Part shown: positions 1 through 64,000 of the stretch, piece by piece | Numbering within the stretch: the first letter of the stretch is position 1 | Layout: every line of letters starts with the position of its first letter | Source: an uncultured Candidatus Peribacteria bacterium | GTDB taxonomy: Bacteria > Patescibacteriota > Gracilibacteria > BD1-5 > UBA2023 | Assembly: GCA_964540725.1 (NCBI GenBank) | Contig: CAZINU010000004.1 | Coordinates: forward strand, 12,233-76,232 | Length of the DNA stretch: 64,000 nucleotides | Reading direction: 5' to 3' | The notes under the pieces: model-generated | What the model was told of the DNA's origin: nothing | What the model saw: only the letters and a program-made list of their open reading frames with translations | Databases searched by the model: none | Program-made: the position numbers and the translations under genes

Positions 1-189
1 TCGGACGGTTCGGCCTACGCCGCGTTCGTCGACCGGGTGAACGTCGACCGCATCTACCTCTATCGGAACGGTTCGTATTCGTTCGTACCGGTTTCGAAGA
101 GCGTCCGCGACCTTCTTTCCCGCCGGGTGCTCGACATTCTTTCCGACCCCCGTCACAACCCGAGCCTTTCCGACCGGATTTCCGCGTAG
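1..189 (+). CDS. 3' end of an unidentified CDS (5' part lies outside the window)
   Basis: Frame 1 is open from base 1 and ends at TAG 187-189. Codon usage resembles neighbouring genes and a hairpin follows. No recognisable motif. Confidence 0.4.
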   Translation, partial: SDGSAYAAFVDRVNVDRIYLYRNGSYSFVPVSKSVRDLLSRRVLDILSDPRHNPSLSDRISA

Positions 190-268
190 ATTCGGCGTCC
201 GCGTTCGGCGGATCGTCCGTCCGCGAACCGGGAATCCTTGATTTTTCGGCATTCTCCGTACTATGTCC

Positions 269-308
269 AGGCCGTTTCCTTCCGGAAATCGGCCTTTCCT
301 TTTGTTTT
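269..308 (+). terminator. Putative intrinsic terminator
   Basis: Imperfect hairpin aggccgtttcc/ggaaa(t)cggcct followed by a T-rich tract, about 80 nt after the TAG at 187-189. Confidence 0.4.
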
Positions 309-321
309 CGGAAAGATTTTC

Positions 322-396
322 GCCCCTGTAGTTCAGCGGATAGAACAAGGCACTCCTAAGGCTTAGACACAAGTTCGATTCTTGTCGGGGGCACCA
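322..396 (+). tRNA. tRNA-Arg (anticodon CCU), CCA encoded
   Basis: Cloverleaf folded by hand. Acceptor GCCCCTG/CGGGGGC, D arm GTTC-AGCGGATA-GAAC, anticodon loop CTCCTAA (U33, CCT, A37), T arm ACAAG-TTCGATT-CTTGT, discriminator A plus CCA. There is one 31:39 mismatch in the anticodon stem. Confidence 0.8.
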
Positions 397-438
397 GTCT
401 TCTTTAAAAACGCGAACTCCTTCGTTGATGGAAAAAAA

Positions 439-739
439 TTCGCCCACCGTACCAGCACGTACGACTCGCTAGAATTTTTTTCCATCGCCTCGGATTTCAT
501 CGTTTTAAAAGGAAGACGGAACTTCTTGAAAACCGTCGGCCTTCGGGCTCCGTTCTGCGCTTCGCGCTCACCGTACCGGCACGTACGACTCGCTTGCGAT
601 GCTCGAACGTCGCCCGAATTCCTCGCGTTTGAAAGGTTTCCGACGATTCCGGCCCGTTGCCGAATCTCTCGGTTTTGAGAAAGTTTCTCTTGAAAGGAGG
701 ACTGAATTTTCCGAAAACCGTCGGCCTCCGCGTTCACCG
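439..739. repeat. Dispersed imperfect direct repeats in the tRNA-to-CDS spacer
   Basis: A 26-nt core caccgtacc[a/g]gcacgtacgactcgct occurs at 445-470 and 569-594 (1 mismatch). gaaaaccgtcggcc occurs at 528-541 and 713-726. Confidence 0.6.
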
Positions 740-763
740 CAACAATACTTCCAACACTTCCGA

Positions 764-2086
764 ATGGATCCCGCGTCTCTCCTGTTTTTCTGCTTCCTCG
801 TAGTTCTTTCGGCCTTCTTCTCGTGAACTGAAATTGCCCTCATGACCGTTTCGAAACACGCGATAGGGGGGTACGTCAAAGCGGGAAAACTGGGCGCCAA
901 GTCCCTCGCGAGGATTAAAGAAAAAAATGACCGGCTCCTGATCGTCATCCTGATCGGAAATAATTTGGTCAATGTCGGGGCCTCCGCGCTCGCGACCGTC
1001 GGTGCTTTGAAGATTGCCGAATCCCTCCGTCTTCCCGGCGAGTACGGAATCGCCCTCGCGACCGGAGCGGTTACGCTCATTCTCCTGTTTTTCGGGGAAA
1101 TTACTCCGAAATCGATCGCTTCGAAGTACGCCGGTGCCGTAGCCCTCGCCGTAGCGCCCGCATACGAATTCCTCATGACGGTCCTCTTGCCCCTGACCGT
1201 CGTTATCGAATGGTTCATCCGCGGAATTCATAAACTCTTCCGAACCCATTCCGACGGACAAAAGATGTCCGCTGAAGAGCTCGAGGCCTTCTTGGAAATT
1301 TCCCATGAGAGCGGAGCCGTGGAGACACACGAGCACAAGAAAATACGGGGGATTCTCGACCTCTCCGAAACGGAAGCCGCTTCGGTCATGACTCCTCGCG
1401 TAAAAGTGGAATTCGTCGGATTCGACGCGACCGTCGACGAAGCGGTGGAAACGCTTTTGGCCGCTTCGCACAGCCGCCTTCCCGTTTCCGGAAAGGATAC
1501 CGATGACGTCGACTACGTCGTCACGCTCCGGGAAGTCGTCGGTTGGCAGAAGGCCGGACTCGGGAGTGCGCGCCTTAATCAGCTCGAACTCGAAAAAATC
1601 ATCAAAATTCCGCTTACGAAGCCGCTCGACCAGTTATTCGAAACGTTTCAGAAATCCCGAAAACACATCGCGCTCGTCATGGACGAGTACGGCGGCGTCG
1701 CCGGGGTCGTAACCCTCGAGGACGTCGTCGAAGAGGTGTTCGGTGACATTAAGGACGAAAAAGACCGTGAAGAGGTGTACGTCCGTCGCATGGGCGACGG
1801 TTCCGTCCGCGTCAAGGGCGACGTGACGGTCGAAGATGCGTTCGAGCCTTTCGGTCGCGTCGATCTCGCTTCCCTCGGAATCGACGAGTACGAAAACGAA
1901 ACCGTTTCCTATCTCGTCATTTCCTTGCTCGGAGCCTTTCCTAACCAGGGTGAAACCATACGGCTTTCTCCTTCGGACGACGGATGCACCTTCGAACTGA
2001 CCGTGGAAGGAATCGACGACAATGCCGTAACGGATGTCCGTTTAATACGGACGTGCGAGCCAGAAAACGGCCGCTCCAACCGATAG
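764..2086 (+). CDS. CNNM/HlyC-CorC family transporter (DUF21 + CBS pair + CorC_HlyC)
   Basis: ORFs 599..826 and 842..2086 share a frame and are joined by TGA 824-826, giving the DUF21 motif SAFFS-G-TEIAL. The CBS region and C-terminal CorC_HlyC-like domain follow. ATG at 764, TAG stop. Confidence 0.85.
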
Positions 2087-2186
2087 TCGGTCGGACTTTG
2101 TCCGAACAAACAGCCCGCCGTTTTTCCGTCTCGCGTTCTCGGAAAAAACGGATATACTCCGCCAACTTCCGTTCCAAATTTTCGAA

Positions 2187-3659
2187 ATGCTTCCCCGAAT
2201 CACTATCGTCGGCCGCCCCAACGTGGGAAAATCGAGCCTCTTCAACGCGCTCTCCGGCCACCGTATCGCTATCGTGTCCGATATCGAGAACACGACCCGC
2301 GACATCTTGGAGTACGCCGTCCGCGATTCCGAACACGGCCTTACGTACGTCATGGCCGACTCCGGCGGCCTTGCCTTCGGTACCGACGACGAAATTCTGA
2401 AAGACGTCCGAAAGCGCGTAGAGGCGTCCGTCGCGCAGAGCGACCTTATTTTGTTCGTGCTCGAATACGATCGCGCCACGACCTTCGACGACGAAATCGC
2501 GAAACTGCTCCGCAAGAGCGGCAAGCCCGTGTTCGTCATTCCCAATAAGGCCGATAATGCCGACCGATTGCGGGAAGCCTATGCCATGGCGAAGTACGGA
2601 TTCGACGAAACCCTGCCGGCGTCGGTACTGCATGGTCGCGGACTGTTCGAAATCCGCGCGAAGATCGCGGAATTCCTCCGTGCCAAAGGTCTCGCCGTGA
2701 GCGAGCCCGAATACGATGCCGAAACTTTGAAGCTTGCCATCATCGGCCGCCCCAACGTAGGAAAATCGAGCCTCGTCAACGCGCTCGCCGAGGAAGACCG
2801 CGTCATGGTTCGCGATATGCCGGGAACGACCCGCGACGCCATCGACACCGAAATCGAATTCGACGGCAAGAAGGTCGTTCTCATCGATACGGCGGGCATC
2901 CGCCGGGCCGGCAAAATCGGTATCGGGAACATCGAAGACTGGAGCGTCCTCCGGAGCGAACGCTCCATCGAACGCGCCGACGTCGCCGTTATCGTGCTCG
3001 ACGCGTCCGAAGGCGTGACCGGACAAGACCAGGCCATCATCGGCAAAGCCATCGAGGCGAAACGGGGACTCATTCTCGTGTTCAACAAGTGGGACAAAGT
3101 ACTCGCCACCCGTCCGCCGGACGTTTCTCCGGAGCAGCTCATGGAACGCTCGGCGCGCTACGCGAAGAACCAGCTGCAATTCTGCGATTACGCCGAGATG
3201 CTCTTCGTGAGCGCGGCGGAAGGCAAGCGCATCGATCGGATCCTCGAACTCTCCCTCGCCATCAAGGCCGAGCGCCAAAAGCGGGTGAAAACGGCCGTCT
3301 TCAACGAATTTCTCGAACAGTCGGTCCTTCAGCACGCGCCGACCGGAAACCGCAAATCCCACAAACCGAAAATCTACTACGGCTCCCAGGTCGACGTCGA
3401 TCCGCCCCGGTTCGTCATTTCGGTCAACAACGCCGGCCACTTCCACTTTTCGTACGTCCGGTATCTCGAAAACCGCATCCGCGAATTCTTCGGATTCGCG
3501 GGTACGCCCGTCGAAATCGAACTCAAGGGCCGCGAGAGCATCTTCAAGAAGGGCGGAGGACTCAAAGAGCCCGAAGAACTCGCCGCCATGAAGGCCAAGC
3601 GCCAAATCGAACGGACCGAAACGAACGCTCGCGCCAAGCGCGCGAAACGGGGGAAGTAG
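2187..3659 (+). CDS. der: Ribosome-associated GTPase Der (EngA)
   Basis: Two tandem GTPase domains, each with GRPNVGKSSL (P-loop), DTAG and NKxD motifs, plus a KH-like C-terminus. TAG stop. Confidence 0.95.
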   Translation: MLPRITIVGRPNVGKSSLFNALSGHRIAIVSDIENTTRDILEYAVRDSEHGLTYVMADSGGLAFGTDDEILKDVRKRVEASVAQSDLILFVLEYDRATTFDDEIAKLLRKSGKPVFVIPNKADNADRLREAYAMAKYGFDETLPASVLHGRGLFEIRAKIAEFLRAKGLAVSEPEYDAETLKLAIIGRPNVGKSSLVNALAEEDRVMVRDMPGTTRDAIDTEIEFDGKKVVLIDTAGIRRAGKIGIGNIEDWSVLRSERSIERADVAVIVLDASEGVTGQDQAIIGKAIEAKRGLILVFNKWDKVLATRPPDVSPEQLMERSARYAKNQLQFCDYAEMLFVSAAEGKRIDRILELSLAIKAERQKRVKTAVFNEFLEQSVLQHAPTGNRKSHKPKIYYGSQVDVDPPRFVISVNNAGHFHFSYVRYLENRIREFFGFAGTPVEIELKGRESIFKKGGGLKEPEELAAMKAKRQIERTETNARAKRAKRGK

Positions 3660-3754
3660 CGAACCGCCCCAGGTTGCCGATTTCGGGAAAGGATTCCGGC
3701 GAATCCGGTCCGAACTTGTCCCGAACGGTGCCGTCCGGAGTTCCCTTGGGATAC

Positions 3755-3786
3755 GAAAAAACTTCCGGTCTTCCGGAAGTTTTTTC
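3755..3786. terminator. Bidirectional intrinsic terminator between convergent genes
   Basis: aaaaaacttccgg-tctt-ccggaagtttttt: a perfect stem flanked by an A-run and a T-run. Confidence 0.6.
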
Positions 3787-3837
3787 GTCGGGGCGCGTCC
3801 GTGATTCGCCGGCGCGGATACGGATCCGGCCAAAAGG

Positions 3838-4491
3838 CTAGTCCGGAAGTTTTTTCAGAATTTCCGCCAAAGCCTGCCGCGCCTGGGTCGTATCGGGAAA
3901 TTCGTTCCTTTCGGTTTCTTCCATGGCGAGAATCTCCAAGGTCGCGTCGTATTGTCGCTTCATGAATTCGGCATCGTCCCGCCCCTGTCGCCAATCGAAG
4001 ACGATGGGCGAATGGCATCGGAAGCCGCAATTTTCGAGCATGATGGCGAAGGCGAGGAGGGCGTCGCGGATACGTCGGGCGCTTGCGGGCGGTCGGATTT
4101 CGAATCCGAAACTGCCGATACGGCGGGTTTGGAGAAGCTCCTGCTCCACGAAAACCCGGTCGATCAACCCCCGCACCCGTGCCCGTTGGAGCCGGTGCAT
4201 GAGCGCGGGTTTCGGTTCCTGCCAACCTCCGGAAACGACAATTTTCCGATTTTCGGCCGTTCGGGCGCCCGGCGGAACGGCTTCGAAGGTAAGTTCGATC
4301 TTCGGTACCCCTTCGTCTTCGGCAATCCATCCGATCCCGTAGCACTGGGTATCCGGGTCGGAGAGCGCCGCGTTAAGAAATTCGTCCGGAAACAGGCCCG
4401 TAATGGCGCGCGACCAAATCGAAACCTTTCCCGGCCCGGTCGAGACGAGTCGGTTCGGCGGCACGGGAGGCATCGGCGGACTATTTTTCAC
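3838..4491 (-). CDS. Hypothetical protein
   Basis: 217-aa ORF with a TAG stop and neighbour-like codon usage. No motif recognised. Confidence 0.55.
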   Translation of the reverse strand: MKNSPPMPPVPPNRLVSTGPGKVSIWSRAITGLFPDEFLNAALSDPDTQCYGIGWIAEDEGVPKIELTFEAVPPGARTAENRKIVVSGGWQEPKPALMHRLQRARVRGLIDRVFVEQELLQTRRIGSFGFEIRPPASARRIRDALLAFAIMLENCGFRCHSPIVFDWRQGRDDAEFMKRQYDATLEILAMEETERNEFPDTTQARQALAEILKKLPD

Positions 4492-4912
4492 GGGTGACGG
4501 CTTGAAGGCGTTCGTAGCTGGTACGGGTTCGGTCGAGGTTCCGATCGGCGAGTTCGCGGTAGAAGGCTTTGCCCGTACGTTCGTAGGAACGGAGGCTCTT
4601 GAAATATTCGCCGAGCTCGTACGTGAAATATTCGAGCTCGTTTACCGTATCGGCGAACTGGTAGGACGACATGCGTCCGTCCCAAACGCGGACGAGAGCT
4701 TCGTTTTTGACCGCTTCGAGAAACTTCGCGGCGTCGCGGTATTTTTTCCGGTTCGCTTCGGTCCTGAACGGAACGGTCGGGAGCGCGAGGCGTTCCATGC
4801 GGGATTCCTCCGAAGGGGCGCCCGCGATTTCGTCCAAGAAGAACGCGGCGCCGGCCGACGGCGTTGAAAGAACCGCGAAAACGGCTATGATGCCCAGAGA
4901 AATCCGTTTCAT
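4481..4912 (-). CDS. Hypothetical secreted protein
   Basis: N-terminal signal-peptide-like MKRISLGIIAVFAVLSTPSAGA. TAG stop. Overlaps the next gene by 11 nt. Confidence 0.55.
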   Translation of the reverse strand: MKRISLGIIAVFAVLSTPSAGAAFFLDEIAGAPSEESRMERLALPTVPFRTEANRKKYRDAAKFLEAVKNEALVRVWDGRMSSYQFADTVNELEYFTYELGEYFKSLRSYERTGKAFYRELADRNLDRTRTSYERLQAVTREK

Positions 4913-4924
4913 GATTCGGATTGG

Positions 4925-6016
4925 ATGAGAGAGGTATTAGATACTTTAATAAGTACCAAATTGAAATTGTCAATAAAAAACGTCCGAATTTCGCGCGAAA
5001 CGGCCGCTCCGGCCGCCTTCCTTCTGACCGCCCTCTTTGCCGTTTGGTGGCTTTCCGGCGCTGCCGACGCGTTCTCGAGCCTCTTCGCGTTTTTGGCGTA
5101 TTCGGCATTATTCTTTCTGCTTCGAGCCGCGTACGGCGCCGCGTTCTCCAGGGGGATCCCGAGTTTCCGGGAATTCTTCCCCTCGTTCGTCCGCGTTACC
5201 GGTCGGGGATTCGCGCTCGTATTCGCCGCCATCGCGACGTTCGCCGTCTACGAAAACGAAATCGCGCCCGCGGAGCTTCCCGCCTACGTGCTGTCGAACG
5301 GCGAAAAGACCGTCGTGTTCCGCCCCATGGCCCATATCGCGTCCCCGCGGTACTACGCCGAGGTCAAGCGCGAACTTTCCGAGGCCCGTAACGGGGGGTA
5401 TGCGCTGTTCTACGAAGGCGTCCGCCCCGGAACGCCCGAAAACACCGCCCGGTTCAACGCGCTCCTCGGCCTCGAATTTTCCAAGGAACTCTATCCCGCC
5501 ATGTCCAAACTCTACGGACTCGTTCCGCAGGACACCCGCGCCATCGTGGGCGAGTTCGCGGAGGGCGACGTCAACGCCGACGTTTCCATCGACGACATCA
5601 TCGCCGCTTACGACCGGAAGTTCGGTTCCGGAGCCTCCGATTCGAAGCCGAAGTCCGAATCTCCCTCCGGCATCCGCGACGTCGCGAAGGATTTCTCGGA
5701 ATACGCAGATTCGCTCTCTTCCCGCGAACTCGCCCTCATTCGCTACGTCAACCGCGGCATCATGTCGTTCGTCATCAAGAACCGCGGCGCGGCCGACGCG
5801 GTTGCCGAAGGTGCCGGGAATGCCGACCTTTTTTCAGTCATTCTCCACGACCGCAACGAAGTCATCGCCCGCGAAATCCTCAGCTCCGACCGTTCTAAAA
5901 TCTACGCCACCTACGGCCTCCTCCACTTCGACGGCGTCTTCGATTTGTTACAGGAGGCCGATCCGAAGTGGAAGGTGACGATTTCCGATCGGAAGCTGTA
6001 CCCCACCGTTCCATAA
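4925..6016 (+). CDS. Membrane protein, weak TraB/GumN-like resemblance; start uncertain
   Basis: 363-aa ORF with N-terminal hydrophobic helices and a TAA stop. The family call is weak. Confidence 0.5.
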
Positions 6017-6121
6017 CGCCCGATTCCGCCCGAATCGCCGCCCCGCCGACCGAAATGCCCGGCCCCGCCGCTTGCGTTTCCCGGAAAAACCGCTACCATC
6101 CCGTATCCCTTTTCCGTTCCC

Positions 6122-8077
6122 ATGAAGAAAAAACCCGATTCCAAGAAACCGTCCGAATCCCGAGTCAAAAGCCCTCTTGGCGGCATGGGCGTCCGTCCTC
6201 CGAAGATCCGCCGTCCGAACCCGCTCGTTGGGCTCTTTTTGGTCGCGCTTGGCGTTTCCGTGGCGTATTCGTTTTTCGCGTCGCCCGTCCGGGAGGACGT
6301 GAACGACAAGGCCGCCCTCTCCGAAGTCGTTGCCAAATACCATTCGGGCACGTACGAGGAGGTCGTCGTCCAAGGGGCCACGCTCCTTGCCAGGAAGCCC
6401 GCGAAGGAGAGCGTCGTCGGCGATCGGGTCGTGAAAACGGTCGAGGTCGACAAGGTGCTCCTGCCTCCGAACGACGGCCTGACCGATCTCGGGTTCAACG
6501 ACCGTTCGGTCGCGACCAAGGTGACCGTAAAAGAAGATTTTTGGAGCGGTACGATGGGCGAACTCATTCCCACGCTCGTCGCGGCGGTCATCTTCCTCGT
6601 GCTCGCCGTCGTCATTTTTTCGAAATTTTCGCAAGGGGGCGCCAACCCCATGGCCTTCATCAAGTCGCGGGCCCGCGTGTACGACCCCAAGGCGAAGGAC
6701 AAGGTCACGTTCGCCGACGTCGCCGGTTCCGAAGAAGAGAAGGAAGACCTTTCGGAAGTCGTCGATTTCTTGAAGAATCCGAAGAAGTACAAGGATTTGG
6801 GCGCGAAGATTCCCCGTGGCATCCTTATGGCCGGTCCTCCGGGAACGGGAAAAACCCTCCTCGCCCGCGCGGTCGCCGGAGAAGCCGCCGTTCCGTTCTT
6901 TTCGATTTCGGGTTCCGAATTCGTCGAAATGTTCGTCGGCGTGGGCGCCGCCCGCGTGCGCGACTTGTTCCGCGAAGCGAAGGAAAAGGCCCCGTCGATC
7001 ATCTTCATCGACGAAATCGACGCTATCGGCAAGCGCCGCTCTCCCGGAATCGGGGGCGGGCACGACGAGCGCGAGCAGACCCTCAACCAGATTCTGACCG
7101 AAATGGACGGGTTCGACAACGACACGAGCGTCATCGTGCTGGCGGCCACCAACCGGGCCGACGTGCTTGACAAGGCGCTCTTGCGCCCCGGACGCTTCGA
7201 CCGGAAGGTCGTCATCAATCTGCCGAACCTCGAAGACCGCGTGAAGATCCTCGAAGTCCACGCCAAGGGCAAGCCCCTCGACCGCGACGTCGACCTCAAG
7301 CGCGTCGCCTCGAGCACCGTCGGATTCTCGGGCGCCGATTTGGGCAACCTTCTGAACGAAGCCGCCATCCTCGCCGGAAAGCGCTCGTCGAAGACCGTCA
7401 CGGCCGAAATGATTCAGAAGTCCATCGAAAAGGTCGTCATGGGCAATACGAAAAAGTCGCTCCGCATGACCGAATTGGAAAAGAAAATCACCGCCTACCA
7501 CGAAGTCGGGCACGCCATCGTCGGAAAAATGCTGCCCAACGTCGACCCCGTCCACAAGATTTCGATTATCCCGCGCGGAAGCGCCGGCGGCGTTACGTGG
7601 TTTTTGCCCGAGAAAGACCGCACCTACGTCTCGAAAGCCAAGTACTTGGACGAACTCGCCCGCAACTACGGCGGCCGCGCGGCCGAAGAGGTGTTCTTCG
7701 GCGCCGACAACGTCACTACCGGCGCGTCTTCCGATATCGAGCACGCGACCGAAGTGGCCCGCGCCATGGTCATGCGTTACGGATTCGACGAGGAACTCGG
7801 TCCCGAAAACTTCGCTGCGGAACAGGTGGCGGGCAATTACCTCGGCGCCGAAGGTTCCGGGAAGATCGTCTCGGAACGCACGCAGGAAAAGATTGACGAA
7901 AAGGTCCGCGAAATCCTCAAGGGCGCCTATGTCCGCGCTCGCGACATCATTCTGGCGAACCGCGACCTCCACGAAAAGATCGCGATCGACCTTTTGGAAA
8001 AAGAAGAAATGCTCCGCGAGGAATTCGACGCCTACTTCGAAGGCGTCGCAGGGGTTCCGGAGAAGGCGGTGGGGTAG
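6122..8077 (+). CDS. ftsH: ATP-dependent zinc metalloprotease FtsH
   Basis: Walker [12 protein letters not shown]+ second region of homology, zinc motif [11 protein letters not shown] stop. Confidence 0.95.
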
Positions 8078-8101
8078 GGGCCGAAGGCTCCGCCCTTGGC
8101 G

Positions 8102-8356
8102 CTAGAAGTCTTGATGGTCGGAAACTTTGTACACCGAAAATACCGTTCCTTCGAAAAATCCGAACGCGCGGTATTTTTGATTGATCCGAAATTGGTAGAT
8201 TTCGGCCGCTTTCGGCCTTCGGAGTTTGAAATCGAATTTCTGGGGATTTCCTCACATCATCAATCGTTTCGCCTTTACGTACTGCTCGGTAAGTTGGCGC
8301 GATTCAAGATAGCGAACCACGGTATCGGATTCGCGAATTTGGGTAATTTTCCGCAT
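8102..8356 (-). CDS. Putative RelE/ParE-superfamily toxin (type II TA)
   Basis: 84 codons once TGA 8252-8254 is read as Gly. The C-terminal half EIYQFRINQKYRAFGFFEGTVFSVYKVSDHQ resembles the RelE/ParE core. Lies 4 nt downstream of a small ORF. TAG stop at 8102-8104. Confidence 0.5.
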
Positions 8357-8360
8357 GCCC

Positions 8361-8525
8361 CTAGAGATTTTTCCAAGAATTCGCCGGAGCTTTTTTCGCC
8401 GCTTCCAACTCCTCTTCGAGTTCGGTTTCGAGGCGGTACTGCAAAAGAACGCGGACGAGTTCGTCCATGTCGCGGAAATGCGTTTGGGGAAGCCGCACGG
8501 GACGGTCAATCGTAAGGGTGGTCAT
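8361..8525 (-). CDS. Putative antitoxin
   Basis: 54-aa acidic ORF (MTTLTIDRPVRLPQTHF...) immediately upstream of the toxin-like ORF. TAG stop. No motif recognised. Confidence 0.4.
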   Translation of the reverse strand: MTTLTIDRPVRLPQTHFRDMDELVRVLLQYRLETELEEELEAAKKAPANSWKNL

Positions 8526-8805
8526 ATGCGTGGCGATAAAAATGGATTGATGCGATGATATCCAAGGAAAATGCATGACAAAAGAAATTTTCCGGAAAAA
8601 CTTCGAAAAAAGCGTTTTTCGCAAAAATCTTCCGACGATATCCGGCACCTCGGATACGCAAATATACGCGAACGTAAATGTCCATATCTAGACGTTTGGC
8701 ACTTTTTGCATGCTCGCTCATAAAGTAAAAATCCCTTCGCAAAGCCACGTATGGAAACAATCTTAAAAATTTCTGAAAAACGCCCTCCAATTTTCGGCGA
8801 ATTCT

Positions 8806-8834
8806 TTGACAGGGGGAAAAAGAGAAACTACGAT
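8806..8834 (+). promoter_or_regulatory. Sigma70-like promoter candidate
   Basis: TTGACA (8806-8811), 17-nt spacer, TACGAT (8829-8834), about 30 nt upstream of the ATG at 8865, inside an AT-rich gap. Confidence 0.4.
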
Positions 8835-8864
8835 GGGCGGAATTATTCGTTTTCCCCGTCGCCC

Positions 8865-9608
8865 ATGCCGAGACTTTTCCGTATCTCCCCAATTGTTCCG
8901 GTTTTGCTCGTCACGGCGTTCGCCGCGTCGTGCTCGGTGCGGTCGCCGTTTTCGACCGACCGAAGCTCCGACGACCGCTCCTCCGCCGCCTCGCGGCGTT
9001 CGGCCGAATCGGTCGTGGCCGAAGAATCGCCCGAGTTCCTCGAAGGCGCCCGAAAGGTCGACTACGCCCCCACGTTCTCGGGGTTCGCGCTTGCGCCGTT
9101 CGAAACGGGCTCCTCCGCCACGTTCTCGGGCGGCGTTTTAATGGTTGGAAAATCGTCGTTCACCGGTTCGCTCGTCCGGCTCCAGGGCGTTGAAATCGGC
9201 CCGGACGGCAAGGGCGGATGGACGTGCCGAAGCGAAGCGTCTTTCGTGCCGCCGGAATCCCAAAGCGGCGCGAGCGCCGTTGCCGTTCCTTTAAAAACCG
9301 CCCCCGCGATCTTCGTTCCCGGCTTTTCGAAAATGCGGCTGCTCGGAAAAACCTACGCCTACGCGCCCGAAAATCTTTCCGCCTACGGCAACGTCTTCGA
9401 TATCGACGCGTTCGTTACGGCCGACGGTACGGCGTACGTATTGGAATTCGAGAACGCCAAAGAGAAGGCTTCCAGAAAAGAAACGCTGGACGAATACGAA
9501 CGGAAGGTGCGCGAAGTGAAGGAACGGTATCCGGCCGACCCGGCAGTTGCCAACCGCCTGATCGACGCGCTGAACGATGCGTACGGAATCGACGCCACGA
9601 AGTTTTAA
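8865..9608 (+). CDS. Hypothetical lipoprotein
   Basis: MPRLFRISPIVPVLLVTAFAAS-C lipobox. TAA stop. Confidence 0.6.
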   Translation: MPRLFRISPIVPVLLVTAFAASCSVRSPFSTDRSSDDRSSAASRRSAESVVAEESPEFLEGARKVDYAPTFSGFALAPFETGSSATFSGGVLMVGKSSFTGSLVRLQGVEIGPDGKGGWTCRSEASFVPPESQSGASAVAVPLKTAPAIFVPGFSKMRLLGKTYAYAPENLSAYGNVFDIDAFVTADGTAYVLEFENAKEKASRKETLDEYERKVREVKERYPADPAVANRLIDALNDAYGIDATKF

Positions 9609-9632
9609 ACCGGTTTCCTAACCCCTTTTCCC

Positions 9633-10835
9633 ATGAAACGTTTCGCGCTCTCCGCGATTGTCGGACTCGTCGCCTTCTCGGTTCCGGCCGCATTCGCCGC
9701 GCCGAGCATGGAAGACTACACCTACGTCGACTGCCATAACGGCCAAGACTCCACGGCCGTTCCCTTCGACCATACCAAGCCGTACAGCACGCTCAAGGCG
9801 GCTATCGAGGGCAGCATCAACCATATCAACGCGAATTGGAACATTCCCGCCAACGCCCAAGCGGTGCTTTCGAAGCGGTTCGTCATCAAGGCGAAAGCGC
9901 TCTGCGTGTTCGACGGGTACGGGGCGAACGGAATCCGGCTGAATTTTTGAAACGGAAACGTGTATCACAATGATCTTTTCATTACTTCCGACGATACCGC
10001 AAAACCGTTCTGAATCCGTGGATACTATTTTTACGATTCCCAGATTGACGGGTACGCGAATCCTCGTTGAATAACCTTTGACTCGACGTATTTCATGGGA
10101 AGTTCCGCGGCGGCCGGAAATTCGTATTTCCGAATAAATTCGAACGGAATCGGCATTTCGAATAGCGTCATTACGATGGGGTCATCGCCCATGTTCCAAC
10201 AGCAGACTTGGAAATACCCCTACTGCAACGTTTCTTGGTGCGCGTACGCCCCGAATCCCGCGAATGCGAAAATCTCCAACTCCCTCATCCGCATTACCGG
10301 AAACCAGAATGCCGACACGAACTTCCTCATGCCGGGTTCCATCGAGAATTCGAAAATCGAGTTTACCGTTCCGAACGGGGCGAACGGAAAACTCATTCTG
10401 AATGCCGACGGAAGCAATTTCCTCAACCTCATCAAATCCACCCGCTTCGACCTGGGAGGCAAGAACGTCCACGTGAACGTCGACGTCGTAAACAGCCAAT
10501 TCACGAACTTCGGCACCTTTACGGCCGCCGGAGGTTGGAACGTCTTCACGAACAACACCGTGCTCCAAATGCCCGGGCTCCTTACGGTGAACAATTGGTA
10601 CTACGCGTACAACAACGTCTTCGCGCCGTACGGGATTGCCGATTCGTCCGACCCGAACAACGAGCGGCGGAACCTCCAGACGCCCGCGCAGACCGGCGGC
10701 GTTGGGTGGAGGTACCGCAAGGCCCTCGGCACCTACCTCGAGCAGAATTTCACCGACGCCACCCTCCGCAACGAAGCCGCGCCCGGAAGCGCTTCCGGCG
10801 AAACGTTCACGCCGACGTACCCGATCTTCCAATAG
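9633..10835 (+). CDS. Secreted protein with beta-helix-like repeats
   Basis: ORFs 9633..9950 and 10095..10835 are in one frame, joined through TGA at 9948, 10011 and 10068. Signal peptide MKRFALSAIVGLVAFSVPAAFA. Recurring xNSxI motifs (ISNSVIT, ISNSLIR, IENSKIE). TAG stop. Confidence 0.65.
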
Positions 10836-10855
10836 TAATCCTTACCGTTTTCCCC

Positions 10856-13800
10856 GTGCTTCCGACTCGGATTTTTCGACCGACGAAAGCCTTTCTGGCC
10901 GCCTTCTTGGCGATGGGATTCCTTTCGGTGAGCGTCGTTTCCGCCAACCCGGCGGTGTGAGGCCGCGCAGCTTGGAACGAATGGGACGGAAGCAGCCGTT
11001 CGGTCGTGCTGGATATCGACGCCCAGAAACGGACGGATTTGTCACTCCCTCCGGATTCGTACGTCGTTGCTATTTTCCGTGACGAAGGCATCGTGTACCA
11101 ACGGTGGGATGCCGGAACGTCCATGTCCGTATGCATATACAGGGATTCGGCTACGGGCGCCGAACGGACGCTTTTTTCGGACGGATGGCTGTCGTCGTTC
11201 GATCCCGAAACCGGAAACTACACGTATTCCGTATGGGGCGACGGCATGAGTCGCACGTACCGCGCAAACGTTGAAACGGACGTCGCGCCCACTCTCGTGC
11301 TCGCGGAGCCGAATGCATGAATCCAACAGTATTCCTCCGATCTCTCCCATGCGCTTATAAATCGGTACGATCCATTGACTGGATCGAACTCCATATATCT
11401 CAGGAACCTCGCTACCGGCTCGGAACGGCTCCTCGGTCCCTCGTATTCCGATTCGCCCGAATACTATTGGAACGCTTTCTTCGCCTTCTTCGGCGGATCG
11501 AACGACACCGTTGTCCGCATCGCTCGGGAATATCGAAAAAGCGACTGGACGCTCTCAGCACACTCGGGCGCCATTCTCGACGCGACGGATCCTTCGGCCA
11601 TTTCCGAGAGTCCGGCACCCATGAATTTCGGCCCCTACGGGTACTATGTCGGGTATAAGGGGAATCGGCATTTCTATGTCGTTTATGACGAAAATTGGAA
11701 CTCTTCCACCCATACCTATTCTGACGGCACCGACTCGGTCGTATTGGATGTGGGGAAATACCTCATGTCCGATTGACAAACCGGCCGTATGCCATGATAC
11801 GGCGATATTGTCGCCTACTCGTACTGGGATTCCGCATCGTCGAAAAACGTCGTGGAATGGATGAACGTCGCCACTTCGGCTACGGGTTCGATCGTTGACG
11901 GATGGGTGGACTCCAAAGCCCTCTCCCTCCGCCCTTGGAAAGACCCGTACGACCCCCTCGTCTTCTCGAACCCCATCGGGTGGTATTCGCCGCAGGCGTC
12001 GAATCCGGACGGAACGGCGTTCGAAAACGTCGCGTATTCGGGCGTGCTCGGAACCGCTCTCGCGGCCGAATCGATTCCCTCGTGGACGGGCGGCGTATTC
12101 GAATCGGGTGCCGGCCCCATGGGCGCGTACGCCACCATGGCCGCGGTTCCCGAATGGGCCGCTACGGCGTTCTCGTTCGAGGGTGGCAGCATCGGCTCGT
12201 ACGGATTCCGGGCCGAGTGGCTTCCGGCGTTCGCCTCCGAGGGATTCGCGTCCGCCGGTACGCTCGTAGGATCGTTTGGGATTCCTTCGGCATCGTGGCC
12301 GGAGTTCGGCTCCGGAACGTTCCTCGCGGAAGTTTCGGCCCCGGTGGGAAGCTTTGGCGCGCCGCTTTCGAGCGTTCCCCACTGGTCGGAATACCAATTC
12401 TCCCGCCTCGCCTCCCAAACCCCCGCCTCCGCCGCGCCGTTCTCCGGCACCGGCGGCGAATCCGTCCTCGCCGCCCGCGACGGCAACGGCGACGTCCTCG
12501 CCGAGGCCCAGGCGCCGGACAAGGACCTCATGGACCCCGTCGACCCCGCCACCGGCGACTTCCTGTACGAAAACGCCTTCCTCCGGCTCGCCGGAGGCCG
12601 CGAACCCTTCGAATTCTCGCTCTCGTACCGCTCCTCCGCCGGGTACGACGGCGCCTCCGGCCATGACTGGATCCACCCGTTCGAGCGCAAAATCCTCCCC
12701 GCCGCCGACGGTTCCGCCAAATACTCCGACGGCGAGGGCGGAACCTGGACCTTCGCCGCCTCCGGCACCGGGTACGCCCGGTCGGAAGCGCTGAAGGCCG
12801 GGCTCTCCCGCACCGGCTCCGGCGGGTGGCTCCTCTCGATGCGGAACGGCCGGACGGAAACGTTCGACCCCGACGGCCTCCTCGAAACCGTCGCCGACCC
12901 CGACGGCGTCCTCTTCTCGCTTTCGCGCGACCGGTACGGCAACCTCGCCTCCGTCGCGGATTCCCTGGGGCGCGTCGTCCGCTTCGAGAACGGCCAGGAC
13001 GGCCGCGTCGCGAAGGTTTCCGACCCCCTCGGCCGCGAAGTCCGGCTCTCGTACGCCTCGCAAACCGGCGCGGCGGCGACGCCCGGCGACCTCGTCTCGG
13101 TCTCCCTGTGGTACGGCACGGGCGCCGAAAAAACCGTCTCCTTCGGGTACGGCACGGGCGCGCACGACCTCCACAAGATCGTTTCGCTCACCGATTCCAA
13201 GGGGCAGGAATACGTAACCAACGGGTACGGCGCCGACGGCCGCGTCGCCTGGCAGCGGTACGGAGAAGGCACGGGGTTCTACTCGTACGTCCTTTGAAGC
13301 GTCCACGAAGACGATACGCCCGAATCCGCCGGCACCGGCCCCGTCGTCGGCGCGTACGTGGAAAAAACCGTCGTCACCGACCGCCGCGGCAACGTGACCG
13401 AATACGCGTATTCCCGCGCCGGCGCCCCGCTTTCGCGCACCGAACTCGGGTACGGCTCCGGAACCCTCGCCACGTCGTGGGCGTACGGCGCCGACGGCCG
13501 CGTCGCCTCGGAAACCCGGCCCGACGGAAGTTCGACCCTGTATTCGTACGACCGAGACGGCAACGTCTCCGAAGAGCGCCTCCGTTCGTCCGACCCCGCC
13601 GACGCCGACGTCGTCGTCCGGTACGGATGGGATTCCGAAGGCCGCCTCGCGGAAAAAACCGCCCCCGACGGTTCCCGGACGCTCTACTCGTACGACGCTT
13701 CCGGCCGCCCGACGTCGGTGGTCGCGGCCGCCGTCCGCCTCTCCGCGACCGGTTCCGCCGACCTCGGAACTTCCTTTTCGTACTCCGGCGGCTACCTCTC

Positions 13801-16800
13801 CGCGAAAACCCTCCCGGACGGCTCGCGGACGGAGTATTCGTACTCCGGCGGACTGCTCGCGGAAGTTACGGATTCCCTCGGAACCCTCCGCTACGCGTAC
13901 GACGCCGCCGGCAACCCGACGGCGGTCACGGACGCGGAAGGGAACGTTACCCGCTCCGAATTCGACGCCTTCGGCCGCGTCGTGAAAACCGTTTCCCCGG
14001 AAGGCCTCGAAACCCGCTACTCGTACGACGCCAACGACAACCGGATACGGACCGAACGCTCCGCCGGCCCCGGAAAAACGGCCGCGACCCGCGCGGCGTT
14101 CGGCCTGCTCGACGAAGTCCTGTCGGAGGAATCCGACCTTTCGGAAACCCTCACGGGCGCCCTCGAGACGCGGTACGACGCCAACGGGGAAGTCGCCGAA
14201 CGCCTCCTCCCGTCCGGCGTCCGCGAGAAGTTCCTCCGCGACCCCGCCGGCCGCGTCACCGAACGCCGCCTCGTCCCCGCCGACGCCTCGGAAGACGCCG
14301 TCGCCCGGTACTCGTATTCCGGCGGCCTCCTGGCGGAAGAAACCGACCCCCTCGGCCGGAAAACGGAATACCGGTACGACGGCTTCGGCCGGCTTTCTGC
14401 GGAAATCTCGCCCCTCGGCACCGAAACCCGGTACTCGTACGGGCCCTCCGGCAAACCCGTCCGCACCGACGTCCTCGACGCTTCCGGCGCCCTCGTCGCC
14501 CGATCGGAATCCGAATACGGTTCCGGCGGCCTCCTCCTCGTCGTCCGGTCCGCGGCGGTGGAAAACGGCGCCCCGGCCGGGGGAGCCCTCGAAACCCGTT
14601 ATTCGTACGGCCCCCTCGGAAGGAAAACGGAAGAAACCGCCCCGGGAGGGGGCAAGACCCGCTACGCGTACTCCGGAAGCCTCCTCGCTTCCGTCACGGA
14701 CGCGACGTGAAACCGCGCGGAATACCGGTACGACAAACGCGGCCTCGTTACCGAAACCCTTACCGTCTGAACCGACGGCACGGTCCTCGCCACCCGCCAC
14801 GCGTACGACCGCGACGGCCGCAAGACGGAGGAAACCGCCCCGGACGGCGGAATTACCCGGTACGGATACGGCCCCCTCGGCGACCTCGCCTCCGTCACCG
14901 GCCCCGAAGGAAACCGCACCGAATTCCTCCGCGACTTCCGCGGCCTCGCCACGGCCGAAACCGACGCCCTGGGCGGAACCGTTTCCGCCGGGTACCGCGC
15001 GGACGGCAACCGCGTTTCCCTCTCGGACGCGGAAGGAAAAACGACTGCGTACGCCTTCGACGGCTTCGGAAGGGAAAAAACCGAAACCCTCCCGGACGGC
15101 TCGGAGTACCGAACCCGGTACGACCTCGCGGGCAACGCCGTGGAAACCGAGGACCCGGCCGGCAACCGCGTGACCCTGGAATACGACGCGGAAAACCGCC
15201 TCGTCCGCAGAACCGCCCGAACCGCTTCCGGAACCGTCGGACCCGCGTGGGAAAGTTTCTCGTACGGCCCGCTCGGCGAACTGCTCGAAGCGCGGGATTC
15301 GGACGGCAACGCCGTGGCGTTCTCGTACGACGGGTTCGGAAGGAAGGAGGCTGAAACCCAAAACGGGAAAACCGTCTCGTACGCGTACGGAAACGACGGG
15401 CGGATTTCCTCCGAAACCCTCCCGTCCGGAAGGGTCCTGGATTACGCCCGGGACGCCCTCGGGCGCCCGACGGGCATGGCGGAAGGTTCCGGCCAATCCG
15501 CCCGGACCCTCGCCCAATACCAGTATTCCGGCCCCTTCCCGTCCGGAACCCTCCTCGGCAACGGGACGGCCGAATCGCGCCTGTACCAAAACGGAAGGCC
15601 CGCCGCCCTCGCGCTCTCCGTGCCCGGAAGCCAGGCCCCCCTCCGCGCGTACTCGTACGCGTACGACCGGAATTCCAACCCCCTCTCCGACGGGGAGGGC
15701 GGGTACGCGTACGACGCCCTCTCCCGCCTCTCGTCCGCCGGATACGGGACGGAATCGGAATCCTTCGCGTACGACCGCGCGGGCAACCGGACCGTCCGGA
15801 CGTCCACGGGAACGGAAACCGGAACCGCGGACTACGCGCGGAACCCGCTCGACCAGTACCCGGAAATCGCCCGAACCCTCTCCGGAGGAACCCAGACCGG
15901 CTCGTACCGCTTCGACCCCAACGGAAACCTCGTCGAAACCGACCGGCTCGTCCTCGAGTACGACTGGCATAGCCGCCTGAGGAAGGTTACGGAGAAGGAA
16001 TGGACCGAAACGGGAAGCCTCGGGCCGCGAATCCCGGAGGCGTATTTCCTGGGATCGGAGACGGGGAGCGGTTCGGAAACGGGCACGGGAACCGGCACCG
16101 GAAGCGGCGCCGAACCCCCGCCGGATTCCGGCAGCGGCAGCGGCACGGGAACCGGGGAAACTTCGACCGGGACGGTCCTTCCCCCCGATACCGGAACGTG
16201 AGCCGGAACGTGAACGTGAACGGAAACCGGGTCGGGCTCCGAAACTTGAACGTGAACGGCGGAAACCGGGACGTGAGCCTGAACCGGAAGCGGGGCGGAG
16301 ATCCCGCCGGAAACGGGCGCCGGTACGCAATCCAGCACCTGAACCGGAACGGGCGGAACCTCGTCCGGGACCGGGGAAACCTCGTCGGGAAGCTTTTCCG
16401 GCACCGGAACCTTCTCCATCTTCCACCCCGCCCGAATCCTCGCCGAATACGCGTACGACCCGCTCGGCCGCAGGATTTCCAAAACCACCGAGAATGCCGT
16501 CACCAAATGGCGCTACTCCGGTGAAAAAATCGTCCAAGAGACGGTCGAGACCCCCGTCGGACAACTCCTCCGTACCTCCGAATTCGCGTACGGCCCCGAC
16601 GGGGACGACGTCGTCGCCGAGTTCCGTACGGAGAACGGGAATCCCGAGGAAACCCGCTACTTCCTCAAGGACCGCCTCTGAAGTACCGTCGCGGTCACCG
16701 ACGGCTCCGGAAGCGTGCTCGAAGAATACCGCTACGACCCCTTCGGCAAGACGTACCGGAAAACCGCGGAAGGAACGTGGGAAGCCCTGAAGCCCGGACG

Positions 16801-17554
16801 GCAGACCGCCACCGACCGGCTCTACACCGGCCGCGAACGCGATCCCGAAACCGGCCTCTACCATTACCGCGCCCGGACGTACTCCCCGGAACTTTGAAGG
16901 TTCCTGCAGAGGGATCCGGTAGGCACCGCGGACCAATTGAACCGGTACGCGTACGTGGGGAACAACCCGATGGTGGCGACGGACCCGAGCGGGATGGTCA
17001 TCAAGCAGATGGTCAGGGGCGGCGTCGAAGGCGACTTCGTCGAGAATCCCACCGTATGGAACGACGTCGGCAACGCCGCCGTCGGGTTCGTCCCGGTCGC
17101 CGGCAACGCCGCCGGAATCCGCGATTCGGCCGCCGGGCTTTCCCGCTGCGAATGATTCGGGGACTGCGCCCTCGCCGCCGGCGACACGGCCCTCAACCTC
17201 GTCCCCGGGAAGAAGGGGGCGCAGGGGGTTTGGAAGTTGGGCCGAAGGGCATCACCCATCGTAAAGGAACAAATCCATCATTTCCTTACGAATAAAAGTA
17301 AAAGATTTACTCCCGAATTTGTAAAAATCGTATCAAAATACGATTTAAAATTAGATGAATCTTGGAATAAAGGGGCAATGGAGCATTTATGACGACACGT
17401 CGAGGATTATCACACCATGATGCTTTATCAGGTTAGGCGCATAGACGCCGTTGCTCGAGGATCTCAAAAAATATTCTTAAAAGAATTTGAGGCAATCAAG
17501 AAAAGCGTTATGGATAATCCAGATATACTTTATAAGAAGGGATGGTGACGCTAG
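10856..17554 (+). CDS. RHS/YD-repeat polymorphic toxin (WapA-like, Sec signal peptide)
   Basis: A single frame runs from 10856 to TAG 17552-17554 with no TAA/TAG and 20 in-frame TGA. Putative GTG start gives the signal peptide LPTRIFRPTKAFLAAFLAMGFLSVSVVSA. Many YD repeats (xxGxxxxYxYDxxGR). Core end is YFLKDRL-G-STVAVTDGSG...YHYRARTYSPEL-G-RFLQRDP...NRYAYVGNNPMVATDPSGM. The start codon is uncertain. Confidence 0.85.
16052..16412 (+). repeat. (Thr/Ser-Gly)n low-complexity linker inside the RHS gene, UGA-dense
   Basis: Translates as ETGSGSETGTGTGTGSG...TGTGAGTGTGTETGSGSETGTGT.... Eight Gly codons in 16199-16342 are TGA, partly as acgtga hexamer repeats. Confidence 0.8.
16646..17080 (+). repeat. 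Direct repeat copy 1 (RHS core end)
   Basis: 435 bp colinear with 18183-18617 (offset 1537, no indels seen, roughly 85-90% identity by eye). Confidence 0.85.
17081..17554 (+). other. Variable C-terminal tip of the RHS protein: PT-TG-like segment followed by an xHH-type HNH/EndoVII-like nuclease candidate
   Basis: VGFVPVAGNAAGIRDSAAG resembles the pre-toxin TG module. After it comes ...IHHFLTNK...SWNKGAMEHL-G-RHVEDYH (HH...N...H..H). GC drops sharply from about 17256. Confidence 0.5.
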
Positions 17555-17585
17555 CCTATTATACTTGTAATGCATAACTGACATC

Positions 17586-18170
17586 ATGACGTTCTTTTCT
17601 TTTGTACAAATGGATCCTCCTAAAAATTCGGGAGCGATGCTCCCGAAGGATCATAAAGTCTTCCAAGATTTTTGATGGGGCGAATACGATCTTGTTTGCG
17701 GAAAAAAGATTGAAAACTGGAATGATAGAAATGTTGCATTTTTTGAGCGAGATGGAGAAAAATCTAATTTATCTGAAGATTATTTGGGTACCACGTTACC
17801 TTGTCCTGTGATTTCTCGAAAATTTAAGGAATTACTCGAGAGGGAAAGAATTGAAAACATTCAATTCTTTCCAATTCGTATCGAAAATTTTAATAACCCT
17901 TCCGATATTTTCGAAGCCGAATATTTCATCGTGAATATCCTTGACGTTGTCGTCGGTGCTATTGACAAAAAAAAATCTATTTCTGACTGAATCGGGTGAT
18001 TTTTGAAAAAAACCCTTATTGAAAAAAAAATCAGCGGACACGATTGGTTTAGATTGTTCGAAGACCCTTTTCAGGACATTATTTCCGAACGAATAAAAAG
18101 ACTGTTCGAAGATAACTGTTCAGCATACGTTAAATTCTCTCGTATTATGGTCGTGGAACATTGAGATTAA
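17586..18170 (+). CDS. Imm11 (DUF1629)-like immunity protein
   Basis: 194 codons in one frame with TGA at 17673, 17988, 17997 and 18162, TAA stop. Motifs PVISRKFKELLERERIENIQFFPIRIEN...EYFIVNILD and ...WFRLFEDPFQDIISERIKRLFED match the Imm11 pattern as I recall it. Low GC. Starts 31 nt after the toxin stop. Confidence 0.7.
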
Positions 18171-18182
18171 TTTTAGATCCTT

Positions 18183-18617
18183 GAAGAAACCCGCTACTTC
18201 CTCAAGGACCGCCTATGAAGCGTCGTCGCCGTGACTGACGGAACCGGGAACGTCGTCGAAGAGTACCGCTACGACCCCCTCGGCAAGACGTACCGGAAAA
18301 CCGCGGAAGGGGCGTGGGAAGTTCTCAAACCGGGACAACGAGCCGCCACCGACCGGCTCTACACGGGAAGGGAACGCGACGCGGAGACGGGACTCTACCA
18401 TTACCGCGCCCGGACGTATTCCCCGGAACTCGGAAGGTTCCTGCAACGCGACCCAATAGGCACCGCGGACCAGATTAACCGGTACGCGTACGTCGGGAAC
18501 AACCCGATGGTGGCGACGGATCCGAGCGGGATGGTTATCAAACAGATGGTCAGGGGCGGCGTCGAAGGCGACTTCGTCGAGAACCCCGCCGTATGGAACG
18601 ACGTCGGCAACGCCGCC
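18183..18617 (+). repeat. Direct repeat copy 2 (RHS core end)
   Basis: Colinear with 16646-17080. Confidence 0.85.
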
Positions 18618-18660
18618 ATGACGGAAGGGAACGGTCCGTCCTTGAAGGACATCGCCCACA

Positions 18661-18693
18661 AAACCCCCTCCGAATCGGTTCGGAGGGGGTTTT
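18661..18693. terminator. Bidirectional intrinsic terminator
   Basis: aaaccccctccgaa-tcgg-ttcggagggggttt perfect hairpin between the orphan fragment and the convergent gene. Confidence 0.6.
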
Positions 18694-18704
18694 CAATATT
18701 CTTT

Positions 18705-19436
18705 CTACATCTTCATCCACCCGTTCGCAACGGCCATGATGCCGTTCAAAACTAAGAGGATGCCGAGCGCTTTGAAAAGTTCCTTGTCGTTCATTCGATG
18801 ATGGACGACGTTTCCGACCTTCAACCCCAGCAGTAACCCCGTGAATCCGGCCAATGCTTGAAGCAGTATGCCGGGAACGACGATGCCAGCGAGCAGGAAA
18901 GTGATCATCCGGATGTTTCCCTGGATCATGAAGATGAGGGAGAGCGTTCCGCGAATCTGGCTCTTATTCAGTTCCCGATTCGACAAGTAGATGACGTACG
19001 GGGGTCCGCCGGTTCCGAAAGCGCCGCTGATGGCCCCGCCGGCGAATCCGGCGACCGGAGCCCATTTCGGGCTGAGGGTCTTGACGACCTTCCAACCGAG
19101 AACGTGCTGCAATCCGAAGGCGGCGATGACGACGCCCACCATGATGAGCAATGCGGATTGCGGCAGTTTCACGAGGAGGAAAATGCCGATGGGCAAGCCG
19201 AGCAAACTTCCGAGAATCAGGGACTTGAATTCCGGCCAGACGATATCCGTTTTTCCTATCCGACTGAGGATGATATTGGCCAGTGCTTCCAGCAGGAGCA
19301 TGAGAATGACGACCTGGTGGAAGGGGAGGTAAATGGCCAACAATGGGGTAGCTATGAGCGAAGAACCGAATCCGGTCGCGGCCCGAATGAAGAAACAGAC
19401 GAACGCGATGAGTCCGGTAGCGAGTAATTGTTCCAT
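18705..19436 (-). CDS. TauE/SafE (DUF81) family anion exporter
   Basis: 243-aa polytopic membrane protein with a duplicated GxGGG-type pattern (RAATGFGSS..., GAFGTGGPP). TAG stop. Confidence 0.8.
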   Translation of the reverse strand: MEQLLATGLIAFVCFFIRAATGFGSSLIATPLLAIYLPFHQVVILMLLLEALANIILSRIGKTDIVWPEFKSLILGSLLGLPIGIFLLVKLPQSALLIMVGVVIAAFGLQHVLGWKVVKTLSPKWAPVAGFAGGAISGAFGTGGPPYVIYLSNRELNKSQIRGTLSLIFMIQGNIRMITFLLAGIVVPGILLQALAGFTGLLLGLKVGNVVHHRMNDKELFKALGILLVLNGIMAVANGWMKM

Positions 19437-19799
19437 ACGCCATTAGCAGCCACTCACCTCCCAAGCGTCATTCGCTGGGAGCGTCTCGGTGACGAATCTT
19501 GCGACTCGCTCCCTGAGCCTTTCGTTTCCTCTCGGTCTTTCGTCCGCCGACGTCGGTCTTCCGAGGGCTTCCGGTTTTCTTCCGCTCGGATCCGGGAGAT
19601 GTCTCGGAAACTGTCCTTCGTATGTCGTCATATCGTGTGCGTCCATACTCTGAAAAAGGAAAAAAATAAATGCATTTAACAAATGCATACGTAGTATAAA
19701 CCAAATGGCAATAAGAATCCAAACGTTTTGTTTTTTCTTCTGTTTTTCCGTTTTTTTCTTCCCGTTGGAACGTATCGTCCCGGGCGTAACCCCGTGATT

Positions 19800-21938
19800 A
19801 TGCGCCTCTTCGGCTTTTCCTCGCTCCCGAACGTTCGCCTTCCCGTCGCGGCGTCCGTTCTCGCGGCGTCCGCCATGCCCGCTTCCGCGGCGTTTTTCTT
19901 TTCCGAAGCGCTGCCGAACACGGCCGACGACGCGCTCCTCGAATACGTAGTCGTCGCTTCCGATTCGTGCGTGCCCGAAAGCCTTTCCGGATACGCGCTT
20001 TCCGACGCCTCCGGAAAATCGTTCACGTTCGGCCCCGGCGACGCGTTCGTTTCGACCGGAACCTTGAAAATTGGCCGGAACGTCACGAAAATCACGCTCA
20101 ATAACGAGAACGAATCGCTCTTCCTTCGAAACCCGGCATGAATCCTCGTCGATACGTTTTCGTACGCTACGAGCGTGAAAGGGGCGCCGATTTTCCGGGT
20201 TCCCGAAATTCCGTATCCGGCGTGCTTTCCGACGGAAAGCTTTGGCGTACCGGAAAATTCCGGCCAGTCGGACGGTTCGGAAGATTCGCCGACGCCGGAC
20301 GAAACGCTGTCCGAACCGGAGGTCGTGCCCGAAGAAGGCGCGTCCGTTCCCGGGGAAGGGGGAGCCGAAGAATCGGCCGATTCTTCCAGCAGTACCGATT
20401 CCGATGGGACCGGCGAATCCGAAGCGTCGGAAGATCCGGAATCCGAAACGGGGGCGACCGTGCCGGATTCTTCGGAGACCGACCCCGGAACGCCCGCTCT
20501 TCTATCTTCCGCTCCCTCCGAAGACCCTCTCGGATCTTTCGAGAATTCGACCGGGAGCGTTTCGCCGGAGGCGTTGTCGTGAGCGTCGTACGCCGAAGGG
20601 GAGTCGCTCTCCGCCGTACCTTCCCTCCGGACCGAAGGCGTTTCGGATATCCGGGCGACTCCCGAATTCCTTGCCGTCGTCGATTCCGATAGCGACGGAC
20701 GGTTCGATCGGTTGGACATAGCGTATTCCGAATCCGTCACGGGAACCGTAACCCTCTCGGGCATCTTTCTTTTTTCGGCGACCGGCGGACTCTTCGAATC
20801 CAAGGTCGCGACCGCGACCGGGTTTTTCCGGTCGGCGTCGGCGTCCGGTTCGGTGCTCTCCCTTTCGCTCTCGGGCCCGACGCTCGCGAAACCGTCGCTT
20901 CGCGTCGATGCGTCCACGTCGAGCGAACTCCGGCTGAAATCCACTGCCGACTTCTGACTCCGAACGCTTGCCTCCGGCCTTCCGGTCGCCCCCTTCGCGC
21001 TGACGACCTCGTTCGATGCGTATTCGAAAGACCGGGTATCGTTCGTTCCGCCGCCCCCGCCGCCCCCGGCAAGGGTGGAATACGTGGCCGTTCCGTCCGG
21101 CACTTCCTCGACAATCCCTTCCGTCACCTCGTCGGAACCGGCGTCCGCAAACATTTCGAAGGCGTCGAAGCCCCCGAAGGCGTCGAAAACGGCCGCGCTC
21201 GGCAAGGCGAAAGTTCCGGCGAAAAATTCGGCAAAAGCCCCGTCGGTCGGCGGCCCGAAACCCCCGAAACCCGCGCCGACGGAAAAATCGGCCGCCCCAC
21301 CCAAGGTGGCGGAAGGCGTCGCCGTCGTTCCTTCCCAGGGCGTCGACCTTCTTCCGGACGGCACGTACCGCTACGAGTGCTTCTCGAAAACGTCGTGCCC
21401 GGTTTCGCTGAAAGTCGAAAACGCCCCGAAGGGCGGATACTGGCAGTTCTCCGACGGGCGCAAGCGTTTCGGCAATTCGACCGGAACCCTCGGGAAAGGC
21501 TTCGCCACCTACCGGCTCCGCTACGTGGCGCCCTCTTCCGGGCGGGATACGGAAATCCCCGTCCTTCTCTCGGTCGTTCCGGCAGCGGAAGCGACTGCGG
21601 AAAACGTCTCTTCCCAAGCGAAGGCGGTTTCGAAGGCCCTTGCGGCATCCAAGAGTTCCGCCACGTCGTCCGGGACGAAAAAGACGTCCTCCGGTACGGC
21701 GTCGAAAACGTCGAAACTTCCGTCGTCCGAATCCAAGGAACTCTCGGGCTCGGGCGCCTGAGCGGCGGTCGGTTCGAAAAAGTCGCCGACCCTCCGTCCG
21801 CCCGGGGTCGAACCGTCCCGCGATTCGTTCGCGCTCGCCCTTATCGCGGTTTCGCTCGTTTCCCTCGGGCTTCTCGCCGGCGGATGGATCGGTTCGAGAC
21901 TCTTTCCGATTCCGGGCGAGCCGGTCGAGCGCGCCTAA
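19800..21938 (+). CDS. Lamin-tail-domain (LTD) surface protein with an acidic low-complexity region and a C-terminal TM anchor
   Basis: Four ORF fragments in one frame, joined by TGA at 20139, 20580, 20955 and 21759. Signal peptide, then the LTD pattern FSEALPNTADDALLEYVVV...LSGYALSD...LNNENESLFLRNPA-G-ILVDTFSY. C-terminal FALALIAVSLVSLGLLAGGWIG. TAA stop. Confidence 0.75.
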
Positions 21939-22726
21939 ACGCGCCCTTCCTTTTTCGCCCGCAGGAAATTGAACAGGCAACGGAAGATGGCTTCTTCGAA
22001 CGACGCGAGGAGGGCCGATTCGATGACGCACACGGTGTCGGTTTCGATATCGACGATGGCGACCCGGTCGGCGTAGATGATCTTTTGGAAATTCTGCTTG
22101 AAGGGAAAGGGGGCGGGAAGGGCGACCAAATCGCGCCCGACTTTTTCCGTGGCGATTTTCGCCAGGTCCTCGTTCGTAATGACCATCCGTTCGATGCGTT
22201 TTTCGTCGCGCAGCCGGTGGTACGCGCCGAGGTTCCCGATTTTGTCGCGCTTTTCCGCCCGCGACGAATATCGGAAGTAGATGCCGTTTTTCGGAAGAAT
22301 CTCGGCAACTTCGGTATAGAGCGCGACCGAGGCGTTCGGGCCGTGCATGACTCGGACCTTCGGAACGGAACTCCCCGACCGCCTTCGGAACGTCCGTTCG
22401 AGTTCGGAAATCGTGGTAACGAGGGCGTCGTCCATCGTTTTTAAGAGGGCGCTGAACGCGCTCGGGTGGGCTGCCGTATAACGAAACCGTTTGCCCATTA
22501 CCTCGCGTTCGACCACGCCCGTTTCGAGGAGTTCGGGCAGCCGGCGGTACAAAACCGTCCGCTCGAAGCCCGTTCGACCCGAAATTTCGGAAAGGAACGA
22601 CGAGCCGTGCTTGAGGAGGTCGAGGTAGACGTCGATGCCCTGCGGATGGATTCCGAGGCGGGAAAGGAGGGTTCGATCCATATTGGAAACAAAAGTGTTG
22701 CGAAATACCATACCGATATTTCCCAT
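21935..22726 (-). CDS. TrmB-like HTH transcriptional regulator
   Basis: N-terminal winged-helix pattern LSRLGIHPQGIDVYLDLLKHGSSFLSEISGRTGFERTVLYRRLPELLETGVV. Start could be ATG 22681 instead. TAG stop. Confidence 0.65.
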   Translation of the reverse strand: MGNIGMVFRNTFVSNMDRTLLSRLGIHPQGIDVYLDLLKHGSSFLSEISGRTGFERTVLYRRLPELLETGVVEREVMGKRFRYTAAHPSAFSALLKTMDDALVTTISELERTFRRRSGSSVPKVRVMHGPNASVALYTEVAEILPKNGIYFRYSSRAEKRDKIGNLGAYHRLRDEKRIERMVITNEDLAKIATEKVGRDLVALPAPFPFKQNFQKIIYADRVAIVDIETDTVCVIESALLASFEEAIFRCLFNFLRAKKEGRV

Positions 22727-22842
22727 ATTTAAAAGGAAAATGATTCAAATGAAAAAATAATCGTTCCATTTTTTATAAAACCTCGGTACGCGTTTTCGGA
22801 AAGTCGGTAGGGTTCGGGCGTACTTCCTCACCCCAAGCGACC

Positions 22843-23805
22843 ATGAACGCCCCCCGCATCGACTGCCACTTCCACACGACCAAATCCGACGGCGCGTATT
22901 CGCCCGAAAAAGCCGCCGCCGAAGCGAAAAAACGAGAGCTCTCGTTCGCCGCCGTGACGAATCACGACATTCTTGACCCGGAAACCGTCGGACTCCTCCG
23001 CGACGAAGGGATCGAATCGGTTCCCGCCGTCGAAATATCGGCCTGCGAATACCTGCCGGGCAATCGAAAAAAGAGCCTGCACGTTACCGCCTTCGCCCGC
23101 GAATTCGACGCGTCCTTCGAATCGGTGCTCGAAGGCGTCCGGGCCGCGAGGGTGTCGAAGGTTCGCGGCCAGCTTGCGAAACTCGAATCGTTCGGCTTCC
23201 AGGCTTCGTGGGAAGAGTTTCAAGACCACTGGACGTGCCGCGGCGTCGGCATTGAAAATCTCTCGAACGCCCACGTTCGCGATTTCCTCTTTCCGGAAGA
23301 CGCGCTTACGGCGCGGGCGGCGTTCAACGCTTCGCGGTATCGCGAAATGACCGGGCGCGCCTACGATCCGAAAACCTTCATTTCCCGACATTTGAAGCGC
23401 GAGAGCGATTCCCCGTTCGGGTACGTGGCGATGGCCGATTACGAACCGGGATTCGATTTCCTCGCCTCCGTTCGGGAGCGCACCGGAGCCATTCTTTCCA
23501 TCGCCCACCCGAATTGCACGTTCGAGCGCCAGGGAATCGGGGAGTTCGAAACGTTCGCCCTCCGGGCCCTCGACTCCGGCGCCGTGAACGCCCTCGAAAT
23601 CCACTCGTCCACCCCGCCAGAATGGATTGGGAAAATCCTCGACATCCGAAATCGGACCGACGCGCTCGTGACCTTCGGCAGCGACTGCCACTTCAAGCCG
23701 AGCTACGACGGCAAGCATTCATGGATCGGCGAACTCAATCCGCACGTCGACACCGCGCTCGTGGAAGAAGAGTTCGGCCGGTTCCGCCGGGCGCTGGCCG
23801 CGTAG
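22843..23805 (+). CDS. PHP-domain metal-dependent phosphoesterase
   Basis: IDCHFHTTKSDG...AVTNHD motifs. TAG stop. Confidence 0.85.
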   Translation: MNAPRIDCHFHTTKSDGAYSPEKAAAEAKKRELSFAAVTNHDILDPETVGLLRDEGIESVPAVEISACEYLPGNRKKSLHVTAFAREFDASFESVLEGVRAARVSKVRGQLAKLESFGFQASWEEFQDHWTCRGVGIENLSNAHVRDFLFPEDALTARAAFNASRYREMTGRAYDPKTFISRHLKRESDSPFGYVAMADYEPGFDFLASVRERTGAILSIAHPNCTFERQGIGEFETFALRALDSGAVNALEIHSSTPPEWIGKILDIRNRTDALVTFGSDCHFKPSYDGKHSWIGELNPHVDTALVEEEFGRFRRALAA

Positions 23806-23873
23806 CCGGGAAATTCGGAATCAGGAAACGCGCCGCCCCTTGCTTTCCGGAAGGGGCGGCGTAGTATTGGAGC

Positions 23874-24335
23874 ATGGTCCTTCGGAATTTTGGAAAAACG
23901 TTCGCGTGCCGTCCATGCCTCGCCTCCTTCTTTGCGGGAACGACGATATTCGGCCTTTCGTTTTGGTATTTTTTCCGGTTCGATCTCACGGCCGGAAATT
24001 ACGGGGCGTGGTACGCGTATTCGGAGGCCGCCGCCGCAGCCGCCAACGCCGTCCTTTTCGGAACGTACGCCGCGCTCGTCACCTACCGTTTCCGACATTT
24101 CGGCGGGCATTCGAAAAAACATTCCGGCATCGCGGCCGCTTGAGCTTTCCTTTCCGCGCTCGTCGCCGGGTGTCCCGCATGCGCCCCGACCCTCGCGTCC
24201 GCGCTCGGGCTCGCCTCGTTCGTGTCCGTTTTTCCGTTCGGAGGACTCGGATTGAAGGCCGTCGGAGCGTCGCTCCTCGCCATCGCGGTTTTTTGGACCG
24301 CGTCGAATTTGGAAGCGTGCAAGCTCCGCCGGTAG
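23874..24335 (+). CDS. Small membrane protein with two CxxC motifs
   Basis: ORF 23874..24143 continues through TGA 24141-24143 to TAG 24333-24335. CRPC sits near the N-terminus and CPAC in the extension. Several hydrophobic helices. Confidence 0.5.
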
Positions 24336-24411
24336 GGCGCGTTCCGTCTCCCCGCGATTTGGAAAAGTCCGGCGTTCGAATAGAATGCGCCGGTATTTTT
24401 CGATTTCCACC

Positions 24412-25293
24412 ATGAACAATTCGAAGCCCATTACCAAGTGCGTTATCGCCGCCGCCGGGTACGGAACCCGCTTCCTTCCCGCCACCAAGGCCATGCCGAA
24501 AGAAATGCTCCCGGTCGTCGACAAGCCGGTGCTCCAATACCTGGTCGAAGAAGCGGTCGCTTCGGGCATTACCGACATCGTCATCGTGACGGGGCGGGGG
24601 AAGCATTCCATCGAGGACCACTTCGACACGTCGTTCGAACTCGAGTACACGCTCGTGGAAAAGAAGAAGCACGCGCTTCTCGCGTCGGTCGAAGGCATTC
24701 CGAATTTGGCGAACATCGCCTATGTCCGACAGCCCATTCCGAAGGGAAACGGCGATGCCATCTTGCGGGCCCGTCCGTTCATCGGCGACGAGCCGTTCGT
24801 CGTGCTCTTCGGGGACGATTTGGTGAAGGGGCCGGTTCCGGGCGCCCGCCAGCTGATCGACGCTTACCACCGCAAGAATTCCACCGTCATAGCGCTTACG
24901 CCCGTGGCCGACGACCGCGTGTCGAGCTACGGCATTTTCGAACCGAAGACGTCCGAAGGGCGCGTCCACGCGCTCGAACGGTTCCTTGAAAAGCCCAAAC
25001 CCGCCGAAACCGCGTCGCGTCTCGGCGTTATCGGAAAGTACGTCCTCACGCCCGATATCTTCGAGTATCTCGAAGAGGCGCGCAAGGGCGACGGCGGATC
25101 GGACGGCGAAATCGGCTTGGACGACGGCTTCGCCCTCATGATGAAAGACCGCGACATCTACGGACTCGAACTCGAAGGTGCCCGCTACGACACCGGCGAC
25201 AAGCTCGGATTCCTTCAGGCGACCATCGACTACGCGCTCGAGCGCGAAGACCTCGGACCGAAGCTCCGGGAATTCATGAAGGGGCGGGCGTAG
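24412..25293 (+). CDS. galU: UTP-glucose-1-phosphate uridylyltransferase
   Basis: AAGYGTRFLPATKAMPKEMLPVVDKP signature. An alternative upstream start is at 24385. TAG stop. Confidence 0.9.
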   Translation: MNNSKPITKCVIAAAGYGTRFLPATKAMPKEMLPVVDKPVLQYLVEEAVASGITDIVIVTGRGKHSIEDHFDTSFELEYTLVEKKKHALLASVEGIPNLANIAYVRQPIPKGNGDAILRARPFIGDEPFVVLFGDDLVKGPVPGARQLIDAYHRKNSTVIALTPVADDRVSSYGIFEPKTSEGRVHALERFLEKPKPAETASRLGVIGKYVLTPDIFEYLEEARKGDGGSDGEIGLDDGFALMMKDRDIYGLELEGARYDTGDKLGFLQATIDYALEREDLGPKLREFMKGRA

Positions 25294-25373
25294 TCCGTTC
25301 CGTATGAAATTTGACAGCGGAACGTTCGGGGGTATAAATATTTTTGCCAAAACACAACGAAAAGGAGTCCAAC

Positions 25374-25754
25374 ATGTCGCCGCTCTTGCCGTTTCCGCCC
25401 GATTCGGAACTTCCGCCCGAACGGTACCTGGCCGAACTCGTCGGCTTCCATTGGAAGTTGGCAATGAAAGCTGACCTCCCCGTCGGCGTTCACGCCGCCG
25501 CCATCGGACGGTTTTCCCCTTCCGAGACGTTCCGCCTGCTTGCCGTCGAGGCTGAGAAGGGCGGAGTCGAGTTCCTCCGTCAATTCGAACTCGCGGCCTA
25601 CGGTCGGGAATCCGTCGATTGGGAATCCGTGCGCCGAAGGATTTCCGACCGGGAAGAATCGGAACGGAAAGTTGCCGGTTCGCTCGGATCCCGGCTGTTC
25701 CGCGCCTTCGCATGCCTCATCGGCATCGTTACGTTCCCGTTTCGGACGGCGTAA
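25374..25754 (+). CDS. Hypothetical protein
   Basis: ATG preceded by AAGGAG. TAA stop, terminator downstream. Confidence 0.5.
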   Translation: MSPLLPFPPDSELPPERYLAELVGFHWKLAMKADLPVGVHAAAIGRFSPSETFRLLAVEAEKGGVEFLRQFELAAYGRESVDWESVRRRISDREESERKVAGSLGSRLFRAFACLIGIVTFPFRTA

Positions 25755-25773
25755 CGGAAAACGGAACCGTCTC

Positions 25774-25807
25774 CAATCCCCGATTTCGGTCGGGGATTGA
25801 TTTTTTT
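25774..25807 (+). terminator. Intrinsic terminator
   Basis: caatccccga-tttcgg-tcggggattg followed by a T7 run. Confidence 0.65.
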
Positions 25808-25831
25808 CCATCCCTCCGTACCGTGGCGGAC

Positions 25832-26575
25832 ATGCGCCTCGACCTCTTCCTCTCGGAAACGCGCGGCATTTCGCGCAACCGGGCCCAGTTCCTCATAGGG
25901 GAAGGGCTCGTTTCGGTCGGCGGAAAAACCGTACGGAAGAGCGCGTTCGAGGTGGAAGACGGATCGTCCGACCGAATCGCGGTGACCGAAGACCCGCGAA
26001 CTTCCTACGTCGCCCGGAGCGCGGTGAAGCTCGAACGCTTCCTCGCGGCCGAGGGAATCCGTTTGGACGGCGTCGAATGCCTCGACGTCGGATCTTCGAC
26101 CGGCGGATTCGTACAAGTGCTCCTCGCCGCCGGAGCGTCCAAGGTCGTCGCGGTGGACGTGGGGACCGATCAACTCCATCCTTCGCTCCGGAACGATCCG
26201 CGCATCGAGCTCCATGAAAATACCGACGTCCGCGCGTTCGAGCCGGCGCGCGCGTTCGACTTCGTTACCGCCGACCTCTCGTTCATTCCGCTCGAAACGG
26301 TCTTGCCCGACCTGGTTCGGCTCGCCGCCCCGGGCGGTCGGCTCGCCCTTCTGTTCAAGCCGCAATTCGAAGTGGGAAAAGCGAACCTCACGGGAAAGAA
26401 GTACGTCGCCCGGGATTCCCGCGTCGCCCTTGCCGCCGCGGAAAAATTCGCTACCATGGCCCGCGAAGCCGGACTCTCCGAACTCTCCTTCCGTGAATCG
26501 GAACTCCCGGGGGAGGCGGGAAATCGGGAATATTTTTTTCTTTTTCGAAACGACGCATGACCAAACGCATCGTAA
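25832..26575 (+). CDS. tlyA: TlyA-family rRNA 2'-O-methyltransferase
   Basis: S4 domain (MRLDLFLSETRGISRNRAQ) plus the FtsJ-like LDVGSSTGGF motif. TGA 26558-26560 is read through to TAA 26573-26575. Confidence 0.85.
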
Positions 26576-27144
26576 ATCTCGTCTTCGAAGCTCTCCACCT
26601 GAAAAACATCAAGCACGAGGGATGGCGGTTTTGCGGCATTCCCGCTCCCGACAGCGTAGCGGAACATTCGCTGAATGCCGCGCAAATCGGCTACGTGCTC
26701 GCGAAAATGGAGGGGGCCGACGCCAATAAGGTGGCGGCCATGCTCGTATGGCACGATTTGGCCGAGGTCCGCATCGGCGACCATCACAAAATCGCCGCCC
26801 GGTATATTGCGAACAAGCGCGAACTCGAAAGCGCCGTAATGAAAGACCAGCTCGACGGGCTCGATTTCGGCCCCGACATTGCCGACCTTTTCGAACAGTA
26901 CGAAGATCGGTCTACGCTCGAAGGAACGATCGCGAAAGACGCCGACTATCTCGAACAAGCCTTCCAAGGGAAAATCTACGTCGAAACCGGGTACCACGTC
27001 GCGCAGAACTGGATCGACAACGTCGGAAAAGCCCTCCGCACCGAGAGCGCGAAGAAGCTCTGGAAGGAAATGACCGAAGGCCACTCGACCGATTGGTGGC
27101 TCAAAGGAAATCTGAAGAAACTCGAAGGCGGACCGTATCGATAA
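26557..27144 (+). CDS. HD-domain hydrolase (YfbR-like)
   Basis: AEHS...WHDLAEVRIGD motifs. TAA stop. Confidence 0.8.
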   Translation: MTKRIVNLVFEALHLKNIKHEGWRFCGIPAPDSVAEHSLNAAQIGYVLAKMEGADANKVAAMLVWHDLAEVRIGDHHKIAARYIANKRELESAVMKDQLDGLDFGPDIADLFEQYEDRSTLEGTIAKDADYLEQAFQGKIYVETGYHVAQNWIDNVGKALRTESAKKLWKEMTEGHSTDWWLKGNLKKLEGGPYR

Positions 27145-27154
27145 GCGTTCGAAC

Positions 27155-27556
27155 GTGCTTAAAACCATCGTCTCCATTCTCGTCGGCGCCACTACCTATT
27201 TCGTTCTTTCCGCAAAGTGGAACGATTTCAAGGCGGAGGACGTCCGTCCTGAAATCGTCGCCCAGTACGAAGCGATTCCGGAATGCCTTTCGACGTATCA
27301 GGCGTCGGCGTGCAACCGGAAAATTCGCCGCATTTCGGAAATTTCCGACTTCGAAATCACGGCCCTTTCCAAGGTGTCGGTCCAGGGGTCCGGCCCTCGG
27401 GAGTATCACGAGGACGACTTCTTTCTTTTTATCGCCTTCGCCGCTTCGGGAGCGACGGCCTTCCTTTTTTCGCTCTTTTCCCCCATTCCGAATACGAGGG
27501 AAGACTATCGAGCGACGTCCTCGCCGCTCGAAGGGATTCTCACTCCCGACGAATAG
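27155..27556 (+). CDS. Hypothetical membrane protein
   Basis: N- and C-terminal hydrophobic helices. TAG stop. Confidence 0.45.
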   Translation: MLKTIVSILVGATTYFVLSAKWNDFKAEDVRPEIVAQYEAIPECLSTYQASACNRKIRRISEISDFEITALSKVSVQGSGPREYHEDDFFLFIAFAASGATAFLFSLFSPIPNTREDYRATSSPLEGILTPDE

Positions 27557-27591
27557 ATTCGCCGCGCCATTATTTTTTAGCCGCCATCCTT

Positions 27592-28365
27592 ATGGGACGC
27601 TGACCGGTCGTACAACGACAAAAAGAACTTTCCGCGAAAGCCCGCGGGAAGGTTTTCGCCATCCATGCGAAGCTCATCGCCCTCGCCGCCCAGCGCGGGA
27701 GCGACCCTTCCAAGAATTCGCACCTCGCCGACGCCATAACGGCCGCCAAGAAGGACAACGTTCCCACCGATAACATCGATCGGGCCGTCCGACGGGGGGC
27801 CGGTCTCGACAAGGACGCCTCGCAGATCGAAGAAATTACCTACGAAGGATACGCGCCCGGAGGCGTCGCCATCGTCGCCAAAGCCCTGACCGACAACCGC
27901 AACCGGACCGCGCCCAACGTCCGTCACGTGTTTTCGAAATACGGCGGAGCCCTCGGGGAAACGGGGTCGGTTTCGAACTTCGCGTTCCGCTACCGGGGCG
28001 TGGTTACGGTCGCCGTGTCCGAAGACCGGATCGACGCGTTCGAAGAAGCGGTTATGTCGACCGATGCCGAAGACTACTCGGTTTCCGAAGGGGAAGCCCG
28101 CGTCGTGTGCGACGCGAAACACCTCGCCGCCGTGGCGTCCGCCCTCGCCGCCGCCGGATTCCCGAACGAATCGGCCCGGTTCGAATACCTGCCCACCTCC
28201 GAAGTCGAGCTTTCCGATTTCGAGAAGGCGTTCAAAACGTACCGGCTCGTCGCCGACTTGGAGGAAGACGAGGATATCGAAGCCGTTTGGCACAACGCGT
28301 CCATTCCGGCCGAAATCGTAGGGAAGATCGAGGAAGCGATCGAAGCGTCCCGGTTCCGCACCTAG
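27592..28365 (+). CDS. YebC/PmpR family DNA-binding regulator
   Basis: ATG 27592, TGA at codon 4 (27601-27603), then ...KARGKVFAIHAKLIA...NVPTDNIDRAVRRG...EEITYEGYAPGGVAI.... In frame with ORF 27928..28365. TAG stop. Confidence 0.9.
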
Positions 28366-28431
28366 CCGCCCTGGCTTTACTTCCTCCCTCTTTGGAATAG
28401 AATCCCCGCGTTTTCCTTTTCGAACTCCGCC

Positions 28432-28860
28432 ATGTCCGACCAAGCCGCAACGTCCGACCAGACTTCCGCCGGAACCAACCCCGTCGTGAGTGCCGACAAT
28501 TCCGTGTTCTTCGAGCTCGCGTCCGTCCATCCCCTCTCGGAATTCGACGAGGCTTCGTTCCTCGACCTCCTCGAACACTCGCTCTCCCTTTCCGTGTTCG
28601 AAAAGAAGCGCGTCATCGACGCCATTCCCACGCTCTCGCAGTTCCAAATCGACGAATTGACGAAGGTGTTCGAGGACGAACGGGAAGAATTCCGCAAGCT
28701 CATGCCGAAGGAAGGCGACACGATCCGCGATTTGGTCGTCAAGGCGAAGGACGGATGGAACCAGCTTCGCGAAATCTACCTCCGCGAAGCCGCCGCCCGC
28801 AATAAGGCCGACGAGGACCAGGCGAAGATCGATGCCCTTCGCGGACAGCTCGGCGCCTAA
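28432..28860 (+). CDS. Hypothetical acidic protein
   Basis: 142-aa ORF, TAA stop, terminator downstream. Confidence 0.5.
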   Translation: MSDQAATSDQTSAGTNPVVSADNSVFFELASVHPLSEFDEASFLDLLEHSLSLSVFEKKRVIDAIPTLSQFQIDELTKVFEDEREEFRKLMPKEGDTIRDLVVKAKDGWNQLREIYLREAAARNKADEDQAKIDALRGQLGA

Positions 28861-28892
28861 GGAATACCGATTCGAACGCCTCCGCGCTTTGA

Positions 28893-28938
28893 AAATCGGG
28901 TACCGAACCCTTCCGGGGCGGGGTACCCGATTTTTCCT
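28893..28938 (+). terminator. Intrinsic terminator
   Basis: aaatcgggtacc...ggtacccgattt stem followed by a T-run. Confidence 0.55.
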
Positions 28939-28993
28939 TGCCTAAAACCGAAAACCCGTACAATTCGGGAGTATTTCCGTTACCAACTTCCGC

Positions 28994-29926
28994 ATGCGCG
29001 CTCAAACCGCCGTCTTCCTTTCCTGCGTTCTTCTCGCTTCCTGTTCGAACCCGTTCGCCAAATATTTCAGTTCGAATTACGAATCGACCGTTCCCGCCGC
29101 GTCTTCCCCGGCCGCCGGAACCGGATCGGTCCCCGCGTCGGTTCCGGCGGCCGCTGACCGAGCCGCGAAGAACGGCGATACCGTCGCCGTCGACTACGTC
29201 GGACGCTTCAAGGATTCCGGCGAAGTATTCGACGCCTCTATCCGCGCGCAGGCCGAAAAATCGAAGAATTTCAATCCCGACCGGGATTACTCGCCCCTCC
29301 TTTTCACGGTAGGTGCGGGACAAATGATCAAGGGGTTCGACAAGGGCGTCGTCGGCATGAAGGTCGGCGAAAAGCGCACGCTCGAGATTCCGCCCGAAGA
29401 AGCCTACGGTACCGGCGGAACCGAAGAGGTCGTTCCGAGAAACTATTTCCAGGACTCGTTCGAAGAAACCGTTCCGCGCGACAAGTATCAGGACGAATTC
29501 CGCGTACAGGTTCCCGCAACCACGTTCGAATCGCAGGGCCGGAGCGTTCCCAAAGTCGGAGAAACCGTCACGGCCGGCGAAGTTACGGCGCTCGTCGAAA
29601 AATCCGAAAAGGGCGAATTGACCCTCGTCATCCGAAATACGTCCAACCCTTTCTACGGAAAGAAGCTCGCGGTCGGACTCGAGGGCACGTTCGAAGGGAA
29701 TGCCGTAAAAATTACGAAGCTCGACGACAAGAACGTGACGGTCCGCGTCGACAACCGCCAGAATCCCTTCTACGGAAAGAAGCTCGCGGTCGGACTCGAA
29801 GCCGAGGTTCAGGGGCAGAAGTACGTCGTCCGACGGGTTGACCGCGACTCGGTGACGGTCGAACGGATGCACGCCCTTGCCGGAAAAACCCTCGTATTCG
29901 ACGTGGAACTCAAGGAAATCAAGTAG
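28994..29926 (+). CDS. FKBP-type peptidyl-prolyl isomerase lipoprotein
   Basis: Lipobox LLAS-C. FKBP core DTVAVDYVGRF...FTVGAGQMIKGFDKGVVGMKVGEKRTLEIPPEEAYG. Duplicated NPFYGKKLAVGLE segment. TAG stop. Confidence 0.85.
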   Translation: MRAQTAVFLSCVLLASCSNPFAKYFSSNYESTVPAASSPAAGTGSVPASVPAAADRAAKNGDTVAVDYVGRFKDSGEVFDASIRAQAEKSKNFNPDRDYSPLLFTVGAGQMIKGFDKGVVGMKVGEKRTLEIPPEEAYGTGGTEEVVPRNYFQDSFEETVPRDKYQDEFRVQVPATTFESQGRSVPKVGETVTAGEVTALVEKSEKGELTLVIRNTSNPFYGKKLAVGLEGTFEGNAVKITKLDDKNVTVRVDNRQNPFYGKKLAVGLEAEVQGQKYVVRRVDRDSVTVERMHALAGKTLVFDVELKEIK

Positions 29927-30577
29927 ATGGAAATCCACTTCGTCACCCTCTTTCCCGAAGCCTTCTCGGCCTATTTTTCCGAGAGCATTATCGGTCGGGC
30001 CGTTCGCGAAGAGCGGTTTCGCCCCGTCTTCCATAACCTTGCGGATTTTTCCATCCGTCCGACCCGCCGCGTCGATCGGCGGCCGTACGGGGGGTTTCCC
30101 GGCATGGTCATAGAACCCGAACCGCTCGCGCTCGCGCTCGAATCGATCGATTACGCCGCGGGGGAAACGCTTCCGAAGATCCTCCTTTCGCCCCGGGGCG
30201 AACCGTTCCGCCAGGAAACGGCGGAATCGCTCGCGGCCCGCAATTCCCCCCTCGTGCTCGTGTGCGGCCACTACGAAGCGGTCGACGAGCGCGTCATCGA
30301 ACACTTCGGCATTCGGCAACTTTCCGTCGGACCGTTCGTACTGTCCTCCGGAGAGCTTGCCGCCATGGTCGTGGCCGACGCGGTCGTCCGTCTCTTGCCG
30401 GGCGTCATCTCGGAGGAATCCCTCCGGGAAGAATCTTTTTCGGAATCCCTTTGACGCCGGACCGAATATCCCCATTATACGAGACCGGAAGTCTGGCGCG
30501 GTCGCCGGGTGCCCGAAGAGCTTCTCTCGGGAGATCCGAAACGCGTCGAAGCCTGGAAGCGATCCTTTTACGCCTAG
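29927..30577 (+). CDS. trmD: tRNA (guanine37-N1)-methyltransferase
   Basis: FVTLFPE...GGFPGMV...[11 protein letters not shown] motifs. TGA 30452-30454 joins the C-terminal ...[13 protein letters not shown]...[17 protein letters not shown] stop. Confidence 0.9.
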
Positions 30578-30580
30578 CCC

Positions 30581-31321
30581 ATGAACGAACTTTTCCCCAA
30601 CCCGCTCCCGTTCGTATCGGACCTTCTCGGTTCGGTCGCGACGTCCGTATCGTCCGGTTCCGGCGTGGACCTCCTTATCAAGGCCGTCGTCGCGTATCTC
30701 ATCGTCGTATGGGCCGCGTTCGTCATCTGGGTCGTCCGCGACATTACGAACCGTTCGGAGAGCCTGATCATCCAAACGTTCAGCATCCTCCTCGTCGTCG
30801 CGTTCACGCCGGTATTCGGCGTTCCCATCTACCTGCTCATCCGCCCGCGCACGACCATTTTCGAGCGGTACTACGAAGAAGTCGGGCTCGCCGAGGGCGG
30901 AACGCGCATGTGCGACCGGTGCGAGCGCGAAGTGGGGGAGAGCTACCGGTACTGTCCGTACTGTCGGAACGAACTCCTCGCCGCATGCCCCGAATGCGGG
31001 GAACTCGTGGAACATGACTGGGAACACTGCGCGTTCTGCGGAACGAATATCGAGGAGGCGAAAAAACGCAAGCGCGACGAGGCGTATCGGAAGGCGTCGA
31101 AACCGGTTCCCGCAAAGAAGCTGACCGCCTCGAAGAAAGCTCCGTCGGAAGCCGGAGTGCCGGAGTCGTCCGAACCGGTCGGTCGCGAACTCGAATCCTC
31201 GACCGACGAAGCCGGAGCGCTTCCCGGAACGTCCGAATCCCCGGAACCTTCGAAAGAACCGAAGACTCCGGACGTGACGGTCGGCGAGGTTCCGGAAATT
31301 TCCCTCGGAAAAAAGAAGTAA
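30581..31321 (+). CDS. Membrane protein with a double zinc-ribbon domain
   Basis: Two TM helices, then CDRC...CPYC...CPEC...CAFC. TAA stop. Confidence 0.6.
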   Translation: MNELFPNPLPFVSDLLGSVATSVSSGSGVDLLIKAVVAYLIVVWAAFVIWVVRDITNRSESLIIQTFSILLVVAFTPVFGVPIYLLIRPRTTIFERYYEEVGLAEGGTRMCDRCEREVGESYRYCPYCRNELLAACPECGELVEHDWEHCAFCGTNIEEAKKRKRDEAYRKASKPVPAKKLTASKKAPSEAGVPESSEPVGRELESSTDEAGALPGTSESPEPSKEPKTPDVTVGEVPEISLGKKK

Positions 31322-31341
31322 CCTCCCGATGGACGTACACG

Positions 31342-31369
31342 AAAAACCTCCCTTTTCCGGGAGGTTTTT
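31342..31369 (+). terminator. Intrinsic terminator
   Basis: aaaaacctccc-ttttcc-gggaggttttt, 21 nt after the stop codon. Confidence 0.65.
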
Positions 31370-31413
31370 CGGTCGTTTCGGCGAATTTCGGTCGTTTCGG
31401 CGAATTTCGGTCG
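31367..31413. repeat. 19-bp tandem repeat, about 2.5 copies
   Basis: tttcggtcgtttcggcgaa occurs at 31367-31385 and 31386-31404, with a partial third copy. Confidence 0.85.
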
Positions 31414-31522
31414 GAAGGGGGTTCGCGGTCGGTCGTTCGAAATCGGTTTCCGGCTTATTCGGCGCCCGCGGAAAATCCGGAGGCATTCCGCGGGATTCCT
31501 CGCCCGCCGTCGAAACTCGAGC

Positions 31523-31621
31523 TTACGCGCCCGTAAAGAATACCGACGCGGTCGGAATAACGATGGACAGTATGAGGATTGCGACGATGGCGATAATGCC
31601 GTATTTGCGGATTTTTTCCAT
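31523..31621 (-). CDS. Possible 32-aa single-pass membrane peptide
   Basis: MEKIRKYGIIAIVAILILSIVIPTASVFFTGA, starting 13 nt after the upstream stop. TAA stop. No SD. Weak support. Confidence 0.25.
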   Translation of the reverse strand: MEKIRKYGIIAIVAILILSIVIPTASVFFTGA

Positions 31622-31633
31622 AGGACGGAGGGG

Positions 31634-34327
31634 TTAGGGGGCGGAAGGAACGGGAGCGTCGTATTCGACGCCGTTCACGATAATCTTTTTTCGTGAAAAA
31701 TCGAGCGTCACCGATTTTGCGGAGGAAAGTCCTTGCCGCATAATGGCCGATTCGACGTAGTCTCCGACCGACGCCATGATCGAAGGGAGGGCCGCGAGCG
31801 GAATCCTTTTCGGAACGATTTCAACGGAAACCGGAAATCGTTCCGTTGTTTCTTCGGAGTCGTACACCCGAATCGAAAGGGCGTAGAATTCGTGGGTTTG
31901 GAATACGTATTTTCCTGAAAACACGCCGAGATAGGCATTGCCGTTCGTGGAAGACAAGGGCTTCTTAACGCCGTTCAACGTAATGTCGTACGCGCCGGAA
32001 GCGGTTTTGGCGGTAACGTTGGCAATCGAAATCGGAAGCGCGTCGGCAACGTTCTTGAAGTCCTTTCGAATGAGTTCGCGGTCAACGAACAGAAGCATGC
32101 TCGAATCCATGGCGGGGACGGTTTTTTCTTCCTCGTTTCCTTGATCGGAAGTAACGGTGGCGTCCGTGACGGCGACCGCTTTGCTTCCGTCGAGATACGT
32201 GTTGACGAAGAAATTTTCAAAGAGGTACAGCGTCCGACGCGGATCGGTTGCGTCGATATCCGCAATCTTTTCGTCGAGCGAAGCTTTTTTGTCATCCAAT
32301 ACGACCGTCGTCCCCTTAAAACGCTCGTCTTTCTTCGTTCCATCGGTGATGACAAGCGAGTCTATGAGGTTCCCCTGGTCTGGAAAGAGTCGGAATTCGA
32401 AGGTTTTTCCGAGAATCGGAACCCGGACTGCGTAAAATCAGTCTGTAGTCGGATCGTTCATGACCTTCATCCCCGCCGCGTCGACGCCCTTGAATAAGGC
32501 GAGGTACGAACGGATGTCCTCCTCGGTCTTCATTTTCTCGGTAAATTCGATTCCGGAAAGGTTTCGGAAGTCTTCCGAAAGATCGAGTTTTTGTCGGTAT
32601 TCCGGGTAGTTTTGGATGGTTTCGAGCTGTTTTCGGACAGGGCCGAGAGAGCGTTCCAAGAGGTCGTAAGCATTGAGTTGTCCACCTCCGGTCGGCCCCC
32701 GGAACGTTTCCAGATATTTTTTCTTCTGAGCCTCGAATCCGGGTCCGGAGAACGTTTTTACGAGCGTTTCGAGCGATTTTTCGAATCCATCGGGCAGGTT
32801 CGGGGTCGTCTCGCCAACCAAATATTCCGGTCTCAAGACGGTCCCGATCTCGGTTTTCTCGAAGAACGTCTTGGAAATTCCGCTTCCGATTTGCCCGAAG
32901 ATTTTCGCGTAGACGTCGGAATACAGGAACGAGAGGATGGATTGCCGGGCGGCATCGTCTTTTAAAAGGGCATAATAGTCGTTCGAAACGTTCGTCAGGT
33001 TCGCGGCGATTCGAATTCCCGGCACCGTCATTTCGGAGCCTTCGCGCCGAAGGTATTCTTTTAGGAAGAACGAGAATGGGAGGAATTCGGAGGTTCGGAT
33101 CGATTTCGACCGGACCATCGCGGACATATATGAATCGAGCGAGTTTTCCAGTCGGGAAGCATCCCAATTTCCGAAATAATATGCGCCGTACATGGCCGAA
33201 AGGAGGGCGTAGTCGCCGTTTTCGATTTTAATCGACGGAAACGCTTTCGTCGCGACGGTCGTAAAGACGTCGGACGTGCGTCCGGAAACGAAGTAGGCGT
33301 CCGTTTCGCCGACCGTTCGGAACGACGAGAGGTAATACGCCGTTCGGACAAGCTCCCGCCCTTCGGTTCCGAGTGACGGACGGACGCCCTCCATTCGGTC
33401 CAACGTTTGGATAATTCGGTCCAACGTTTCTTTTCCGGAAGGGCATCCTTTGGTCTTTTTCGAATCGCACCCCTCTGAAAGGGCCAGGTCCCGAAGTGCC
33501 CGGATAAGTTTCGCTTTCAGGAGCGAGGCCTGTTTTTCGGGATTGACGAAGTACCATCCGAATTCTTCCGCGAAGTCGGGTTCCGGAACGGTTTCGGAGA
33601 GCTTGAGGAACTTCGCGTACGCTTCGGAGAAGCGGTCGGCCGAAGTCTTTCCGAACCGGAGATTTTTATCGAAGAAATCCCGTGCCTCGGTTCCCGTTCC
33701 GAAGAGCATATCGGATCACGAATCGTGGCGGGGATCGACATAGCGGAGGGTGTTCAATTGACTTACCCGAAGAACGTCGGCTCCCGCGATTCGATCGTTG
33801 TACCGGGGAGAGTATCCGAAATACGTGGAAGGGAAAATCGCGACCTCCGCAATCGGTTTTTTCCTGAGAAGCAATTCTTGGCTCAACAAGGCTGAGACCG
33901 AGAATATGCGGATTTCTTCCGGATTCGTCGTGTCGACGTAGAAGGCCCCCCGTCCGATTTGTGAAATTCGGAACGATTCGTGCGTTACGGAATACCGGTC
34001 GAAGATGTCCGACAGGTGAAAAAAATAGATTCCGCGCCCGATCCGGATCGTCTTTCCCGAAGACGTTCCGGTAATCGCTGGAGGCGTTTTTCCGAGATAG
34101 GAAACGCCCGAAATCGGAGAGAGGCGCAGATATCCGCCCGAAGACGTCGCGCCGCTTACGGAAGTTTCGTTCGGAGGGAACGGAAGAATCGAGACGCCCA
34201 AGGAAAGGTCGACCCCGGGGGTTTCGACGACGAGGCGGGCGGATTCCGATTTCGATCCTCCGACGGAAGCGGCGAAGAAGACCGCCGCGAAGACGATGAC
34301 CGAAAGAAAAAAGAGGAAGCGCTTCAT
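31634..34327 (-). CDS. Large secreted/anchored protein of unknown function (897 aa)
   Basis: Three ORFs (33716..34327, 32438..33709, 31634..32299) share one frame and are joined by TGA at 33716-33718 and 32438-32440. N-terminal MKRFLFFLSVIVFAAVFFAASVGG. TAA stop. Confidence 0.7.
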
Positions 34328-34353
34328 ATGGAGGAAAACGAAGGGAAAAACCG

Positions 34354-35478
34354 TTACCGATTATACCCCGAACGCCCGCCCGGAACAAATTCTTCCCACT
34401 TGCAATCCGTCCGGAGCGTGGTTTCGTAGGTCCGAACGGATCCGGCATCGGTTCGGACCGTGCCGATTTCCCGATTCCGATCGATTGAGTTTTGCGTAAA
34501 ATTCAAGCTTCCGACCCAGAGGCGCCGACCGTCCGCAAGTACCGCTTTCGCATGGAGCGCCGGTCAGGAAGAAGTCGTTACGGCCGCGGCGTTTCCGAGT
34601 TCCGACCGTATCTCGGGCACGTCTGATTTTTCCCGAAGGCAGACCGAAACCCTGATTCCGCCCCGGATTTTTTCCCGAAGAATCCGAAGCGTTTCGGCAT
34701 CCGAAAGGGAAGGTGCCAGAATTTCGAGACGCTCCGTCGCGTCCGAGAGGAATCCCCGGAGCTTTTCCCGCGCGTCGGAATCCGCCAGGTACGCCCGGTT
34801 CGGAACGGGTCCACGGTACGGGATTCCGGCGAAATCGGCCTCGAATACGGATCGGAGGAATCCCGCCATCTCCGGATCGTTTCCGAAAACGAAAAATTCC
34901 CGGTTCTTCGAAAAGCTCGTTTTCGCGTAGTTGGCGGTGGAAAACGAGTACGACCGCCCGTCGGCGACCAGGTATTTCGCATGGAAGTACGCGAAGGGGT
35001 CGTCCTTCGGGGCCCGCACATCCGCTCCGGCCGCGAGGAGCCGGTCCCGGGATTTTCGGTTGGCGTTCGGAATTCCGTAAACGTCCCGTTCGACGATCCC
35101 GCGAACCGACACCCCCCGTTTCGCGGCTTCCGAGAGGGCGCTTACGACGTCCGTGTCCGAAAGGACGTAGACGGTGAAAACGATTTCGCGTTCCGCGGAA
35201 TCCACGAGGCCGAGGAACCGCGCCTTCGGTTCGGGTCCCGGTCCGGCGAGGAAATCTTCCGAAATCTCCGTTTCGGCCCCCGTCCCCGAAAGCGCCGCGC
35301 CGGCCTTGTCCGGAAGGTTCGCCCGCACGTCCGGCCGCGTGGGGGATACGGTGCGAACGGATTCCCGGTATTCGGCGTACCGGGTTCCGAACGGGGTGAG
35401 CGCGAACGCGAACGCGAGCGTTCCCGAAACGAGCGCGAACGCGAACGCGCGGGGAAGAAAGTGTCGGGGAATCCGCAT
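34354..35478 (-). CDS. Phospholipase D-superfamily protein with two HKD motifs
   Basis: First HKD is FHAKYLVADG...STAN. TGA 34564-34566 read as Gly adds a second HKD, LHAKAVLADGRRLWVGSLNF. TAA stop at 34354-34356. Confidence 0.85.
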
Positions 35479-35482
35479 GGGC

Positions 35483-35767
35483 CTACCGAATCCGAAGGGA
35501 TATTCCGTTCCCGAAACCGAGTCTCGCCGCCGCTTCGGAGAGGCTCCGTTCGGCTTCCGGCCGAATCAGCGAGAATTCCGCCGCCGCGATCCGGCTGCCG
35601 AACCGGACGGTGACGGCGCCGTCCGCGTACGAAACCGATCGGATATCCGTTCCGACGGCGTCCTTTCCGTACCTCGAACACTCCTGGCGGACGACGGACG
35701 CGAAAAAGGCCGCCGCCGCCGCGGGATTGGAAAGGATGGGGGAGAGGTTTACGTTTTTTCCGGCCAT
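35483..35767 (-). CDS. DUF721/DciA-like small protein
   Basis: 94-aa ORF MAGKNVNLSPILSN...VSYADGAVTVRFGSRIAAAEF.... Overlaps the prmC end by 19 nt. TAG stop. The family call is tentative. Confidence 0.45.
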   Translation of the reverse strand: MAGKNVNLSPILSNPAAAAAFFASVVRQECSRYGKDAVGTDIRSVSYADGAVTVRFGSRIAAAEFSLIRPEAERSLSEAAARLGFGNGISLRIR

Positions 35768-36558
35768 ATCCGGTAGGTGAAGAATCGGGGAATGCCGAAA
35801 GGGTCGGCGAAGGTTCGGACGTCCCGTCCGGATTCGCGGGCGAAAGCTTCGATTTGGGGAAGGTGGTCGTGTCCGACCTCGCAAGCTACCCGGAAGCGCC
35901 CATTCGGGAACGCCGCCGCGAAGGCTTCGAATTCCCGAAGGAACCGGAGGGTCGTTTCGAACCCGGTTCCAGCTCCTCCGTAGAGGGCTTCCGGGGGTTC
36001 GTGCGCGGTGTCGGGGGAAACGTTCGGATCCCCGTCGCGAACGTAGGGGAGGTTCGCGACGAAAAACACGCCCGATTCCGGCTCCGGAGTCCTTGTCCGG
36101 CCGCTCCGAAGCGCCTCCAGAAGATCGCTTTCGACCCATTCCGCCGACACGCCGTTCGCCCGCGCGTTTTCGCTCGCGAGGGAGAGCGCGGTTCCGGAAA
36201 CGTCGAGTCCGACAATCCGTCCGAACGGAGCTTCGGCTCCGACGGAAACGGCGATGACGCCCGAACCGGTCCCGACGTCGACGAGGGTGGCGTACGGCTC
36301 CTCCCGGAGGGTGCGGAGGATTTCCCGGACGAGGGATTCGGTTTCGAAGCGGGGGACGAGCGCGCGTCGGTCGGAACGGAACCGGCGGTAAAAAAATTCC
36401 ACCCACCCGGTTTCGTAGGCGGAGGGAACGGGCGGCACTGCGTCCTGCCCGACCGGTTCCGGAATTTCGGAAGCGCGTCGCGGGGGGCGGCTGGATGTGT
36501 CGGACACGCCGGACCGGGTTAGGAATTTTCGAAATTCTTGCGCTCGAAGATGAGGCAC
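35749..36558 (-). CDS. prmC: Release-factor glutamine N5-methyltransferase (PrmC/HemK-like)
   Basis: SAM motif VDVGTGSGVIAV and a NLPY variant of the NPPY motif. Start uncertain. TAA stop. Confidence 0.7.
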   Translation of the reverse strand: MPHLRAQEFRKFLTRSGVSDTSSRPPRRASEIPEPVGQDAVPPVPSAYETGWVEFFYRRFRSDRRALVPRFETESLVREILRTLREEPYATLVDVGTGSGVIAVSVGAEAPFGRIVGLDVSGTALSLASENARANGVSAEWVESDLLEALRSGRTRTPEPESGVFFVANLPYVRDGDPNVSPDTAHEPPEALYGGAGTGFETTLRFLREFEAFAAAFPNGRFRVACEVGHDHLPQIEAFARESGRDVRTFADPFGIPRFFTYRIWPEKT

Positions 36559-37286
36559 GCGAACGTGAGGATGAGCGCGAGGTACGCCAAGGCGTGGAGC
36601 GCCGAGAAGCCGATGGCTCCGGAGGGGAGTTCCACGGCCGTCGCGATGACCGATTTCGGATGCGACAGGGATTCGAAATTCGGAAGGACGACGGAGAGGG
36701 CTTGTCCGAAGTATCCCAATCCGGCATTTTTCGTTTTTTCGGCTACGTCGAGAACGGCCTGGGCGCTGTGGCTCGATACGAATACCGCGAGCGAAAAGAG
36801 GATGGAGAGGATGGGCGAAGCGAACGTCGTGAAGAACAGTACGACCGCGAACGTCGTAAGGAGCTTGAGGTAGGAGAACGCCGCCGCGACGGCCAGCGTG
36901 GCACCGATCGCCATGCCCTTGAAGAAGAGGAGCCCCGTGAGAACGGCGGATTCCGCGAGGAATATGGCGAGGAGTACGAGCGCGAATCCGAAGAATTTTC
37001 CGAGGACGAACTCCTTCCGCCCGATAGGTTTGGACAGTATGAGGTAGATGGTCCGCCCCTCTATTTCCCGGTACAACATCTGGCCGCCTACGAACACGAC
37101 GGCGACGAGACCCGAGAGCTCGATCATGGAGAACCCGAAATCGAGGACGAGCCGTTCCGTTTGTCCGAGCGAGAGGGACGCGAGGACGAGCGAGAACAGG
37201 ATAAGCACGACCGAGAATACGAGGATGAGCACGAGCATGCGGCTGCGGACGAGTTCGCGGAAGGTGTTGAGGGCGATGTTGAACAT
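36519..37286 (-). CDS. ABC-2-type transporter permease-like membrane protein
   Basis: 255 aa with about 6 TM helices. The N-terminal MFNIALNTFRELVRSRM pattern is typical of this permease class. TAA stop. Confidence 0.55.
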   Translation of the reverse strand: MFNIALNTFRELVRSRMLVLILVFSVVLILFSLVLASLSLGQTERLVLDFGFSMIELSGLVAVVFVGGQMLYREIEGRTIYLILSKPIGRKEFVLGKFFGFALVLLAIFLAESAVLTGLLFFKGMAIGATLAVAAAFSYLKLLTTFAVVLFFTTFASPILSILFSLAVFVSSHSAQAVLDVAEKTKNAGLGYFGQALSVVLPNFESLSHPKSVIATAVELPSGAIGFSALHALAYLALILTFACLIFERKNFENS

Positions 37287-37290
37287 ATCG

Positions 37291-38232
37291 TTACGGAAGG
37301 TCGGCTCCGACGAACGCCGGGTGGCCGTTAATAAAATCGCGAATCGCGGAAGACGGGCGTCATTCTATTTTCACCCGCTTTAAAATCAAGGCGCCCGTTC
37401 CGCATCGGACGCAGGTTTCGGCAGAATGCCGGAAGACCCGCCCCGGGGGCAGCCCCGGCGGACATTCGGATTCCGGAAGGATTCCGCACGACTCGACGAC
37501 GAGGCGCTTTTCCCCGTACGACGAAAAAATTCCCGGCCACGGGGAGTACGCGCGAAGCGTCCGCCCGATCGATTCGGCCGACGAATTCCAGTCGATCCGC
37601 CCGGATTCCTTGGATATTTTGGAGCAGTACGTGGCTCGTGAAGCGTCTTGGGTGATCGGGACGACCCCCCCTTCGGTATCGCGCCGGAGCACGTCGAGCA
37701 GGAAAGTCCCCGAGCGTTTCGAAAACGTCTCGAAGAGCGATGCCGCGGTTTCGCCGTCCCGGATGGGGAAACGGTCGATTCCGAGGATGTCGCCTTCGTC
37801 CATGCCCTCGGACATTTCCATGATCGTCACGCCCGTTTCGGTTTTTCCGTCGCGGATGGCCGATTGTACGGGCGAAGCCCCTCGGTATTCCGGAAGGACG
37901 CTCCCATGGACGTTCACGCACCGGCGGAGGGGAGCGTCGAGAATCTCCTTCGGAAGGATTTTTCCGTATGCGGCGACTACGAAATAGTCGGCCCGAAACG
38001 ATCGGACCGTTTCGAGAAATTCGGCGTTCCCCCGGATTTTCAGAGGATCGAAAACCGGAATTCCCCGCGACTTCGCGAACGCCTTTACGGGACTTTCGCG
38101 AAGTTCGCCCGACCGCCCCACCGGGGCGTCCGGGTTCGTAACGGCGAAAACGACCTCCGTATCCGGAGCGTCCGAGAGGTCGGAGAGAATGGCCCGAGCG
38201 AAGTCGGGGGTGCCGAAGAAACCGATTTTCAT
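37291..38232 (-). CDS. fmt: Methionyl-tRNA formyltransferase
   Basis: MKIGFFGTPDFA...NVHGSVLPEYRGASPVQ motifs. TGA 37360-37362 is read through to TAA 37291-37293, giving a typical length of 313 aa. Confidence 0.9.
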
Positions 38233-38241
38233 GGGAGGGGG

Positions 38242-38949
38242 CTATTTTCTGAATTCGACGTCCCATTCCGTCCCCCCTCTCGAGAAGGTGAGCGTCACCG
38301 CGCCGACGGAGGTTCCGTCCACGTGGAATTCCTTTCTTCCGGACACGTTGCGTACCGAGAACGTTCCGTATGCCGCCGTGCCGGATTCGATTCGGGAGAG
38401 GACGAGCCGCGATTCCGGGGCCACGATGGAATTTCCGTTGTCATAAGGCCGGAAAACCACGCGGTTTTTCGGTTCGCCTCCGAAAAAGAACGAAGCCGAC
38501 CATTCGTCGTCGCGCCCCGGCGGGAGCGTGAAATCGAAGCTCCCGGTCGTCGCTACGACCCGTTCCGCAATATCGAAGAGTTTTCCGTTTTTCGAGAGCC
38601 GGAGAGCCCAGACGCCGGAGGCTCCGCCGCCGACGACGGCCGTTCCGGAGCCCGTCTCCCAATCGAACGCGGTCACGCTGCCGGATTCGGAGAGTCCGTA
38701 TCCGTCTTGGACGGCGACGAACCCGGGTTTGCCGGCTTCGAATCGGAGTTCGTACGATCCGACCGTTCCGTCGCGGACGTACCGATCGAATTCGGAGACG
38801 GCCGCCGAGGGGATCCGGAGGACGCGCTCGGTCGCCGATTTCGTCGCCAGGCGTTCGAACGCCGAGAACGACGCCGCCGAAACGACCGCCAAAACGGCGA
38901 CCGAGACGAGGAGTTCCGTAAGCGTGAACGCGTCGGGGGATTTCCGCAT
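38242..38949 (-). CDS. Prepilin-type N-terminal cleavage/methylation domain protein (pseudopilin)
   Basis: MRKSPDA-FTLTELLVSVAVLAVV signature. TAG stop. Confidence 0.75.
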   Translation of the reverse strand: MRKSPDAFTLTELLVSVAVLAVVSAASFSAFERLATKSATERVLRIPSAAVSEFDRYVRDGTVGSYELRFEAGKPGFVAVQDGYGLSESGSVTAFDWETGSGTAVVGGGASGVWALRLSKNGKLFDIAERVVATTGSFDFTLPPGRDDEWSASFFFGGEPKNRVVFRPYDNGNSIVAPESRLVLSRIESGTAAYGTFSVRNVSGRKEFHVDGTSVGAVTLTFSRGGTEWDVEFRK

Positions 38950-38950
38950 G

Positions 38951-40114
38951 CTATTTTCGGAGGGAGAGGATTTTCGTGACGAACAGCACGACCGCGATCA
39001 GGATAGCGAAAAGCAGGATTTTTCCAACCCGGTCGAGGAAGACGGCCGCCATGCCGAACAGGAACGAGATGGAGTAGACGAATTTCCGGATGAACGATTC
39101 GGTCATGCCGAGGTTGAGGAGTCGGTAGTGGAGGTGGTGGATCCGATCTCCCTTGAGCGGGCTTTGTCCCGAGAGGATACGCGCCGCGATGACGTAAAAC
39201 GCGTCGATGAGATAGACGCCGAGCACCGCGGCGACGGTCGCGACCTTTCCGCCGACCAAGATGGCGAGCGAGGCGATCATGAAGCTGACGAACATCGTTC
39301 CGCTTTCGCCCATGAGCATGCGCGGGGCCAATCCGTAGTACCACGCGAAGGCCGACGCCGGAATCATGACGGCCAATATCGAAAATACGAAGATCGAATT
39401 TTCCCGGAGGGCCGGCGTTTCGTCGGTGAGATAGAAGCGGACGGTCGAGACGGCGATGACGAGGAGCGCGATGAGAACGAGGCCGGACGTCAGTCCGGGG
39501 ACCCCGTCGGACCAATTGACGGAATTGAAAACCAGCACGTACCACGCGACCGTGAACAGGAGGGGGACGAGGTAGATTTTCAAATCCCCGAGCACGACGT
39601 AGTAGTTTTCGAGATTCATGATTCCCCCGAAGATTCCCGATACGTACCCGATCTTAATGCTCGTGAGCCCGATAATCGCGCCGACCGCGACCTGCATGGC
39701 GAGCCGGACTTTCGCGGGAACGGCGAATTTCGTTTTCCGAACCTTTCACAGTTCGTTCGACGTCTTCTTTACGCCGGTTTTTTCGTCGCGGTCGAATTTG
39801 CAGATGGTATCGAGATCGTCGACGAAGCTCACGAGCGAAACGACGAAGCCGAGAACGAGGAGCACGACAAGCTTGCTCCGCATGCCTTCCGGCATGACTG
39901 AAAGCAAGTAAGTCGAAAAGAGCGCGAAGTTCGCGAACAGGACGATGCCGCTTCCGAATGGGACGGGCGCCCGATCGTGGCCGTACGGGGCCGGATTATC
40001 GATGAGTCCGAATTTCGGAAACAGCGTCAGGACCGCCCGGAAGAGGGCGAACGAGATGAAGGTCGAAGCGGCTCCGAGAGCGAGGATTCAAGGGGTGGAA
40101 AAGGGGAGGTCCAT
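38951..40114 (-). CDS. Glycosyltransferase family 4 (MraY/WecA-like polyprenyl-phosphate sugar-1-P transferase)
   Basis: ATG at 40114. TGA at 40088-40090 and 39746-39748 are read as Gly. Motifs FGLIDNPAPYGHDRAPVPFGSG and NSVNWSDGVPGL. TAG stop. Confidence 0.85.
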
Positions 40115-40132
40115 GCGGTTTTTTGGAAGATT

Positions 40133-40915
40133 TTAAGTTTTCGACGAACGCTCGCGTTCCCGTTCCTCGAATTCTTTCTGTTTCTCTTCCAGGTAGCGCC
40201 GCACGTCATCCCGGCGAAAGGCCGCGACGTATGCCGCGAAGAGCGCGAGAATGCCGACGAAGACGTACCCGACGAAGTCCGTGACGGTGGCGTAGTACTT
40301 CGCGAAGACGACCCCGAGCGTGATGATCGTCGAAGCCCAGATAGCCGATCCGAGAAGATTGTACATCCAGAATTTTTTCGGATGCATTCCGGCCGAACCG
40401 GCGATGAACGGTACGAAAGCCCGGGTAAAATTGTGGAATTTCCCAAAAATGACGAACCAGGGACCGTTTTTTTCGATCTGCCTCTCCAAGTACCGAAGCT
40501 CCGTCCGCCCAAGCCCGAACACGTCCCCGTAATTTCGAAAAAACGCTTTTCCGTAGCGGATTCCGAGAAAATACCCGAGCGCGTTTCCGAGAATCGCGCC
40601 CATTGCCGCGACCGCGATCATTTCGCCGAGATGGGCTTTTCCGAAGAATCCCCCCACCAGGAGCATGACCTGCATTCCCGGGACGAGGACGCCGACGGCC
40701 GGGAACGATTCGACGACGGCGGAGGCGAAGGCGATCAGGTAGTTCCAATTTCCGAGCCCTTCGATGGCCGCGGCGACGGTCGAGATGGCCTGTTTGACCC
40801 ATTCCTTCTCGAAGATCGCGACGAACAGGAGGCCGACGAAAAGCGCGGTGAAGAGCAAATTCAGCGCGGCGACGAGGAATTCCGAAAGGCGTTTGAGGGC
40901 GGGGTGCTTCGGCAT
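40133..40915 (-). CDS. DedA/VTT-domain membrane protein
   Basis: ESFPAVGVLVPG...GKFHNFTRAFVPFIAGSAGM pattern. ATG 40915. TAA stop. Confidence 0.85.
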   Translation of the reverse strand: MPKHPALKRLSEFLVAALNLLFTALFVGLLFVAIFEKEWVKQAISTVAAAIEGLGNWNYLIAFASAVVESFPAVGVLVPGMQVMLLVGGFFGKAHLGEMIAVAAMGAILGNALGYFLGIRYGKAFFRNYGDVFGLGRTELRYLERQIEKNGPWFVIFGKFHNFTRAFVPFIAGSAGMHPKKFWMYNLLGSAIWASTIITLGVVFAKYYATVTDFVGYVFVGILALFAAYVAAFRRDDVRRYLEEKQKEFEERERERSSKT

Positions 40916-41018
40916 GCGTTTGTGGGGATGGTCGAACGATACCCAAAATACGCCCGTCCGCAAACGAAAAGCGACCGGATTTGAATCCGGTCGCTTCGGC
41001 ATCGGGAGACGGCATCGG

Positions 41019-42830
41019 CTATCGGGAGCCCGTCGGCGTAGCGGGCGCCGGAACGGGCGCCGCCGGCGCGTTCGGCATCGTGGGCGGATTCGCGGGCGTC
41101 GAAGAAGCGGTCGGAACCGCCGGGACGGGAGTGCTCGCGGCCGTTCCCGTTCCGGAAAGAGGGACGACGGCCGCATCGGTAGAAACCGCCGCTTTTTTCG
41201 TCGGCCGGTTCGGTTTCTTGATGGGGGTGACGAAATACGAGGCATTGGATCCCTGGGTAGCCGGAGCGGTCGGTGCCGGTTCCTCGCGTACCGATTCCGT
41301 CGGGCTTCCGGATTCCGGAGCGCTCGTTTTTTCCATCGGGAAAAACGCGTATCCGAAGACGGCGAATACGCCGAGGGCGGACGCGACGGCCGGAATGAGG
41401 ATTTTTCGATTTCCGAACAGGTTTTTCATGCCTCCGGAACGGATGGACGAAAGTTTTTCGGCGACTGTCCGGACGTACGACGTTTCCAGTGCCCGTCCGA
41501 TCGATTCGGATTCGGACGGGGCGGCGGACGTTCCGTCGGCCGCCACGGTTTCGTGCGCGGGGTTTCGGACGTCGGCGGCATCGTTCGTCGTGGGCGCGGA
41601 TTCGGTGGTCGCCACGGTTTCGTCAGCGGCCGCCATTTCCGATTGCGTGCCCGTTTCTTGCGTGCCCGTTTCGGAATCGGTGAGGCCGGTCCGTTCCGTG
41701 AAACTTTCCGTCAATTCTTCCGTCGTCGGAAGTTCCGCAGCTTCCGAGGTTTCCTGGGCGGATTCCGTTTCCTTGACCGATTCCGTCGCGGCTTCCGCCG
41801 AAATGCCCGTCGGAACCGCGCTCTCCGGGGCGCCTACGGATTCGGCTTCGGCGGTTTTTACGGGCTTTACGACGTCCGTTTCGAATTCGAAATCCGAAAA
41901 AAGGTCGTTTTCGATTCCGAGATTCGGAAAAAAGGTCGTTTCCGGAGTGAGCTCGACGCTCGATACGCGGGTTGCCGAGGATGGTTCGTCTTCGGAATCG
42001 AACGTCGGTTTTTTCTTTTTCAACAGCGAGTTTATGTCGCCGTTGCCCTCGAGGATTTCCTTGGCGAGTTCCTCGGATTTCGATCCGAGGACTTCCGCTG
42101 CCTTGACGACCCCGATGCTGTCTTCCGGAGCCAATACGGCCGTGTCGGAAATTTCGGATTCCCCGTTCTCCGAACCCGGAAGTACGTCGGTCGGGACTTC
42201 CGCTGCCATGGGGATTTCCGGCGGCTGCTCGGAGGCGGTCGAAGGGGCGGCCGAATCTGACCGCGTGGGAATTTCCGGCTGAACGGCCGTTGCCGCCATG
42301 GGGGCGGCATATTGCGGCACGACGGTCGTTCCCGAAAATTGTCCGGGATTTTGGGCGGTTGGGGCCGGAATTCCGACCGGAACCGACGGAACCGGGCTTT
42401 GGAATGCGACGGCGTCTGCCGGACATGCCGGCATTATCGGTGCCTGAGCGGCCGGAGCCGTTTCGATTCGAACGGTTCCGCCCCCCAGGCGGATGAGGGG
42501 ACGGCGGGAAACGGGGGGTTCCGGCGTTTGAACGACGGGGGACGGGGGAACGGCGGAGGCGACTTGGACGGGAATCGCCGAAATCTGGGGGAGCGCCGCA
42601 GCCACGCCGGCATGCCCGGTCGGCACGGATGGGAACCCCGCCGCTTGCGGAACTGTCGGAACGGGGGACTGGAGCGTAGTCGGGACTGCCGGATGGGCAA
42701 TGGCGGCCGCCGAGGCGGGAACGGCCACGGACGGGGGAATTTCCGCCAACGACGGGCGCATCCCCTCGGAAATGGGGGCGACCGAACGGAGATCGGCGGC
42801 TTTCAGTGCGGAGAAATCGATCTTTGCCAT
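41019..42830 (-). CDS. Ala/Pro/Thr/Ser-rich low-complexity protein with one TM segment near the C-terminus
   Basis: 603-aa ORF, TAG stop. TM segment ILIPAVASALGVFAVFGYAFF. No recognisable domain. Confidence 0.55.
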   Translation of the reverse strand: MAKIDFSALKAADLRSVAPISEGMRPSLAEIPPSVAVPASAAAIAHPAVPTTLQSPVPTVPQAAGFPSVPTGHAGVAAALPQISAIPVQVASAVPPSPVVQTPEPPVSRRPLIRLGGGTVRIETAPAAQAPIMPACPADAVAFQSPVPSVPVGIPAPTAQNPGQFSGTTVVPQYAAPMAATAVQPEIPTRSDSAAPSTASEQPPEIPMAAEVPTDVLPGSENGESEISDTAVLAPEDSIGVVKAAEVLGSKSEELAKEILEGNGDINSLLKKKKPTFDSEDEPSSATRVSSVELTPETTFFPNLGIENDLFSDFEFETDVVKPVKTAEAESVGAPESAVPTGISAEAATESVKETESAQETSEAAELPTTEELTESFTERTGLTDSETGTQETGTQSEMAAADETVATTESAPTTNDAADVRNPAHETVAADGTSAAPSESESIGRALETSYVRTVAEKLSSIRSGGMKNLFGNRKILIPAVASALGVFAVFGYAFFPMEKTSAPESGSPTESVREEPAPTAPATQGSNASYFVTPIKKPNRPTKKAAVSTDAAVVPLSGTGTAASTPVPAVPTASSTPANPPTMPNAPAAPVPAPATPTGSR

Positions 42831-43048
42831 GGGGTGGGGAAAGAGGTTTCCCCCACGATATCCTATTTTTCCGGGAGCGTCAAAAACCGGAAAGCGGAAA
42901 ATCGGTCGCCGCGGCCAGGGGGCGGAAACGCGTTTCGCGATTGACTTCGACGGGTTTTCCGTATAATCGGGACGTTCTTAAGAAGGAACCGACCGCGTCG
43001 GTCCCTTTTTTGGTACCGGACTCCCCGGCCTATCCCTTCATTCCTCCC

Positions 43049-44851
43049 ATGGCATACCGCAATATCGCGATCATCGCGCACGTCGACCACGGAAAGACGA
43101 CCCTCGTCGACGCCCTTCTGAAGCAGACCGGAACTTTCCGGGAAAACGAAGCCGTCGACACCTGCGTCATGGACTCCAACGATCAGGAAAAAGAACGCGG
43201 CATCACCATCTACGCGAAAAATACCGCCGTTTCGTATAACGGAACCAAGATCAACATCGTCGACACCCCAGGCCACGCGGACTTCGGATCGGAAGTCGAA
43301 CGCGTTCTTCGCATGGTCGACTCCGTCGCCCTCGTCGTCGACGCGTACGAAGGGCCGATGCCCCAGACCAAATTCGTCCTGAAAAAGTCCCTCGAACTCG
43401 GTCTCAAGCCCATCGTCATCATCAATAAGATCGACAAACCCACGGCCCGTCCGGACGAGGTCGTCGACATGGTATTCGATCTCTTCGTTCAGCTCGGCGC
43501 CACCGACGAACAACTCGATTTCCCCATCGTCTACGCCATTGCCCGCGAAGGCGTCGCGTTGAAGCACTTGGGCGACGAAAAGAAGGATATTTCCCCCCTC
43601 TTCGAGACCATCCTCGAAAAGGTTGCCGAGGCTCCGAACGACGTTTCGAAACCGTTCCGCATGCAAATCGCGAATCTCGCCTACGATAACTACCTCGGCC
43701 GTCTCGGTATCGGCCGCGTATACGAAGGCGTCGCCAAGGTCGGGGCAACCGTTACCATCATTGGGAACGACGGCGTCCGCCGACAGGGCAAGATTTCCAA
43801 AATCTTCACGTCGCTCGGGTTGAAGCGGGTCGAAGTCCAAGAAGGCGAGGCCGGCGATATCGTTACCATCGCGGGAATTCCGGATATCTACGTCGGCGAA
43901 ACCGTAACGACCAATGCCGACGCCGAGCCCATGCCGGCCATCCACATCGACGAACCGACGCTCGAAATGCAATTCCTCGTCAACGATTCGCCGTTCGCCG
44001 GAAAGGAAGGAAAATACGTCACGTCCCGCAATATCCGTGAACGCCTCGAGCGCGAAGCCGAAGCGAACGTCGGCCTGAAAATCGACTTCGAAGGATCGGA
44101 CGGCAATTCCTATACCGTCGCCGGTCGCGGAGAACTCCACCTCTCCGTTCTCATCGAATCGATGCGCCGCGAAGGCTTCGAACTCCAGGTCGGTTCCCCG
44201 AAGGTCATCTTCCATATGGAAGGAGGAAAGAAGATGGAACCGATCGAATCGGTCGTCGTTTTCGTTCCCGAAGATTGCTCCGGTACCATTATCGAGAAGC
44301 TCGGAAAACGGAAGGGCATCATTAAGAACATGTCCACCGAAAACGGCGTTACGAACCTCGAGTTCGAGGTTCCCACCCGCGGACTCCTCGGATTCCGTTC
44401 GATTTTCACCATCGAGACCAAGGGCGAAGGCATCATGTATTCGTCGTTCTCCCATTACGAAGAATACAAGGGCCCCATCGAAAAGCGCGATATCGGCTCG
44501 ATGATTTCCGGATTCGGCGGCACGACCATGGCGTATTCGCTCTGGAAGCTCGAAGAACGCGGCCCCATTCTCGTGGAACCCGCGACCGAAGTCTACGAGG
44601 GCATGATTATCGGCGAACATCTCAAGGGGGGCGACCTCGTCGTCAATCCCACGAAGAACAAGCAGCTCACGAACATGCGCGCCTCGGGCGCCGACGAGGC
44701 TATCCGCCTTACGCCCATCCGCAAGATGACGCTCGAGGACTGTCTCGACTATATCGCCGACGACGAATACGTCGAAGTGACGCCGCTCTCGCTCCGCCTT
44801 CGAAAGAAATACCTGACCGAAAACGAACGGAAGAAACAGACGAAGGGGTAA
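43049..44851 (+). CDS. typA: Translational GTPase TypA/BipA
   Basis: [39 protein letters not shown] stop. Confidence 0.95.
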
Positions 44852-44880
44852 TGTCTTGCCTTTTGAGTTAAATCCCGTAT

Positions 44881-44920
44881 CGTACGGTTTCGACCCGCGG
44901 GCCGAAACCGTACGTTTTTT
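44881..44920 (+). terminator. Intrinsic terminator
   Basis: cgtacggtttcg-(acccgcgggc)-cgaaaccgtacg followed by a T6 run. Confidence 0.65.
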
Positions 44921-44989
44921 GTTCCCGACATGGAAAATTTTTACTGATCGGAAGGCAATTGGCCTTCCGGGAATCCCCGCGTTTCCCGT

Positions 44990-45388
44990 TTGCAAAAGAT
45001 CCCGCTCACCGGAAACGAGGAAATCGACCGCCAACATGCGGGTCTTTTGGACGCGCTCGAGCGTTTGGAGGGGTGGATCGGCACCTCCATGGAAGTGTCG
45101 GCCGTTTTCACCGCGCTCGAATACCTGCGCGATTACGCCGCGCGGCATTTCGAGTACGAGGAGGAAGTGCTCCGAAAGGCCGGATATCCCGATTTGGAAT
45201 CCCACTCGTCGGACCATCGGATCATCACCGAACGCGTGGCCGAACTGACCGCGAACATCATCGACGGGGAAGAAGTTACCCGAGAGGTGCTCGATACGAT
45301 GAGGGATCTCCTTGTCCGGCATATCGGAGAGGACGATCAGAAATTCGCCGAGTTCGTCCATTCGAAATCCCCGGTTTCCGCATCGTAG
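44990..45388 (+). CDS. Hemerythrin-like metal-binding protein
   Basis: The His/Glu/Asp ligand pattern (DRQH, HFEYEE, HSSDH, HIGEDD) is typical of bacteriohemerythrin. TTG start. TAG stop. Confidence 0.8.
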   Translation: MQKIPLTGNEEIDRQHAGLLDALERLEGWIGTSMEVSAVFTALEYLRDYAARHFEYEEEVLRKAGYPDLESHSSDHRIITERVAELTANIIDGEEVTREVLDTMRDLLVRHIGEDDQKFAEFVHSKSPVSAS

Positions 45389-45481
45389 CGGGGGAGTCGA
45401 AACGGGAGGTTGATTTTCTTCCGTTTCGGAGTACTTTCGATGGCGAGCGCTCCGCGCACCCTACCTTTTCTTTTTTCAAGC

Positions 45482-45799
45482 ATGGCAAATCTCAAGATCA
45501 TTACCGACGCTTCCTTCCAGGCCGACATCGCCTCCGGTCTCACGCTCATCGACTTTTGGGCCGAATGGTGCGGTCCCTGCCGCATGATGCTCCCGCGTCT
45601 CGAAGAGCTCGCGGCTCGCGTCGAAGGCAAGGCCGTCGTCGCGAAGATGGACGTCGACGCGAACCCCCAGGTTCCCGGAATGTTCCGCATCATGTCGATT
45701 CCGACCATGATCCTCTTCAAAGACGGACAACCCGTCGACAAGGCCGTCGGCGTCCAAGAGGTCGACGCGCTCGTCGCCATGATCGAACGGCACGCGTAA
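45482..45799 (+). CDS. trxA: Thioredoxin
   Basis: FWAEWCGPCRM active site. TAA stop. Confidence 0.9.
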   Translation: MANLKIITDASFQADIASGLTLIDFWAEWCGPCRMMLPRLEELAARVEGKAVVAKMDVDANPQVPGMFRIMSIPTMILFKDGQPVDKAVGVQEVDALVAMIERHA

Positions 45800-45814
45800 T
45801 TTTTTTGACATTCT

Positions 45815-45847
45815 ATCCGCAGGATGGTACCATCCTGCGGATTTTTT
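45815..45847 (+). terminator. Intrinsic terminator
   Basis: atccgcaggatgg-ta-ccatcctgcggat perfect hairpin followed by a T6 run, directly after trxA. Confidence 0.65.
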
Positions 45848-45859
45848 CTTTCCTCCCAT

Positions 45860-47821
45860 ATGCCCCACTCCCAACGCCCCGCTTCCCCGGAAACCCTTTC
45901 CGGAATCTCCTCTTCCGCCTCCTCCCGCGCCCTCGCCGCCCTCCGCGCCACCCGCTCCCGCGCGTTCCGTGGCTTCACCCTCGTGGAACTCATCGTCGTC
46001 ATCACGATCCTCGCCATCCTCGCCACCATCGGTTTCCTCGCCCTCTCCGGGTACACCTCGGACGCGGGCAGGTCCTCCGTCCTCTCCAACCTCCGCACGG
46101 TGGAGAAGGGCCTTTCCGTCACCGCGACCACCGCCGGCTCCTTCCCGGCCCCGACGGGCGGCGTTCCCGTGACCTTCTCCGGCGGCACCGCCTGGGTCCA
46201 GTGAACGGCCGGAAAAACCGTCATGGCGGAAATATGAATGGACGAACCCCCGAAGGACCCCGCGGGGAACGCCGAGTTCGAATACTCCGTCACCGCCAAC
46301 GGTCTCGAGTTCCAGGTTGGCTCCGCGTACCTCGCGGGAACGGCGCACGCCCCGGCCCCCGGAATCCCCTCCGCCCTCGCCGCGGACTCCGTCCCCGTCC
46401 CCAAGGCCGCCGTCTCCGGCAACTACAACGGCCTCTTCGTCCCCGTGAACGCCGGCGGGACGAACTTCCTGGTCCCCGCCCCGTCCATAATCCTCTCCGA
46501 CCTCTCCGTCCCCGAGCTGAAGTCCGCCCCCGCCTCCGGCCCCTCCTTCGTGGCCGACGGCCTCCCGGGAACCCCGGCCTCCTGGTCCGGGAAGGTCGCG
46601 GGCCTTTCCCAGACGGGAATCGCCTTCCCCGCGGCCAAAACCGCCGCCTACTCCTCCGCGACCGAAGCCTTCCCGGCGACGTCGACCGGCGTCGCCGCCC
46701 TCGCGGAAACCCTCGCGCAGGCGTACTCCGGCACGAGCCTCGCCGCCCTCCCGAAGGTTTCCGCGGTCGTGAAAGCCTCCGCCGCCGGCGATTCCTCCGG
46801 CCTCGCTTCCGCCGTCGCGGGGGCCGGGGTCTCCTCCCTCGGGCGGAACCTCGCCCCGGCGGTCGCCGCCCTCGCGGGCGACGTCCCCGCCGCCGGCTCC
46901 TCCGGCGGAAGCTCGGGAACGCCCGCGACGCCCGTCGACGGCGCGTGCGGGACTCCGAACGGCCAGACGCTCGTTTCCGCCCCCTCCGAAAACCTCTGTT
47001 CTCCCGGAACCCCCTCGGCCGTCGCCGACGGAGCCTCGTGGACGTGGTCCTGCGCCGGGACGGACGGCGGGGCGACTGCGAGCTGTTCGGCGGCGAAGCC
47101 GGCCGCGACGATCATCGGAAACGACGATTCCGGAAGGGGTTGGTCCGACGGGGCCTACGCCGTTTCGTGTTCCGGCTACCTGAACGCCCCGGCGGGATAT
47201 TCGTACTCCGGGTCTACTGGCAACGGCGTATACCAAATCGATCCGGACGGAGCGGGGGGATTCGCCGCCTTCAAGGCGTACTGTGACATGACGACGGACG
47301 GAGGGGGGTGGACCCGCTTTGTTAAATATCGGGATTCAATCGACCGCTCCTCGGTATGCGTAGCGAAATCCACCGCCGTTTCGTGTTCAGGGTACAAAAT
47401 CGGTTTGAACGGTGAATATTCGGAAATCCTGTTGAACGGTTGCGTCGATGGTGCGAAGACCACTATCCTTGTCGATATTCCACAAGTCATCAAGGACGCT
47501 TGGGTATCGTACGAAGGCGTTGACGGCGTCACTCCCGGAAGCGGGGCGTTCCGTTCGTGCGGCTCGACCGTTTCCAGAAAAGAGGGCGGAACTTGGCATT
47601 ATGGACACGAGCGCAATCCCTCCGCAACAGAATTCGAAACCCTGCACTTCGCCTCTAGCTGTATTAATTCGTGAATAGATTCCTGGTCGTATGCGAAATG
47701 GGGTGCTATCGATGCTGGCAATTCCGATCGAAGTTATTGGGGGACGGTTAACGGAACCGACCACTCTCGGTCATGAGGCGATACGTATTACGATGATTGG
47801 ATTTGCGCTTACGTTCGGTAG
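45860..47821 (+). CDS. Type IV pilin-like protein with a C-terminal fibrinogen-related (FReD-like) globular domain
   Basis: Prepilin signature RG-FTLVELIVVITILAILA. Fragments are joined by TGA at 46202, 46235, 47672 and 47774. Cys-rich module ACGTPNG...LCSPG...WTWSCAGTDGGATASC. FReD-like GVYQIDPDGAGGFAAFKAYCDMTTDGGGWTRF. TAG stop at 47819-47821. Confidence 0.75.
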
Positions 47822-47862
47822 TTGTCAAAAAATCGGTCGCTCACGGCGGTTTTCCGCATTCA

Positions 47863-47906
47863 AACGCCCCGTTCCGGAGATATCTCCGGAACGGGGCGTT
47901 TTTTTC
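47863..47906 (+). terminator. Intrinsic terminator
   Basis: aacgccccgttccggaga-ta-tctccggaacggggcgtt (18-bp stem) followed by a T-run. Confidence 0.7.
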
Positions 47907-47952
47907 TTGACTTCGTTCCCCGTTTTCATAATCTACCTACCGTTCGGTAGGT
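47907..47952 (+). promoter_or_regulatory. Promoter candidate plus 18-bp palindrome (candidate TetR operator)
   Basis: TTGACT (47907-12), 16-nt spacer, TAATCT (47929-34). Immediately followed by ACCTACCG-TT-CGGTAGGT (47935-47952), about 90 nt upstream of the RND gene. Confidence 0.4.
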
Positions 47953-48044
47953 TTACGATGCATGGGAAACGGGGAACGGAAGAACCGTCCGGCTGACCCA
48001 TTGGGGAATTCCCGCTTGCCGACCGGATCATAACCGCCCGATGC

Positions 48045-51000
48045 ATGCTCGAACGCTTCGCGAAATACTTTCTCGACAACCGAAAAATCACGCTCGTCGT
48101 CATTACGGCGATTTCGTTTTTCGGAATCCTCTCGTACGCCCTCCTTCCGAAACAGTACAACCCCTCCATCGTTGCTCCCGCGTTCGAAATCACGGTACCG
48201 GTACGCGGGTATTCCAGTGCCGACGCCGGCCGTTTCGTCGTCCGCGAAATCGAGAACCGCATGGCCGAGTTGCCGAGCATGGATACGGTGTACGGGTACG
48301 CGGGCGACGAGTTCGCGTCGGTCATGGTGAGTTTCGAGGTGGGAACCGACGCCGAAGCCGCGAAAACCCGGGTGTACGACAAACTCGCGTCGGACTATTC
48401 GTTCCGCCCGTTCGGCGTCGAATCCTTCTCGGTACGTTCCATCGATCCGGAAGAACTGCCCCAGGTTTCCTTCGCCGTCCGGTACGCGGGCGCGACGCTT
48501 TCCGAAAAGGAAGCCGGCATCTACGTGCGGGCGGTTGCGAACCTCTTGAAAGACCGCGTAAAATCGGTACCGGATTCCGCCGGACTCGACCTCGTGGGCG
48601 GGTATTCGAACGTCGTCTCGGTCGAGCTCCATCCGGAGCGGCTTCGGGCCTACGCTCTCACGCCCGATTCGGTCGTCGGGGCGCTCAGGTCCGCGGCCGG
48701 GTACCGCGCGGTAGGGACGCTCGAGGACGGAACGCGGAAAACGGTGGTCGCCCTCGACGGCGGAACCGAAACGCCCGAATCGGTCGCGGCCGCCGTCGTG
48801 GGAAACCGCGGCGGTGCCGACGTCTTCCTTCGCGACGTTGCCACGATTTCCCGAGGACCGTCGGATCCGGCTTCGTATTCGTTCGTCCTTTCGAAAACTT
48901 CGACCGGCATCCTCGAAGACGATCCGGCCGCGTTTCTCGGTGTCGCCAAGGTAAAGGGGAGCAACGCCGTCACGGTCGTCGACGGCGTCCTTGAAGCGGT
49001 CGAGCGGTTCCGAAAGGAACTTCCGTCCGACGTTCGTCTCGACGTGGTCCAGAACGAAGGCGAAACGGCCCGCGAAGCGACGAACGAGCTCCTCTTCCAC
49101 CTGTTCCTTTCCATCGGCATCGTCTTCGTCGTGCTCGTGCTGTTTTTGGGATTGAAGAATGCCGCGAACGCCGCGTTCTGCATCCCCATGGTTTTGGGCA
49201 TCGTCTTCGTCGTAGCCTTGATCGCGGGGCTCGACATCAACCGCATTACGCTTTTCGCGCTCATCCTTTCGCTCGGCATTCTCGTCGACGATTCCATCGT
49301 CGTCGTCGAAAACAACGCCCGGCACCTCGCGGAGCGGAAGAAACGCGGCGTCACCAAGAAGGAGGCCATCCTCGCGTCCGTTCGGGAAGTCGGCGTATCC
49401 ATCGTGCTTTCCACCGTTACCCGCATCGCGTCGTTTCTCGCCATGTTCGCCGTAACCGGCATGATGGGCGACTACATGAAGCCCATCCCCGTGTTCGCGG
49501 CTATCGCGCTCACCGCGTCGCTCTTCGTCGCGTTCAGCATCAATCCGTTCCTCGCCCACGTCTTCAGCAAGCACGAAGGCGGCCACCACGAAGAGGTCGA
49601 AACGCCCCTCCTTTCGCACTACGCCCGCCTCCTTTCCAAATTCGTCGGCGAAGGCGAACGGGAGACTCGGCGCCGCCGATGGCTGAAGCCGGCGTTCTGG
49701 ATATCGCTCGCCCTCGTCGTGGTCCTTCCCGTCGCGACCGACGTCTTCCGGGCCCGCATGCTCCCGAAAGCCGACAAGAACCAAGTCTACCTTTGGATCG
49801 ACCTCCCCCGGGACCGGACGGCTGCCGAAAGCGCCCGGGCCGCCAAGCTCGCGGGCGAGATGCTCCTCGACGCCGCGGGAAAATTGCCCGCGGAACTCCG
49901 CATTGCCGAATCGGTTTCGGCCGTCGCGGGCGAAGCGTTCCTTCCCGACTTCGCGAACCTCTTCCGCGGTGCCGAAAATCGGAAAGGAACGCATCAGTCG
50001 AGCCTTCGCGTCAACCTCGTTCCGGCACACGACCGCGGCCTTTCTTCGGAACGGTACGTCATTGCCGTCCGTCCGATCCTGCGCGAGGCCGTGCTCGCGG
50101 AATTTCCCGACGCCACCGTCCGCCTTCTCGAAGACCCGCCGGGTCCTCCGACCATGGCGACCCTCCACCTGAAAATCAAGGGGCAGGAGGGGCTCCCGCT
50201 CGACGGGCTGACGAAGTTCGCCGAAGCGGTCGCGGGCGTCGTCCGGGGGCTCGACCCCTCCGAGGGGGTCGTCGATCTCGCGGATACGTTTTCCCGGACG
50301 CTCCCGAAACTCCGCGTGAAGTTCGACCACGAACGGGCGTCGGACCGGAACGTCGACGTCGCCGCCGCCGAAGCGGCCCTCGCCGCCGCCCTTTCCGATT
50401 CGAAGATCGGCACCCTGCGGAGCGACGGATCGTCCCCCGAAGCCGAGGAAATCGTCGTATCGGTTCCGAAGAAATTCCGCGGAGATCCGTCGTACGTCCG
50501 TGCCGTTACCGTTTCGAACCGGATGGGGGAGCCCGTTCGGTTGGACGAAATCGCTTCCTTCGAGGCCGATTTCTCGGGACGCGACCGCAACACCGAGAAC
50601 CGTTCCGAAACCGTCCACCTGTACGCCGAAATCGGCGACAATTCCGTCGTATACCCCGTTCTGACGCTCTATTCGAAGTTCGACGACGGCGCGCTCGAAG
50701 CCGCCGGGTATCGAAAAATCTCGGCCACGCCCTACGGGATACGGTTCGTCGGATTGTCCGACGGAAAGGAGTACCGCGTCGAGTGGGGAGGGGAATGGGA
50801 ACTGACGATGGACACGTTCCGCGACATGGGACTCGCCATGGTCCTCTCGCTCCTCTTCATCTACTTCCTCGTCGTCGCCGAATTCAAGAGCTTCCGGGCG
50901 GGCGGCATCGTCATGATGACGTTCCTCTTCTCGTTTTTCGGCATTTTCCCCGGATTTTCCCTCTTGAACGCGATCGACGGCACGTACTTCACCGCGACGG

Positions 51001-51338
51001 CCATGATCGGCGCCATCGCGCTCGGCGGCATCGTCGTGGGAAACGCCATCATCCTTCTGGACTACGTAACGCAGCTCATCGAATCGGGCATTCCGCTCGA
51101 ACGCGCCGTCGTCGAGGGGTCCAAGAAACGCGTCGTTCCGGTGCTGCTCACGAGCGTGGCGGCCGTTCTCGGATCCATTATCATCGCGGCCGACCCGGTT
51201 TGGAGCGGGCTCGCGTGGGCCATCGCTTTCGGGCTTTCCGCGAGCGCGGCGCTGACGCTCTTCCTCGTCCCCGTCTTCTTCTACGACCTGAAGCTCCGGC
51301 ATCCGCACCACGATCCCCACGCTTCGAACGACCATTAA
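48045..51338 (+). CDS. RND (AcrB/AcrD/AcrF family) efflux transporter
   Basis: 1097 aa with 12-TM architecture, two large loops and an N-terminus typical of the family. TAA stop. No in-frame TGA. Confidence 0.9.
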   Translation: MLERFAKYFLDNRKITLVVITAISFFGILSYALLPKQYNPSIVAPAFEITVPVRGYSSADAGRFVVREIENRMAELPSMDTVYGYAGDEFASVMVSFEVGTDAEAAKTRVYDKLASDYSFRPFGVESFSVRSIDPEELPQVSFAVRYAGATLSEKEAGIYVRAVANLLKDRVKSVPDSAGLDLVGGYSNVVSVELHPERLRAYALTPDSVVGALRSAAGYRAVGTLEDGTRKTVVALDGGTETPESVAAAVVGNRGGADVFLRDVATISRGPSDPASYSFVLSKTSTGILEDDPAAFLGVAKVKGSNAVTVVDGVLEAVERFRKELPSDVRLDVVQNEGETAREATNELLFHLFLSIGIVFVVLVLFLGLKNAANAAFCIPMVLGIVFVVALIAGLDINRITLFALILSLGILVDDSIVVVENNARHLAERKKRGVTKKEAILASVREVGVSIVLSTVTRIASFLAMFAVTGMMGDYMKPIPVFAAIALTASLFVAFSINPFLAHVFSKHEGGHHEEVETPLLSHYARLLSKFVGEGERETRRRRWLKPAFWISLALVVVLPVATDVFRARMLPKADKNQVYLWIDLPRDRTAAESARAAKLAGEMLLDAAGKLPAELRIAESVSAVAGEAFLPDFANLFRGAENRKGTHQSSLRVNLVPAHDRGLSSERYVIAVRPILREAVLAEFPDATVRLLEDPPGPPTMATLHLKIKGQEGLPLDGLTKFAEAVAGVVRGLDPSEGVVDLADTFSRTLPKLRVKFDHERASDRNVDVAAAEAALAAALSDSKIGTLRSDGSSPEAEEIVVSVPKKFRGDPSYVRAVTVSNRMGEPVRLDEIASFEADFSGRDRNTENRSETVHLYAEIGDNSVVYPVLTLYSKFDDGALEAAGYRKISATPYGIRFVGLSDGKEYRVEWGGEWELTMDTFRDMGLAMVLSLLFIYFLVVAEFKSFRAGGIVMMTFLFSFFGIFPGFSLLNAIDGTYFTATAMIGAIALGGIVVGNAIILLDYVTQLIESGIPLERAVVEGSKKRVVPVLLTSVAAVLGSIIIAADPVWSGLAWAIAFGLSASAALTLFLVPVFFYDLKLRHPHHDPHASNDH

Positions 51339-51350
51339 CTCCCTTTTCCC

Positions 51351-51878
51351 ATGTCCGCAAAATCCGAACTCCTTCCCCGAATCGAATCCCTCTTTTTCGA
51401 GCGGACGTTTTCCGAACTCGGCATGGAGGAAATCGCGCGGGAACTCGGCATGAAGAAAGCGTCCCTCTACTACCATTTTCCTTCTAAGGAGGCGATGATC
51501 CTCGAGACGCTTTCCGCGAGCTTCGAACGCTACCGCGAATTCTTCCTTTCCGTGCTGGAAAAAGATCCGGAATCCCTCGTCCGCGAGACCGTCGAGTATT
51601 CCTCGGCGCGCCGGAACCTTTTCTCGGTCATTTTCTCGAAGGGCAGTTGCCGGTCGGAAGAAATTCGCGAAAAAGTACGGGCCGACATGGAATCGCTCCA
51701 TGCCGAATGCCATGCCCGGTTCGCTTCGAGGTTCGGATGGAACCGCGAACGCACCGCGCTCTTCCTTTCGCTTCTCGAATGCCTGTCCGAGCGCCGATGC
51801 GCGGAATCCTGCCGGGATCCCCTCGACGCCGCGACCGTCGCCGAAATCGTCCGCTGCTTCTTCCCGTCCGCCCGATAA
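51351..51878 (+). CDS. TetR/AcrR family transcriptional regulator
   Basis: HTH ELGMEEIARELGMKKASLYYHFPSKEAM. TAA stop. Confidence 0.9.
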   Translation: MSAKSELLPRIESLFFERTFSELGMEEIARELGMKKASLYYHFPSKEAMILETLSASFERYREFFLSVLEKDPESLVRETVEYSSARRNLFSVIFSKGSCRSEEIREKVRADMESLHAECHARFASRFGWNRERTALFLSLLECLSERRCAESCRDPLDAATVAEIVRCFFPSAR

Positions 51879-51889
51879 TCCCCGTTCCC

Positions 51890-53812
51890 ATGAAACGACT
51901 CCTGTTCCTCCTCCTTCCGACCGTCCTCCTCGCTTCCTGCGGTTCCGAACCGCCCGCTTCCGTAAAGAAACGCGTTTCCACCGTTCCCGCCGCCGTCGGC
52001 GTCGTGTCTTCGGGGGACGCCGTTTCCGCGACCGTCGTGGGCGAAAACGTTGCCGAACTGGCCTTTAAAGCGCCCGGCCGTATCGCCGAAATTCTCGTCA
52101 AAGTCGGAGACCGGGTCGAAAAAGGCCAGCTCCTCGCCCGATTGTCGAACGCCGAAGGCGCCATCCAGTCGGGCGGATACGCCGAAATCGTTTCCGGACT
52201 CTCCGACATGCGCCGTTCGGTCGAAAGCCTCTACGAAAGCCGCGCGAACATCGCGGAGGCCGACGTCGCGAACGCGAAGACCCGCGTCGCCCTCGCGGAA
52301 AAAGATTTGGAACTCGCCCGGACCAATCTCGAAAATACCCGCGCCGTCCTTTCGGGGTCGGTGGTTTCGGCGGCGGAACGCGGCATCCAAGCCGAAAAAT
52401 CGCTCGCGCTCTCGAAAACCCAGCTCGCGAACACGGAGAAGCTCCTGGACGAACAGGCGTCCTCCCTTCGGGAATGAGCGCTCGCCGCCATGGCGAACGC
52501 GTTCGTGGTCGCCCGGACAGGGCGCGATTTCGCGGATGAAATCCTCGGCGTAACCGAAACGAATCGGCATAAGAACGACGCGTACGAAACGTATCTCGGC
52601 GCAAAGAACGCCGCGACGGTCGACGCGGCGAAATCCCGGTTCGGAACCTTTGACGCCAAATATTCCCAAACCTACGATTGGTACTACGCGAACGTATCGG
52701 GGAAAGATGCCGTTTCGATGGAGACCGCGAAGGAAGGGCTCGCCCGGGCGACCGAAACGCTCCGCTCCGAACGCGAAGCCCTCCACGCCCTTCGGAACGC
52801 GTTCGAAAATACGGTCGCGGACGTGCGTGCGCTCCCGCAATCCGATCTCGATGCGCTCAAATCTAAAGCCGACGGTATTTTGTCGGGAATCGAAACGTCC
52901 ATCCTTTCGCCGAATTCCGGCGGAACCGACGGAGCGCTCCGGGCTATCGAATCGTTCGAGCGGGATCGGGAATTGAAGGTTTCCTCCTTGGAGGATTCCG
53001 TAAAACTCGCCGAAAGCGGGCTCGAACTCGCGAAAACTGGCCGAATCCTCGCCGGAAGCGACGAAAAAAAGAATCTCGACGCGCTGTCCCTCGCGGTTGA
53101 AATGAAGGCGCGCGAACTCGAACTCGCGAAGAAAGAAGCGGCCAAGGCGACGGAATCGGTCGGAACCCTCGCACGCGAAGCGGATGCGAAGGTCGCCGAA
53201 ATCGAAACGAAAATTTCCGAGGGCGCCATGGCCGGCCGCCTGGCCGTCGAAGCCGCGGCATCCGCGGAGCTCCGGGCCCCGTACTCGGGAATCGTGCTCG
53301 AACGGCGTTTCGATCCCGGTGCGGTCGTGGGCGCCGGAACCCCGGTTCTTTCGGTTTCCGAGGCGGGCGAATTGAAGGCCGCGTTCGACTTCGATTCGAA
53401 AACGACGCCCTTGTCCGAAGGCGAAGCCGTTTCGGTACGTTCCGGAAAAACCGGAAAAACCTTTACGGGCATCCTCGTTTCGGTCGCGGCGACCGATTCG
53501 CTCGAAAGCGCGAAACGGAGGGCCGAGGTCCGGATTCCTTCCGGGGAGGCCGAAATCGGCGACCGCGTAACGGTCCGTCCCGGTTCCGCCGTTCCGGCGT
53601 CGCCTTCCGGCGTCGTCGTGCCCGTTTCGAGCATCGTTACGCGATATTCCTTCCCGTCGGTCTTCGTGCTCCAGAACGGCGTCGCCAGACTGAAAACCGT
53701 CCGGATTTCCGCATCCGACGGCACGTTCGTCCAGGTTGAGGGGATTTCGGCGGGGGAAGCCGTCGTTACCGACGGGAAAGATTCGGTGCTCGACGGGGAG
53801 CGGGTGGAATAA
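51890..53812 (+). CDS. Efflux RND periplasmic adaptor (HlyD/MFP) lipoprotein with a long coiled coil
   Basis: Lipobox LLAS-C. Barrel-sandwich motif AFKAPGRIAEILVKVGDRVEKGQLLARL. Fragments are joined by TGA 52475-52477. C-terminal beta-barrel-like ...VFVLQNGVARLKTV.... TAA stop. Confidence 0.8.
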
Positions 53813-53875
53813 TTCGCGTCCGTTCGGGTCGGCGATAGTCTCCGTCATCCCGGCGTCATCCGTTTGGTTCGCCGA

Positions 53876-55189
53876 TTACTGGGCGCTTTTCGGCATTTTC
53901 CGAACGAGCGCGAATTCGCCCGGATTTTCCGGAACCGCGATATCCACGTCGAAGCTGCCGCCGTGCGCGCAGTCGCGGTTTTCCCCGTCCGGCCCGACGA
54001 TGCGGCCGAGCGTGAATTCGAAGTCGCGGTCGGGGTTGATGACGCGTACGCGGTCGCCCAAATCGAACCGGTTTTTCACTTCGATGCGGGCGAGCCCCGT
54101 TTTTTCGTCGTATCCGCGAACGATGCCGATGAATTCCTCTTCCTTGATTTCGGCGTTCTTTTCGAACCAGATACCCTTTTCTCCGGGATTTCCCACGAGG
54201 AATCCGGGCGTGTACCCGCGGTTGGAAATGGCGAAAATTTCGCGCGCGAGAGCGTCGGCGTCGTAGTTCTCGCCCTTTTCGAGCGCGTCCATGGCTTTTC
54301 GGTACGCCCGGCCGACCCCGGCCAGGTAGTTGACGGTCTTCGACCGGCCTTCGACCTTGAACGAAATCACGCCCGCTTCCGCGAGTTCGGGCAGGTACGA
54401 AATCAGGCAGATGTCCCGGCTGTTCATGATGTACGTTCCGTACTCATCCTCGTCGATCGGCATGATGTCGCCGGGACGCTCCCGTTCTTCGAGGTAGAAT
54501 TCGCCCTTTAGGGGTACGTATTCCTCCGGGCGTCCGGTAGAATCGTAGAGGTCGTCGTCGGTAACGTCGCGCTTGAAAACCTTGTATTCCCATCGGCACG
54601 AATGGGCGCAGGTTCCCTGGTTGGGGTCGCGGTGGGAGAAATAGTTGGAGAGCAGGCACCTTCCGGAATACGCCATGCAGATGGCGCCGTGCACGAAGAA
54701 TTCGAGCTCCACGTCCGGACATTCCGAACGGATTTCCCGAACTTCCCGGAGGGAAAGTTCGCGCGAGAGGATGACGCGGGCAATGCCCAGGCGTTTCCAG
54801 AATTTCACCTGGGCCCAGTTGGTATTGTTCGCTTGTACCGAAAGGTGGATTTCGGCGCTCGGGTACTCTTGGCGCACGAGGTCGATGAGGCCGGGGTCGC
54901 TCATAATGTAGGCGTCCGGCTTCAGCGCCTCCATCTTGGCGAAGGCGGCCATGAAGGGTTTTATTTTCGCGTTGTGCGCGTAGATGTTGGCGGTGAAGTA
55001 GATCTTCACGCCCCGTTCGCGACAGTACCGCACGCCCTCTTCGAGCGACTCCCAGGTGAACTGGTTTTCTCGGGCCCGGAGCGAGAACATGGGAACGCCC
55101 GCGTACACGGCGTCGGCACCGTACGCGACGGCGTATTTGAGCTTCTCGAGATTTCCGGCCGGAAGCAGGAGTTCGTACTTCTTCGACAT
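53876..55189 (-). CDS. Peptidase U32 family protein
   Basis: U32 signature ELEFFVHGAICMAYSGRCLLS. ATG 55189. TAA stop. Confidence 0.85.
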   Translation of the reverse strand: MSKKYELLLPAGNLEKLKYAVAYGADAVYAGVPMFSLRARENQFTWESLEEGVRYCRERGVKIYFTANIYAHNAKIKPFMAAFAKMEALKPDAYIMSDPGLIDLVRQEYPSAEIHLSVQANNTNWAQVKFWKRLGIARVILSRELSLREVREIRSECPDVELEFFVHGAICMAYSGRCLLSNYFSHRDPNQGTCAHSCRWEYKVFKRDVTDDDLYDSTGRPEEYVPLKGEFYLEERERPGDIMPIDEDEYGTYIMNSRDICLISYLPELAEAGVISFKVEGRSKTVNYLAGVGRAYRKAMDALEKGENYDADALAREIFAISNRGYTPGFLVGNPGEKGIWFEKNAEIKEEEFIGIVRGYDEKTGLARIEVKNRFDLGDRVRVINPDRDFEFTLGRIVGPDGENRDCAHGGSFDVDIAVPENPGEFALVRKMPKSAQ

Positions 55190-55305
55190 ATTCGAAAGGG
55201 TTGAGGACCGGCGGAGTATATCGAAAAACGGAAAAATGGGAATTTGACAAACACCTTTCCGTGAGTACCGTCGATTTCGGTTCAATTTCAAAGGAGGGAA
55301 CCGAG

Positions 55306-55683
55306 ATGGAAACTCTTTCGCAGTTATGGGTGCTTGCCGGGTACGTTCTCGCGTCCGGATTGGCCTTTACGCTCGCGTCCGTCGCGCGTTTTTCCCGTTG
55401 GGGTCCCCTTGGGGATTTGGCGCCGTTCGTCGCGGCTTCGGCTGTTTCGCTCGCCATTTTCTCGGCTTTGCCGCTCGGAACGGTCGGAACGGCGTACGGC
55501 CTCATCGGTATCGTCATAGCGATTCTCACGTACCGTTTCGCTCTTCGGGAAAAAGAAGTTGCCGACCTTTCCGCCGGTATCGTCATAGCCCTGTGCGTTC
55601 CGTTCATGTGGGGAGGCATTGCGGCTTTTTTCGCACTGTTCGAGTCGAATGACGCGTTCCGTGAGTGGTGGGCGGCCTCCTGA
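55306..55683 (+). CDS. Small 4-TM membrane protein; 3' end unresolved under code 25
   Basis: AGGAGG lies 8 nt upstream of ATG 55306. The sequence has convincing hydrophobic helices. The only nearby in-frame terminator is TGA 55681-55683, and the next TAA/TAG in frame is at 56500-56502. Confidence 0.45.
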   Translation: METLSQLWVLAGYVLASGLAFTLASVARFSRWGPLGDLAPFVAASAVSLAIFSALPLGTVGTAYGLIGIVIAILTYRFALREKEVADLSAGIVIALCVPFMWGGIAAFFALFESNDAFREWWAAS

Positions 55684-55713
55684 CCGGACCGAAGGGATTA
55701 TCCACCCGAATCG

Positions 55714-55738
55714 AAAGCCTCGCAAAGCGGGGCTTTTT
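55714..55738. terminator. Intrinsic terminator hairpin between convergent genes
   Basis: aaa-gcctcgc-aaa-gcggggc-ttttt (one G.U pair), 31 nt after TGA 55681 and 13 nt beyond the pth stop. Confidence 0.5.
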
Positions 55739-55750
55739 CCATTTGATTGC

Positions 55751-56299
55751 CTATGCTCCGCCCCCGCCCGAAACCCATCCGCGAATTTTTTCGCGCGCTT
55801 CCGGCAGGATTTCGCTTTCGAGCGTTCCCACTTCGTCCGGCTTGAATTTCGACAACACCCAATCGGCCGTATCGAACCGGGCGTCCCGCCCGATGCCGAT
55901 TTTGAGCCGGGCGAAATTTTCGGTGCCGAGGTGCTTCGAAATCGACTTCAGGCCGTTTTGTCCGCCCGACGAGCCTTTTTCGCGAAATCGGATTTTTCCG
56001 AACTCCATATCGATATCGTCGGAAACGGCGAGCACGTCCGTTTCGGCGTCGAGCTTGTAGAACGCCATGAATGGCGCGACGGCCTCGCCCGAGAGGTTCA
56101 TGTAGGTGAGGGGTTTCATGCAGAAAACCCGTTCGCCCCCGACCGTTCCTTCCGAGAGGAGGCATTTGAATTTCGGCGCGTCCGAAAAATCGGAAAACCC
56201 GTTCGCGCTCGCGAACGATTCGACGGCGAGGAATCCGGCGTTGTGCCGGGTGTTCCGGTACTCGTTTCCCGGATTTCAGAGTCAGACGACGAGTTTCAT
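55751..56299 (-). CDS. pth: Peptidyl-tRNA hydrolase
   Basis: [23 protein letters not shown], with both bracketed Gly encoded by TGA (56282-84, 56276-78). Joins ORF 55751..56119 in frame to give 182 aa. Confidence 0.9.
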
Positions 56300-56737
56300 G
56301 TTTTTCGGAAGGGCGTTCGGAATCGGGGGCGGGGGGCGTTCGTCGGACTTTCGCGGACGACCGACGTCGATGGCGGGAATTGCGCGAAGTATACCCGGAG
56401 GGTCCGAAAAATCGACCACGTCGGAAGACGAATTCGCTTGACAAAATTCGACCGTTGCCGATGATTCTCGGAAATTCCTGATCCAGCACCTTATGAACGT
56501 AGCAACTTCGGCCGCTAACGATCCGAACATACAACCGACCGTCTCGACCATGGCGTTCTTTCCGTTCGGTTTTCAAAAGGCCTGGTTCGACGCGTACTTC
56601 GCCGCCATGCAAGGAAACGGGTGCCACGAGGCGTTCCGTCGCCGAAGTTCGGAGGCTTCGGATCTTTCCGAGCCGTGCGACCATCGCGTCTATTCCGTCG
56701 ATTTTCAGCACCATCGCGTAACGGAAGTTCGCGCCGC

Positions 56738-57337
56738 TTAGTCGCCTTTCTTCAGGTAGTCCCGCCGGAACGTTTCGAGATTCCGAAGGCGGACGTCTTC
56801 CCGTTCTTTCCGCGCGGTTTCGGTGCGGTACGAGAAATTCGCGAGGAGTTTTTCCGCGAGCGAGAGCCAGGTCGATTCGTTGAAGGGGATTTTCGAAATC
56901 GTCTGGAGTTCGCGCCAAACGCGGTCCATGTTCATAAAACAGTCGGGTCGTCCCAGATTGTCGAGGTCGGCGTCTTGGATGATTTGTTCGAGAATGTCCG
57001 AGGGCGTCGAGAAGACGATGGTTGCCAAAATAATGCGGCGCACCCGGGCGATCCGCTCTTCCGGAAATTCCTGTTCGCGGAGGAAGTCTTCCGCCAATTT
57101 CGCCCCTACCGTTTCGTTTTTCGGATACACGGAGGTGAATCCGGTATCGTGAAAAATCGCGGCGATGAGCAAATCGGTCTTCGCTTCGCCGGTGATGCCC
57201 TCCATGTCCGCGAGGTACGCGGAGCGGGAATAGACGCCGAGCGTGTGTTCGACGTTATGGTACGGGTAGTGGTCGACCTTGTCCAGGAGCCGGAGCGCGT
57301 GGAGGCGGGCCCTCGAGAGGATGGCTTGATCCGTCAT
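56738..57337 (-). CDS. HD-domain phosphohydrolase
   Basis: HNVEHTLGV...AAIFHDTGF motifs. TAA stop. Confidence 0.8.
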   Translation of the reverse strand: MTDQAILSRARLHALRLLDKVDHYPYHNVEHTLGVYSRSAYLADMEGITGEAKTDLLIAAIFHDTGFTSVYPKNETVGAKLAEDFLREQEFPEERIARVRRIILATIVFSTPSDILEQIIQDADLDNLGRPDCFMNMDRVWRELQTISKIPFNESTWLSLAEKLLANFSYRTETARKEREDVRLRNLETFRRDYLKKGD

Positions 57338-57415
57338 TTCGAAATGGGCGGAAGACGCGAATGGAAGCGTTAGGGGGCATTGTATTCCCGTTCCCCCGAC
57401 GATGCAAACCTTTTT

Positions 57416-57443
57416 TTGACATCCCCCGCTTTTTTCCTATCAT
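57416..57443 (+). promoter_or_regulatory. Sigma70-like promoter candidate
   Basis: TTGACA (57416-21), 16-nt spacer, TATCAT (57438-43), about 60 nt upstream of lysS. Confidence 0.4.
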
Positions 57444-57503
57444 TACCCGTGTTTTCCCTTCGGGGAGCCAAAAATCCAATACTGAAAAATTTTCCGTCTG
57501 CCT

Positions 57504-59084
57504 ATGTCAGAACCGACCGCTTCCGACGAATTTTCCGTCCGCCTTGCCCGCCTTGCCAAAATCCGTTCCCTCGGAATCCCTGCATACCCGGCTTCGTTCG
57601 GGAAGACCCACGCCGCCCTTCAAATCCTCTCCGAATCCGAGGGGCGCGATTTCCGCGCCGCCGAGGACGTGATTGCCAACCCCGCGAAAGACGTTTCCGT
57701 TGCCGGCCGCATCGTGCTCTTCCGGTCGTTCGGAAAGATCGCGTTCGCCACGATCCAGGACGATACCGGCCGCATTCAGGTCATGTTTTCGAAAGAACGG
57801 TGCGCTCTCTGCGTAAATGGGGAAACGAAGGAATCCGTGTCGGGAGACGAAGGCGAGGTGTCCGCGTTCAAGTTCGCCGAAAAACTGCTCGATTTGGGCG
57901 ATTTCATCGGCATTCGGGGCGAAGTGTTCCGTACCCACAAGGGCGAATTGACCGTTTTCGCGACCGAATTCGAATTCCTCGGAAAGGCTCTCCGCCCGCT
58001 CCCGGAAAAGTTCCACGGGCTCGCGGACGACGAGGTGAAGTACCGGCAGCGGTACCTCGAACTCATCAGCGACGACGCCGTCATGCGCCGGTTCCGGTTT
58101 CGAAGCGACCTCGTTCGGAAGCTTCGCGAATTCTACTGGAAGGAGGGGTTCACCGAAATCGAGGGACAAGTCCTTACGAATGCCGCGACCGGCGCCGCCG
58201 CCAAGCCGTACGTCACCCATCAGGACGCCCTCGATATCGACGTGTTCCTGCGCATTTCGCACGAAATCCCCTTGAAGCTCCTGAACATCGCGGGCATGGA
58301 GAAGGTTTTCGAACTCGGCAAAGCCTTCCGGAACGAGGGACAGGACCCTTCGCACCTTCCCGAACACCTCCACCTCGAACATAACTGCAACTACTGGACG
58401 TTCCGCGACAACATGGCGTTTACCGAGAAGATGTTCGATTTCCTGTTCGACGAACTGGGCCTCGAACGCAAGCGGAAAATTCTGAACAAGGCCGGCGAAC
58501 TCGTCGACGTCGATTTCACGACCCCGTGGAAGCGCGAGGACTACATCGAGATGGTAAAGCGCGACTCCGGACTCGACGTATCGAACTACGACGACGTCGA
58601 ACGGCTCCGGGCCGACATCGCGGCGAAGGGGATCATTATCGAGGGGATTGAAAAGATGGGACTCACCACGCTCATCGACTACCTGTACAAGAAGGTTTCG
58701 CGGCCCAAAATCGTCCACCCGACCTTCCTCTACAATTACCCGATCCAACTTAAGCCATTCGCGCGCCGGAACGACGAGAACCCCCACCACGCCGACGCGT
58801 TCCAACTCGTCGTCAACGGATGGGAGCTCATCAATTCGTACAGCGAACTCGTCGATCCGGTCGACCAGGCCGAGCGCTTCGCGGCCGGCGAGAAGGCCCT
58901 TGCCGAAGGCGACGAAGAAGCGATGACCGGCGACGCGGAATTCGTTCGGGCCATGGAGTACGGCATGCCGCCCATCTCCGGATGGGGCATGGGCGTCGAC
59001 CGACTCGTCGCGCTCCTCACCGAACAGAACAACCTCCGCGACGTCGTACTGTTTCCCCTAATGCGACCGAAACATGAAGCGTAA
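57504..59084 (+). CDS. lysS: Lysyl-tRNA synthetase (class II)
   Basis: OB-fold N-domain. Class II motifs (FRNEG, ...GWGMGVDRLV...). TAA stop. Confidence 0.95.
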   Translation: MSEPTASDEFSVRLARLAKIRSLGIPAYPASFGKTHAALQILSESEGRDFRAAEDVIANPAKDVSVAGRIVLFRSFGKIAFATIQDDTGRIQVMFSKERCALCVNGETKESVSGDEGEVSAFKFAEKLLDLGDFIGIRGEVFRTHKGELTVFATEFEFLGKALRPLPEKFHGLADDEVKYRQRYLELISDDAVMRRFRFRSDLVRKLREFYWKEGFTEIEGQVLTNAATGAAAKPYVTHQDALDIDVFLRISHEIPLKLLNIAGMEKVFELGKAFRNEGQDPSHLPEHLHLEHNCNYWTFRDNMAFTEKMFDFLFDELGLERKRKILNKAGELVDVDFTTPWKREDYIEMVKRDSGLDVSNYDDVERLRADIAAKGIIIEGIEKMGLTTLIDYLYKKVSRPKIVHPTFLYNYPIQLKPFARRNDENPHHADAFQLVVNGWELINSYSELVDPVDQAERFAAGEKALAEGDEEAMTGDAEFVRAMEYGMPPISGWGMGVDRLVALLTEQNNLRDVVLFPLMRPKHEA

Positions 59085-59967
59085 ACCGTCGGGCTGAATC
59101 CTTGCGTGCAAAGTCGGATCCTCGTCCGTCGTTTCGGGTGCCGAAATCGAACGGGGGGAATGAGGGCGGTACGTCTTCCGAACGCTTTCCCCCACGATCT
59201 TGGCCGTCGCTTCGCAAGTGAACGTCATTCTGTCCCAGGGCGGGAAAGTCGCGATCGTTTCTTCCGGGGCCGTCGCGCTTGGGAAGATGAAAACCGGCTT
59301 CCGTCCCGAAGCCGACGTTCCGGAATCGGAGCTCGCCCGTCTCGCGGCCATCGGACAACCGTGGCTCATGACCGAGGTTTGGGCCCGCGCATTCGCCAAG
59401 TACGGTCGGATGGTCGGACAAATCCTATTGGTAGACGACGATATCGAAGCGCATCCCGAAAATCCGCACGACCGACGGTTCCGAGGAGAGGCCAGGGAAT
59501 CGTTTCTCCATACCGTGCATCGGCATTGGGAACACGACGACGTCGTCATTATCAACGCGAACGACCCGATGGCCGAACGCGGCGAATTGGCGCAACTCTC
59601 GAACGTTGCCGACAACGACCGCCTCTCTTGTACCGTCGCGACCGAGCTCGGTTCCGACCGTTTCGCCATGATTACGGACCGTCCGGGCGTCTTGAAGACC
59701 CCAGACAAACCGGATTCCGACCGGTATCCGGAAATCCACGTATCCACCATTCTCCACGGGGATCGGTCGAAATTCGTCCGACACGATCCGAACAAGGCCG
59801 TTCGGAGCCGCGGAGGCATGGATTCGAAGCTCGAGCAGGCAGCTTTGTTTGCTAAGGCAACTGGGAACGCCGCCTTTATTTCCGACGGATTCGACGACTG
59901 TCTCGTCGAGTATTTCCGAAACGGAAGCGGTCATCCGATCGAACGGGGGACTTTGATCATTCCGTAA
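59074..59967 (+). CDS. proB: Glutamate 5-kinase-like amino-acid kinase (no PUA domain)
   Basis: ATG 59074 overlaps the lysS end. TGA at 59095 and 59161 are read as Gly. Motifs KVGSSSV, VSSGAVALG, NANDPMAE, NDRLS, GGMDSKL. TAA stop. Confidence 0.75.
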
Positions 59968-59971
59968 TCCC

Positions 59972-60376
59972 ATGGAAACGGTTTCGAGCTATCAAAACGG
60001 CACGATCGTCCGCGTTCCGATCCATTCGGACCCGAAAGCGGCCGAGATTCGGGAGCGGACCCTCCGCGGCTACTACGCGCTCCTTCCAGTCGGTTCGGTT
60101 GGTATCGACATGCGCGGAAATACTTCTGCGCATGTCCATTCGTACGTTATCGACGGACGCGTCCATTTTCTGGACGGTAAAACCTTGGCCGTCTTTTCGA
60201 GGTTCGCCCAATCCCGGCGTTTGACGGTTTTAGCGAAACGGTTGTTCGAAAAACGGGATTACGCGTGATTGGAACGGGAGTACGGCTTCGTTCCGGGAAC
60301 GCTCGTCAGGATTGCCGATCCTTCGATGAAAAACGAGGACGTGTTTCTCGAATCCGTCCTCGCGAACATAGCCTAG
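59972..60376 (+). CDS. Hypothetical protein
   Basis: ORF 59972..60268 is extended through TGA 60266-60268 to TAG 60374-60376. Confidence 0.45.
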
Positions 60377-61086
60377 ATGCCGAAGTGCCGGAACAGCGTT
60401 TTTCGGTCGGATTCCTGTTTCCGACCTCGGTCGATCGAATTCGCCGCCGCGCCCGGATACGCCGTTACGATCGCGCCCGGAACATGGGAAACATCCCCGT
60501 CCTTTTCGAGCGCGAGGGACAAGTAGCAGTCTTCCGCCCAGAAATGGAGTCCGAGCTCGAATCGGATTCGAACGAACGGCTCAAGCCCGCCCAGGCGCCA
60601 GTAGGATGATTTTTTGCATGCGAAATTCGCGCCCCAAAAGTAGAAATGCCTCCAAGGAAGGAATTTTCCCGCATCGAAGAACCAGAACGACGCGAGATTT
60701 CCGAAGAGGTCGTCCTTGAATCGGACGGTCCCGCCCGTTGCGACCGTTTTGGACGAGTCCAGGGGCGCCGTGACGTTTTCGAGCCAATCGTCTTTCGCGA
60801 CGGAATCCCCGTCGATGCAGGCGCAAATTTCGTGTCGGGCCAATTCGAACGCCCGAATCCGCGCGAAAATCGGTCACATGCCCTCAGTCCGATGCTCGTC
60901 GACGCGGAGGCTCGATAGGCCGAGCCGTTTCCCGGCAGTTCGGGCGACTTCGGCCGTACCGTCCGAACAGTTGTGCGCGACGACGACGATTTCGTCCGGC
61001 CGGACGGTTTGCCGCGAGAGCGATTCCAGGCATTCGCCGATGCGTCCGGCCTCATTGTGGGCGATGACGAGGATGCTCCGTTCCAT
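60373..61086 (-). CDS. Glycosyltransferase family 2
   Basis: ORFs 60874..61086 and 60373..60843 share one frame and are joined by TGA 60874-60876. Motifs ILVIAHNEAGRIGECLESL and ICACIDGDS (DxD). TAG stop. Confidence 0.8.
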
Positions 61087-61089
61087 AGG

Positions 61090-61548
61090 CTATCGCAAAC
61101 GGTTCAGATCGTCCGTTGCTTTCTGGATTGCCCGAACGTTTATTCCGTCCACGTGCCCGCCATCCACCGGCATTCCGTCCACGGAATTTTGAAGATTGAC
61201 CGGATTGCCCGACTTCAGAGCGCGGGAAACGGGGCTGATTTCCGAAACGTCGAGATCCCAAAAATCAGCCGCCGTCACCTTTCCCGGGGCTTCAAGCGCT
61301 CGGTTCGACCGTTCGGAGATCCTTAATCGGAGGGTCGCGACGCTTTCGGCAATGAGAACGTGGAGGAGGATGAGCGGGGTTCCGGGGACGGCGATAAGGA
61401 AGTTTTCCACGAATCGTCTCAGATCGTCCAAATCCGGGAGGGATCAAACCCCGGCCTCGGCTGCGCGTATTTCGTTTTCTCGGAATCGAACGCAAAGCGC
61501 GTGGTTGTCGTACCGGCAGGTAACGCGTTCGGAAAAATTCGGGGACAT
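61090..61548 (-). CDS. Hypothetical protein
   Basis: ATG 61548. TGA 61444-61446 is read as Gly. TAG stop. No motif recognised. Confidence 0.45.
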
Positions 61549-61606
61549 GGTCGTAATGGTAGGATAACGAGTTTACGTTACTGGGCGGAAACGAAAAGTC
61601 AAATCC

Positions 61607-62176
61607 CTATTCCGAAATTCGGCGGACGGTCACGACTCCCGTCCGTTTCCCGTATCATCCGGAGATTCGGTCCGCGAGTTCCGATACCGGCATGCTTCGT
61701 CGATTCCGTTCGTCCGGATTGGGATCGAGGATGGCAACCGTCCCGGAAGTCCGGTCGAACGTCTCGACGAGCGAATCGTGGATCCAAACGTCGTCGGACC
61801 CCTTTTTTCCGAGGGAATACTCGATCCAAACGTCGTCCCCGGCGCCGAGGCGCCCTTCGAGCCATTCCGGAAGATCCCGTACGAACGCCCCTATCCCCTC
61901 GTGCGCCTCCGCTTCGAGGCTAAGTCCGTTTTCCCGAAAGAACGCGTTCAGTTCGGGAACGATTTCCGTCGTTGAGACGCCTTCGTCGCAGTTTTGGGCG
62001 GTCATGAAGCCGAACGGTCGCCCATAGATGTCCGCGAGCTTTTCGGGAACCTTCGCGCCGAACCGTTCGCCCAAAGCCTCCTGATCGAAGAGCCTGCCGG
62101 TTCTTCGAAACAGGACCATTTGCAGGCAGGCCATGGCGCAGAGGTAGGGTTTTTGGTAGAGGAGCGGGTAGAGCAT
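61607..62176 (-). CDS. Hypothetical protein, possible C39-like papain-fold peptidase domain
   Basis: The N-terminal YLCAMACLQMV resembles a C39 catalytic-Cys context. TGA 61655-61657 is read through to TAG 61607-61609. Confidence 0.4.
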
Positions 62177-62251
62177 ATCGAAAAAATATTTACGAACCTT
62201 CTAAATGCAAAAAGAAAGGCCCCAATGGGACCTTTCTTCGAAAAAACCTTT

Positions 62252-64000
62252 CTACTCTTCGTCTTCTTCGAACTTGATACCGCGTTCGGTGCGGATTTTT
62301 TCGGTGATGTTCGACGGAACCGGGTCGTAGTGCGAGAATTCCATCGTGTAGGTCGCGCGCCCTTGGGAAGAGGAGCGGAGGTCGGTGGAGTATCCGAACA
62401 TTTCCGAGAGCGGAACGTAGGCGCGGATGATCTTCGCCATTCCGCGTTCGGTCATTTCGGTAATCTGACCGCGCTTGGAATTGAGGTTTCCGAGAACGTC
62501 CCCCATGTATTCTTCCGGCGTGTTCACTTCGACGAGCATGATGGGCTCGAGAAGGATCGGCTTCGCCTTCTTGGCGGCCTGGCGGAAACACTTGATGGCA
62601 GCGAGCTTGAACGAGAGTTCGTTCGAGTCGACGTCGTGGTAGCTACCGAAGGTGAGCTTGGCGCGGACGTCGACGACCGGGTATCCGGCGATCATACCGC
62701 GGGCCCATGCTTCGCGGAGGCCCTTTTCGATGCCGGGGACGTATTCCTTGGGAACGACGCCTCCGACGATCTTGTTTTCGAAAACGTTTTCCTCCTTGAA
62801 TTCCGGATCGGCCTTGCGTTCGTCCGAGGAGATCGGTTCGAAGGTAATGACGACGTGTCCGTACTGTCCGCGTCCACCGGTCTGCTTGGAATGCTTGGTA
62901 TCCTGGTCGACGACGGTCTGCGTGATGGTTTCGCGGTAGGCGACCTGCGGAGCTCCGACGTTGGATTCGACCTTGAATTCGCGCTTCATGCGGTCGACGA
63001 TGATTTCGAGGTGGAGTTCTCCCATTCCCCAGATGATCGTCTGTCCGGTTTCGGCGTTCGAAGTGACGCGGAAGGACGGGTCTTCTTCGGCGAGCTTATT
63101 GAGGGCCATACCCATCTTTTCCTGGTCGGCCTTCGTTTTCGGTTCTACCGCGACGGAGATGACCGGTTCGGGGAAGACCATGCGTTCGAGAACGATCGGC
63201 TTCGCGTCGTCGCAGAGGGTGTCGCCGGTCTTGGTATCCTTGAGACCGATGACAGCACCGATGTTTCCGGCCGGAATTTCGTCGATTTCCTGACGCTGGT
63301 TGGCGTGCATCTGGAGGAGGCGGCCGATACGCTCCTTCTGACCGGAAATCGGGTTGAGGACGTACGAGCCGGACTTGAGGGTTCCGGAGTAGACGCGGAC
63401 GAAGGTGATGCGTCCGACGAACGGGTCGGTCGCGATCTTGAAGGCGAGCGCGGAGAGCGGTTCCTTCGGATCCTGCTTGAGGGTAATCTTCTTCTCCACG
63501 TCGTCCACGTCGGTTCCAGTGATGGTTCCTTCGTCGACGTCAAGCGGGGAGGGGAGGTAGTCGACGACCGCGTCGAGCACGAGCTGGACGCCCTTATTCA
63601 TGAGCGCGGATCCGCACATGAGCGGGTAGACCGAGTTCGAAATGACGCCGGCGCGGAGCCCCTTCTTGATTTCGTCGACGGAGAGCGTTCCGTTTTCGAG
63701 GTAGGCGTTCATGAGTTCTTCGGTCTGTTCCGCGGCCTTTTCGATAACCTGTTCGCGGAATTTTTCGGCTTCGGCCTTGTGGCTTTCCGGAATCTCGAAT
63801 TCGATGACCTGCTCGCCCATTTTGCCTTCGAACTTGTAGGCCTTCATCTTGATAAGGTCGATGATACCCGAGAAGTCGCCTTCTTCGCCGATGGGGAGCT
63901 GGATGGCGACGACCTTGTTGCCGGCGAGGCGGGTCTTGATGGAGTCGAGCGTCATCTTGAAGGATGCGCCGGTTTTGTCCATCTTGTTGGCGAACGCGAT
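62252..64000 (-). CDS. fusA: Elongation factor G (N-terminus lies beyond the window edge)
   Basis: ...[12 protein letters not shown]... and domains II-V are recognisable. The frame is open to base 64000. TAG stop at 62252-62254. Confidence 0.95.

Follow-up and report, generated by a model that had tools for sequence, protein, structure and literature searches.

Sequence evidence that UGA encodes glycine (genetic code 25) in a GC-rich genome fragment of a likely Gracilibacteria-type bacterium

Sequence evidence indicates that TGA is a sense codon across the 64-kb stretch of DNA analyzed here (hereafter the window), and that it encodes glycine, with the conserved alignment columns in agreement. 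In genetic code 25, UGA is a glycine codon and translation ends at UAA and UAG only. Taken as a whole, the explanation that we consider very probable is that the window derives from a Gracilibacteria/BD1-5-type CPR bacterium using code 25, in which the recoding is ancestral and the high GC content came later. The UGA-to-Gly recoding itself has been known since 2013, and what the data support is the addition of a predicted GC-rich representative to an already known code-25 group.

Homology across in-frame TGA codons

The window is GC-rich (0.595) and contains ~41 CDS (~17,400 codons) when ORFs are bounded by TAA and TAG only, with frames chosen from codon bias and Pfam matches and starts set by hand. 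These genes include 53 in-frame TGAs, spread over 19 of the ~41, while the raw stop-to-stop ORFs include 56, because several of the latter fall upstream of the true start codon. The initial annotation, which had reported about 55 in-frame TGAs, was thus accurate on this count and on all 12 coordinates that it cited (824, 14708, 16679, 16895, 20139, 27601, 30452, 34564, 39746, 40088, 56276/56282 and 60874, each an in-frame TGA in the gene named), but its figure of roughly 25 split genes was somewhat high. Its remark that every CDS ends in TAA or TAG is true (20:20) but a consequence of how the ORFs were defined, so that the actual evidence is homology continuing across TGAs. TGA makes up 3.3% of glycine-family codons (~28 per 10,000 codons), and the glycine content of the window proteins is only ~8%. 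The other codons look standard, with CGA and CGG matching Arg and TGG matching Trp (conserved LysRS columns). The sole tRNA in the window is Arg-CCT; no tRNA(UCA) was found within the 64 kb or in the corresponding Logan contigs, and no release-factor gene (prfB included) within the 64 kb.

Pfam envelopes cross TGAs in at least 10 genes (CNNM, LTD, TrmD, Formyl_trans_C, Glycos_transf_4, Pept_tRNA_hydro, Glycos_transf_2, AA_kinase, PLDc_2, RHS and Imm11), from which it follows, as initially proposed, that the pieces flanking each TGA belong to one gene in one frame, and that TGA is read as sense. None of the Pfam-matched genes required readthrough of TAA or TAG to keep its domains, and no gene was found whose homology stops at a TGA. 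In the CNNM/DUF21-CBS-CorC transporter gene (764..2086, + strand), the CNNM match spans residues 8–190 and the single TGA (824) is residue 21; in trmD (29927..30577, +), tRNA_m1G_MT covers residues 24–212 with TGA 30452 inside; and in a family-2 glycosyltransferase (60373..61086, −), Glycos_transf_2 covers residues 5–166, including TGA 60874, which separates the N-terminal half from the DxD motif. A glycosyltransferase family 4 (WecA/MraY-like) gene (38951..40114, −; TGAs 40088 and 39746) matches Glycos_transf_4 over residues 83–287, with the second TGA inside, and had no match in the PDB. For the amino-acid kinase (glutamate-5-kinase-like) gene (59074..59967, +; TGAs 59095 and 59161), AA_kinase aligns to residues 15–272 of the stop-to-stop ORF, with one TGA inside, and the PDB alignments leave out the N-terminus. 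The Imm11-family immunity gene (17586..18170, +; TGAs 17673, 17988, 17997 and 18162) lies within a low-GC cassette (GC ~0.35) and is matched over residues 39–184 (E=4e-10), two of its TGAs being inside. A lamin-tail-domain surface protein (19800..21938, +; TGAs 20139, 20580, 20955 and 21759) has a sub-cutoff LTD match (25.1 vs. 34.3 bits) at residues 29–122, with a TGA at residue 114; a search for structure homologues covering this column found none.

HlyD_3, HlyD_D23 and Biotin_lipoyl_2 flank the one TGA (52475) of an HlyD/YknX-type membrane-fusion protein (51890..53812, +), and a type IV pilin-like protein that includes a short stretch resembling fibrinogen C (45824..47821, +; Pfam N_methyl and Fibrinogen_C) has TGAs at 46202, 46235, 47672 and 47774, in columns that vary among relatives. 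The YebC/TACO1 family gene (27592..28365, +; Pfam TACO1_YebC_N and Transcrip_reg) has its TGA at codon 4 (27601), in the N-terminus that its PDB alignments leave out, and a hemerythrin-domain protein (44930..45388, +; Pfam Hemerythrin at residues 28–141) at codon 6 (44945), with an uncertain start codon. Three genes have no assigned function: one (61607..62176, −; TGA 61655) has orthologues that align across its TGA; one encodes a large protein of 897 aa (31634..34327, −; TGAs 33716 and 32438), called from its ORF and codon bias with no Pfam match; and one (9633..10835, +; TGAs 9948, 10011 and 10068) is a putative secreted protein with a signal-peptide-like N-terminus and no Pfam match, whose coding status is predicted from ORF length and GC3 only.

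In practice, the default bacterial code truncates or splits the 19 TGA-carrying genes. In public code-11 calls on this organism (Logan contigs, run SRR5011273), the CNNM protein begins past its TGA (414 aa), the HlyD protein is split in two (195 + 440 aa), and Pth is only 122 aa. Because in-frame TGA is rare and spurious ORFs are common at high GC, the coding-density test for recoding is weakened there, and a wrong translation table or taxon label is therefore possible for such genomes.

Glycine at conserved columns

Only seven of the window TGAs lie in conserved columns able to name the residue, and in each solved-structure alignment shown all seven are Gly. Two of them (56282 and 56276) are in pth, encoding peptidyl-tRNA hydrolase (55751..56299, −; Pept_tRNA_hydro at residues 3–177), where both fall in the G-L-G-NPG motif and correspond to Gly in 3 of 3 structures. 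The TGA of fmt (methionyl-tRNA formyltransferase; 37291..38232, −), at 37360 within Formyl_trans_C (residues 205–304), is the conserved G of “GK” in all three structures, and one relative (L083) likewise has TGA in this column. In a PLD-like protein with two HKD motifs (34354..35478, −; PLDc_2 in two stretches), TGA 34564 lies four residues upstream of the second HxK and matches the Gly of “SGGILHAK” in structure 7e0m. The remaining three belong to an RHS/YD-repeat toxin (10913..17554, +) with DUF6531, YD repeats, an RHS core and a C-terminal AHH nuclease (Pfam RHS_repeat E=4e-91, also DUF6531 and AHH), which carries 20 TGAs; those at 14708 (YD-repeat G), 16679 (DxxGS) and 16895 (PxxGRF) are Gly in RHS structures. 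Eight further TGAs of this gene, at 16199–16340, fill G positions of a Gly-Thr/Ser repeat, (G-T/S)n, in which, of 37 comparable slots without a TGA, 26 hold G. An orphan RHS core or C-terminal fragment immediately downstream (18177..18755, +; called from its translation, no Pfam match) has its one TGA (18216) at a DRL-x-S position identical to that of the main RHS gene.

The other columns that could be compared are variable or adjoin an indel. TGA 824 is opposite Ser in both CorB structure chains shown, which marks this CNNM column as variable; distant homologues of the family-2 glycosyltransferase have Leu or Ala at 60874; the 61655 column is Ala, Ala and Glu in the L001, L002 and L004 orthologues; and TrmD TGA 30452 adjoins a 3-residue insertion and is opposite Leu, and is therefore undiagnostic. 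The initial claim that TGA falls on a conserved Gly thus stands for its Pth and RHS examples but not for TrmD or DUF21.

Relatives extend this small sample of the window's own columns. For loci L001–L007, 20 of 32 TGAs are opposite a Gly of the window, as are 185 of 206 for metagenome relatives, and across these 238 relative-TGA/window pairs Gly accounts for 205 while Trp is absent from the residues listed. Overall, UGA columns are Gly-dominated in homologue alignments, which bears out the glycine assignment of the initial annotation.

Relatives, probable origin and alternative readings

The top LysRS matches (68–83% identity) are from MAGs labelled Ca. Gracilibacteria, Patescibacteria or Ca. 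Peribacteria, in which treating TGA as sense lengthens ORFs far more than treating TAG or TAA as sense, and in which TGAs are mostly opposite Gly. In a neighbour-joining tree of BipA (a single protein, without support values or a named JAEDAM01 reference), all loci with signs of TGA as sense (TGA in Gly columns of BipA, or ORFs that become much longer) form a single clade with the window nested inside, and this tree and the MAG labels are consistent with the Gracilibacteria/Absconditabacteria recoding initially suggested. In one clade member, L088 (BipA 68% identical, GC 0.41, 4.85-fold ORF gain when TGA is read as sense), a UCA-anticodon tRNA lies at 7211–7289, adjoining tRNA-Gly(GCC), and carries G1:C72, C2:G71, G3:C70 and U73, i.e., the glycine identity set (PMC8629427).

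The window would accordingly come from the chromosome of an uncultured CPR bacterium, one of Gracilibacteria/BD1-5 type (GTDB class JAEDAM01), a membership that we infer from the BipA tree and the submitters' labels, some of which read “Peribacteria”. By analogy with established code-25 biology and with this one relative, a dedicated tRNA-Gly with anticodon UCA would read UGA, release factor 2 would have been lost, and RF1 alone would terminate at UAA and UAG. The recoding, present in all close relatives, would be ancestral to the clade, and the high G+C (0.595) would have arisen afterwards, with glycine codons shifting to GGN. It is less likely that the clade lies outside JAEDAM01, as some of the “Peribacteria” labels might imply, which would make code 25 wider than currently stated.

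UGA could instead encode Trp (code 4, as in Mycoplasmatales, Hodgkinia and some Eggerthellaceae), the commoner bacterial recoding, and one that Hodgkinia pairs with a GC content of ~58% (PMC8629427); the YebC N-terminus (“MGR-x-P”) can even be aligned by eye, if by no tool, with the Trp of “SKWAN”. However, TGA is opposite Trp in none of the structure alignments shown, nor is Trp among the residues listed for the 238 relative-TGA pairs, conserved LysRS Trp columns are TGG, and the L088 tRNA(UCA) bears the Gly acceptor-stem set rather than the Trp discriminator G73, which together make a Trp reading highly improbable. We regard as similarly far-fetched a standard code in which the TGAs are true stops (in pseudogenes or split genes), assembly errors, selenocysteine codons or sites of programmed readthrough. 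TGA normally outnumbers the other stops at ~60% GC, so that 19 of 41 genes “ending” in TGA would be unremarkable alone, and the public code-11 calls do yield plausible-looking fragments. Against this, in-frame homology persists past every TGA within a Pfam envelope, domains are kept with no readthrough of TAA or TAG, the essential single-copy genes pth, fmt and trmD would all be broken together, and independent assemblies of relatives show the same TGA pattern. Selenocysteine in particular was rejected, as the 53 TGAs are spread over 19 unrelated genes, none of a known selenoprotein family, at Gly rather than Cys columns.

A dual use, in which UGA is mostly Gly but still a context-dependent stop in some genes of a GC-rich lineage whose UGA codons have become rare, is also very unlikely. 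The TGAs at 17546 (RHS) and 18162 (Imm11), each two codons upstream of a TAA or TAG stop, could be leaky or former terminators, but both are inside the low-GC, TGA-rich cassette, homology ends at a TGA in none of the genes, and known code-25 biology does not require a double role.

GC content and comparison with known recoded systems

AT pressure is thought to have enabled the UGA-to-Gly reassignment. Across the clade, TGA usage declines as GC rises: relatives around the window range from 36 to 56% GC, the close ones reaching 0.55–0.56, while TGA-as-sense relatives at 26–33% GC have TGA in 20–70% of conserved BipA Gly columns. The initial comment that such a GC-rich composition is unusual for the group was a fair one, as published values for code-25 bacteria range from 0.21 to 0.53 (PMC8629427). 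It is tempting to speculate that the window lineage is the most GC-rich code-25 lineage yet seen (0.595 vs. this published maximum), which we hold as a tentative and somewhat doubtful proposal. If true, UGA-to-Gly stays fixed once AT pressure reverses, UGA(Gly) falling to ~3% of glycine codons without being lost, and the lineage would be a natural setting in which to test codon-capture theory and to ask whether a recoded stop can drift back toward disuse. The biological point is modest, i.e., that the recoding survives in a GC-rich descendant and that, within the clade, the frequency of TGA follows GC content.

Code 25 is described in Gracilibacteria (BD1-5/GN02) and Absconditabacteria (SR1), which correspond to GTDB class JAEDAM01 (Campbell 2013; Rinke 2013, as cited in PMC8629427). 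The window resembles these bacteria in having UGA at conserved Gly columns with UAA and UAG as the only stops, in its probable CPR-type origin with closest MAGs labelled Gracilibacteria, and in having a relative (L088) whose tRNA(UCA) bears Gly identity elements; as in part of the Gracilibacteria, CGA and CGG remain Arg. It differs in GC content, which lies above the published range and well above the 33% of the BD1-5/SN-2 genome bin (Hanke 2014, PMC4032931), and in the rarity of TGA among its glycine codons relative to its low-GC TGA-as-sense relatives. In keeping a recoded UGA without being AT-rich, the window is comparable to the GC-rich genome of Hodgkinia cicadicola (code 4), but there UGA is Trp and the genome is the tiny one of an insect endosymbiont, whereas here UGA is Gly, and the CPR genome is a free-standing one encoding RHS toxins, pilins and efflux pumps.

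In-frame TGA codons and same-frame homology

With ORFs ended at TAA or TAG only, coding frames chosen by codon bias and Pfam matches, and start codons placed by hand, the window (59.5% G+C) holds ~41 genes and ~17,400 codons. Overall, 53 TGA codons lie in frame, spread over 19 of the ~41 genes, and the coding sequences terminate in TAA (20) or TAG (20). The initial annotation had counted about 55 such codons, which was right, and the twelve TGA coordinates it gave are all in frame and in the genes stated. Many genes are indeed split by TGA, but its estimate of roughly 25 was somewhat high, because several TGAs counted in stop-to-stop ORFs precede the actual start codon (e.g., those of LysRS, GalU, the PHP and HD proteins, an RND pump and a VTT protein). 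Stop-codon usage was dropped as stand-alone proof, since at 60% GC a standard code in which TGA closes 19 of 41 genes would raise no suspicion, and ORF lengths were set aside as evidence because spurious ORFs are plentiful at 59.5% G+C. Long ORFs or coding-like composition also occur, without Pfam match or confident gene assignment, at 41019-42977 (minus strand), 25754-26570 and 35479-36518, and one 603-aa ORF among these stretches has no TGA. Rfam and tandem-repeat scans of the window returned nothing relevant except a tRNA-Arg and a Gly-Thr repeat.

At the level of sequence, we consider homology that continues in the same frame across the TGAs to be the decisive point for TGA being a sense codon. 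Pfam envelopes span TGA for CNNM, LTD, TrmD, Formyl_trans_C, Glycos_transf_4, Pept_tRNA_hydro, Glycos_transf_2, AA_kinase, RHS, PLDc_2 and Imm11, and no Pfam-matched gene in the window needs readthrough of TAA or TAG to keep its domains intact. Standard bacterial code 11 would break pth, fmt and trmD, all essential and single-copy, together. Public gene calls for the same organism, on two Logan contigs of run SRR5011273 (L081, corresponding to window ~362-6727, and L082, which falls within the window at around 48-59 kb), rest on code 11; there the CNNM product begins after the TGA (414 aa), HlyD comes as 195 + 440 aa, and Pth is shortened to 122 aa.

Glycine at TGA columns

In alignments to solved structures, seven TGAs fall in conserved columns, and the residue is Gly at 7/7. 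Both TGAs of pth occupy glycine positions of V-G-L-G-N (3/3 structures), and that of fmt corresponds to the G of the "GK" motif, again in 3/3; three in the RHS toxin gene (10913-17554, plus strand) match glycine in DxxG(S/T), in PxxGRF and in a YD repeat, and one in the PLD gene matches the G of "SGGILHAK", directly before the second HKD motif. The placement of TGA on conserved glycines proposed earlier thus stood for pth and RHS, but its TrmD and CNNM/DUF21 examples were not diagnostic: in trmD the TGA adjoins a 3-residue insertion, opposite Leu, and in CNNM it lies opposite Ser in a small-residue column. PDB searches gave no match for the GT4 and LTD proteins, and PDB alignments of YebC and the AA_kinase protein leave the N-termini uncovered, so that their N-terminal TGA columns lie outside the structure comparison. 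Within the Gly-Thr/Ser low-complexity tract of the RHS gene, 8 further TGAs are each flanked by T, S or A, and comparable non-TGA slots are filled by G in 26/37 cases.

The RHS locus also shows a local shift in composition. Over 17200-18200, which covers the AHH-nuclease tip and the Imm11 gene (17586-18170), GC is 0.34-0.42, against 0.69 before this stretch and 0.65 after it, and TGA density is ~5-7 times the window average (4 in 194 codons). This suggests that the toxin/immunity cassette arrived by exchange with a low-GC relative that uses code 25. Downstream (18177-18755) lies an orphan RHS core/C-terminal fragment that repeats the main gene's "ETRYFLKDRL-x-S...YRYDP.GKTYRK" with TGA at the same position; such a fragment beyond the immunity gene is the typical displaced-tip layout of RHS loci. 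In both the RHS gene (17546, "GWxR*") and the Imm11 gene (18162, "EHxD*"), a TGA stands exactly two codons ahead of the TAA/TAG stop, which may be coincidental where TGA is so frequent, or a vestige of earlier or leaky termination. Elsewhere, a type IV pilin-like protein with an N-terminal methylation motif (45824-47821) carries four TGAs and, near its C-terminus, a short fibrinogen-C-like segment ("DGGGWTRF"), an unusual combination.

Relatives and decoding machinery

Searching GTDB species representatives with LysRS recovered seven relatives (68-83% identity), MAGs labelled Ca. Gracilibacteria, Patescibacteria group or Ca. Peribacteria with loci of 38-56% GC, whose TGAs lie opposite a window Gly in 20/32 cases. 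A BipA search of metagenome contigs added more (58-81% identity), and here TGAs in BipA and EF-G stand opposite a window Gly in 185/206 cases, with Trp absent from the residues listed; Gly makes up ~8% of window proteins. Synteny with relatives near LysRS and BipA is poor, so the window's own TGAs could be compared directly only at Fmt, g61607 (another TGA-containing gene) and a few variable columns. An all-against-all comparison of the loci in six frames suffered from shadow frames among closely related DNA, which set TGA opposite R, S, C and W; it was kept only for cases of overwhelming Gly dominance. On a BipA neighbor-joining tree (a single protein, no support values), every locus with signs of sense TGA (TGA at BipA Gly columns, or a big ORF-length gain on reading TGA as sense) falls in one clade, within which the window is nested next to L083 (GC 0.44) and L084 (GC 0.36), and the sister clade looks standard-code.

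The taxon names under which public MAGs close to this clade are deposited do not look reliable. Peribacteria are expected to use the standard code, and two loci deposited as Candidatus Peribacteria (L002 and L006) read TGA as sense, L006 having it opposite Gly in 262/527 cases; for a third with that label (L033), ORF-length gain was the sole feature examined. LysRS matches at 52-55% identity (L015-L021) are labelled Bdellovibrionota, Deltaproteobacteria or Proteobacteria.

The window's one tRNA is Arg(CCT), and the 64 kb contain no release-factor gene. No tRNA(UCA) was found in the window, nor in the 6.4 and 11.4 kb SRR5011273 Logan contigs, which lie inside it and were reached via exact Der/LysRS protein look-ups. 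A clade member, metagenome contig Ga0172380_10000416 (L088), has a BipA 68% identical to the window's, a GC of 0.41 and a 4.85-fold ORF-length gain with TGA as sense, and its P-loop "IDxPAGSGK" and YmdB "FxDIYG" motifs contain TGA where Gly is expected. This contig encodes a tRNA with anticodon UCA (7211-7289), labelled "SeC" by ARAGORN, directly upstream of tRNA-Gly(GCC) (pair 7211-7383) and ~2.6 kb upstream of bipA; another relative (L109) keeps the tRNA-Gly(GCC)-to-bipA order up to its contig edge. The acceptor stem (G1:C72, C2:G71, G3:C70, U73, with CCA encoded) carries the glycine identity set of Shulgina and Eddy (PMC8629427). By inference, the window's organism would decode UGA with a similar tRNA-Gly(UCA) and would have lost RF2.

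Reading UGA as Trp (code 4) is contradicted both by the aligned residues at TGA columns and by this relative's tRNA. An origin of the in-frame TGAs in pseudogenes, assembly errors, selenocysteine or programmed readthrough is likewise contradicted, since homology stays in one frame over them, the effect is restricted to TGA, the TGA columns are Gly, and the pattern is common to independent assemblies. A context-dependent dual use of UGA as Gly and stop is required by nothing observed, and we regard it as very improbable. The assignment of UGA to Gly, as first annotated, is therefore borne out by same-frame homology, by the conserved columns and by the relatives' alignments.

Composition and place among known codes

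Across relatives, TGA use at conserved BipA Gly columns declines as GC rises, from 42-70% of columns in five relatives of 26-28% GC, through 20% and 62% in two of 32-33% GC, to at most 26%, and zero in most, from 36% GC up; in the window, TGA represents 3.3% of glycine-family codons. The simplest reading would be a single ancestral recoding followed by a later GC rise in the window's lineage.

Published accounts to date confine reassignment of UGA to Gly to the GTDB class JAEDAM01, i.e., BD1-5 and Absconditabacterales (gTranslate preprint; PMC13293708), and the window appears to fit this distribution. Unlike the CGA/CGG-to-Trp change reported for Absconditabacteria, of which there is no sign here, conserved LysRS columns have CGA and CGG opposite Arg and TGG opposite Trp (a small sample). 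The initial remark that the composition is GC-rich for the group also holds, with 0.595 in the window vs. 0.21-0.53 for published code-25 bacteria (PMC8629427) and 33% for a BD1-5/SN-2 genome bin (PMC4032931), although the gap is small because the nearest public relatives reach 0.55-0.56. The window is a GC-rich further case of the known code 25 rather than a new code.

Follow-up and report, generated by a model that had tools for sequence, protein, structure and literature searches.

Gracilibacteria and their relatives that use genetic code 25 have small genomes and live as episymbionts or predators, and their modes of harming or competing with other cells are largely unknown. Full-text searches of the literature returned no description of RHS or polymorphic toxins in these organisms. 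The locus described here, part of a window of 64,000 nucleotides from an uncultured bacterium, raises the question of whether such a genome encodes a toxin of this kind. We consider it very probable that the locus is an RHS/YD polymorphic-toxin locus in a Gracilibacteria genome that reads UGA as glycine, with the mechanism and history proposed below. As such it offers a concrete, testable candidate effector, a predicted nuclease encoded with its antidote. The central gene is the following.

10856 to 17554, plus strand: RHS toxin precursor, stop TAG.

As the preliminary description had it, one uninterrupted frame runs from a GTG at 10856 to the TAG at 17552-17554. Its 2,232 sense codons include 20 in-frame TGA and no TAA or TAG, against expectations from local base composition of about 21 and about 34, respectively. 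Read by the standard code, the frame falls into 21 pieces; the earlier count of at least eight fragments was correct in kind but too low. The public collection holds the gene solely as fragments of 478 aa and 174 aa plus a table-4 misread. That public gene callers split it (P0001, P0002), and that P0003 was read with table 4, with tryptophan at the four TGA positions, could be taken to mean that the genome uses the standard code and the frame is a decaying pseudogene, that UGA encodes tryptophan (code 4), or that recoding is local only. The chance of this is negligible, and we regard it as already refuted at the sequence level by the stop counts above and by the behavior of TGA elsewhere. All 52 genes called in the window end in TAA or TAG and none in TGA, coding density is 89% when TGA is sense, and a further 33 in-frame TGA are spread over 25 other called genes. 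TGA also falls on invariant glycines: it encodes both glycines of the GLGNPG motif of Pth and those of GRF and LGS in the Rhs core, which stand opposite glycine in an alignment with PDB 8qja and one of which is GGA in the paralogous orphan copy downstream. TGA positions of the RHS gene likewise align with glycine in its two homologues (L082 and L083), and in a Thr/Gly-rich stretch every TGA keeps the T-G alternation going when read as G. Because TGA occupies invariant glycines, we read UGA as glycine (code 25), not tryptophan, in this genome.

Selenocysteine or local readthrough at TGA was considered and rejected. A long antisense frame (10733-17344), likewise free of TAA and TAG, was also rejected as a real gene; we take it to be a shadow frame because its codon-position GC is the mirror image of that of the plus-strand frame. 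The only tRNA gene within the window is Arg(CCT). Standard-code gene calling shreds genes such as this one, and the architecture is lost; RHS and DUF6531 matches are kept on the fragments (P0001), so that the earlier claim of a locus missed entirely by standard-code annotation was too strong.

The best matches of EF-G were metagenome-assembled Gracilibacteria/Patescibacteria genomes at 78-92% identity, and this best-match ranking, which is not a tree, places the window in Gracilibacteria (Patescibacteria/CPR), in keeping with the code-25 genome first proposed. Several of the best-matching EF-G genes contain in-frame TGA, and in low-GC Gracilibacteria (26-30% GC) TGA makes up 9-73% of EF-G glycine codons. 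An exact look-up of FtsH matched no record.

Translated with table 25, the precursor was divided as follows up to the end of the Rhs core.

10856 to 10945, plus strand: Sec-type signal peptide, aa 1-30, from the hydropathy profile.
10946 to 12052, plus strand: N-terminal domain specific to the lineage, aa 31 to about 399; its only homologues are the N-terminal parts of the L082 and L083 RHS proteins.
12053 to 12445, plus strand: five Gly/aromatic-rich repeats of about 24 aa (…W…F…G…GS[FY]G), aa about 400-530, read from the sequence.
12533 to 12754, plus strand: DUF6531, aa 560-633 (Pfam PF20148, E 1.1e-13, 51.7 bits, cut-off 24.1).
12533 to 16996, plus strand: RHS/YD-repeat shell to the core end DPSGM, aa 560-2047 (RHS_repeat PF05593, YD_repeat_2x TIGR01643).
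16043 to 16435, plus strand: Thr/Gly/Ser/Glu-rich low-complexity insertion, aa about 1730-1860 (imperfect tandem repeats, TRF periods 12, 36 and 21).
16733 to 16996, plus strand: Rhs-associated core domain, aa 1960-2047 (TIGR03696, E 1.9e-24, full length, 1-76 of 76).

The hydropathy profile (basic n-region with R5, R8 and K11, hydrophobic core, predicted cleavage between VSA and N) supports the proposal of a signal-peptide start at 10856, as do both homologues, which start at the aligned position with signal peptides of their own (AFA before N and VYA before D). The non-RHS part that follows comprises about 530 aa (31-559), not the roughly 330 first estimated, and matched no Pfam family apart from a hit of its N-terminal domain to Peptidase_S9_N that was under the cut-off (E 0.004-0.008). 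This domain is possibly a beta-propeller, a lead and not a finding; it has a blade-like motif in common with P0008, and hhalign against a DPPIV_N-like propeller returned a probability of 7%. The Gly/aromatic repeats matched no family, and equivalent G-x-[IV]-G-[SY]-[YIL]-G repeats occupy the same place in L083 and L082. A word-indexed protein search with the N-terminal 637 aa retrieved the window's own fragments and nothing else, and a scan of genome contigs with aa 315-813 retrieved no relative.

On the table-25 translation, RHS_repeat (E 2.5e-93, 10 stretches), DUF6531 and TIGR03696 all exceeded their curated cut-offs, and YD_repeat_2x matched with E 2e-79. The shell opens with DPVDPATG at 12533 (aa 560), in agreement with the start near 12540 given before, and its closest solved relatives are the T6SS Rhs cages 8qja and 7q97 (E 1e-33 to 1e-35). 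By analogy with solved Rhs structures, we take DUF6531 to be the N-terminal plug of the cage. The Thr/Gly-rich stretch, described at first as a linker, is present but sits inside the shell, not between shell and core. By alignment with 8qja it is an insertion of about 130-150 aa, the unaligned gap being 149 residues here (aa 1714-1862) and 10 in the solved structure; it contains 8 of the 20 TGA codons. The core is laid out as GRFLQRDP, 23 aa and then DPSG before M, with QRDP at aa 2018-2021 and DPSGM, already recognized as the core end, at aa 2043-2047 (16982-16996). GRF and DP motifs are seen in the 8qja alignment, and the ending has the form DPxG[LM], with two aspartates spaced 23 residues apart, that the core family requires. 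The two aspartates of QRDP and DPSGM are presumably catalytic, as in TcC/Rhs structures.

Beyond the core lie the predicted toxin and its immunity gene.

16997 to 17254, plus strand: pre-toxin linker, aa 2048-2133, GC-rich (69%), no family match.
17255 to 17551, plus strand: predicted AHH nuclease domain (HNH/EndoVII superfamily) with C-terminal tail (PF14412).
17586 to 18170, plus strand: Imm11 immunity gene, 194 aa, 4 TGA as glycine (PF07791, E 5.1e-10, 39.4 bits, cut-off 22.1).

The first 28 codons of the linker are common to the orphan copy, and the PT-TG pre-toxin domain suggested earlier was not detected in the table-25 translation of the RHS protein. The C-terminal tip is a predicted AHH nuclease, scoring 26.0 bits when the full protein is searched and 30.8 when the tip is searched by itself, a few bits above the cut-off of 22.3. 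Its residues IHH 2140-2142, N2171, H2177, H2181 and Y2185 follow the order of the Tox-AHH motif, [AG]HH, N, H, H, Y on an HNH/EndoVII fold (PMC3482391), with Ile instead of Ala/Gly at the first position. The Imm11-like gene noted previously begins with an ATG at 17586, 31 nt past the RHS stop, and AHH-Imm11 is a documented toxin-immunity pairing (PMC3482391, PMC12077181). The class features of an RHS/YD polymorphic toxin, namely YD/RHS repeats, Rhs core, C-terminal toxin domain and adjoining immunity gene, are present.

It might be asked whether the RHS protein works mainly in adhesion or as a scaffold at the cell surface, as teneurins do, and carries a nuclease tip that is only a vestige. Surface display would fit the size of the N-terminal domain and the flexible T/G-rich insertion, the structural relatives include teneurin-like proteins, and the AHH score is modest, with IHH in place of AHH. 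We find this very unlikely: every position of the Tox-AHH motif (PMC3482391) is present, an intact Imm11 gene is retained, the core cleavage motifs are intact, and the apparently recent import of the cassette would be hard to explain without selection for toxin function.

The origin of that cassette was read from the composition and repeats of the region, which includes these features.

16646 to 17080, plus strand: left copy of a direct repeat of 435 bp, which takes in the core end and the first 28 codons of the tip; the two copies are 87% identical by blastn and pairwise alignment.
17252 to 18182, unstranded: low-GC island (32-42% GC, 36% overall) over the AHH domain and Imm11, from the composition profile.
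18183 to 18617, plus strand: right copy, a startless 'orphan' core-end fragment (TIGR03696, E 7.6e-26).
18660 to 18693, unstranded: bidirectional intrinsic terminator, a predicted hairpin with a 15-bp stem, AAAACCCCCTCCGAA tcgg TTCGGAGGGGGTTTT.
18705 to 19436, minus strand: TauE gene (Pfam, E 3.1e-27).

The surroundings of the island have 63-69% GC in the gene body, 64-69% across shell and core, and 59% in the genome. Within it, TGA accounts for 6 of 17 glycine codons (35%) versus 33 of 1,333 (2.5%) in the other called genes. The low GC and the high TGA share suggest that the AHH and Imm11 cassette is foreign DNA from a low-GC code-25 donor; with its donor-like UGA-Gly usage, it would be a small but clean case of gene flow between code-25 lineages differing widely in GC. 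The tip and Imm11 retrieved only the window's own fragments in the word-indexed protein search and no meaningful match in the PDB sequence search; since no close homologue of either was retrieved, neither the donor nor population-level alternation of tips was observed. In the island, a TGA sits one codon ahead of each true stop.

The abrupt fall in GC, from 63-69% to 32-42%, in a segment flanked by a 435-bp repeat of a kind that confuses assemblers, could also arise from an assembly chimera, in which reads of a low-GC Gracilibacterium were joined to a high-GC contig through the repeated core-end sequence. A separately built assembly (L081, run SRR5011273) bears on this on both sides; a literature look-up of the run accession gave no match. 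Its contig breaks inside both repeat copies, as such an error might produce; against this, it spans both island junctions at 100% identity, although its reads are possibly the same as those of the original contig, and it crosses the unique Imm11-to-orphan joint. The left junction, at about 17250, lies 170 nt past the repeat end in unique sequence, keeps the frame and coincides with the AHH start (aa 2134). Moreover, Rhs genes classically combine a GC-rich core and an AT-rich tip. We hold a chimera to be highly improbable and retain import of the cassette as the preferred reading.

The orphan copy starts 12 nt past the Imm11 stop, within a stop-to-stop frame (18177-18755), and ends 43 nt upstream of the strong terminator, which separates the RHS locus from the convergent TauE gene. 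Because it holds neither toxin domain nor immunity gene and ends so close to the terminator, we read it as a recombination scar. Of the 'orphan tip' in the preliminary description, the startless core-end copy stands, its TIGR03696 match included; there is no alternative toxin, and the last 46 codons of the ORF pass through the terminator hairpin and are non-coding. Tip switching from a silent store is thus unsupported here. Between the copies, dN/dS is 0.11 and dS 0.49, and the last ~130 nt are 93-100% identical, consistent with synonymous divergence under purifying selection. The foreign composition of the cassette and the displaced core-end copy point to tip replacement; the orphan is tipless, no related locus with its C-terminus was retrieved, and a metagenome scan with the core-end alignment found no relative.

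Two further genes lie immediately upstream of the precursor.

8865 to 9608, plus strand: w1, predicted lipoprotein (MPRLFRISPIVPVLLVTAFAAS followed by C), an ORF without TGA, no known family (no Pfam match).
9633 to 10835, plus strand: w2, predicted secreted Asn/Gly-rich protein of 400 aa with a signal peptide, no known family, homologues in L082 and L083.

The w1 stop lies 24 nt upstream of w2. L082 (P0007; GenBank MDD4151526.1, 'DUF6531 domain-containing protein [Candidatus Gracilibacteria bacterium]') lies on a contig of 22% GC, and its RHS gene has 91 in-frame TGA; L083 has 59% GC and 15. Upstream of the L082 RHS gene, the gene in the corresponding place shares 31% identity with w1 (E 1.4e-34), and the gene immediately before that RHS gene shares 30% with w2 over 435 aa (E 1.6e-26); w2 and its L083 counterpart are 37% identical over the last 135 aa of w2. 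Because genes of the w1/w2 type precede homologous Sec-signal RHS genes in other Gracilibacteria contigs, the w1-w2-RHS unit is probably a conserved operon, on a base of three loci in which the w1 homologue occurs in L082 only. Such a conserved three-gene module may point to delivery machinery. w2 had no Pfam or PDB sequence match, and a metagenome scan with an alignment of w2 and its homologue u2 found no relative. A right-handed beta-helix, guessed for w2 from its Asn-rich repeats and N-terminal motif, was set aside, the AF2 single-sequence model being unusable (pLDDT 40).

The frame, the code, the domain memberships, the island with its junctions, the repeat and the synteny with two other Gracilibacteria loci are established, and on them we base the following model. 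w1, w2, the RHS toxin and Imm11 (8865-18170) would form one transcription unit ending at the hairpin (18660-18693). Sec would export the 2,232-aa precursor, the signal peptide being cut after VSA30, and aa 31-559 may then anchor the protein at the producer surface, bind the target cell, or both; this delivery step is a guess because no fold could be assigned to w1/w2 or to the N-terminal domain. The DUF6531-plugged YD-repeat shell (aa 560-2047) would enclose the C-terminal ~185 aa, and the Rhs core would cleave between DPSG and M by means of the Asp of QRDP and that of DPSGM. The released nuclease would degrade nucleic acid of the recipient cell, and Imm11 would neutralize it in the producer and its kin. 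In the history that we propose, the nuclease and immunity cassette, foreign and with the codon usage of a low-GC code-25 organism, would have displaced an earlier C-terminus by recombination, with the downstream core-end copy as the scar.

Toxin systems with a closely linked immunity gene, exchanged AT-rich tips and orphan scars typically serve conflict between relatives, and these features weigh against a toxin aimed mainly at a host or prey bacterium, with Imm11 serving for self-protection only and w1, w2 and the N-terminal domain serving as a host-surface docking device. That alternative is possible, if unlikely. In its favor, w1/w2 and the N-terminal domain are confined to the lineage, where they are conserved across contigs of 22% to 59% GC; exported proteins of other kinds, pilin-adhesin fusions among them, are encoded in the window; and those code-25 relatives that have been cultured or observed live as epibiotic predators and bear elaborate surface proteins (PMC8080830). 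The window itself reveals neither the lifestyle of the organism nor any target. Also unlikely is a broader reading, in which Gracilibacteria would have a contact-dependent delivery system of their own, made up of w1, w2 and the Sec-signal RHS protein; the lipoprotein w1 and the secreted Asn-rich w2 would mount the cage on the episymbiont surface or dock it to a host. Cassettes would then circulate among UGA=Gly lineages in a pool closed, in effect, to others, since in-frame UGA blocks translation elsewhere, and the TGA before the island stops would be a relic of an older standard-code entry.

Among known systems, WapA of Bacillus subtilis is a Sec-exported YD/RHS contact-dependent toxin with the immunity protein WapI. 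Set beside the known features of WapA, the present protein is alike in its signal peptide, long YD/RHS region, core ending DPxG, variable C-terminal toxin predicted to target nucleic acid and adjoining downstream immunity gene, and in lacking a T6SS/T7SS trafficking domain. It differs in that WapA has cell-wall-binding repeats after the signal peptide, whereas here this place is taken by the ~530 aa common to Gracilibacteria homologues only, and no wall-binding or other known trafficking domain beyond the signal peptide was found in the RHS protein. WapA tips are tRNases, and the tip here is a predicted AHH nuclease; the two conserved upstream exported genes and the genetic code also set the loci apart. 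By analogy the protein may work as WapA does but would lie outside the WapA family, and the earlier statement that the locus mirrors WapA/Rhs loci holds for the RHS architecture with its immunity gene, not for wall binding or family.

The T6SS Rhs effectors (8qja, 7q97, 8qjb/c/d and Tse5, 8cp6) matched shell and core best at the sequence level (E 1e-30 to 1e-35), and plug, cage, core cleavage motif and encapsulated C-terminal toxin would be shared, here as judged from sequence. No PAAR, VgrG or other T6SS element was found in the RHS protein and no secretion-system gene among the part of the window genes scanned; export would instead use the predicted signal peptide, and the T/G-rich insertion replaces about 10 residues in solved Rhs. 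For enterobacterial Rhs, work by Jackson et al. in 2009 and Koskiniemi et al. in 2014 reportedly described a GC-rich core, an AT-rich tip, orphan core-end fragments and C-terminal displacement. The shell and core here similarly exceed the genome in GC, with tip and immunity gene far lower, and a diverged startless core-end copy lies downstream; in contrast, this orphan has lost toxin and immunity gene and is unable to supply an alternative tip, and the GC breakpoint is 86 codons past DPSGM, not at it. The TcB-TcC cocoons of Tc toxins (TcdB2-TccC3, YenC2) align over the Rhs core region (E 1e-14 to 1e-17) and likewise enclose and cleave a C-terminal toxin, as is proposed here. No TcA- or TcB-like gene was found, and w1/w2 have no similarity to Tc components.

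In the AHH-Imm11 pairs (Zhang et al. 2012; Myxococcus xanthus T6SS, SitA), as here, the immunity gene is directly downstream, and both families exceed Pfam cut-offs in our locus. The differences are the carrier, a Sec-RHS protein in a CPR bacterium, a phylum missing from the 2012 phyletic lists, the IHH in place of [AG]HH, and the UGA-Gly codons in the genes. Our understanding of how RHS toxins work is unchanged by this locus. The type of toxin is ordinary; its points of interest are the lineage, the two conserved partner genes and a tip apparently imported from a low-GC relative.

Read with TGA as glycine (genetic code 25), the RHS gene occupies a single frame from GTG 10856 to a TAG stop, as the preliminary description had proposed, with 2,232 sense codons, 20 of which are TGA; TAA and TAG are absent. 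From the local base composition, about 34 TAA/TAG and about 21 TGA would be expected in this frame; thus, TGA is not depleted, whereas TAA and TAG are excluded. No earlier start codon follows the stop of the upstream gene, and the GTG aligns with the ATG starts of both homologues. The locus is organized as follows:

8865-9608 (+), w1, predicted lipoprotein
9633-10835 (+), w2, secreted protein rich in Asn and Gly
10856-17554 (+), RHS gene
16043-16435 (+), T/G-rich repeats within the RHS gene
17586-18170 (+), Imm11 gene
18183-18617 (+), orphan copy of the core end
18660-18693, bidirectional terminator with a 15-bp stem

A codon usage-based gene model of the window, with TGA as a sense codon, yielded 52 genes at 89% coding density, all of which end in TAA or TAG and none in TGA, and a total of 52 in-frame TGA. 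Within the Rhs core, TGA supplies the G of ELGRF and of DRLGS, both of which align to glycine in the solved Rhs structure 8qja, and the ELGRF glycine is encoded by GGA in the paralogous copy. TGA also falls on G residues where T and G alternate in the low-complexity stretch, and TGA codons of the RHS gene lie in glycine columns of the alignment with the two homologues. In the peptidyl-tRNA hydrolase gene (55751-56419, -), both glycines of the VV-G-L-G-NPG (GLGNPG) motif are TGA, which makes this motif a compact code-25 diagnostic for the genome. TGA thus falls on invariant glycines, the code is 25, and reading the RHS frame under code 4 or as a pseudogene was rejected. EF-G at the window edge has its best matches in Gracilibacteria and Patescibacteria MAGs (78-92% identity), and several of these EF-G genes themselves carry in-frame TGA. 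The 59% GC of the window is unusual among relatives, as related Gracilibacteria loci are mostly at 22-43%, and among those compared (L001-L011 and the RHS homologue contigs L082 and L083), only L005 (56%, the closest) and L083 (59%) are similarly GC-rich.

Families were scored on the table-25 translation with Pfam and NCBIfam. RHS repeats, the Rhs core, AHH, and Imm11, which the preliminary description had expected, were all matched, with the following results for the RHS protein:

Shell, RHS_repeat, E 2.5e-93
Shell, YD_repeat_2x, E 2e-79
aa 560-633, DUF6531, E 1.1e-13
aa 1960-2047, TIGR03696 Rhs core, E 1.9e-24, full model
aa 2134-2205, AHH nuclease, 26 bits in context and 30.8 alone (cut-off 22.3)

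The landmarks DPVDPATG (12533), the T/G-rich stretch (about 16043-16435), and DPSGM (16982-16996) were likewise found where they had been placed. Both the core and the nuclease motifs are intact: Tox-AHH domains carry [AG]HH, N, H, H, and Y in this order (PMC3482391), and the tip, the part after DPSGM (aa 2048-2232), has IHH2140-2142, N2171, H2177, H2181, and Y2185. The predicted immunity gene, Imm11 (39.4 bits; cut-off 22.1), is the next gene and starts at 17586, at the proposed distance of 31 nt past the RHS stop. Pairing of AHH with Imm11 is documented and serves kin discrimination in Myxococcus (PMC3482391, PMC12077181). At the RHS N-terminus, a basic n-region precedes a hydrophobic core and a cleavage site between VSA and N; there is no twin-arginine motif or lipobox, and the signal peptides of the two homologues are equivalent. 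PAAR, LXG, wall-binding, and Tc components were not detected.

The non-RHS N-terminal part spans about 530 aa, in place of the roughly 330 aa initially described, and is made up of a ~370-aa domain, followed by five repeats of ~24 aa in which Gly and aromatic residues are abundant, and then a short linker. No Pfam family was matched by this part; a Peptidase_S9_N propeller match was below threshold (E 0.004 to 0.008), and profile comparison of the domain with a DPPIV_N-like propeller in which the IYLRNLATG blade motif also occurs gave only 7% probability. A beta-propeller fold is therefore a lead, not a result. The T/G-rich stretch had been taken for a linker between shell and core, but in the alignment to 8qja the shell continues beyond it. 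As 149 residues (aa 1714-1862) are unaligned there versus about 10 in the structure, the stretch is a ~130-150-aa insertion within a loop of the shell. Its coding sequence is made of imperfect tandem repeats with periods of 12, 21, and 36, with 8 of the 20 RHS TGA codons packed into about 50 codons, and it could change in length by slippage.

A TGA-free piece of the N-terminal domain served as the query in a full HMMER search against 1.8 billion representative proteins, and two real relatives were recovered (P0007 and P0006). The first, GenBank MDD4151526.1 (DUF6531 domain-containing protein, partial [Candidatus Gracilibacteria bacterium]), is encoded on contig L082 (22% GC) by a gene with 91 in-frame TGA and has the part order of the window protein: a signal peptide and a homologous N-terminal domain, followed by Gly-rich repeats, DUF6531 at the corresponding position, and RHS repeats. 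The second comes from metagenome contigs of 59% GC (L083) and is a piece of only 64 aa of a third such RHS gene, read with the standard code; table 25 extends the open frame in L083 to 1,370 aa, with 15 TGA and an identity of 35% to the window protein. In L082, homologues of w1 (31% identity, E 1.4e-34) and w2 (30%, E 1.6e-26) lie immediately before the RHS gene, and in L083 a w2 homologue occupies the same position (37%). In the window, the gaps between w1, w2, and the RHS gene are 24 and 20 nt, and about 500 bp of AT-richer non-coding DNA lies upstream of w1. Based on the short gaps and on a synteny that, like the architecture, is conserved in the three loci, we propose that w1, w2, RHS, and Imm11 form one unit. 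Neither w1 nor w2 has relatives in Pfam or PDB, and any part that they may play in mounting, docking, or releasing the cage is conjectural.

Public records of this locus comprise only standard-code fragments (478 and 174 aa) and a table-4 Imm11 with Trp at four TGA (P0001, P0002, P0003), and in L083 and a 42-kb sister contig the homologous RHS gene is likewise shredded into ORFs of 45-433 aa. GenBank already annotates at least one RHS homologue under table 25. Full-text literature searches on Gracilibacteria and Absconditabacteria gave no account of RHS or polymorphic toxins; the Vampirococcus paper mentions giant surface proteins and no RHS (PMC8080830).

At about 17250, the GC content drops from 63-69% to 32-42%, and it recovers at about 18180; the AHH domain and Imm11 lie in between. 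The left edge of this island falls where the AHH match begins (aa 2134), 86 codons past DPSGM and 170 nt beyond the end of the repeat shared with the orphan, and the right edge is the Imm11 stop. TGA accounts for 6 of 17 glycine codons (35%) in the island versus 33 of 1,333 (2.5%) outside the RHS locus, and in Gracilibacteria at 26-30% GC it makes up 9-73% of glycine codons in EF-G. In its codon usage, the foreign cassette therefore resembles a low-GC code-25 organism and not its present host; in a standard-code donor, the in-frame TGA would break it. A separately built contig of run SRR5011273 (L081, 1,293 nt) is an exact match to 17017-18309 across both GC junctions, which argues against a chimera, though its reads may be the same as those of the window. 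Both island genes carry TGA as the second-to-last sense codon (GW-TGA-R-TAG, 17546-17554; EH-TGA-D-TAA, 18162-18170), with an estimated chance of about 0.2%, in addition to internal TGA-Gly codons. In a standard-code ancestor, these penultimate codons may have served as terminators, which hints that the genes arose earlier in such an organism and then resided for a long time in a low-GC code-25 lineage.

The orphan begins 12 nt past the Imm11 stop and is a 435-bp direct repeat of 16646-17080, covering the core end and 28 tip codons. The startless core-end copy of the preliminary description is real at 18183-18617, but it holds no toxin or immunity gene. The two copies differ by 34 synonymous and 14 non-synonymous codon changes (dN/dS 0.11, dS 0.49), and their last ~130 nt are 93-100% identical. 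A recent in-place duplication was rejected as the source, since the divergence is mostly synonymous, and the copies descend from two diverged functional alleles. C-terminal displacement by recombination, a model from work on enterobacterial rhs genes, would leave such a remnant. The terminator lies 43 nt past the orphan and is common to the convergent TauE gene.

Several other genes in the window were noted. One gene downstream of the RHS locus, 19800-21938 (+) encodes a 712-aa exported protein rich in Ser, Pro, and Glu, with a C-terminal membrane anchor, 4 TGA, and a sub-threshold Lamin Tail Domain match (28.7 bits; cut-off 34.3). A type IV pilin-like protein (45860-47821, +) has an N-terminal methylation motif (aa 34-58) and a Fibrinogen_C match (aa 450-492, 25.2 bits; cut-off 22) and could act as an adhesin carried on the pilus; another pilin-like gene is at 38242-38949 (-). 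A secreted PLD-like enzyme (34354-35478, -; PLDc_2, E 3.9e-35) and a cluster at 47958-53812 (+), with a large transporter and a regulator that by appearance are RND-type and TetR, respectively, and an HlyD-like lipoprotein (Pfam), stand out as atypical for a small Patescibacteria genome.

The core biology of the RHS locus is standard, and three lineage-specific features are worth pursuing, namely the N-terminal module together with w1/w2, the insertion in the shell, and the exchange of cassettes between code-25 lineages. By analogy to the established behavior of Rhs, WapA, and Tc proteins, the precursor would be exported by Sec, with the tip enclosed in the YD shell and DUF6531 as the plug; following self-cleavage between DPSG and M, the AHH nuclease would pass into a neighboring cell, which may be a competitor or the host, and Imm11 would protect the producer and its kin. 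The suggested resemblance to WapA holds for the mode of action, in that Sec export, an RHS cage, a nucleic acid-targeting tip, and an adjacent immunity gene are shared, with export and caging drawn from analogy; however, the wall-binding repeats of WapA are absent, and the protein is therefore not a member of that family. The shell is most similar to the Rhs cages of T6SS, although their trafficking domains are absent here. The locus also repeats the classical Rhs pattern of a GC-rich core, an AT-rich tip, and an orphan scar.

Follow-up and report, generated by a model that had tools for sequence, protein, structure and literature searches.

The rhs locus and its features

We consider here an rhs locus in a 64 kb stretch of DNA (the window, meaning the whole stretch that was analysed), where a long toxin gene is followed by an immunity gene and by a second, orphan core end. 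The features of the locus are listed below with their window coordinates and strand.

10856..17554, + strand: main Rhs toxin gene, about 2,230 codons, TAG stop at 17552-17554, 20 in-frame TGAs
16055..16405, + strand: Thr/Ser-Gly low-complexity linker in the Rhs shell, seen in the translation
16646..17080, + strand: direct repeat copy 1, the main Rhs core end, a complete TIGR03696 ending in ...NNPMVATDPSGM; TGA at 16679 and 16895
17081..17255, + strand: GC-rich linker, main copy only, 72% GC over 17081-17239; TGA at 17153
17256..17551, + strand: predicted AHH-family (HNH/EndoVII) nuclease toxin domain (PF14412, 31.4 bits, cutoff 22.3)
17586..18170, + strand: predicted Imm11-family immunity gene (PF07791, 39.4 bits, cutoff 22.1), TAA at 18168-18170
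18183..18617, + strand: direct repeat copy 2, the orphan Rhs core end (TIGR03696); TGA at 18216, GGA at 18432
18618..18659, + strand: orphan-only sequence, 42 nt between repeat and terminator
18660..18693, no strand assigned: intrinsic terminator, 15 perfect stem pairs, flanked by an A-tract and a T-tract on opposite sides
18705..19436, - strand: TauE/SafE-family membrane protein gene (PF01925), convergent, also present in Logan contig L001

The Rhs frame is open from 10166, only with TGA read as sense, and its probable start is GTG 10856, placed there from a signal-peptide-like N-terminus (MLPTRIFRPTKAFLAAFLAMGFLSVSVVSANP). The main gene contains the multiple YD/RHS repeats of an Rhs shell (PF05593 RHS_repeat, 14 stretches, E 2.9e-93, 305 bits), together with DUF6531 and AHH matches. 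Within the shell, the Thr/Ser-Gly linker holds 8 of the 20 TGAs, every one of them on the Gly of the (T/S)G repeat. The GC-rich linker beyond copy 1 has no Pfam match, even at E<=10.

For the AHH domain, 289 homologs were collected and 25 were aligned. The residues that are invariant among these 25 (H24, H25, N29, K30, W53, N54 and H60) are all kept in the window protein, which also has R63, H64, Y68 and H69, with H64 and H69 being nearly invariant among the homologs. The motif itself begins with Ile (IHH) and not with Ala. As in known AHH/Imm11 modules (PF14412, PF07791), the HH dyad is conserved in the tip along with the N, H and H that follow it, and the neighboring ORF matches Imm11; a further difference is that one Gly, invariant among the homologs, is encoded here by UGA (TGA 17390). 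The Imm11 ORF (194 codons, 4 in-frame TGAs) begins 31 nt past the rhs stop, the adjacent position of a cognate immunity gene, and its product should shield the producer. Both the toxin and the immunity activity are predictions made from sequence. A search of 5.8 billion sequences detected no relatives of the Imm11 gene except the same gene translated under code 4. The window ORFs that were scanned yielded no secretion-system genes.

At its right-hand side, the locus is bounded by the TauE gene. The terminator in front of that gene folds at -26.2 kcal/mol (z = -5.7; none of 200 shuffles equals it), and its placement would suit the rhs operon as well as the TauE gene that converges on it.

The two core ends and the orphan

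A preliminary description of this DNA, made by eye, had proposed that the two 435-nt segments are colinear and 85-90% identical. The ungapped alignment at an offset of 1537 confirms this, with 379 of the 435 positions (87.1%) identical. When copy 1 is compared with all other 435-nt stretches of the window on both strands, the mean is 115 matches (sd 13) and the next-best stretch reaches 170. An unguided repeat search recovers the first 300 nt of the repeat at 83% identity, and a tblastn search of the window under code 25 finds only two core ends, copies 1 and 2, with a protein identity of 90%. That both segments encode the end of an RHS core also holds: each matches the whole of the TIGR03696 Rhs_assc_core model (1-76 of 76), at 93.7 and 90.5 bits for a cutoff of 32.5, and each carries the RHS core motif PxxxxDPxG(L/M) as NNPMVATDPSGM. 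Beyond this motif, copy 1 has 29 further residues that are shared.

The pairwise alignment with dN/dS, the check suggested in that description, gives dS 0.49, dN 0.057 and a dN/dS of about 0.115. There are 56 nucleotide differences between the copies, 38 of them in third codon positions, and the 48 codons that differ comprise 34 synonymous and 14 replacement changes. These values indicate that the copies diverged as selected, working coding sequences before they were joined, and they argue against a recent duplication. The divergence is uneven along the repeat, in that identity reaches 95.6% over the 3' 135 nt, with a dS of 0.19 there as opposed to 0.66 in the 5' 300 nt (Fisher p 0.013 for synonymous differences and 3e-4 for all nucleotide differences). 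A simple displacement model does not predict this contrast, which may reflect later gene conversion.

An in-frame TAG (18174-18176) immediately precedes the orphan, whose boundary lacks a start codon, the first in-frame start being GTG 18231. The orphan continues for 45 codons past the repeat before a TAA, as had been estimated, and no immunity-like ORF lies downstream of it, again as described. The suggestion that the old tip looks degraded was right, and too mild. No old tip is present: the unique sequence amounts to 42 nt and then the terminator, and the remaining codons beyond the terminator overlap the 3' end of the TauE gene. The orphan tail has no toxin domain and no Pfam match. Judged by the definition of an orphan rhs-CT (PMC3967940), the fragment is a homologous downstream core end that lacks initiation signals, and it has no toxin domain or immunity gene of its own. 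It is a core-end remnant and not a full orphan module; a role as silent toxin store is closed to it, and that an "old tip" ever existed is an assumption.

Genetic code, host and composition

By its BipA, the host is a Gracilibacterium (CPR). This protein is 94-95% identical to those of the MAGs JASDUA01 (Patescibacteria group) and JANJWP01 (Ca. Gracilibacteria), and about 80% identical to those of many Ca. Gracilibacteria MAGs. Code 25 is already established for Gracilibacteria (PMC6851277, PMC8629427), in which UGA=Gly was confirmed proteomically by Hanke et al. 2014 (PMC4032931), as cited by PMC6851277. As in the Gracilibacteria and Absconditabacteria of those reports, in-frame TGA in the window falls on conserved Gly. 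The difference lies in the GC content, which is about 59% in the window compared with 0.21-0.53 for the code-25 clades of PMC8629427; the usage of UGA as Gly is thus now extended up to about 59% GC. The window contains a single tRNA, Arg-CCT.

The two codon sites in the repeat are where the preliminary description had put them. At DRL-x-S both copies have TGA (16679-16681 and 18216-18218), and at PEL-x-RF copy 1 has TGA (16895-16897) where copy 2 has GGA (18432-18434). This one TGA/GGA difference had been called internal proof of UGA=Gly. The assignment itself is well supported, and the word proof is too strong for a single site because the copies differ at 48 codons. Better evidence comes from homologs, which have Gly opposite the TGA in 63 of 70 cases at DRLxS, in 72 of 75 at PELxRF, in 25 of 25 at the "GRH" of the AHH domain and in 3 of 3 structures for Fmt. 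No Trp stands opposite a TGA at any aligned position, in the paralog or in the ortholog alignments. Moreover, the called ORFs all end in TAA or TAG, and in none of them does an in-frame TGA lie close enough to the end to fit as a stop.

The base composition changes sharply along the locus, from 68% GC in the Rhs core and 63-64% in the repeats to 38% in the AHH domain (GC3 0.36) and 35% in the Imm11 gene. TGA usage changes as well: 6 of the 18 Gly codons in the cassette are TGA, versus 3 of 360 across ten conserved genes of the host. The break in composition lies at about 17255 and not at the repeat edge (17080/17081), so a single event does not account for everything. The AT-rich module was probably joined to a GC-rich core end and linker at an earlier time.

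Proposed displacement and its alternatives

The region forms the 3' part of an Rhs polymorphic-toxin locus in a high-GC code-25 Gracilibacterium, and its layout is, very probably, best explained by C-terminal displacement. The main gene joins an Rhs shell with a probable signal peptide to the core motif ...DPSGM, a short GC-rich linker and the predicted AHH toxin. Under the displacement model, incoming DNA that carried part of a core end together with a new tip and the matching immunity gene would have recombined with the resident rhs through the conserved end of the core. The circular intermediate with one crossover that has been proposed for enterobacterial rhs would yield exactly the observed layout, leaving two core ends as direct repeats that flank the incoming cassette. 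The former tip would then have been lost afterwards, or was never present. The preliminary description had proposed tip displacement by homologous recombination, and this is supported in that the succession of main gene, cassette and orphan matches the published layout. The recombination history itself, and which copy was the resident, are inferences; a comparison of codon usage between the copies did not distinguish the resident from the incoming one. We searched for an ancestral or variant form of the locus, and for variant contigs of it, and found none, so that the displacement event has not been observed directly. Loss of the cassette through the repeats, also raised in that description, is plausible.

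Could the second core end have arisen by local tandem duplication in this genome followed by divergence, with no imported cassette? The two copies are alike in GC (0.64 and 0.63) and both have host-like codon usage, as such a duplication would give. However, a dS of 0.49 with a dN/dS of 0.115 would need long purifying selection on both copies, one of which has neither start nor tip; the DNA between them is compositionally foreign (35-38% versus 63-68% GC) and differs in its share of TGA among Gly codons (6/18 versus 3/360); and the layout of a related contig (L002), whose orphan has a different tip, fits cassette exchange. We regard duplication as unlikely. It is highly improbable that the arrangement is an assembly artefact in which alleles of a single rhs end from two strains have been placed one after the other. 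The window is metagenome-derived, and repeats and strain mixtures can make chimeras, but contigs from a separate Logan assembly (SRR5011273), which may derive from the same sample as the window assembly, span three junctions at 100% identity. Contig L083 corresponds to window 17017-18309 and L001 to 18554-20250, and together they cover the passages from copy 1 to the tip, from the immunity gene to copy 2, and from copy 2 to TauE. Their ends within the repeats (17017, 18309 and 18554) sit where shared exact runs of at least 31 nt would split a k=31 graph containing both copies. The longest exact run common to both copies (41 nt) is shorter than the read length, and a chimera would need joining in unique sequence.

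Two further alternatives concern the reading of the sequence and the role of the orphan. That the in-frame TGAs are true stops of a decayed pseudogene, Trp (code 4) or selenocysteine is scarcely credible. In its favor, the public call of the Imm11 gene (P0108) is made under code 4 with W at all four TGAs, and one TGA, in a CNNM transporter gene, stands opposite a Ser of an archaeal structure. Against it, the Rhs frame has 20 TGAs and no TAA or TAG across 7.4 kb, with ordered domains up to an intact AHH; conserved sites align with G and never with W; eight TGAs take the place of Gly in the (T/S)G repeat; and the lineage is one for which UGA=Gly is proteomically documented, as PMC6851277 reports it from PMC4032931. 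A functional orphan is very unlikely, whether translated from the internal GTG 18231 or serving as a recombination target that deletes tip and immunity and so turns the toxin off. Its frame is intact throughout the repeat with few replacement changes, and the 95.6% identity of the 3' 135 nt could mean ongoing gene conversion. The low dN/dS may nevertheless be entirely inherited from divergence before the joining, the product started past a boundary without a start codon would be a toxin-less core fragment, and a deletion recombinant would forfeit immunity and be killed by its siblings.

The layout explained here by displacement is an already published one, the Rhs main-plus-orphan arrangement of the C-terminal displacement type. 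Enterobacterial main and orphan rhs loci (Koskiniemi et al. 2014, PMC3967940) likewise have a full Rhs with tip and immunity gene, then a core-end fragment. In Salmonella Typhimurium LT2 (STM0291/STM0292), main and orphan have 522 bp in common at 95% identity, and the orphan has no initiation signals; here the repeat spans 435 bp at 87%, and the fragment likewise lacks signals for translation initiation. In both cases the stretch in common serves as substrate for homologous recombination. The LT2 orphan encodes a functional toxin domain and is followed by an immunity gene of its own, whereas the orphan here has neither. The present host is also a CPR bacterium, with a signal-peptide-like Rhs N-terminus and genes in code 25. 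Jackson et al. 2009 (PMC2935791) proposed that rhs tips on core fragments are inserted by displacement via a circular intermediate, and our locus resembles their model in its GC-rich core, AT-rich tip, detached core-end fragment downstream and the expected direct repeats. Their model was developed for Enterobacteriaceae. In our locus the composition changes 175 nt into the unique region, and the displaced tip is absent. The related contig L002 is laid out in the same way. Its Rhs gene contains 32 in-frame TGAs and has an AT-rich tip region, its 2.2 kb orphan is 83% identical to the main core and carries a different tip, and there is a similar Thr/Ser-Gly linker in which TGA alternates with GGN. 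In the literature that we searched, rhs loci of Gracilibacteria are not described, save for a passing mention of a TccC-like protein. The window provides a clean worked example that the main-plus-orphan layout, with GC-rich core and AT-rich tip, reaches Gracilibacteria.

The TGA usage of the cassette, at a third of its Gly codons, is the mildly new point, and it suggests a low-GC code-25 donor. Alternatively, the TGAs may have been gained following import, or selection may hold tips AT-rich as in other Rhs systems. It is quite possible, though we hold it only tentatively, that AHH/Imm11 was imported from a low-GC UGA=Gly bacterium and that Rhs cassettes circulate among code-25 bacteria, with the code acting as an exchange barrier. 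If such a private pool of cassettes exists, these CPR bacteria would deploy Rhs toxins against each other. The cassette is a small hint that toxin cassettes cross between code-25 bacteria that differ widely in GC.

In public protein sets the Rhs gene is broken into fragments by code-11 calling, and the Imm11 protein appears in code 4 with four Trp for Gly. Because of this splitting and mistranslation, toxin surveys will miss or misread such loci, which is a practical lesson for annotation.

A predicted Rhs toxin/immunity locus and its orphan core end

The observations of the preliminary description hold, and its interpretation is essentially correct. By its sequence, the locus is a canonical one of the Rhs type, with a predicted toxin and immunity gene and, downstream, an orphan remnant of the core end. 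Its features, with TGA read as sense, are listed below.

Features of the rhs locus (positions in the window, strand in brackets)
10166 to TAG 17552-17554 (+): main Rhs frame, open with TGA read as sense; 20 in-frame TGAs
10856 (+): GTG, likely Rhs start; signal-peptide-like N-terminus
16646-17080 (+): copy 1 of the direct repeat, core end of the main Rhs gene
17081-17255 (+): linker of the main copy, without family match; 72% GC over 17081-17239
from about 17256 (+): AHH domain (Pfam), 38% GC
17586-18170 (+): Imm11 ORF, 194 codons, 35% GC; Pfam match above threshold
18183-18617 (+): copy 2 of the direct repeat, orphan
18660-18693: terminator hairpin, perfect 15-bp stem and T-run, -26.2 kcal/mol, z = -5.7
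18705-19436 (-): convergent TauE/SafE gene, stop at 18705, next after the hairpin

Pfam assigns 14 RHS repeats (E 2.9e-93), DUF6531 and a C-terminal AHH nuclease to the Rhs protein. The two copies had been described as Rhs core ends, and the RHS-associated core model (TIGR03696, NCBIfam) does match both end to end, with 93.7 bits in copy 1 and 90.5 bits in copy 2 at a cutoff of 32.5. This match stops at ...DPSGM in both copies, and the repeat runs 29 residues beyond it, ending at 17080 and 18617. A pre-toxin TG domain, suggested by eye at 17081-17239, is rejected, with no Pfam match even at E<=10. The AHH tip has 289 relatives in a full HMMER scan queried with a TGA-free tip piece (the representative-protein search used a TGA-free piece of 78 aa), and the HH dyad and the other residues invariant among 25 aligned relatives are all kept in it. 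The Imm11 homolog search returned only Imm11 itself.

The orphan is preceded directly by an in-frame TAG (18174-18176), and no start codon occurs in its frame before the GTG at 18231. The preliminary description gave it no immunity gene and about 45 residues after the shared segment, with the old tip looking degraded. Neither a toxin domain nor an immunity gene is indeed present between copy 2 and the TauE/SafE gene. Only 42 nt separate the end of copy 2 from the hairpin, which is followed by the TauE/SafE stop, and what was counted as a tail of 45 residues is therefore read-through that does not code.

Reality and divergence of the duplication

The ungapped alignment of 16646-17080 with 18183-18617 gives 379/435 matches (87.1%), in agreement with the colinearity at offset 1537 and the roughly 85-90% identity first estimated by eye; at the same offset, identity drops to background outside both repeat edges. 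A repeat search of the window recovered the first 300 nt of the pair at 83%. Compared with all other 435-nt stretches on both strands, copy 1 has a mean of 115 matches (sd 13); copy 2 reaches 379, and the stretch that comes next reaches 170. With code 25 (UGA read as Gly), tblastn finds no core ends other than these two in the 64 kb.

Could the duplication have been produced by collapse or chimeric joining in the assembly? This is unlikely. The Logan assembly of SRR5011273 contains two contigs, L083 (17017-18309) and L001 (18554-20250), that match the window at 100% and together cross three junctions (copy 1 to tip, immunity gene to copy 2, copy 2 to TauE). The contig ends at 17017, 18309 and 18554 are the first or last 31-mer with a copy-distinguishing base, beside shared runs of 41 nt and 31 nt, and a k=31 graph containing both copies is expected to break exactly there. 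The copies are, moreover, unlike at 13% of their bases, and their longest common exact run is 41 nt, which also argues against collapse or chimera.

The 56 differences between the copies fall 38, 13 and 5 at codon positions 3, 1 and 2, and the codon changes comprise 34 synonymous and 14 replacement. In the dN/dS alignment that the preliminary description had proposed, dS is 0.49, dN is 0.057 and dN/dS is 0.115. These values and the third-position excess argue that the two copies diverged as selected coding sequence, and they speak against a recent local duplication as the source of copy 2. The divergence is uneven: the 3' 135 nt (16946-17080 and 18483-18617) are 95.6% identical versus 83.3% over the first 300 nt, with 6 versus 50 differences and a dS of 0.19 versus 0.66 (Fisher p 0.013 for synonymous, 3e-4 for all nucleotide differences). 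This closely alike third takes in the 29 residues past DPSGM. Later gene conversion between the copies may be one cause of the likeness; alternatively, the first part of the released toxin fragment may be under additional constraint. Copy 1 carries the preferred codon at 18-20 of the 34 synonymous differences, and codon usage does not distinguish the resident from the incoming copy.

Proposed tip displacement, related loci and the probable origin of the cassette

The arrangement had been said to fit tip displacement, and it does have the layout of the C-terminal displacement of Jackson et al. (PMC2935791), in which a main gene with a downstream core fragment is proposed to arise via a circular intermediate. 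Such an intermediate would leave direct repeats like copies 1 and 2. In Salmonella LT2, the main gene and the orphan have 522 bp in common at 95%, and the orphan is without initiation signals (PMC3967940). A contig from a relative, L002 (JGI 3300045730, 54% GC), is of like design. Its Rhs gene, with an AT-rich tip region, carries 32 TGAs in frame, and its 2.2-kb orphan is 83% identical to the main core and carries a different tip. The L002 main tip (about 6200-6600) contains K-TGA-HHPHAQS, which would be a GHH nuclease signature only with TGA as Gly, and its orphan tip (about 9700-9920) contains HEVHHSIP, putatively HNH/AHH-like by motif.

No variant or ancestral form of the rhs locus was found across the collections searched by orphan protein, metagenome core end and TauE. 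The orphan protein search gave the window's own fragment as the sole match above 63% identity. When metagenomes were scanned with a 145-aa query from the core end, 179 relatives emerged, of which the best are no more than 55-64% identical, and this over part of the query. The post-DPSGM stretch is missing from all of them, and strain variants are likewise absent. TauE-neighbour synteny gave no comparable locus, because the closest database relative of TauE/SafE is only 45% identical and the organism-named matches are proteobacterial; the TauE/SafE gene, too, may have been acquired from elsewhere.

The window and its nearest relatives are GC-rich for the group: the window stands at about 59% GC, the closest relatives (L003, L015 and L010) at 54-59%, with 0.59 and 0.56 for the nearest two. 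Most other Gracilibacteria loci fetched have 35-45%, and for code-25 clades a range of 0.21-0.53 has been published (PMC8629427). As is classic for Rhs elements, a GC-rich core is joined to an AT-rich extension: the core and repeats have 63-68% GC versus 35-38% in AHH and Imm11 (GC3 0.34-0.36). TGA makes up 6/18 of the Gly codons in AHH plus Imm11 and 17/270 in the Rhs core, whereas ten conserved host genes use it very rarely for Gly (3/360). Given the share in the cassette and one cassette TGA that encodes a Gly invariant in homologs, the donor was probably AT-rich and likewise of code 25. The composition break lies near 17255, not at the repeat edge at 17080; an earlier event had probably brought the AT-rich module together with a GC-rich core end and linker.

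UGA as glycine and the public annotation

The codons reported for the two copies are in place, with TGA at 16679 and 18216 in DRLxS, and TGA at 16895 versus GGA at 18432 in PELxRF. The preliminary description took the latter site as internal proof that UGA encodes Gly. The reading is correct, as homolog alignments show, but one such site is suggestive rather than proof, because 48 codons differ between the copies. The Rhs frame has its 20 TGAs and 0 TAA/TAG over 7.4 kb, with domains ordered through an intact AHH. Eight of these TGAs, often as ACG-TGA pairs, lie in a low-complexity T/S-Gly linker (16055-16405), each on a Gly position of the (T/S)G repeat; the Rhs gene of L002 has a similar linker, in which TGA alternates with GGN from main to orphan copy. 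Among 75 Rhs homologs, the DRLxS site is G in 63/70 aligned and the PELxRF site in 72/75; the AHH TGA at 17390 is G in 25/25 homologs. The Fmt TGA is opposite G in three solved Fmt structures, the alignment extending past that position, and in the L002 alignments (main/orphan, ortholog) TGA is mostly opposite G or TGA and never W. The CNNM TGA is opposite Ser in one archaeal structure, which is not informative, and the TrmD TGA, by eye offset by one residue, was left out of the evidence. A codon check with L003 and L015, the closest genomes, covers few sites and is mixed: the relatives' TGAs are opposite G in 4 and S in 1, and the window's TGAs are opposite A, S, R, A and G. What these two have in common with the window is limited to the BipA region plus about 1 kb upstream. 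BipA matches two MAGs at 94-95% identity, one titled Ca. Gracilibacteria and the other Patescibacteria group, and many Ca. Gracilibacteria MAGs at about 80%.

UGA as Gly is established in the Gracilibacteria lineage (PMC6851277; PMC8629427) and, as stated in PMC6851277 with citation of PMC4032931, confirmed by proteomics. The earlier reading is thus a rediscovery of an already known code; the locus type is known as well, and this locus is a further example.

The Rhs gene is on record solely as code-11 fragments, such as the 174-aa P0001. The Imm11 ORF is on record under code 4 (P0108, from a 1,293-nt Logan contig), with Trp at all four TGAs. An exact look-up of the code-11 fragments of the orphan (18231-18755) and of Imm11 (17784-17990) found neither. 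Toxin surveys relying on such gene calls would miss or misread the locus. In-frame TGAs also occur in two other ORFs of the window: that at 31634-34360 (-) has 909 codons and no Pfam match, and the large one at 19695-21938 (+) is Ser/Pro/Thr-rich, with a C-terminal hydrophobic stretch and a weak lamin-tail domain match below cutoff.

What the first reader, a model, noticed from the sequence alone, without database searches (positions are those of the whole stretch)
17256..18180. Sharp low-GC island covers exactly the toxin tip and immunity gene
By direct count, 17101-17160 has 42 G+C of 60, whereas 17281-17340 has 15 of 60. The low-GC stretch begins inside the RHS ORF, just before the ...IHHFLTNK... 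nuclease-like segment. It runs through the Imm11-like gene and ends at about 18180, where the high-GC orphan repeat starts. This is the signature of a horizontally acquired toxin/immunity cassette grafted onto a resident RHS shell. The island still uses TGA as Gly (17390, 17546, 17673, 17988, 17997, 18162), so the donor presumably shared code 25 or the cassette has since adapted.
Basis: seen in the sequence. Interest (0 to 1): 0.75.

Follow-up and report, generated by a model that had tools for sequence, protein, structure and literature searches.

The report
Foreign nuclease-immunity cassette on RHS toxin
A 925-base AT-rich patch at the end of a giant bacterial RHS toxin gene is an ordinary swapped-in DNA-cutting toxin domain plus its antidote gene; its codon habits suggest it came from another, AT-rich bacterium that also reads the stop codon TGA as glycine.

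Summary
Positions 17258-18182 are 35% G+C against 59.5% for the window. This is the window's lowest 925-bp stretch (z about -5) and its strongest tetranucleotide outlier. An independent assembly spans both junctions.

The island holds the AHH (HNH/EndoVII) nuclease domain at the end of a 2232-aa, signal-peptide-bearing RHS protein, then an Imm11 immunity gene. A 436-bp orphan copy of the RHS core end follows. This is the classic RHS C-terminal-displacement pattern, here in a 60%-GC Gracilibacteria-lineage genome where TGA means glycine.

Refinements:
- The GC break is not at the RHS cleavage motif. It lies 87 codons later, at the start of the AHH domain. The linker between has host composition.
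- Codon usage is foreign: GC3 is 0.34 against about 0.75 in host genes. TGA supplies 6 of 17 Gly codons against 13 of 685 in host genes.
- The nearest relatives of toxin and immunity (43-53% identical) lie in low-GC, TGA-recoded genomes and share TGA at homologous Gly codons. A code-25 donor is therefore favoured over later adaptation.
- The closest relative found for comparison lacks the whole RHS locus at the syntenic site.

Verdict: a known kind of system in a new lineage. Interest is modest.

The parts
10856..17554 (+). RHS polymorphic toxin gene. It encodes 2232 aa under code 25, with 20 in-frame TGA and a TAG stop at 17552-17554. The GTG start at 10856 is inferred; it yields a Sec-type signal peptide (MLPTRIFRPTKAFLAAFLAMGFLSVSVVSA).
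   Evidence: The stop-to-stop frame 10166-17554 is open for TAA and TAG. Candidate starts are listed. Pfam finds RHS_repeat at E 2.5e-93 in 10 stretches, DUF6531 at E 1e-13, and AHH.
16733..16996 (+). RHS repeat-associated core domain. It ends in the ...GRFLQRDP...ATDPSGM motif, the expected self-cleavage site.
   Evidence: NCBIfam TIGR03696 scores 92.2 bits against a cut-off of 32.5 and covers the full model 1-76. The motif was read.
16646..17081 (+). Direct repeat copy A: the core end plus the first 28 codons of the C-terminal region.
   Evidence: It is 86.9% identical to 18183-18618 over 436 nt without gaps. Of 57 differences, 38 are at third codon positions.
16997..17257 (+). Linker or pre-toxin segment of the cleaved C-terminal region, with host-like composition (17081-17254 has GC 0.71 and GC3 0.84).
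   Evidence: Composition is. The segment is collinear with the linker of a low-GC code-25 AHH toxin in L021 (40% identity over 194 aa including the AHH domain, E 2e-44). It has no Pfam match.
17258..17554 (+). AHH (HNH/EndoVII-fold) nuclease domain, low GC (0.36, GC3 0.35), with TGA-Gly at 17390 and 17546.
   Evidence: PF14412 at E 2.9e-7. All 12 aligned relatives hit PF14412. HH, N, H, H and Y are conserved. Homology to L002 and L003 starts at QIHHFLTNK.
17586..18170 (+). Imm11 immunity gene of 194 aa, low GC (0.36, GC3 0.34), with TGA-Gly at 17673, 17988, 17997 and 18162.
   Evidence: PF07791 at E 5e-10 covering model positions 38-188 of 194. Relatives sit directly after AHH tips in L002, L019, L020, L021 and L023.
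17258..18182 (.). The low-GC island itself (925 bp, about 35% G+C).
   Evidence: An independent contig, L026, spans it.
18183..18618 (+). Orphan copy A' of the RHS core end. It is in frame and keeps Rhs_assc_core and DPSGM. It stops being homologous after ...VWNDVGNAA, and no toxin or immunity gene follows.
   Evidence: TIGR03696 scores 90.5 bits. Where the main copy has TGA in PEL-G-RF, this copy has GGA.
18660..18693 (.). Hairpin with a 15-bp stem flanked by A-run and T-run. It looks like a bidirectional terminator that closes the RHS locus against the convergent TauE-family gene (18705-19436, minus strand).
   Evidence: TauE is assigned as PF01925.
8078..19700 (.). Variable block holding two small ORFs, the RHS gene, Imm11, the orphan and TauE. 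It is absent between FtsH and the LTD-domain gene in the closest relative I fetched.
   Evidence: In L018, FtsH ends at 11941 and the LTD gene starts at 12095. tblastx synteny pairs L018 10073-11935 with window 6209-8071, and L018 12131-12529 with window 19827-20225.

Best explanation
This is an RHS polymorphic toxin locus whose warhead was swapped in from a compositionally foreign source.

How it works (inferred from family knowledge). The 2232-aa protein is exported through Sec. Its YD-repeat shell encloses the C-terminal region, which is cut off after DPSGM. That region carries an AHH-type HNH/EndoVII DNase that kills a neighbouring cell. The Imm11 protein encoded 31 nt downstream protects the producer.

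History. The AHH domain plus Imm11 (17258-18182) was acquired horizontally from a low-GC member of the TGA=Gly (code 25) Gracilibacteria/Absconditabacteria radiation. It was joined, in frame, to a resident high-GC linker exactly at the N-terminal edge of the AHH domain. The diverged direct repeat of the core end (A at 16646-17081, A' at 18183-18618) is the footprint of C-terminal displacement as modelled by Jackson et al. 2009. In that model an incoming core-end/tip/immunity unit recombines into the resident core and pushes the old core end downstream. Here the old tip has since been lost.

Shown: the composition break, the domain identities, the foreign codon usage, the repeat, the code, and the relatives. 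Inferred: direction and order of the transfer events, secretion, cleavage, DNase activity and immunity.
For: Composition.
- The break is sharp and is the extreme of the window.
- With host codon usage the island's proteins would be about 50% GC, but 36% is observed. Roughly half of the drop is therefore codon choice and not amino-acid content.
- GC3 is 0.34 in the island, against 0.84 in the adjacent linker, 0.79 in the shell and 0.65-0.80 in 20 host genes.

TGA usage.
- TGA supplies 6 of 17 Gly codons in the island and 13 of 685 in host genes (Fisher p 1.7e-6).
- Low-GC code-25 loci use TGA heavily: 53/237 in the L003 shell, 24/32 in L019 and 101/166 in L021.

Relatives.
- The closest AHH found in 185,579 species genomes is 53% identical. 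It sits in L003, a 37%-GC genome whose RHS ORF carries 67 in-frame TGA.
- The two closest non-self Imm11 among 1.84 billion representatives (46% and 43%) both lie directly after AHH tips in TGA-recoded contigs of 24% and 30% GC.
- TGA sits at homologous Gly columns. HL-G-RH is TGA in the window and L003, and Gly there is nearly invariant in the family. DF-G-WG is TGA in the window and L019. SD-G-IG is TGA in the window, L019 and L021, and GGN in standard-code L023.

Mosaic structure.
- The window's linker is homologous only to L021's, while its AHH is closer to L003's, whose linker is unrelated.
- Homology to foreign AHH domains starts 13 nt after the change point.

Repeat.
- A and A' are 86.9% identical, with differences mostly at third codon positions. 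Two functional alleles evidently diverged, rather than one copy decaying.

Other support.
- An independent assembly spans both junctions.
- The host is a Gracilibacteria-lineage organism (FtsH hits). TGA=Gly is confirmed by reciprocal TGA/GGN at conserved Gly positions against L018.
- Literature: core/tip GC signatures and the displacement model (PMC2935791); the Tox-AHH/Imm11 pairing (PMC3482391); AHH-Imm11 pairs tested in Myxococcus xanthus (PMC12077181).
Against: - No donor was found. The best relatives are only 43-53% identical, so timing and source are inferred from composition alone.
- AHH tips are lower in GC than their shells in nearly every homologous locus where both could be measured, whatever the host. 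Part of the AT-richness is therefore a property of the family and not a sign of recent arrival.
- The displacement model predicts an old tip and immunity gene behind A'. None is present, so a later deletion must be assumed.
- Nothing about secretion, cleavage, DNase activity or immunity was tested.
Confidence: 0.8

Rival explanations
1. The AT-richness is intrinsic and maintained, not a trace of recent transfer. On this view the AHH/Imm11 family is AT-rich everywhere because of its Lys/Asn/Ile/Phe/Glu-rich composition, or because selection favours low or silenced expression of a dangerous gene. The cassette could then be an old resident.
For: In nearly every homologous locus where both could be measured, the tip has lower GC than the upstream shell. 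Examples are L004 (0.28 against 0.51) and L007 (0.32 against 0.45). Amino-acid composition alone brings the expected GC down to about 0.50.
Against: Codon choice accounts for the remaining 14 points. GC3 of 0.34 sits directly beside a linker with GC3 of 0.84 in the same reading frame. TGA-Gly usage is about 18 times the host rate, and selection on expression does not predict that. The break coincides with a change in evolutionary affinity, linker to L021 and AHH to L003.
Confidence: 0.1
2. The cassette came from a standard-code low-GC bacterium such as a Firmicute (compare Clostridium L002, 49% identical). It acquired its six TGA-Gly codons after arrival.
For: The AHH subfamily is found mostly in standard-code genomes (13 of the 16 loci). 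The Clostridium tip is nearly as similar (49%) as the code-25 one (53%).
Against: The host uses TGA for only 1.9% of Gly codons and is GC-biased, so six GGN-to-TGA changes among 17 Gly codons are very unlikely. Three of the six TGA positions coincide with TGA in other code-25 cassettes. The two nearest Imm11 relatives in an exhaustive search are both from TGA-recoded contigs.
Confidence: 0.07
3. Assembly chimera: reads from a low-GC organism were wrongly joined into a high-GC contig at the repeated RHS core end.
For: The island is flanked by a 436-bp repeat, and short-read contigs break there: L001 and L026 end at 18554 and 17017.
Against: A second assembly of run SRR5011273 (Logan) crosses both junctions at 100% identity. 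The RHS frame runs through the left junction without a stop. The product is collinear end to end with an L021 protein. The left junction lies 176 nt beyond the end of the repeat, in unique sequence.
Confidence: 0.02

Closest known systems
Enterobacterial Rhs loci with C-terminal displacement (Jackson et al. 2009, PMC2935791; orphan use shown by Koskiniemi et al. 2014, as cited in 10.64898/2026.07.13.738213)
   Same: A GC-rich YD-repeat core ending in the DPxG motif. A tip and immunity gene with a distinct low-GC signature. A dissociated core fragment lying in direct orientation downstream.
   Different: The compositional break lies 87 codons inside the C-terminal region rather than at the core/tip border. 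The orphan has no tip. There is no PAAR, VgrG or T6SS context. The host is a Gracilibacteria-lineage organism that reads TGA as Gly.
Tox-AHH / Imm11 toxin-immunity pairs (Zhang et al. 2012, PMC3482391; tested in Myxococcus xanthus, see PMC12077181)
   Same: Both Pfam models are passed. The immunity gene lies immediately downstream. The toxin is fused to RHS repeats. The HH...N...H...H...Y residues are present.
   Different: The residue before HH is Ile, not Ala or Gly. The closest relatives are only about 45-53% identical. Candidate phyla were not in the phyletic range listed in 2012. Six sense TGA codons make the pair untranslatable under the standard code.
Bacillus subtilis WapA-type Sec-exported YD-repeat toxins (from my own knowledge; not tested here)
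   Same: An N-terminal signal peptide in place of a T6SS adaptor. A large YD-repeat protein with a C-terminal nuclease and a downstream immunity gene.
   Different: No cell-wall-binding repeats were detected. The N-terminal 530 aa have no family match apart from DUF6531.
Polymorphic toxin arrays in low-GC code-25 genomes
   Same: The same AHH subfamily. The same Imm11 in L019 and L021. The same linker and the same GWGR C-terminus in L021. TGA at homologous Gly codons.
   Different: Those loci are uniformly AT-rich (24-37% GC) and use TGA for 22-75% of Gly codons. The window's copy sits in a 60%-GC genome and has intermediate values (GC3 0.34, TGA 35%).

Membership tests
RHS / YD-repeat polymorphic toxin | Multiple RHS/YD repeats forming the shell | tested here: met
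   PF05593 at E 2.5e-93 in 10 stretches; DUF6531 at E 1e-13; TIGR01643.
RHS / YD-repeat polymorphic toxin | RHS repeat-associated core domain ending in the DPxG[LM] motif, with the upstream GRFxxxDP | tested here: met
   TIGR03696 scores 92.2 bits against a cut-off of 32.5 and covers the full model. The sequence reads ...PELGRFLQRDP...ATDPSGM.
RHS / YD-repeat polymorphic toxin | Variable C-terminal toxin domain after the core, followed by a cognate immunity gene | tested here: met
   An AHH domain and an Imm11 gene 31 nt downstream.
RHS / YD-repeat polymorphic toxin | Autoproteolytic release and encapsulation of the toxin | not testable with these tools
   Only the sequence motifs are present.
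C-terminal displacement footprint (Jackson 2009) | Dissociated core fragment in direct orientation downstream of the intact gene | tested here: met
   A' at 18183-18618 is 86.9% identical to 16646-17081.
C-terminal displacement footprint (Jackson 2009) | Dissociated fragment still carries the displaced old tip and immunity gene | tested here: not met
   Homology ends at VGNAA. A terminator-like hairpin follows 41 nt later, and then the convergent TauE gene.
Tox-AHH (PF14412) | Score above Pfam's gathering threshold | tested here: met
   30.9 bits (tip alone) and 32.7 bits against 22.3. All 12 aligned relatives also match.
Tox-AHH (PF14412) | Signature [AG]HH...N...H...H...Y (PMC3482391) | tested here: met
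   In the 12-sequence alignment, the second H of HH, N43, H49, H53 and Y57 are invariant, and the first H is nearly invariant. The position before HH is Ile in the window and varies (I/N/E/D/L/H) in this subfamily, so it is not A or G.
Tox-AHH (PF14412) | Metal-dependent DNase activity and the beta-beta-alpha-Me fold | not testable with these tools
   No solved structure is detectable by sequence.
Imm11 (PF07791) | Score above the gathering threshold over most of the model | tested here: met
   39.4 bits against 22.1, covering model positions 38-188 of 194.
Imm11 (PF07791) | Located immediately downstream of an AHH, HNH or SHH toxin | tested here: met
   True in the window and in L002, L019, L020, L021 and L023.
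Imm11 (PF07791) | Binds and neutralises its cognate toxin | not testable with these tools
   Requires an experiment.
Genetic code 25 (TGA = Gly) | In-frame TGA at conserved Gly positions in conserved genes | tested here: met
   The main copy has PEL-TGA-RF where the orphan has GGA. The GRH Gly of AHH is TGA. Window and L018 show reciprocal TGA/GGN, including the Der P-loop and the GalU GxGTRF motif.
Genetic code 25 (TGA = Gly) | tRNA-Gly(UCA) present and release factor 2 absent | not tested
   The window holds only tRNA-Arg(CCT). The rest of the genome is not available.

The most novel reading that the evidence does not exclude
The AHH/Imm11 cassette belongs to a pool of toxin-immunity modules that circulates only among TGA=Gly bacteria (Gracilibacteria/Absconditabacteria). 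Sense TGA codons lie in or just before conserved parts of both genes. One example is the Gly of the nearly invariant G-R-H, upstream of H53 in the AHH signature. These codons act as a genetic-code lock, because standard-code bacteria that pick up the cassette would make truncated, harmless products. The window would then record a jump across a GC gap of about 25 points inside that closed pool. The share of Gly codons that are TGA would be a new, code-specific tracer of donor and residence time.
Probability: 0.4. Interest if true: 0.55.

Novelty: new member of a known kind. Interest (0 to 1): 0.35.

Why it matters
The pattern of an RHS tip plus immunity cassette with foreign composition has been textbook since the E. 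coli and Serratia work, so the main result is confirmation. Three things are added.

First, polymorphic RHS toxins with AHH/Imm11 warheads and orphan footprints exist in the Gracilibacteria lineage. These are uncultivated, probably episymbiotic or predatory bacteria, in which such weapons are barely described. A full-text search for 'polymorphic toxin' together with 'Gracilibacteria' returned two copies of a single paper, on an unrelated bacterium (Ornithobacterium hominis).

Second, in a recoded genome the fraction of Gly codons written as TGA is an independent fingerprint of the donor. It separates 'came from another code-25 organism' from 'adapted later'.

Third, both public gene calls for this contig are wrong for the cassette. 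One collection cuts the genes at TGA (code 11). Another puts Trp where Gly belongs (code 4). Toxin and immunity surveys will therefore miss or misread such loci.

Tried and rejected
- A word-indexed search with the AHH tip found nothing.
- A search with the core end plus linker found only the window's own code-11 fragments and one distant Paraburkholderia RHS. No sister allele is available for comparing alternative tips.
- Look-up of the flanking TauE protein and of the code-4 Imm11 protein returned only short Logan contigs from SRR5011273. No paper mentions that run.
No PDB relative is detectable by sequence.
- Rfam found only the tRNA.
- The promoter scan was no better than shuffled sequence.
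- I considered and rejected PT-TG or PT-VENN identity for the linker, because there is no Pfam hit at E up to 1.
- I rejected an assembly chimera.
- I considered TGA=Trp (code 4), in case the low-GC contigs were Mollicutes. I rejected it because their TGA codons fall on family-conserved Gly: GRF in the L021 RHS core, G-LKL and G-RH in AHH.
- My first host codon table had one gene in the wrong frame. It was corrected and the conclusion did not change.
Full report
**1. The observation**

Positions 17101-17160 have 42 G+C of 60, 17281-17340 have 15 of 60, and 17256-18180 is 35.5% G+C in a window that averages 59.5%. Among all 925-bp windows the mean is 0.595 and the sd 0.046. The minimum, 0.354, starts at 17251, about 5 sd below the mean. 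A two-change-point likelihood fit over 16000-19500 places the island at 17258-18189, with 35.2% inside and 61.9% outside. The same stretch is the strongest tetranucleotide outlier of the window.

The break is not an artefact of one assembly. Logan contig L026, from run SRR5011273, equals window 17017-18309 at 100% identity and crosses both junctions.

**2. Anatomy**

With only TAA and TAG as stops, one frame is open from 10166 to 17554 and contains 20 in-frame TGA. The most plausible start is GTG at 10856. It gives a 2232-aa protein with a Sec-type signal peptide (inferred).

The domains along this protein are:
- RHS repeats at E 2.5e-93 in ten stretches, and DUF6531.
- The RHS repeat-associated core domain, TIGR03696, at 92 bits. 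It ends at ...ATDPSGM, nucleotide 16996.
- An AHH nuclease domain at the C-terminus, PF14412, 30.9 bits against a cut-off of 22.3.

The next ORF, 17586-18170, begins 31 nt after the TAG stop. It matches Imm11 (PF07791) at 39.4 bits against 22.1, over model positions 38-188 of 194.

A 436-nt direct repeat of the core end follows from 18183. Copy A' (18183-18618) is 86.9% identical to copy A (16646-17081), without gaps. Of the 57 differences, 38 fall at third codon positions. A' still matches TIGR03696. After ...VWNDVGNAA the homology ends. A 15-bp-stem hairpin that looks like a bidirectional terminator (18660-18693) follows 41 nt later, and then the convergent TauE-family gene. The orphan is therefore a bare core end. 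It has no toxin or immunity gene behind it.

**3. Where exactly the break falls**

The left change point (17257/17258) is not the core/tip border at 16996/16997. It lies 87 codons further on.
- The intervening linker has GC 0.71 and GC3 0.84, which is fully host-like.
- Homology of the window's tip to AHH tips from other genomes begins at QIHHFLTNK, 13 nt after the change point.
- The right edge is the 12 nt between the Imm11 stop (18170) and the first base of A' (18183).

The island is thus exactly the AHH domain plus Imm11. The whole cleaved C-terminal region is longer than the island.

**4. Is the low GC just amino-acid content?**

Only partly. If the island's proteins were written with the codon preferences of host genes they would be about 50% G+C, but 36% is observed. 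GC3 is 0.34 in the island against 0.65-0.80 in 20 host genes and 0.79 in the RHS shell. Mean synonymous-codon log-probability under host usage is -1.49 for the island. Correctly framed host genes score about -0.9, the least host-like of them -1.12. The codon usage is foreign.

**5. The genetic code and the host**

Several lines show that TGA means Gly here:
- The main copy reads PEL-TGA-RF where the orphan reads PEL-GGA-RF, in the canonical GRF motif.
- TGA at 17390 is the Gly of a G-R-H motif that is nearly invariant in the AHH subfamily.
- Against the syntenic genes of L018, TGA and GGN replace each other at conserved Gly positions. These include the Der P-loop and the GalU GxGTRF motif.

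FtsH places the host in the Gracilibacteria lineage. Named top hits are Candidatus Gracilibacteria, 'uncultured bacterium (gcode 4)', Altimarinota and Patescibacteria. The best non-self hit is 79% identical.

The host uses TGA sparingly, for 13 of 685 Gly codons (1.9%) in 20 genes. In the island, 6 of 17 Gly codons are TGA (Fisher p 1.7e-6).

**6. Relatives of the cassette**

For the toxin:
- A scan of one genome per species found two relatives of the AHH tip. One is an orphan module in a Clostridium RHS array (L002, 49%, standard code). The other is the tip of an RHS protein in L003 (53%). L003 is a 37%-GC MAG whose 3168-codon RHS frame holds 67 in-frame TGA.
- A metagenome scan added 14 loci at 37-54% identity, almost all standard-code and of low to moderate GC.

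For the immunity gene:
- An exhaustive HMMER search of 1.84 billion representatives with the TGA-free core of Imm11 gave only 62 hits.
- The best was the window's own protein translated with code 4.
- The next two (46% and 43%) both lie directly behind AHH tips in TGA-recoded contigs of 24% GC (L019, L020) and 30% GC (L021).
- These contigs are code 25 and not code 4. Their TGA codons fall on the GRF Gly of an RHS core and on the conserved G-LKL and G-RH glycines of AHH.
- In them TGA is the main Gly codon (24/32 and 101/166). In the L003 shell it is 53/237.

Three of the window's six TGA positions coincide with TGA in these cassettes:
- HL-G-RH, shared with L003.
- DF-G-WG, shared with L019.
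- SD-G-IG, shared with L019 and L021, where standard-code L023 has GGN.

The island's values (GC3 0.34, TGA 35%) resemble those of an L003-like genome (shell GC3 0.33, TGA 22%). No amelioration needs to be assumed.

**7. Mosaic structure**

An L021 protein is collinear with the window's whole post-cleavage region. The match covers linker plus AHH at 40% identity over 194 aa (E 2e-44), down to the same GWGR C-terminus. Yet the window's AHH domain is closer to L003's (53% against 42% for L021), and L003's linker is unrelated. Linker and AHH therefore have different affinities, and the switch falls where the composition switches. This is what a recombination junction at the domain edge predicts.

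**8. History, inferred**

The A/A' repeat has mostly synonymous divergence. It looks like two functional alleles of the core end brought together, as in the C-terminal displacement model of Jackson et al. (PMC2935791). In that model a circle carrying a core fragment, tip and immunity gene recombines into the resident core and shunts the old end downstream.

That step needs high DNA identity, so the immediate source was probably a related high-GC RHS that already carried the low-GC AHH/Imm11. The low-to-high GC joint at 17257/17258 must stem from a separate, non-homologous event. The order of the two events cannot be resolved. The old tip behind A' must have been deleted.

The locus as a whole is variable. 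In L018 (53% GC, FtsH 79% identical, also TGA=Gly) FtsH is followed after 154 bp by the LTD-domain gene. The window has 11.6 kb between them, holding two small ORFs, the RHS gene, Imm11, the orphan and TauE.

**9. Mechanism, inferred from family knowledge**

The protein would be exported by Sec. The YD-repeat cocoon would enclose the C-terminal region, which would be released by self-cleavage after DPSGM. The AHH HNH/EndoVII DNase would attack the DNA of a target cell, and Imm11 would protect the producer.

Tox-AHH with RHS repeats and Imm11 partners was catalogued by Zhang et al. (PMC3482391). AHH-Imm11 pairs have been tested in Myxococcus xanthus (PMC12077181). The signature residues HH, N, H, H and Y are present and conserved. 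The residue before HH is Ile rather than Ala or Gly. No PAAR, VgrG or T6SS element is present, so delivery would resemble Sec-exported WapA-type toxins (my own knowledge, untested).

**10. Rivals**

- Intrinsic AT-richness of the family is real. Tips are below shells in nearly every locus where both could be measured. It does not explain the GC3 step inside one reading frame, the TGA excess, or the switch of affinity.
- A standard-code donor with later adaptation would need six GGN-to-TGA changes in a GC-rich host that avoids TGA.
- A chimeric assembly is excluded by L026 and by in-frame collinearity with L021.

**11. Verdict**

This is a known kind of system (RHS tip displacement with an AHH/Imm11 cassette) in a new lineage and a recoded genome. 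The TGA-share argument and the shared TGA columns give a modestly new angle, a possible code-restricted cassette pool, but the donor has not been found.

Noticed in passing
whole window; L018: The host is a Gracilibacteria-lineage genome at 59.5% G+C that reads TGA as Gly but uses it for only about 2% of Gly codons. The closest relative I fetched, L018, is 53% G+C and does the same. Code 25 is usually discussed with low-GC genomes (28.9% in PMC6851277). GC values embedded in the NCBI Gracilibacteria strain names mostly read 37-38%, with one at 48%.
   Followed up: partly
window 8078-19700 versus L018 11941-12095: The whole RHS locus, with two small upstream ORFs and the TauE gene, is missing between FtsH and the LTD-domain gene in the syntenic region of the relative. 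No integrase or flanking tRNA was seen. The left part of the block (8100-8700, 9800-10000) is also low in GC (0.40-0.49).
   Followed up: partly
window about 16050-16415: A Gly/Thr/Ser/Glu low-complexity insert (GSETGSGSETGTGTGTGSG...) sits inside the RHS shell just before the core domain. Eight of the gene's 20 TGA codons cluster here in ACG-TGA (Thr-Gly) repeats. This is unusual for an RHS cocoon and is not explained.
   Followed up: no
L003 (CAZZNY010000005.1), 773-10279: A MAG labelled 'Candidatus Peribacteria' in its record is clearly TGA-recoded: 67 in-frame TGA in one RHS frame, some at conserved Gly. As far as I recall (not checked here), Peregrinibacteria are regarded as standard-code, so the label or that assumption may be wrong.
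   Followed up: partly
L003 10310-10687; L002 10999-11409: A second small immunity-like family (126-136 aa, no Pfam hit, 34% identical between the two loci) accompanies this AHH subfamily. It replaces Imm11 in L003 and sits after Imm11 in the Clostridium array. The same toxin subfamily thus pairs with two unrelated immunity families.
   Followed up: partly
window 17586-18170 and 16895-17153; proteins P0001, P0002, P0124: Public gene calls for this contig disagree, and both are wrong for the cassette. One collection cuts the genes at TGA (fragments of 72 and 174 aa). Another translates with code 4, so Imm11 carries Trp at four positions where Gly is meant.
   Followed up: yes
window 17036-17081 and 18573-18618; L021 1291-2025: A conserved (F/Y)(V/I)ENPTxWN motif lies just before the point where the main and orphan copies diverge. 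It is also present in the L021 linker. By position it recalls the VENN boundary of CdiA toxins, but no Pfam pre-toxin family matches.
   Followed up: partly
window 45800-47821 (+): An ORF with a type IV pilin-like N-terminus (FTLVELIVVITILAILA) and a long Ala/Ser/Gly-rich tail contains five in-frame TGA. This was seen only in the translation and was not scanned against any family library.
   Followed up: no
window 18660-18693: A perfect 15-bp-stem hairpin flanked by A-run and T-run lies between the orphan core end and the convergent TauE gene. It is probably a bidirectional terminator, and it lies inside the nominal orphan ORF (18177-18755).
   Followed up: no
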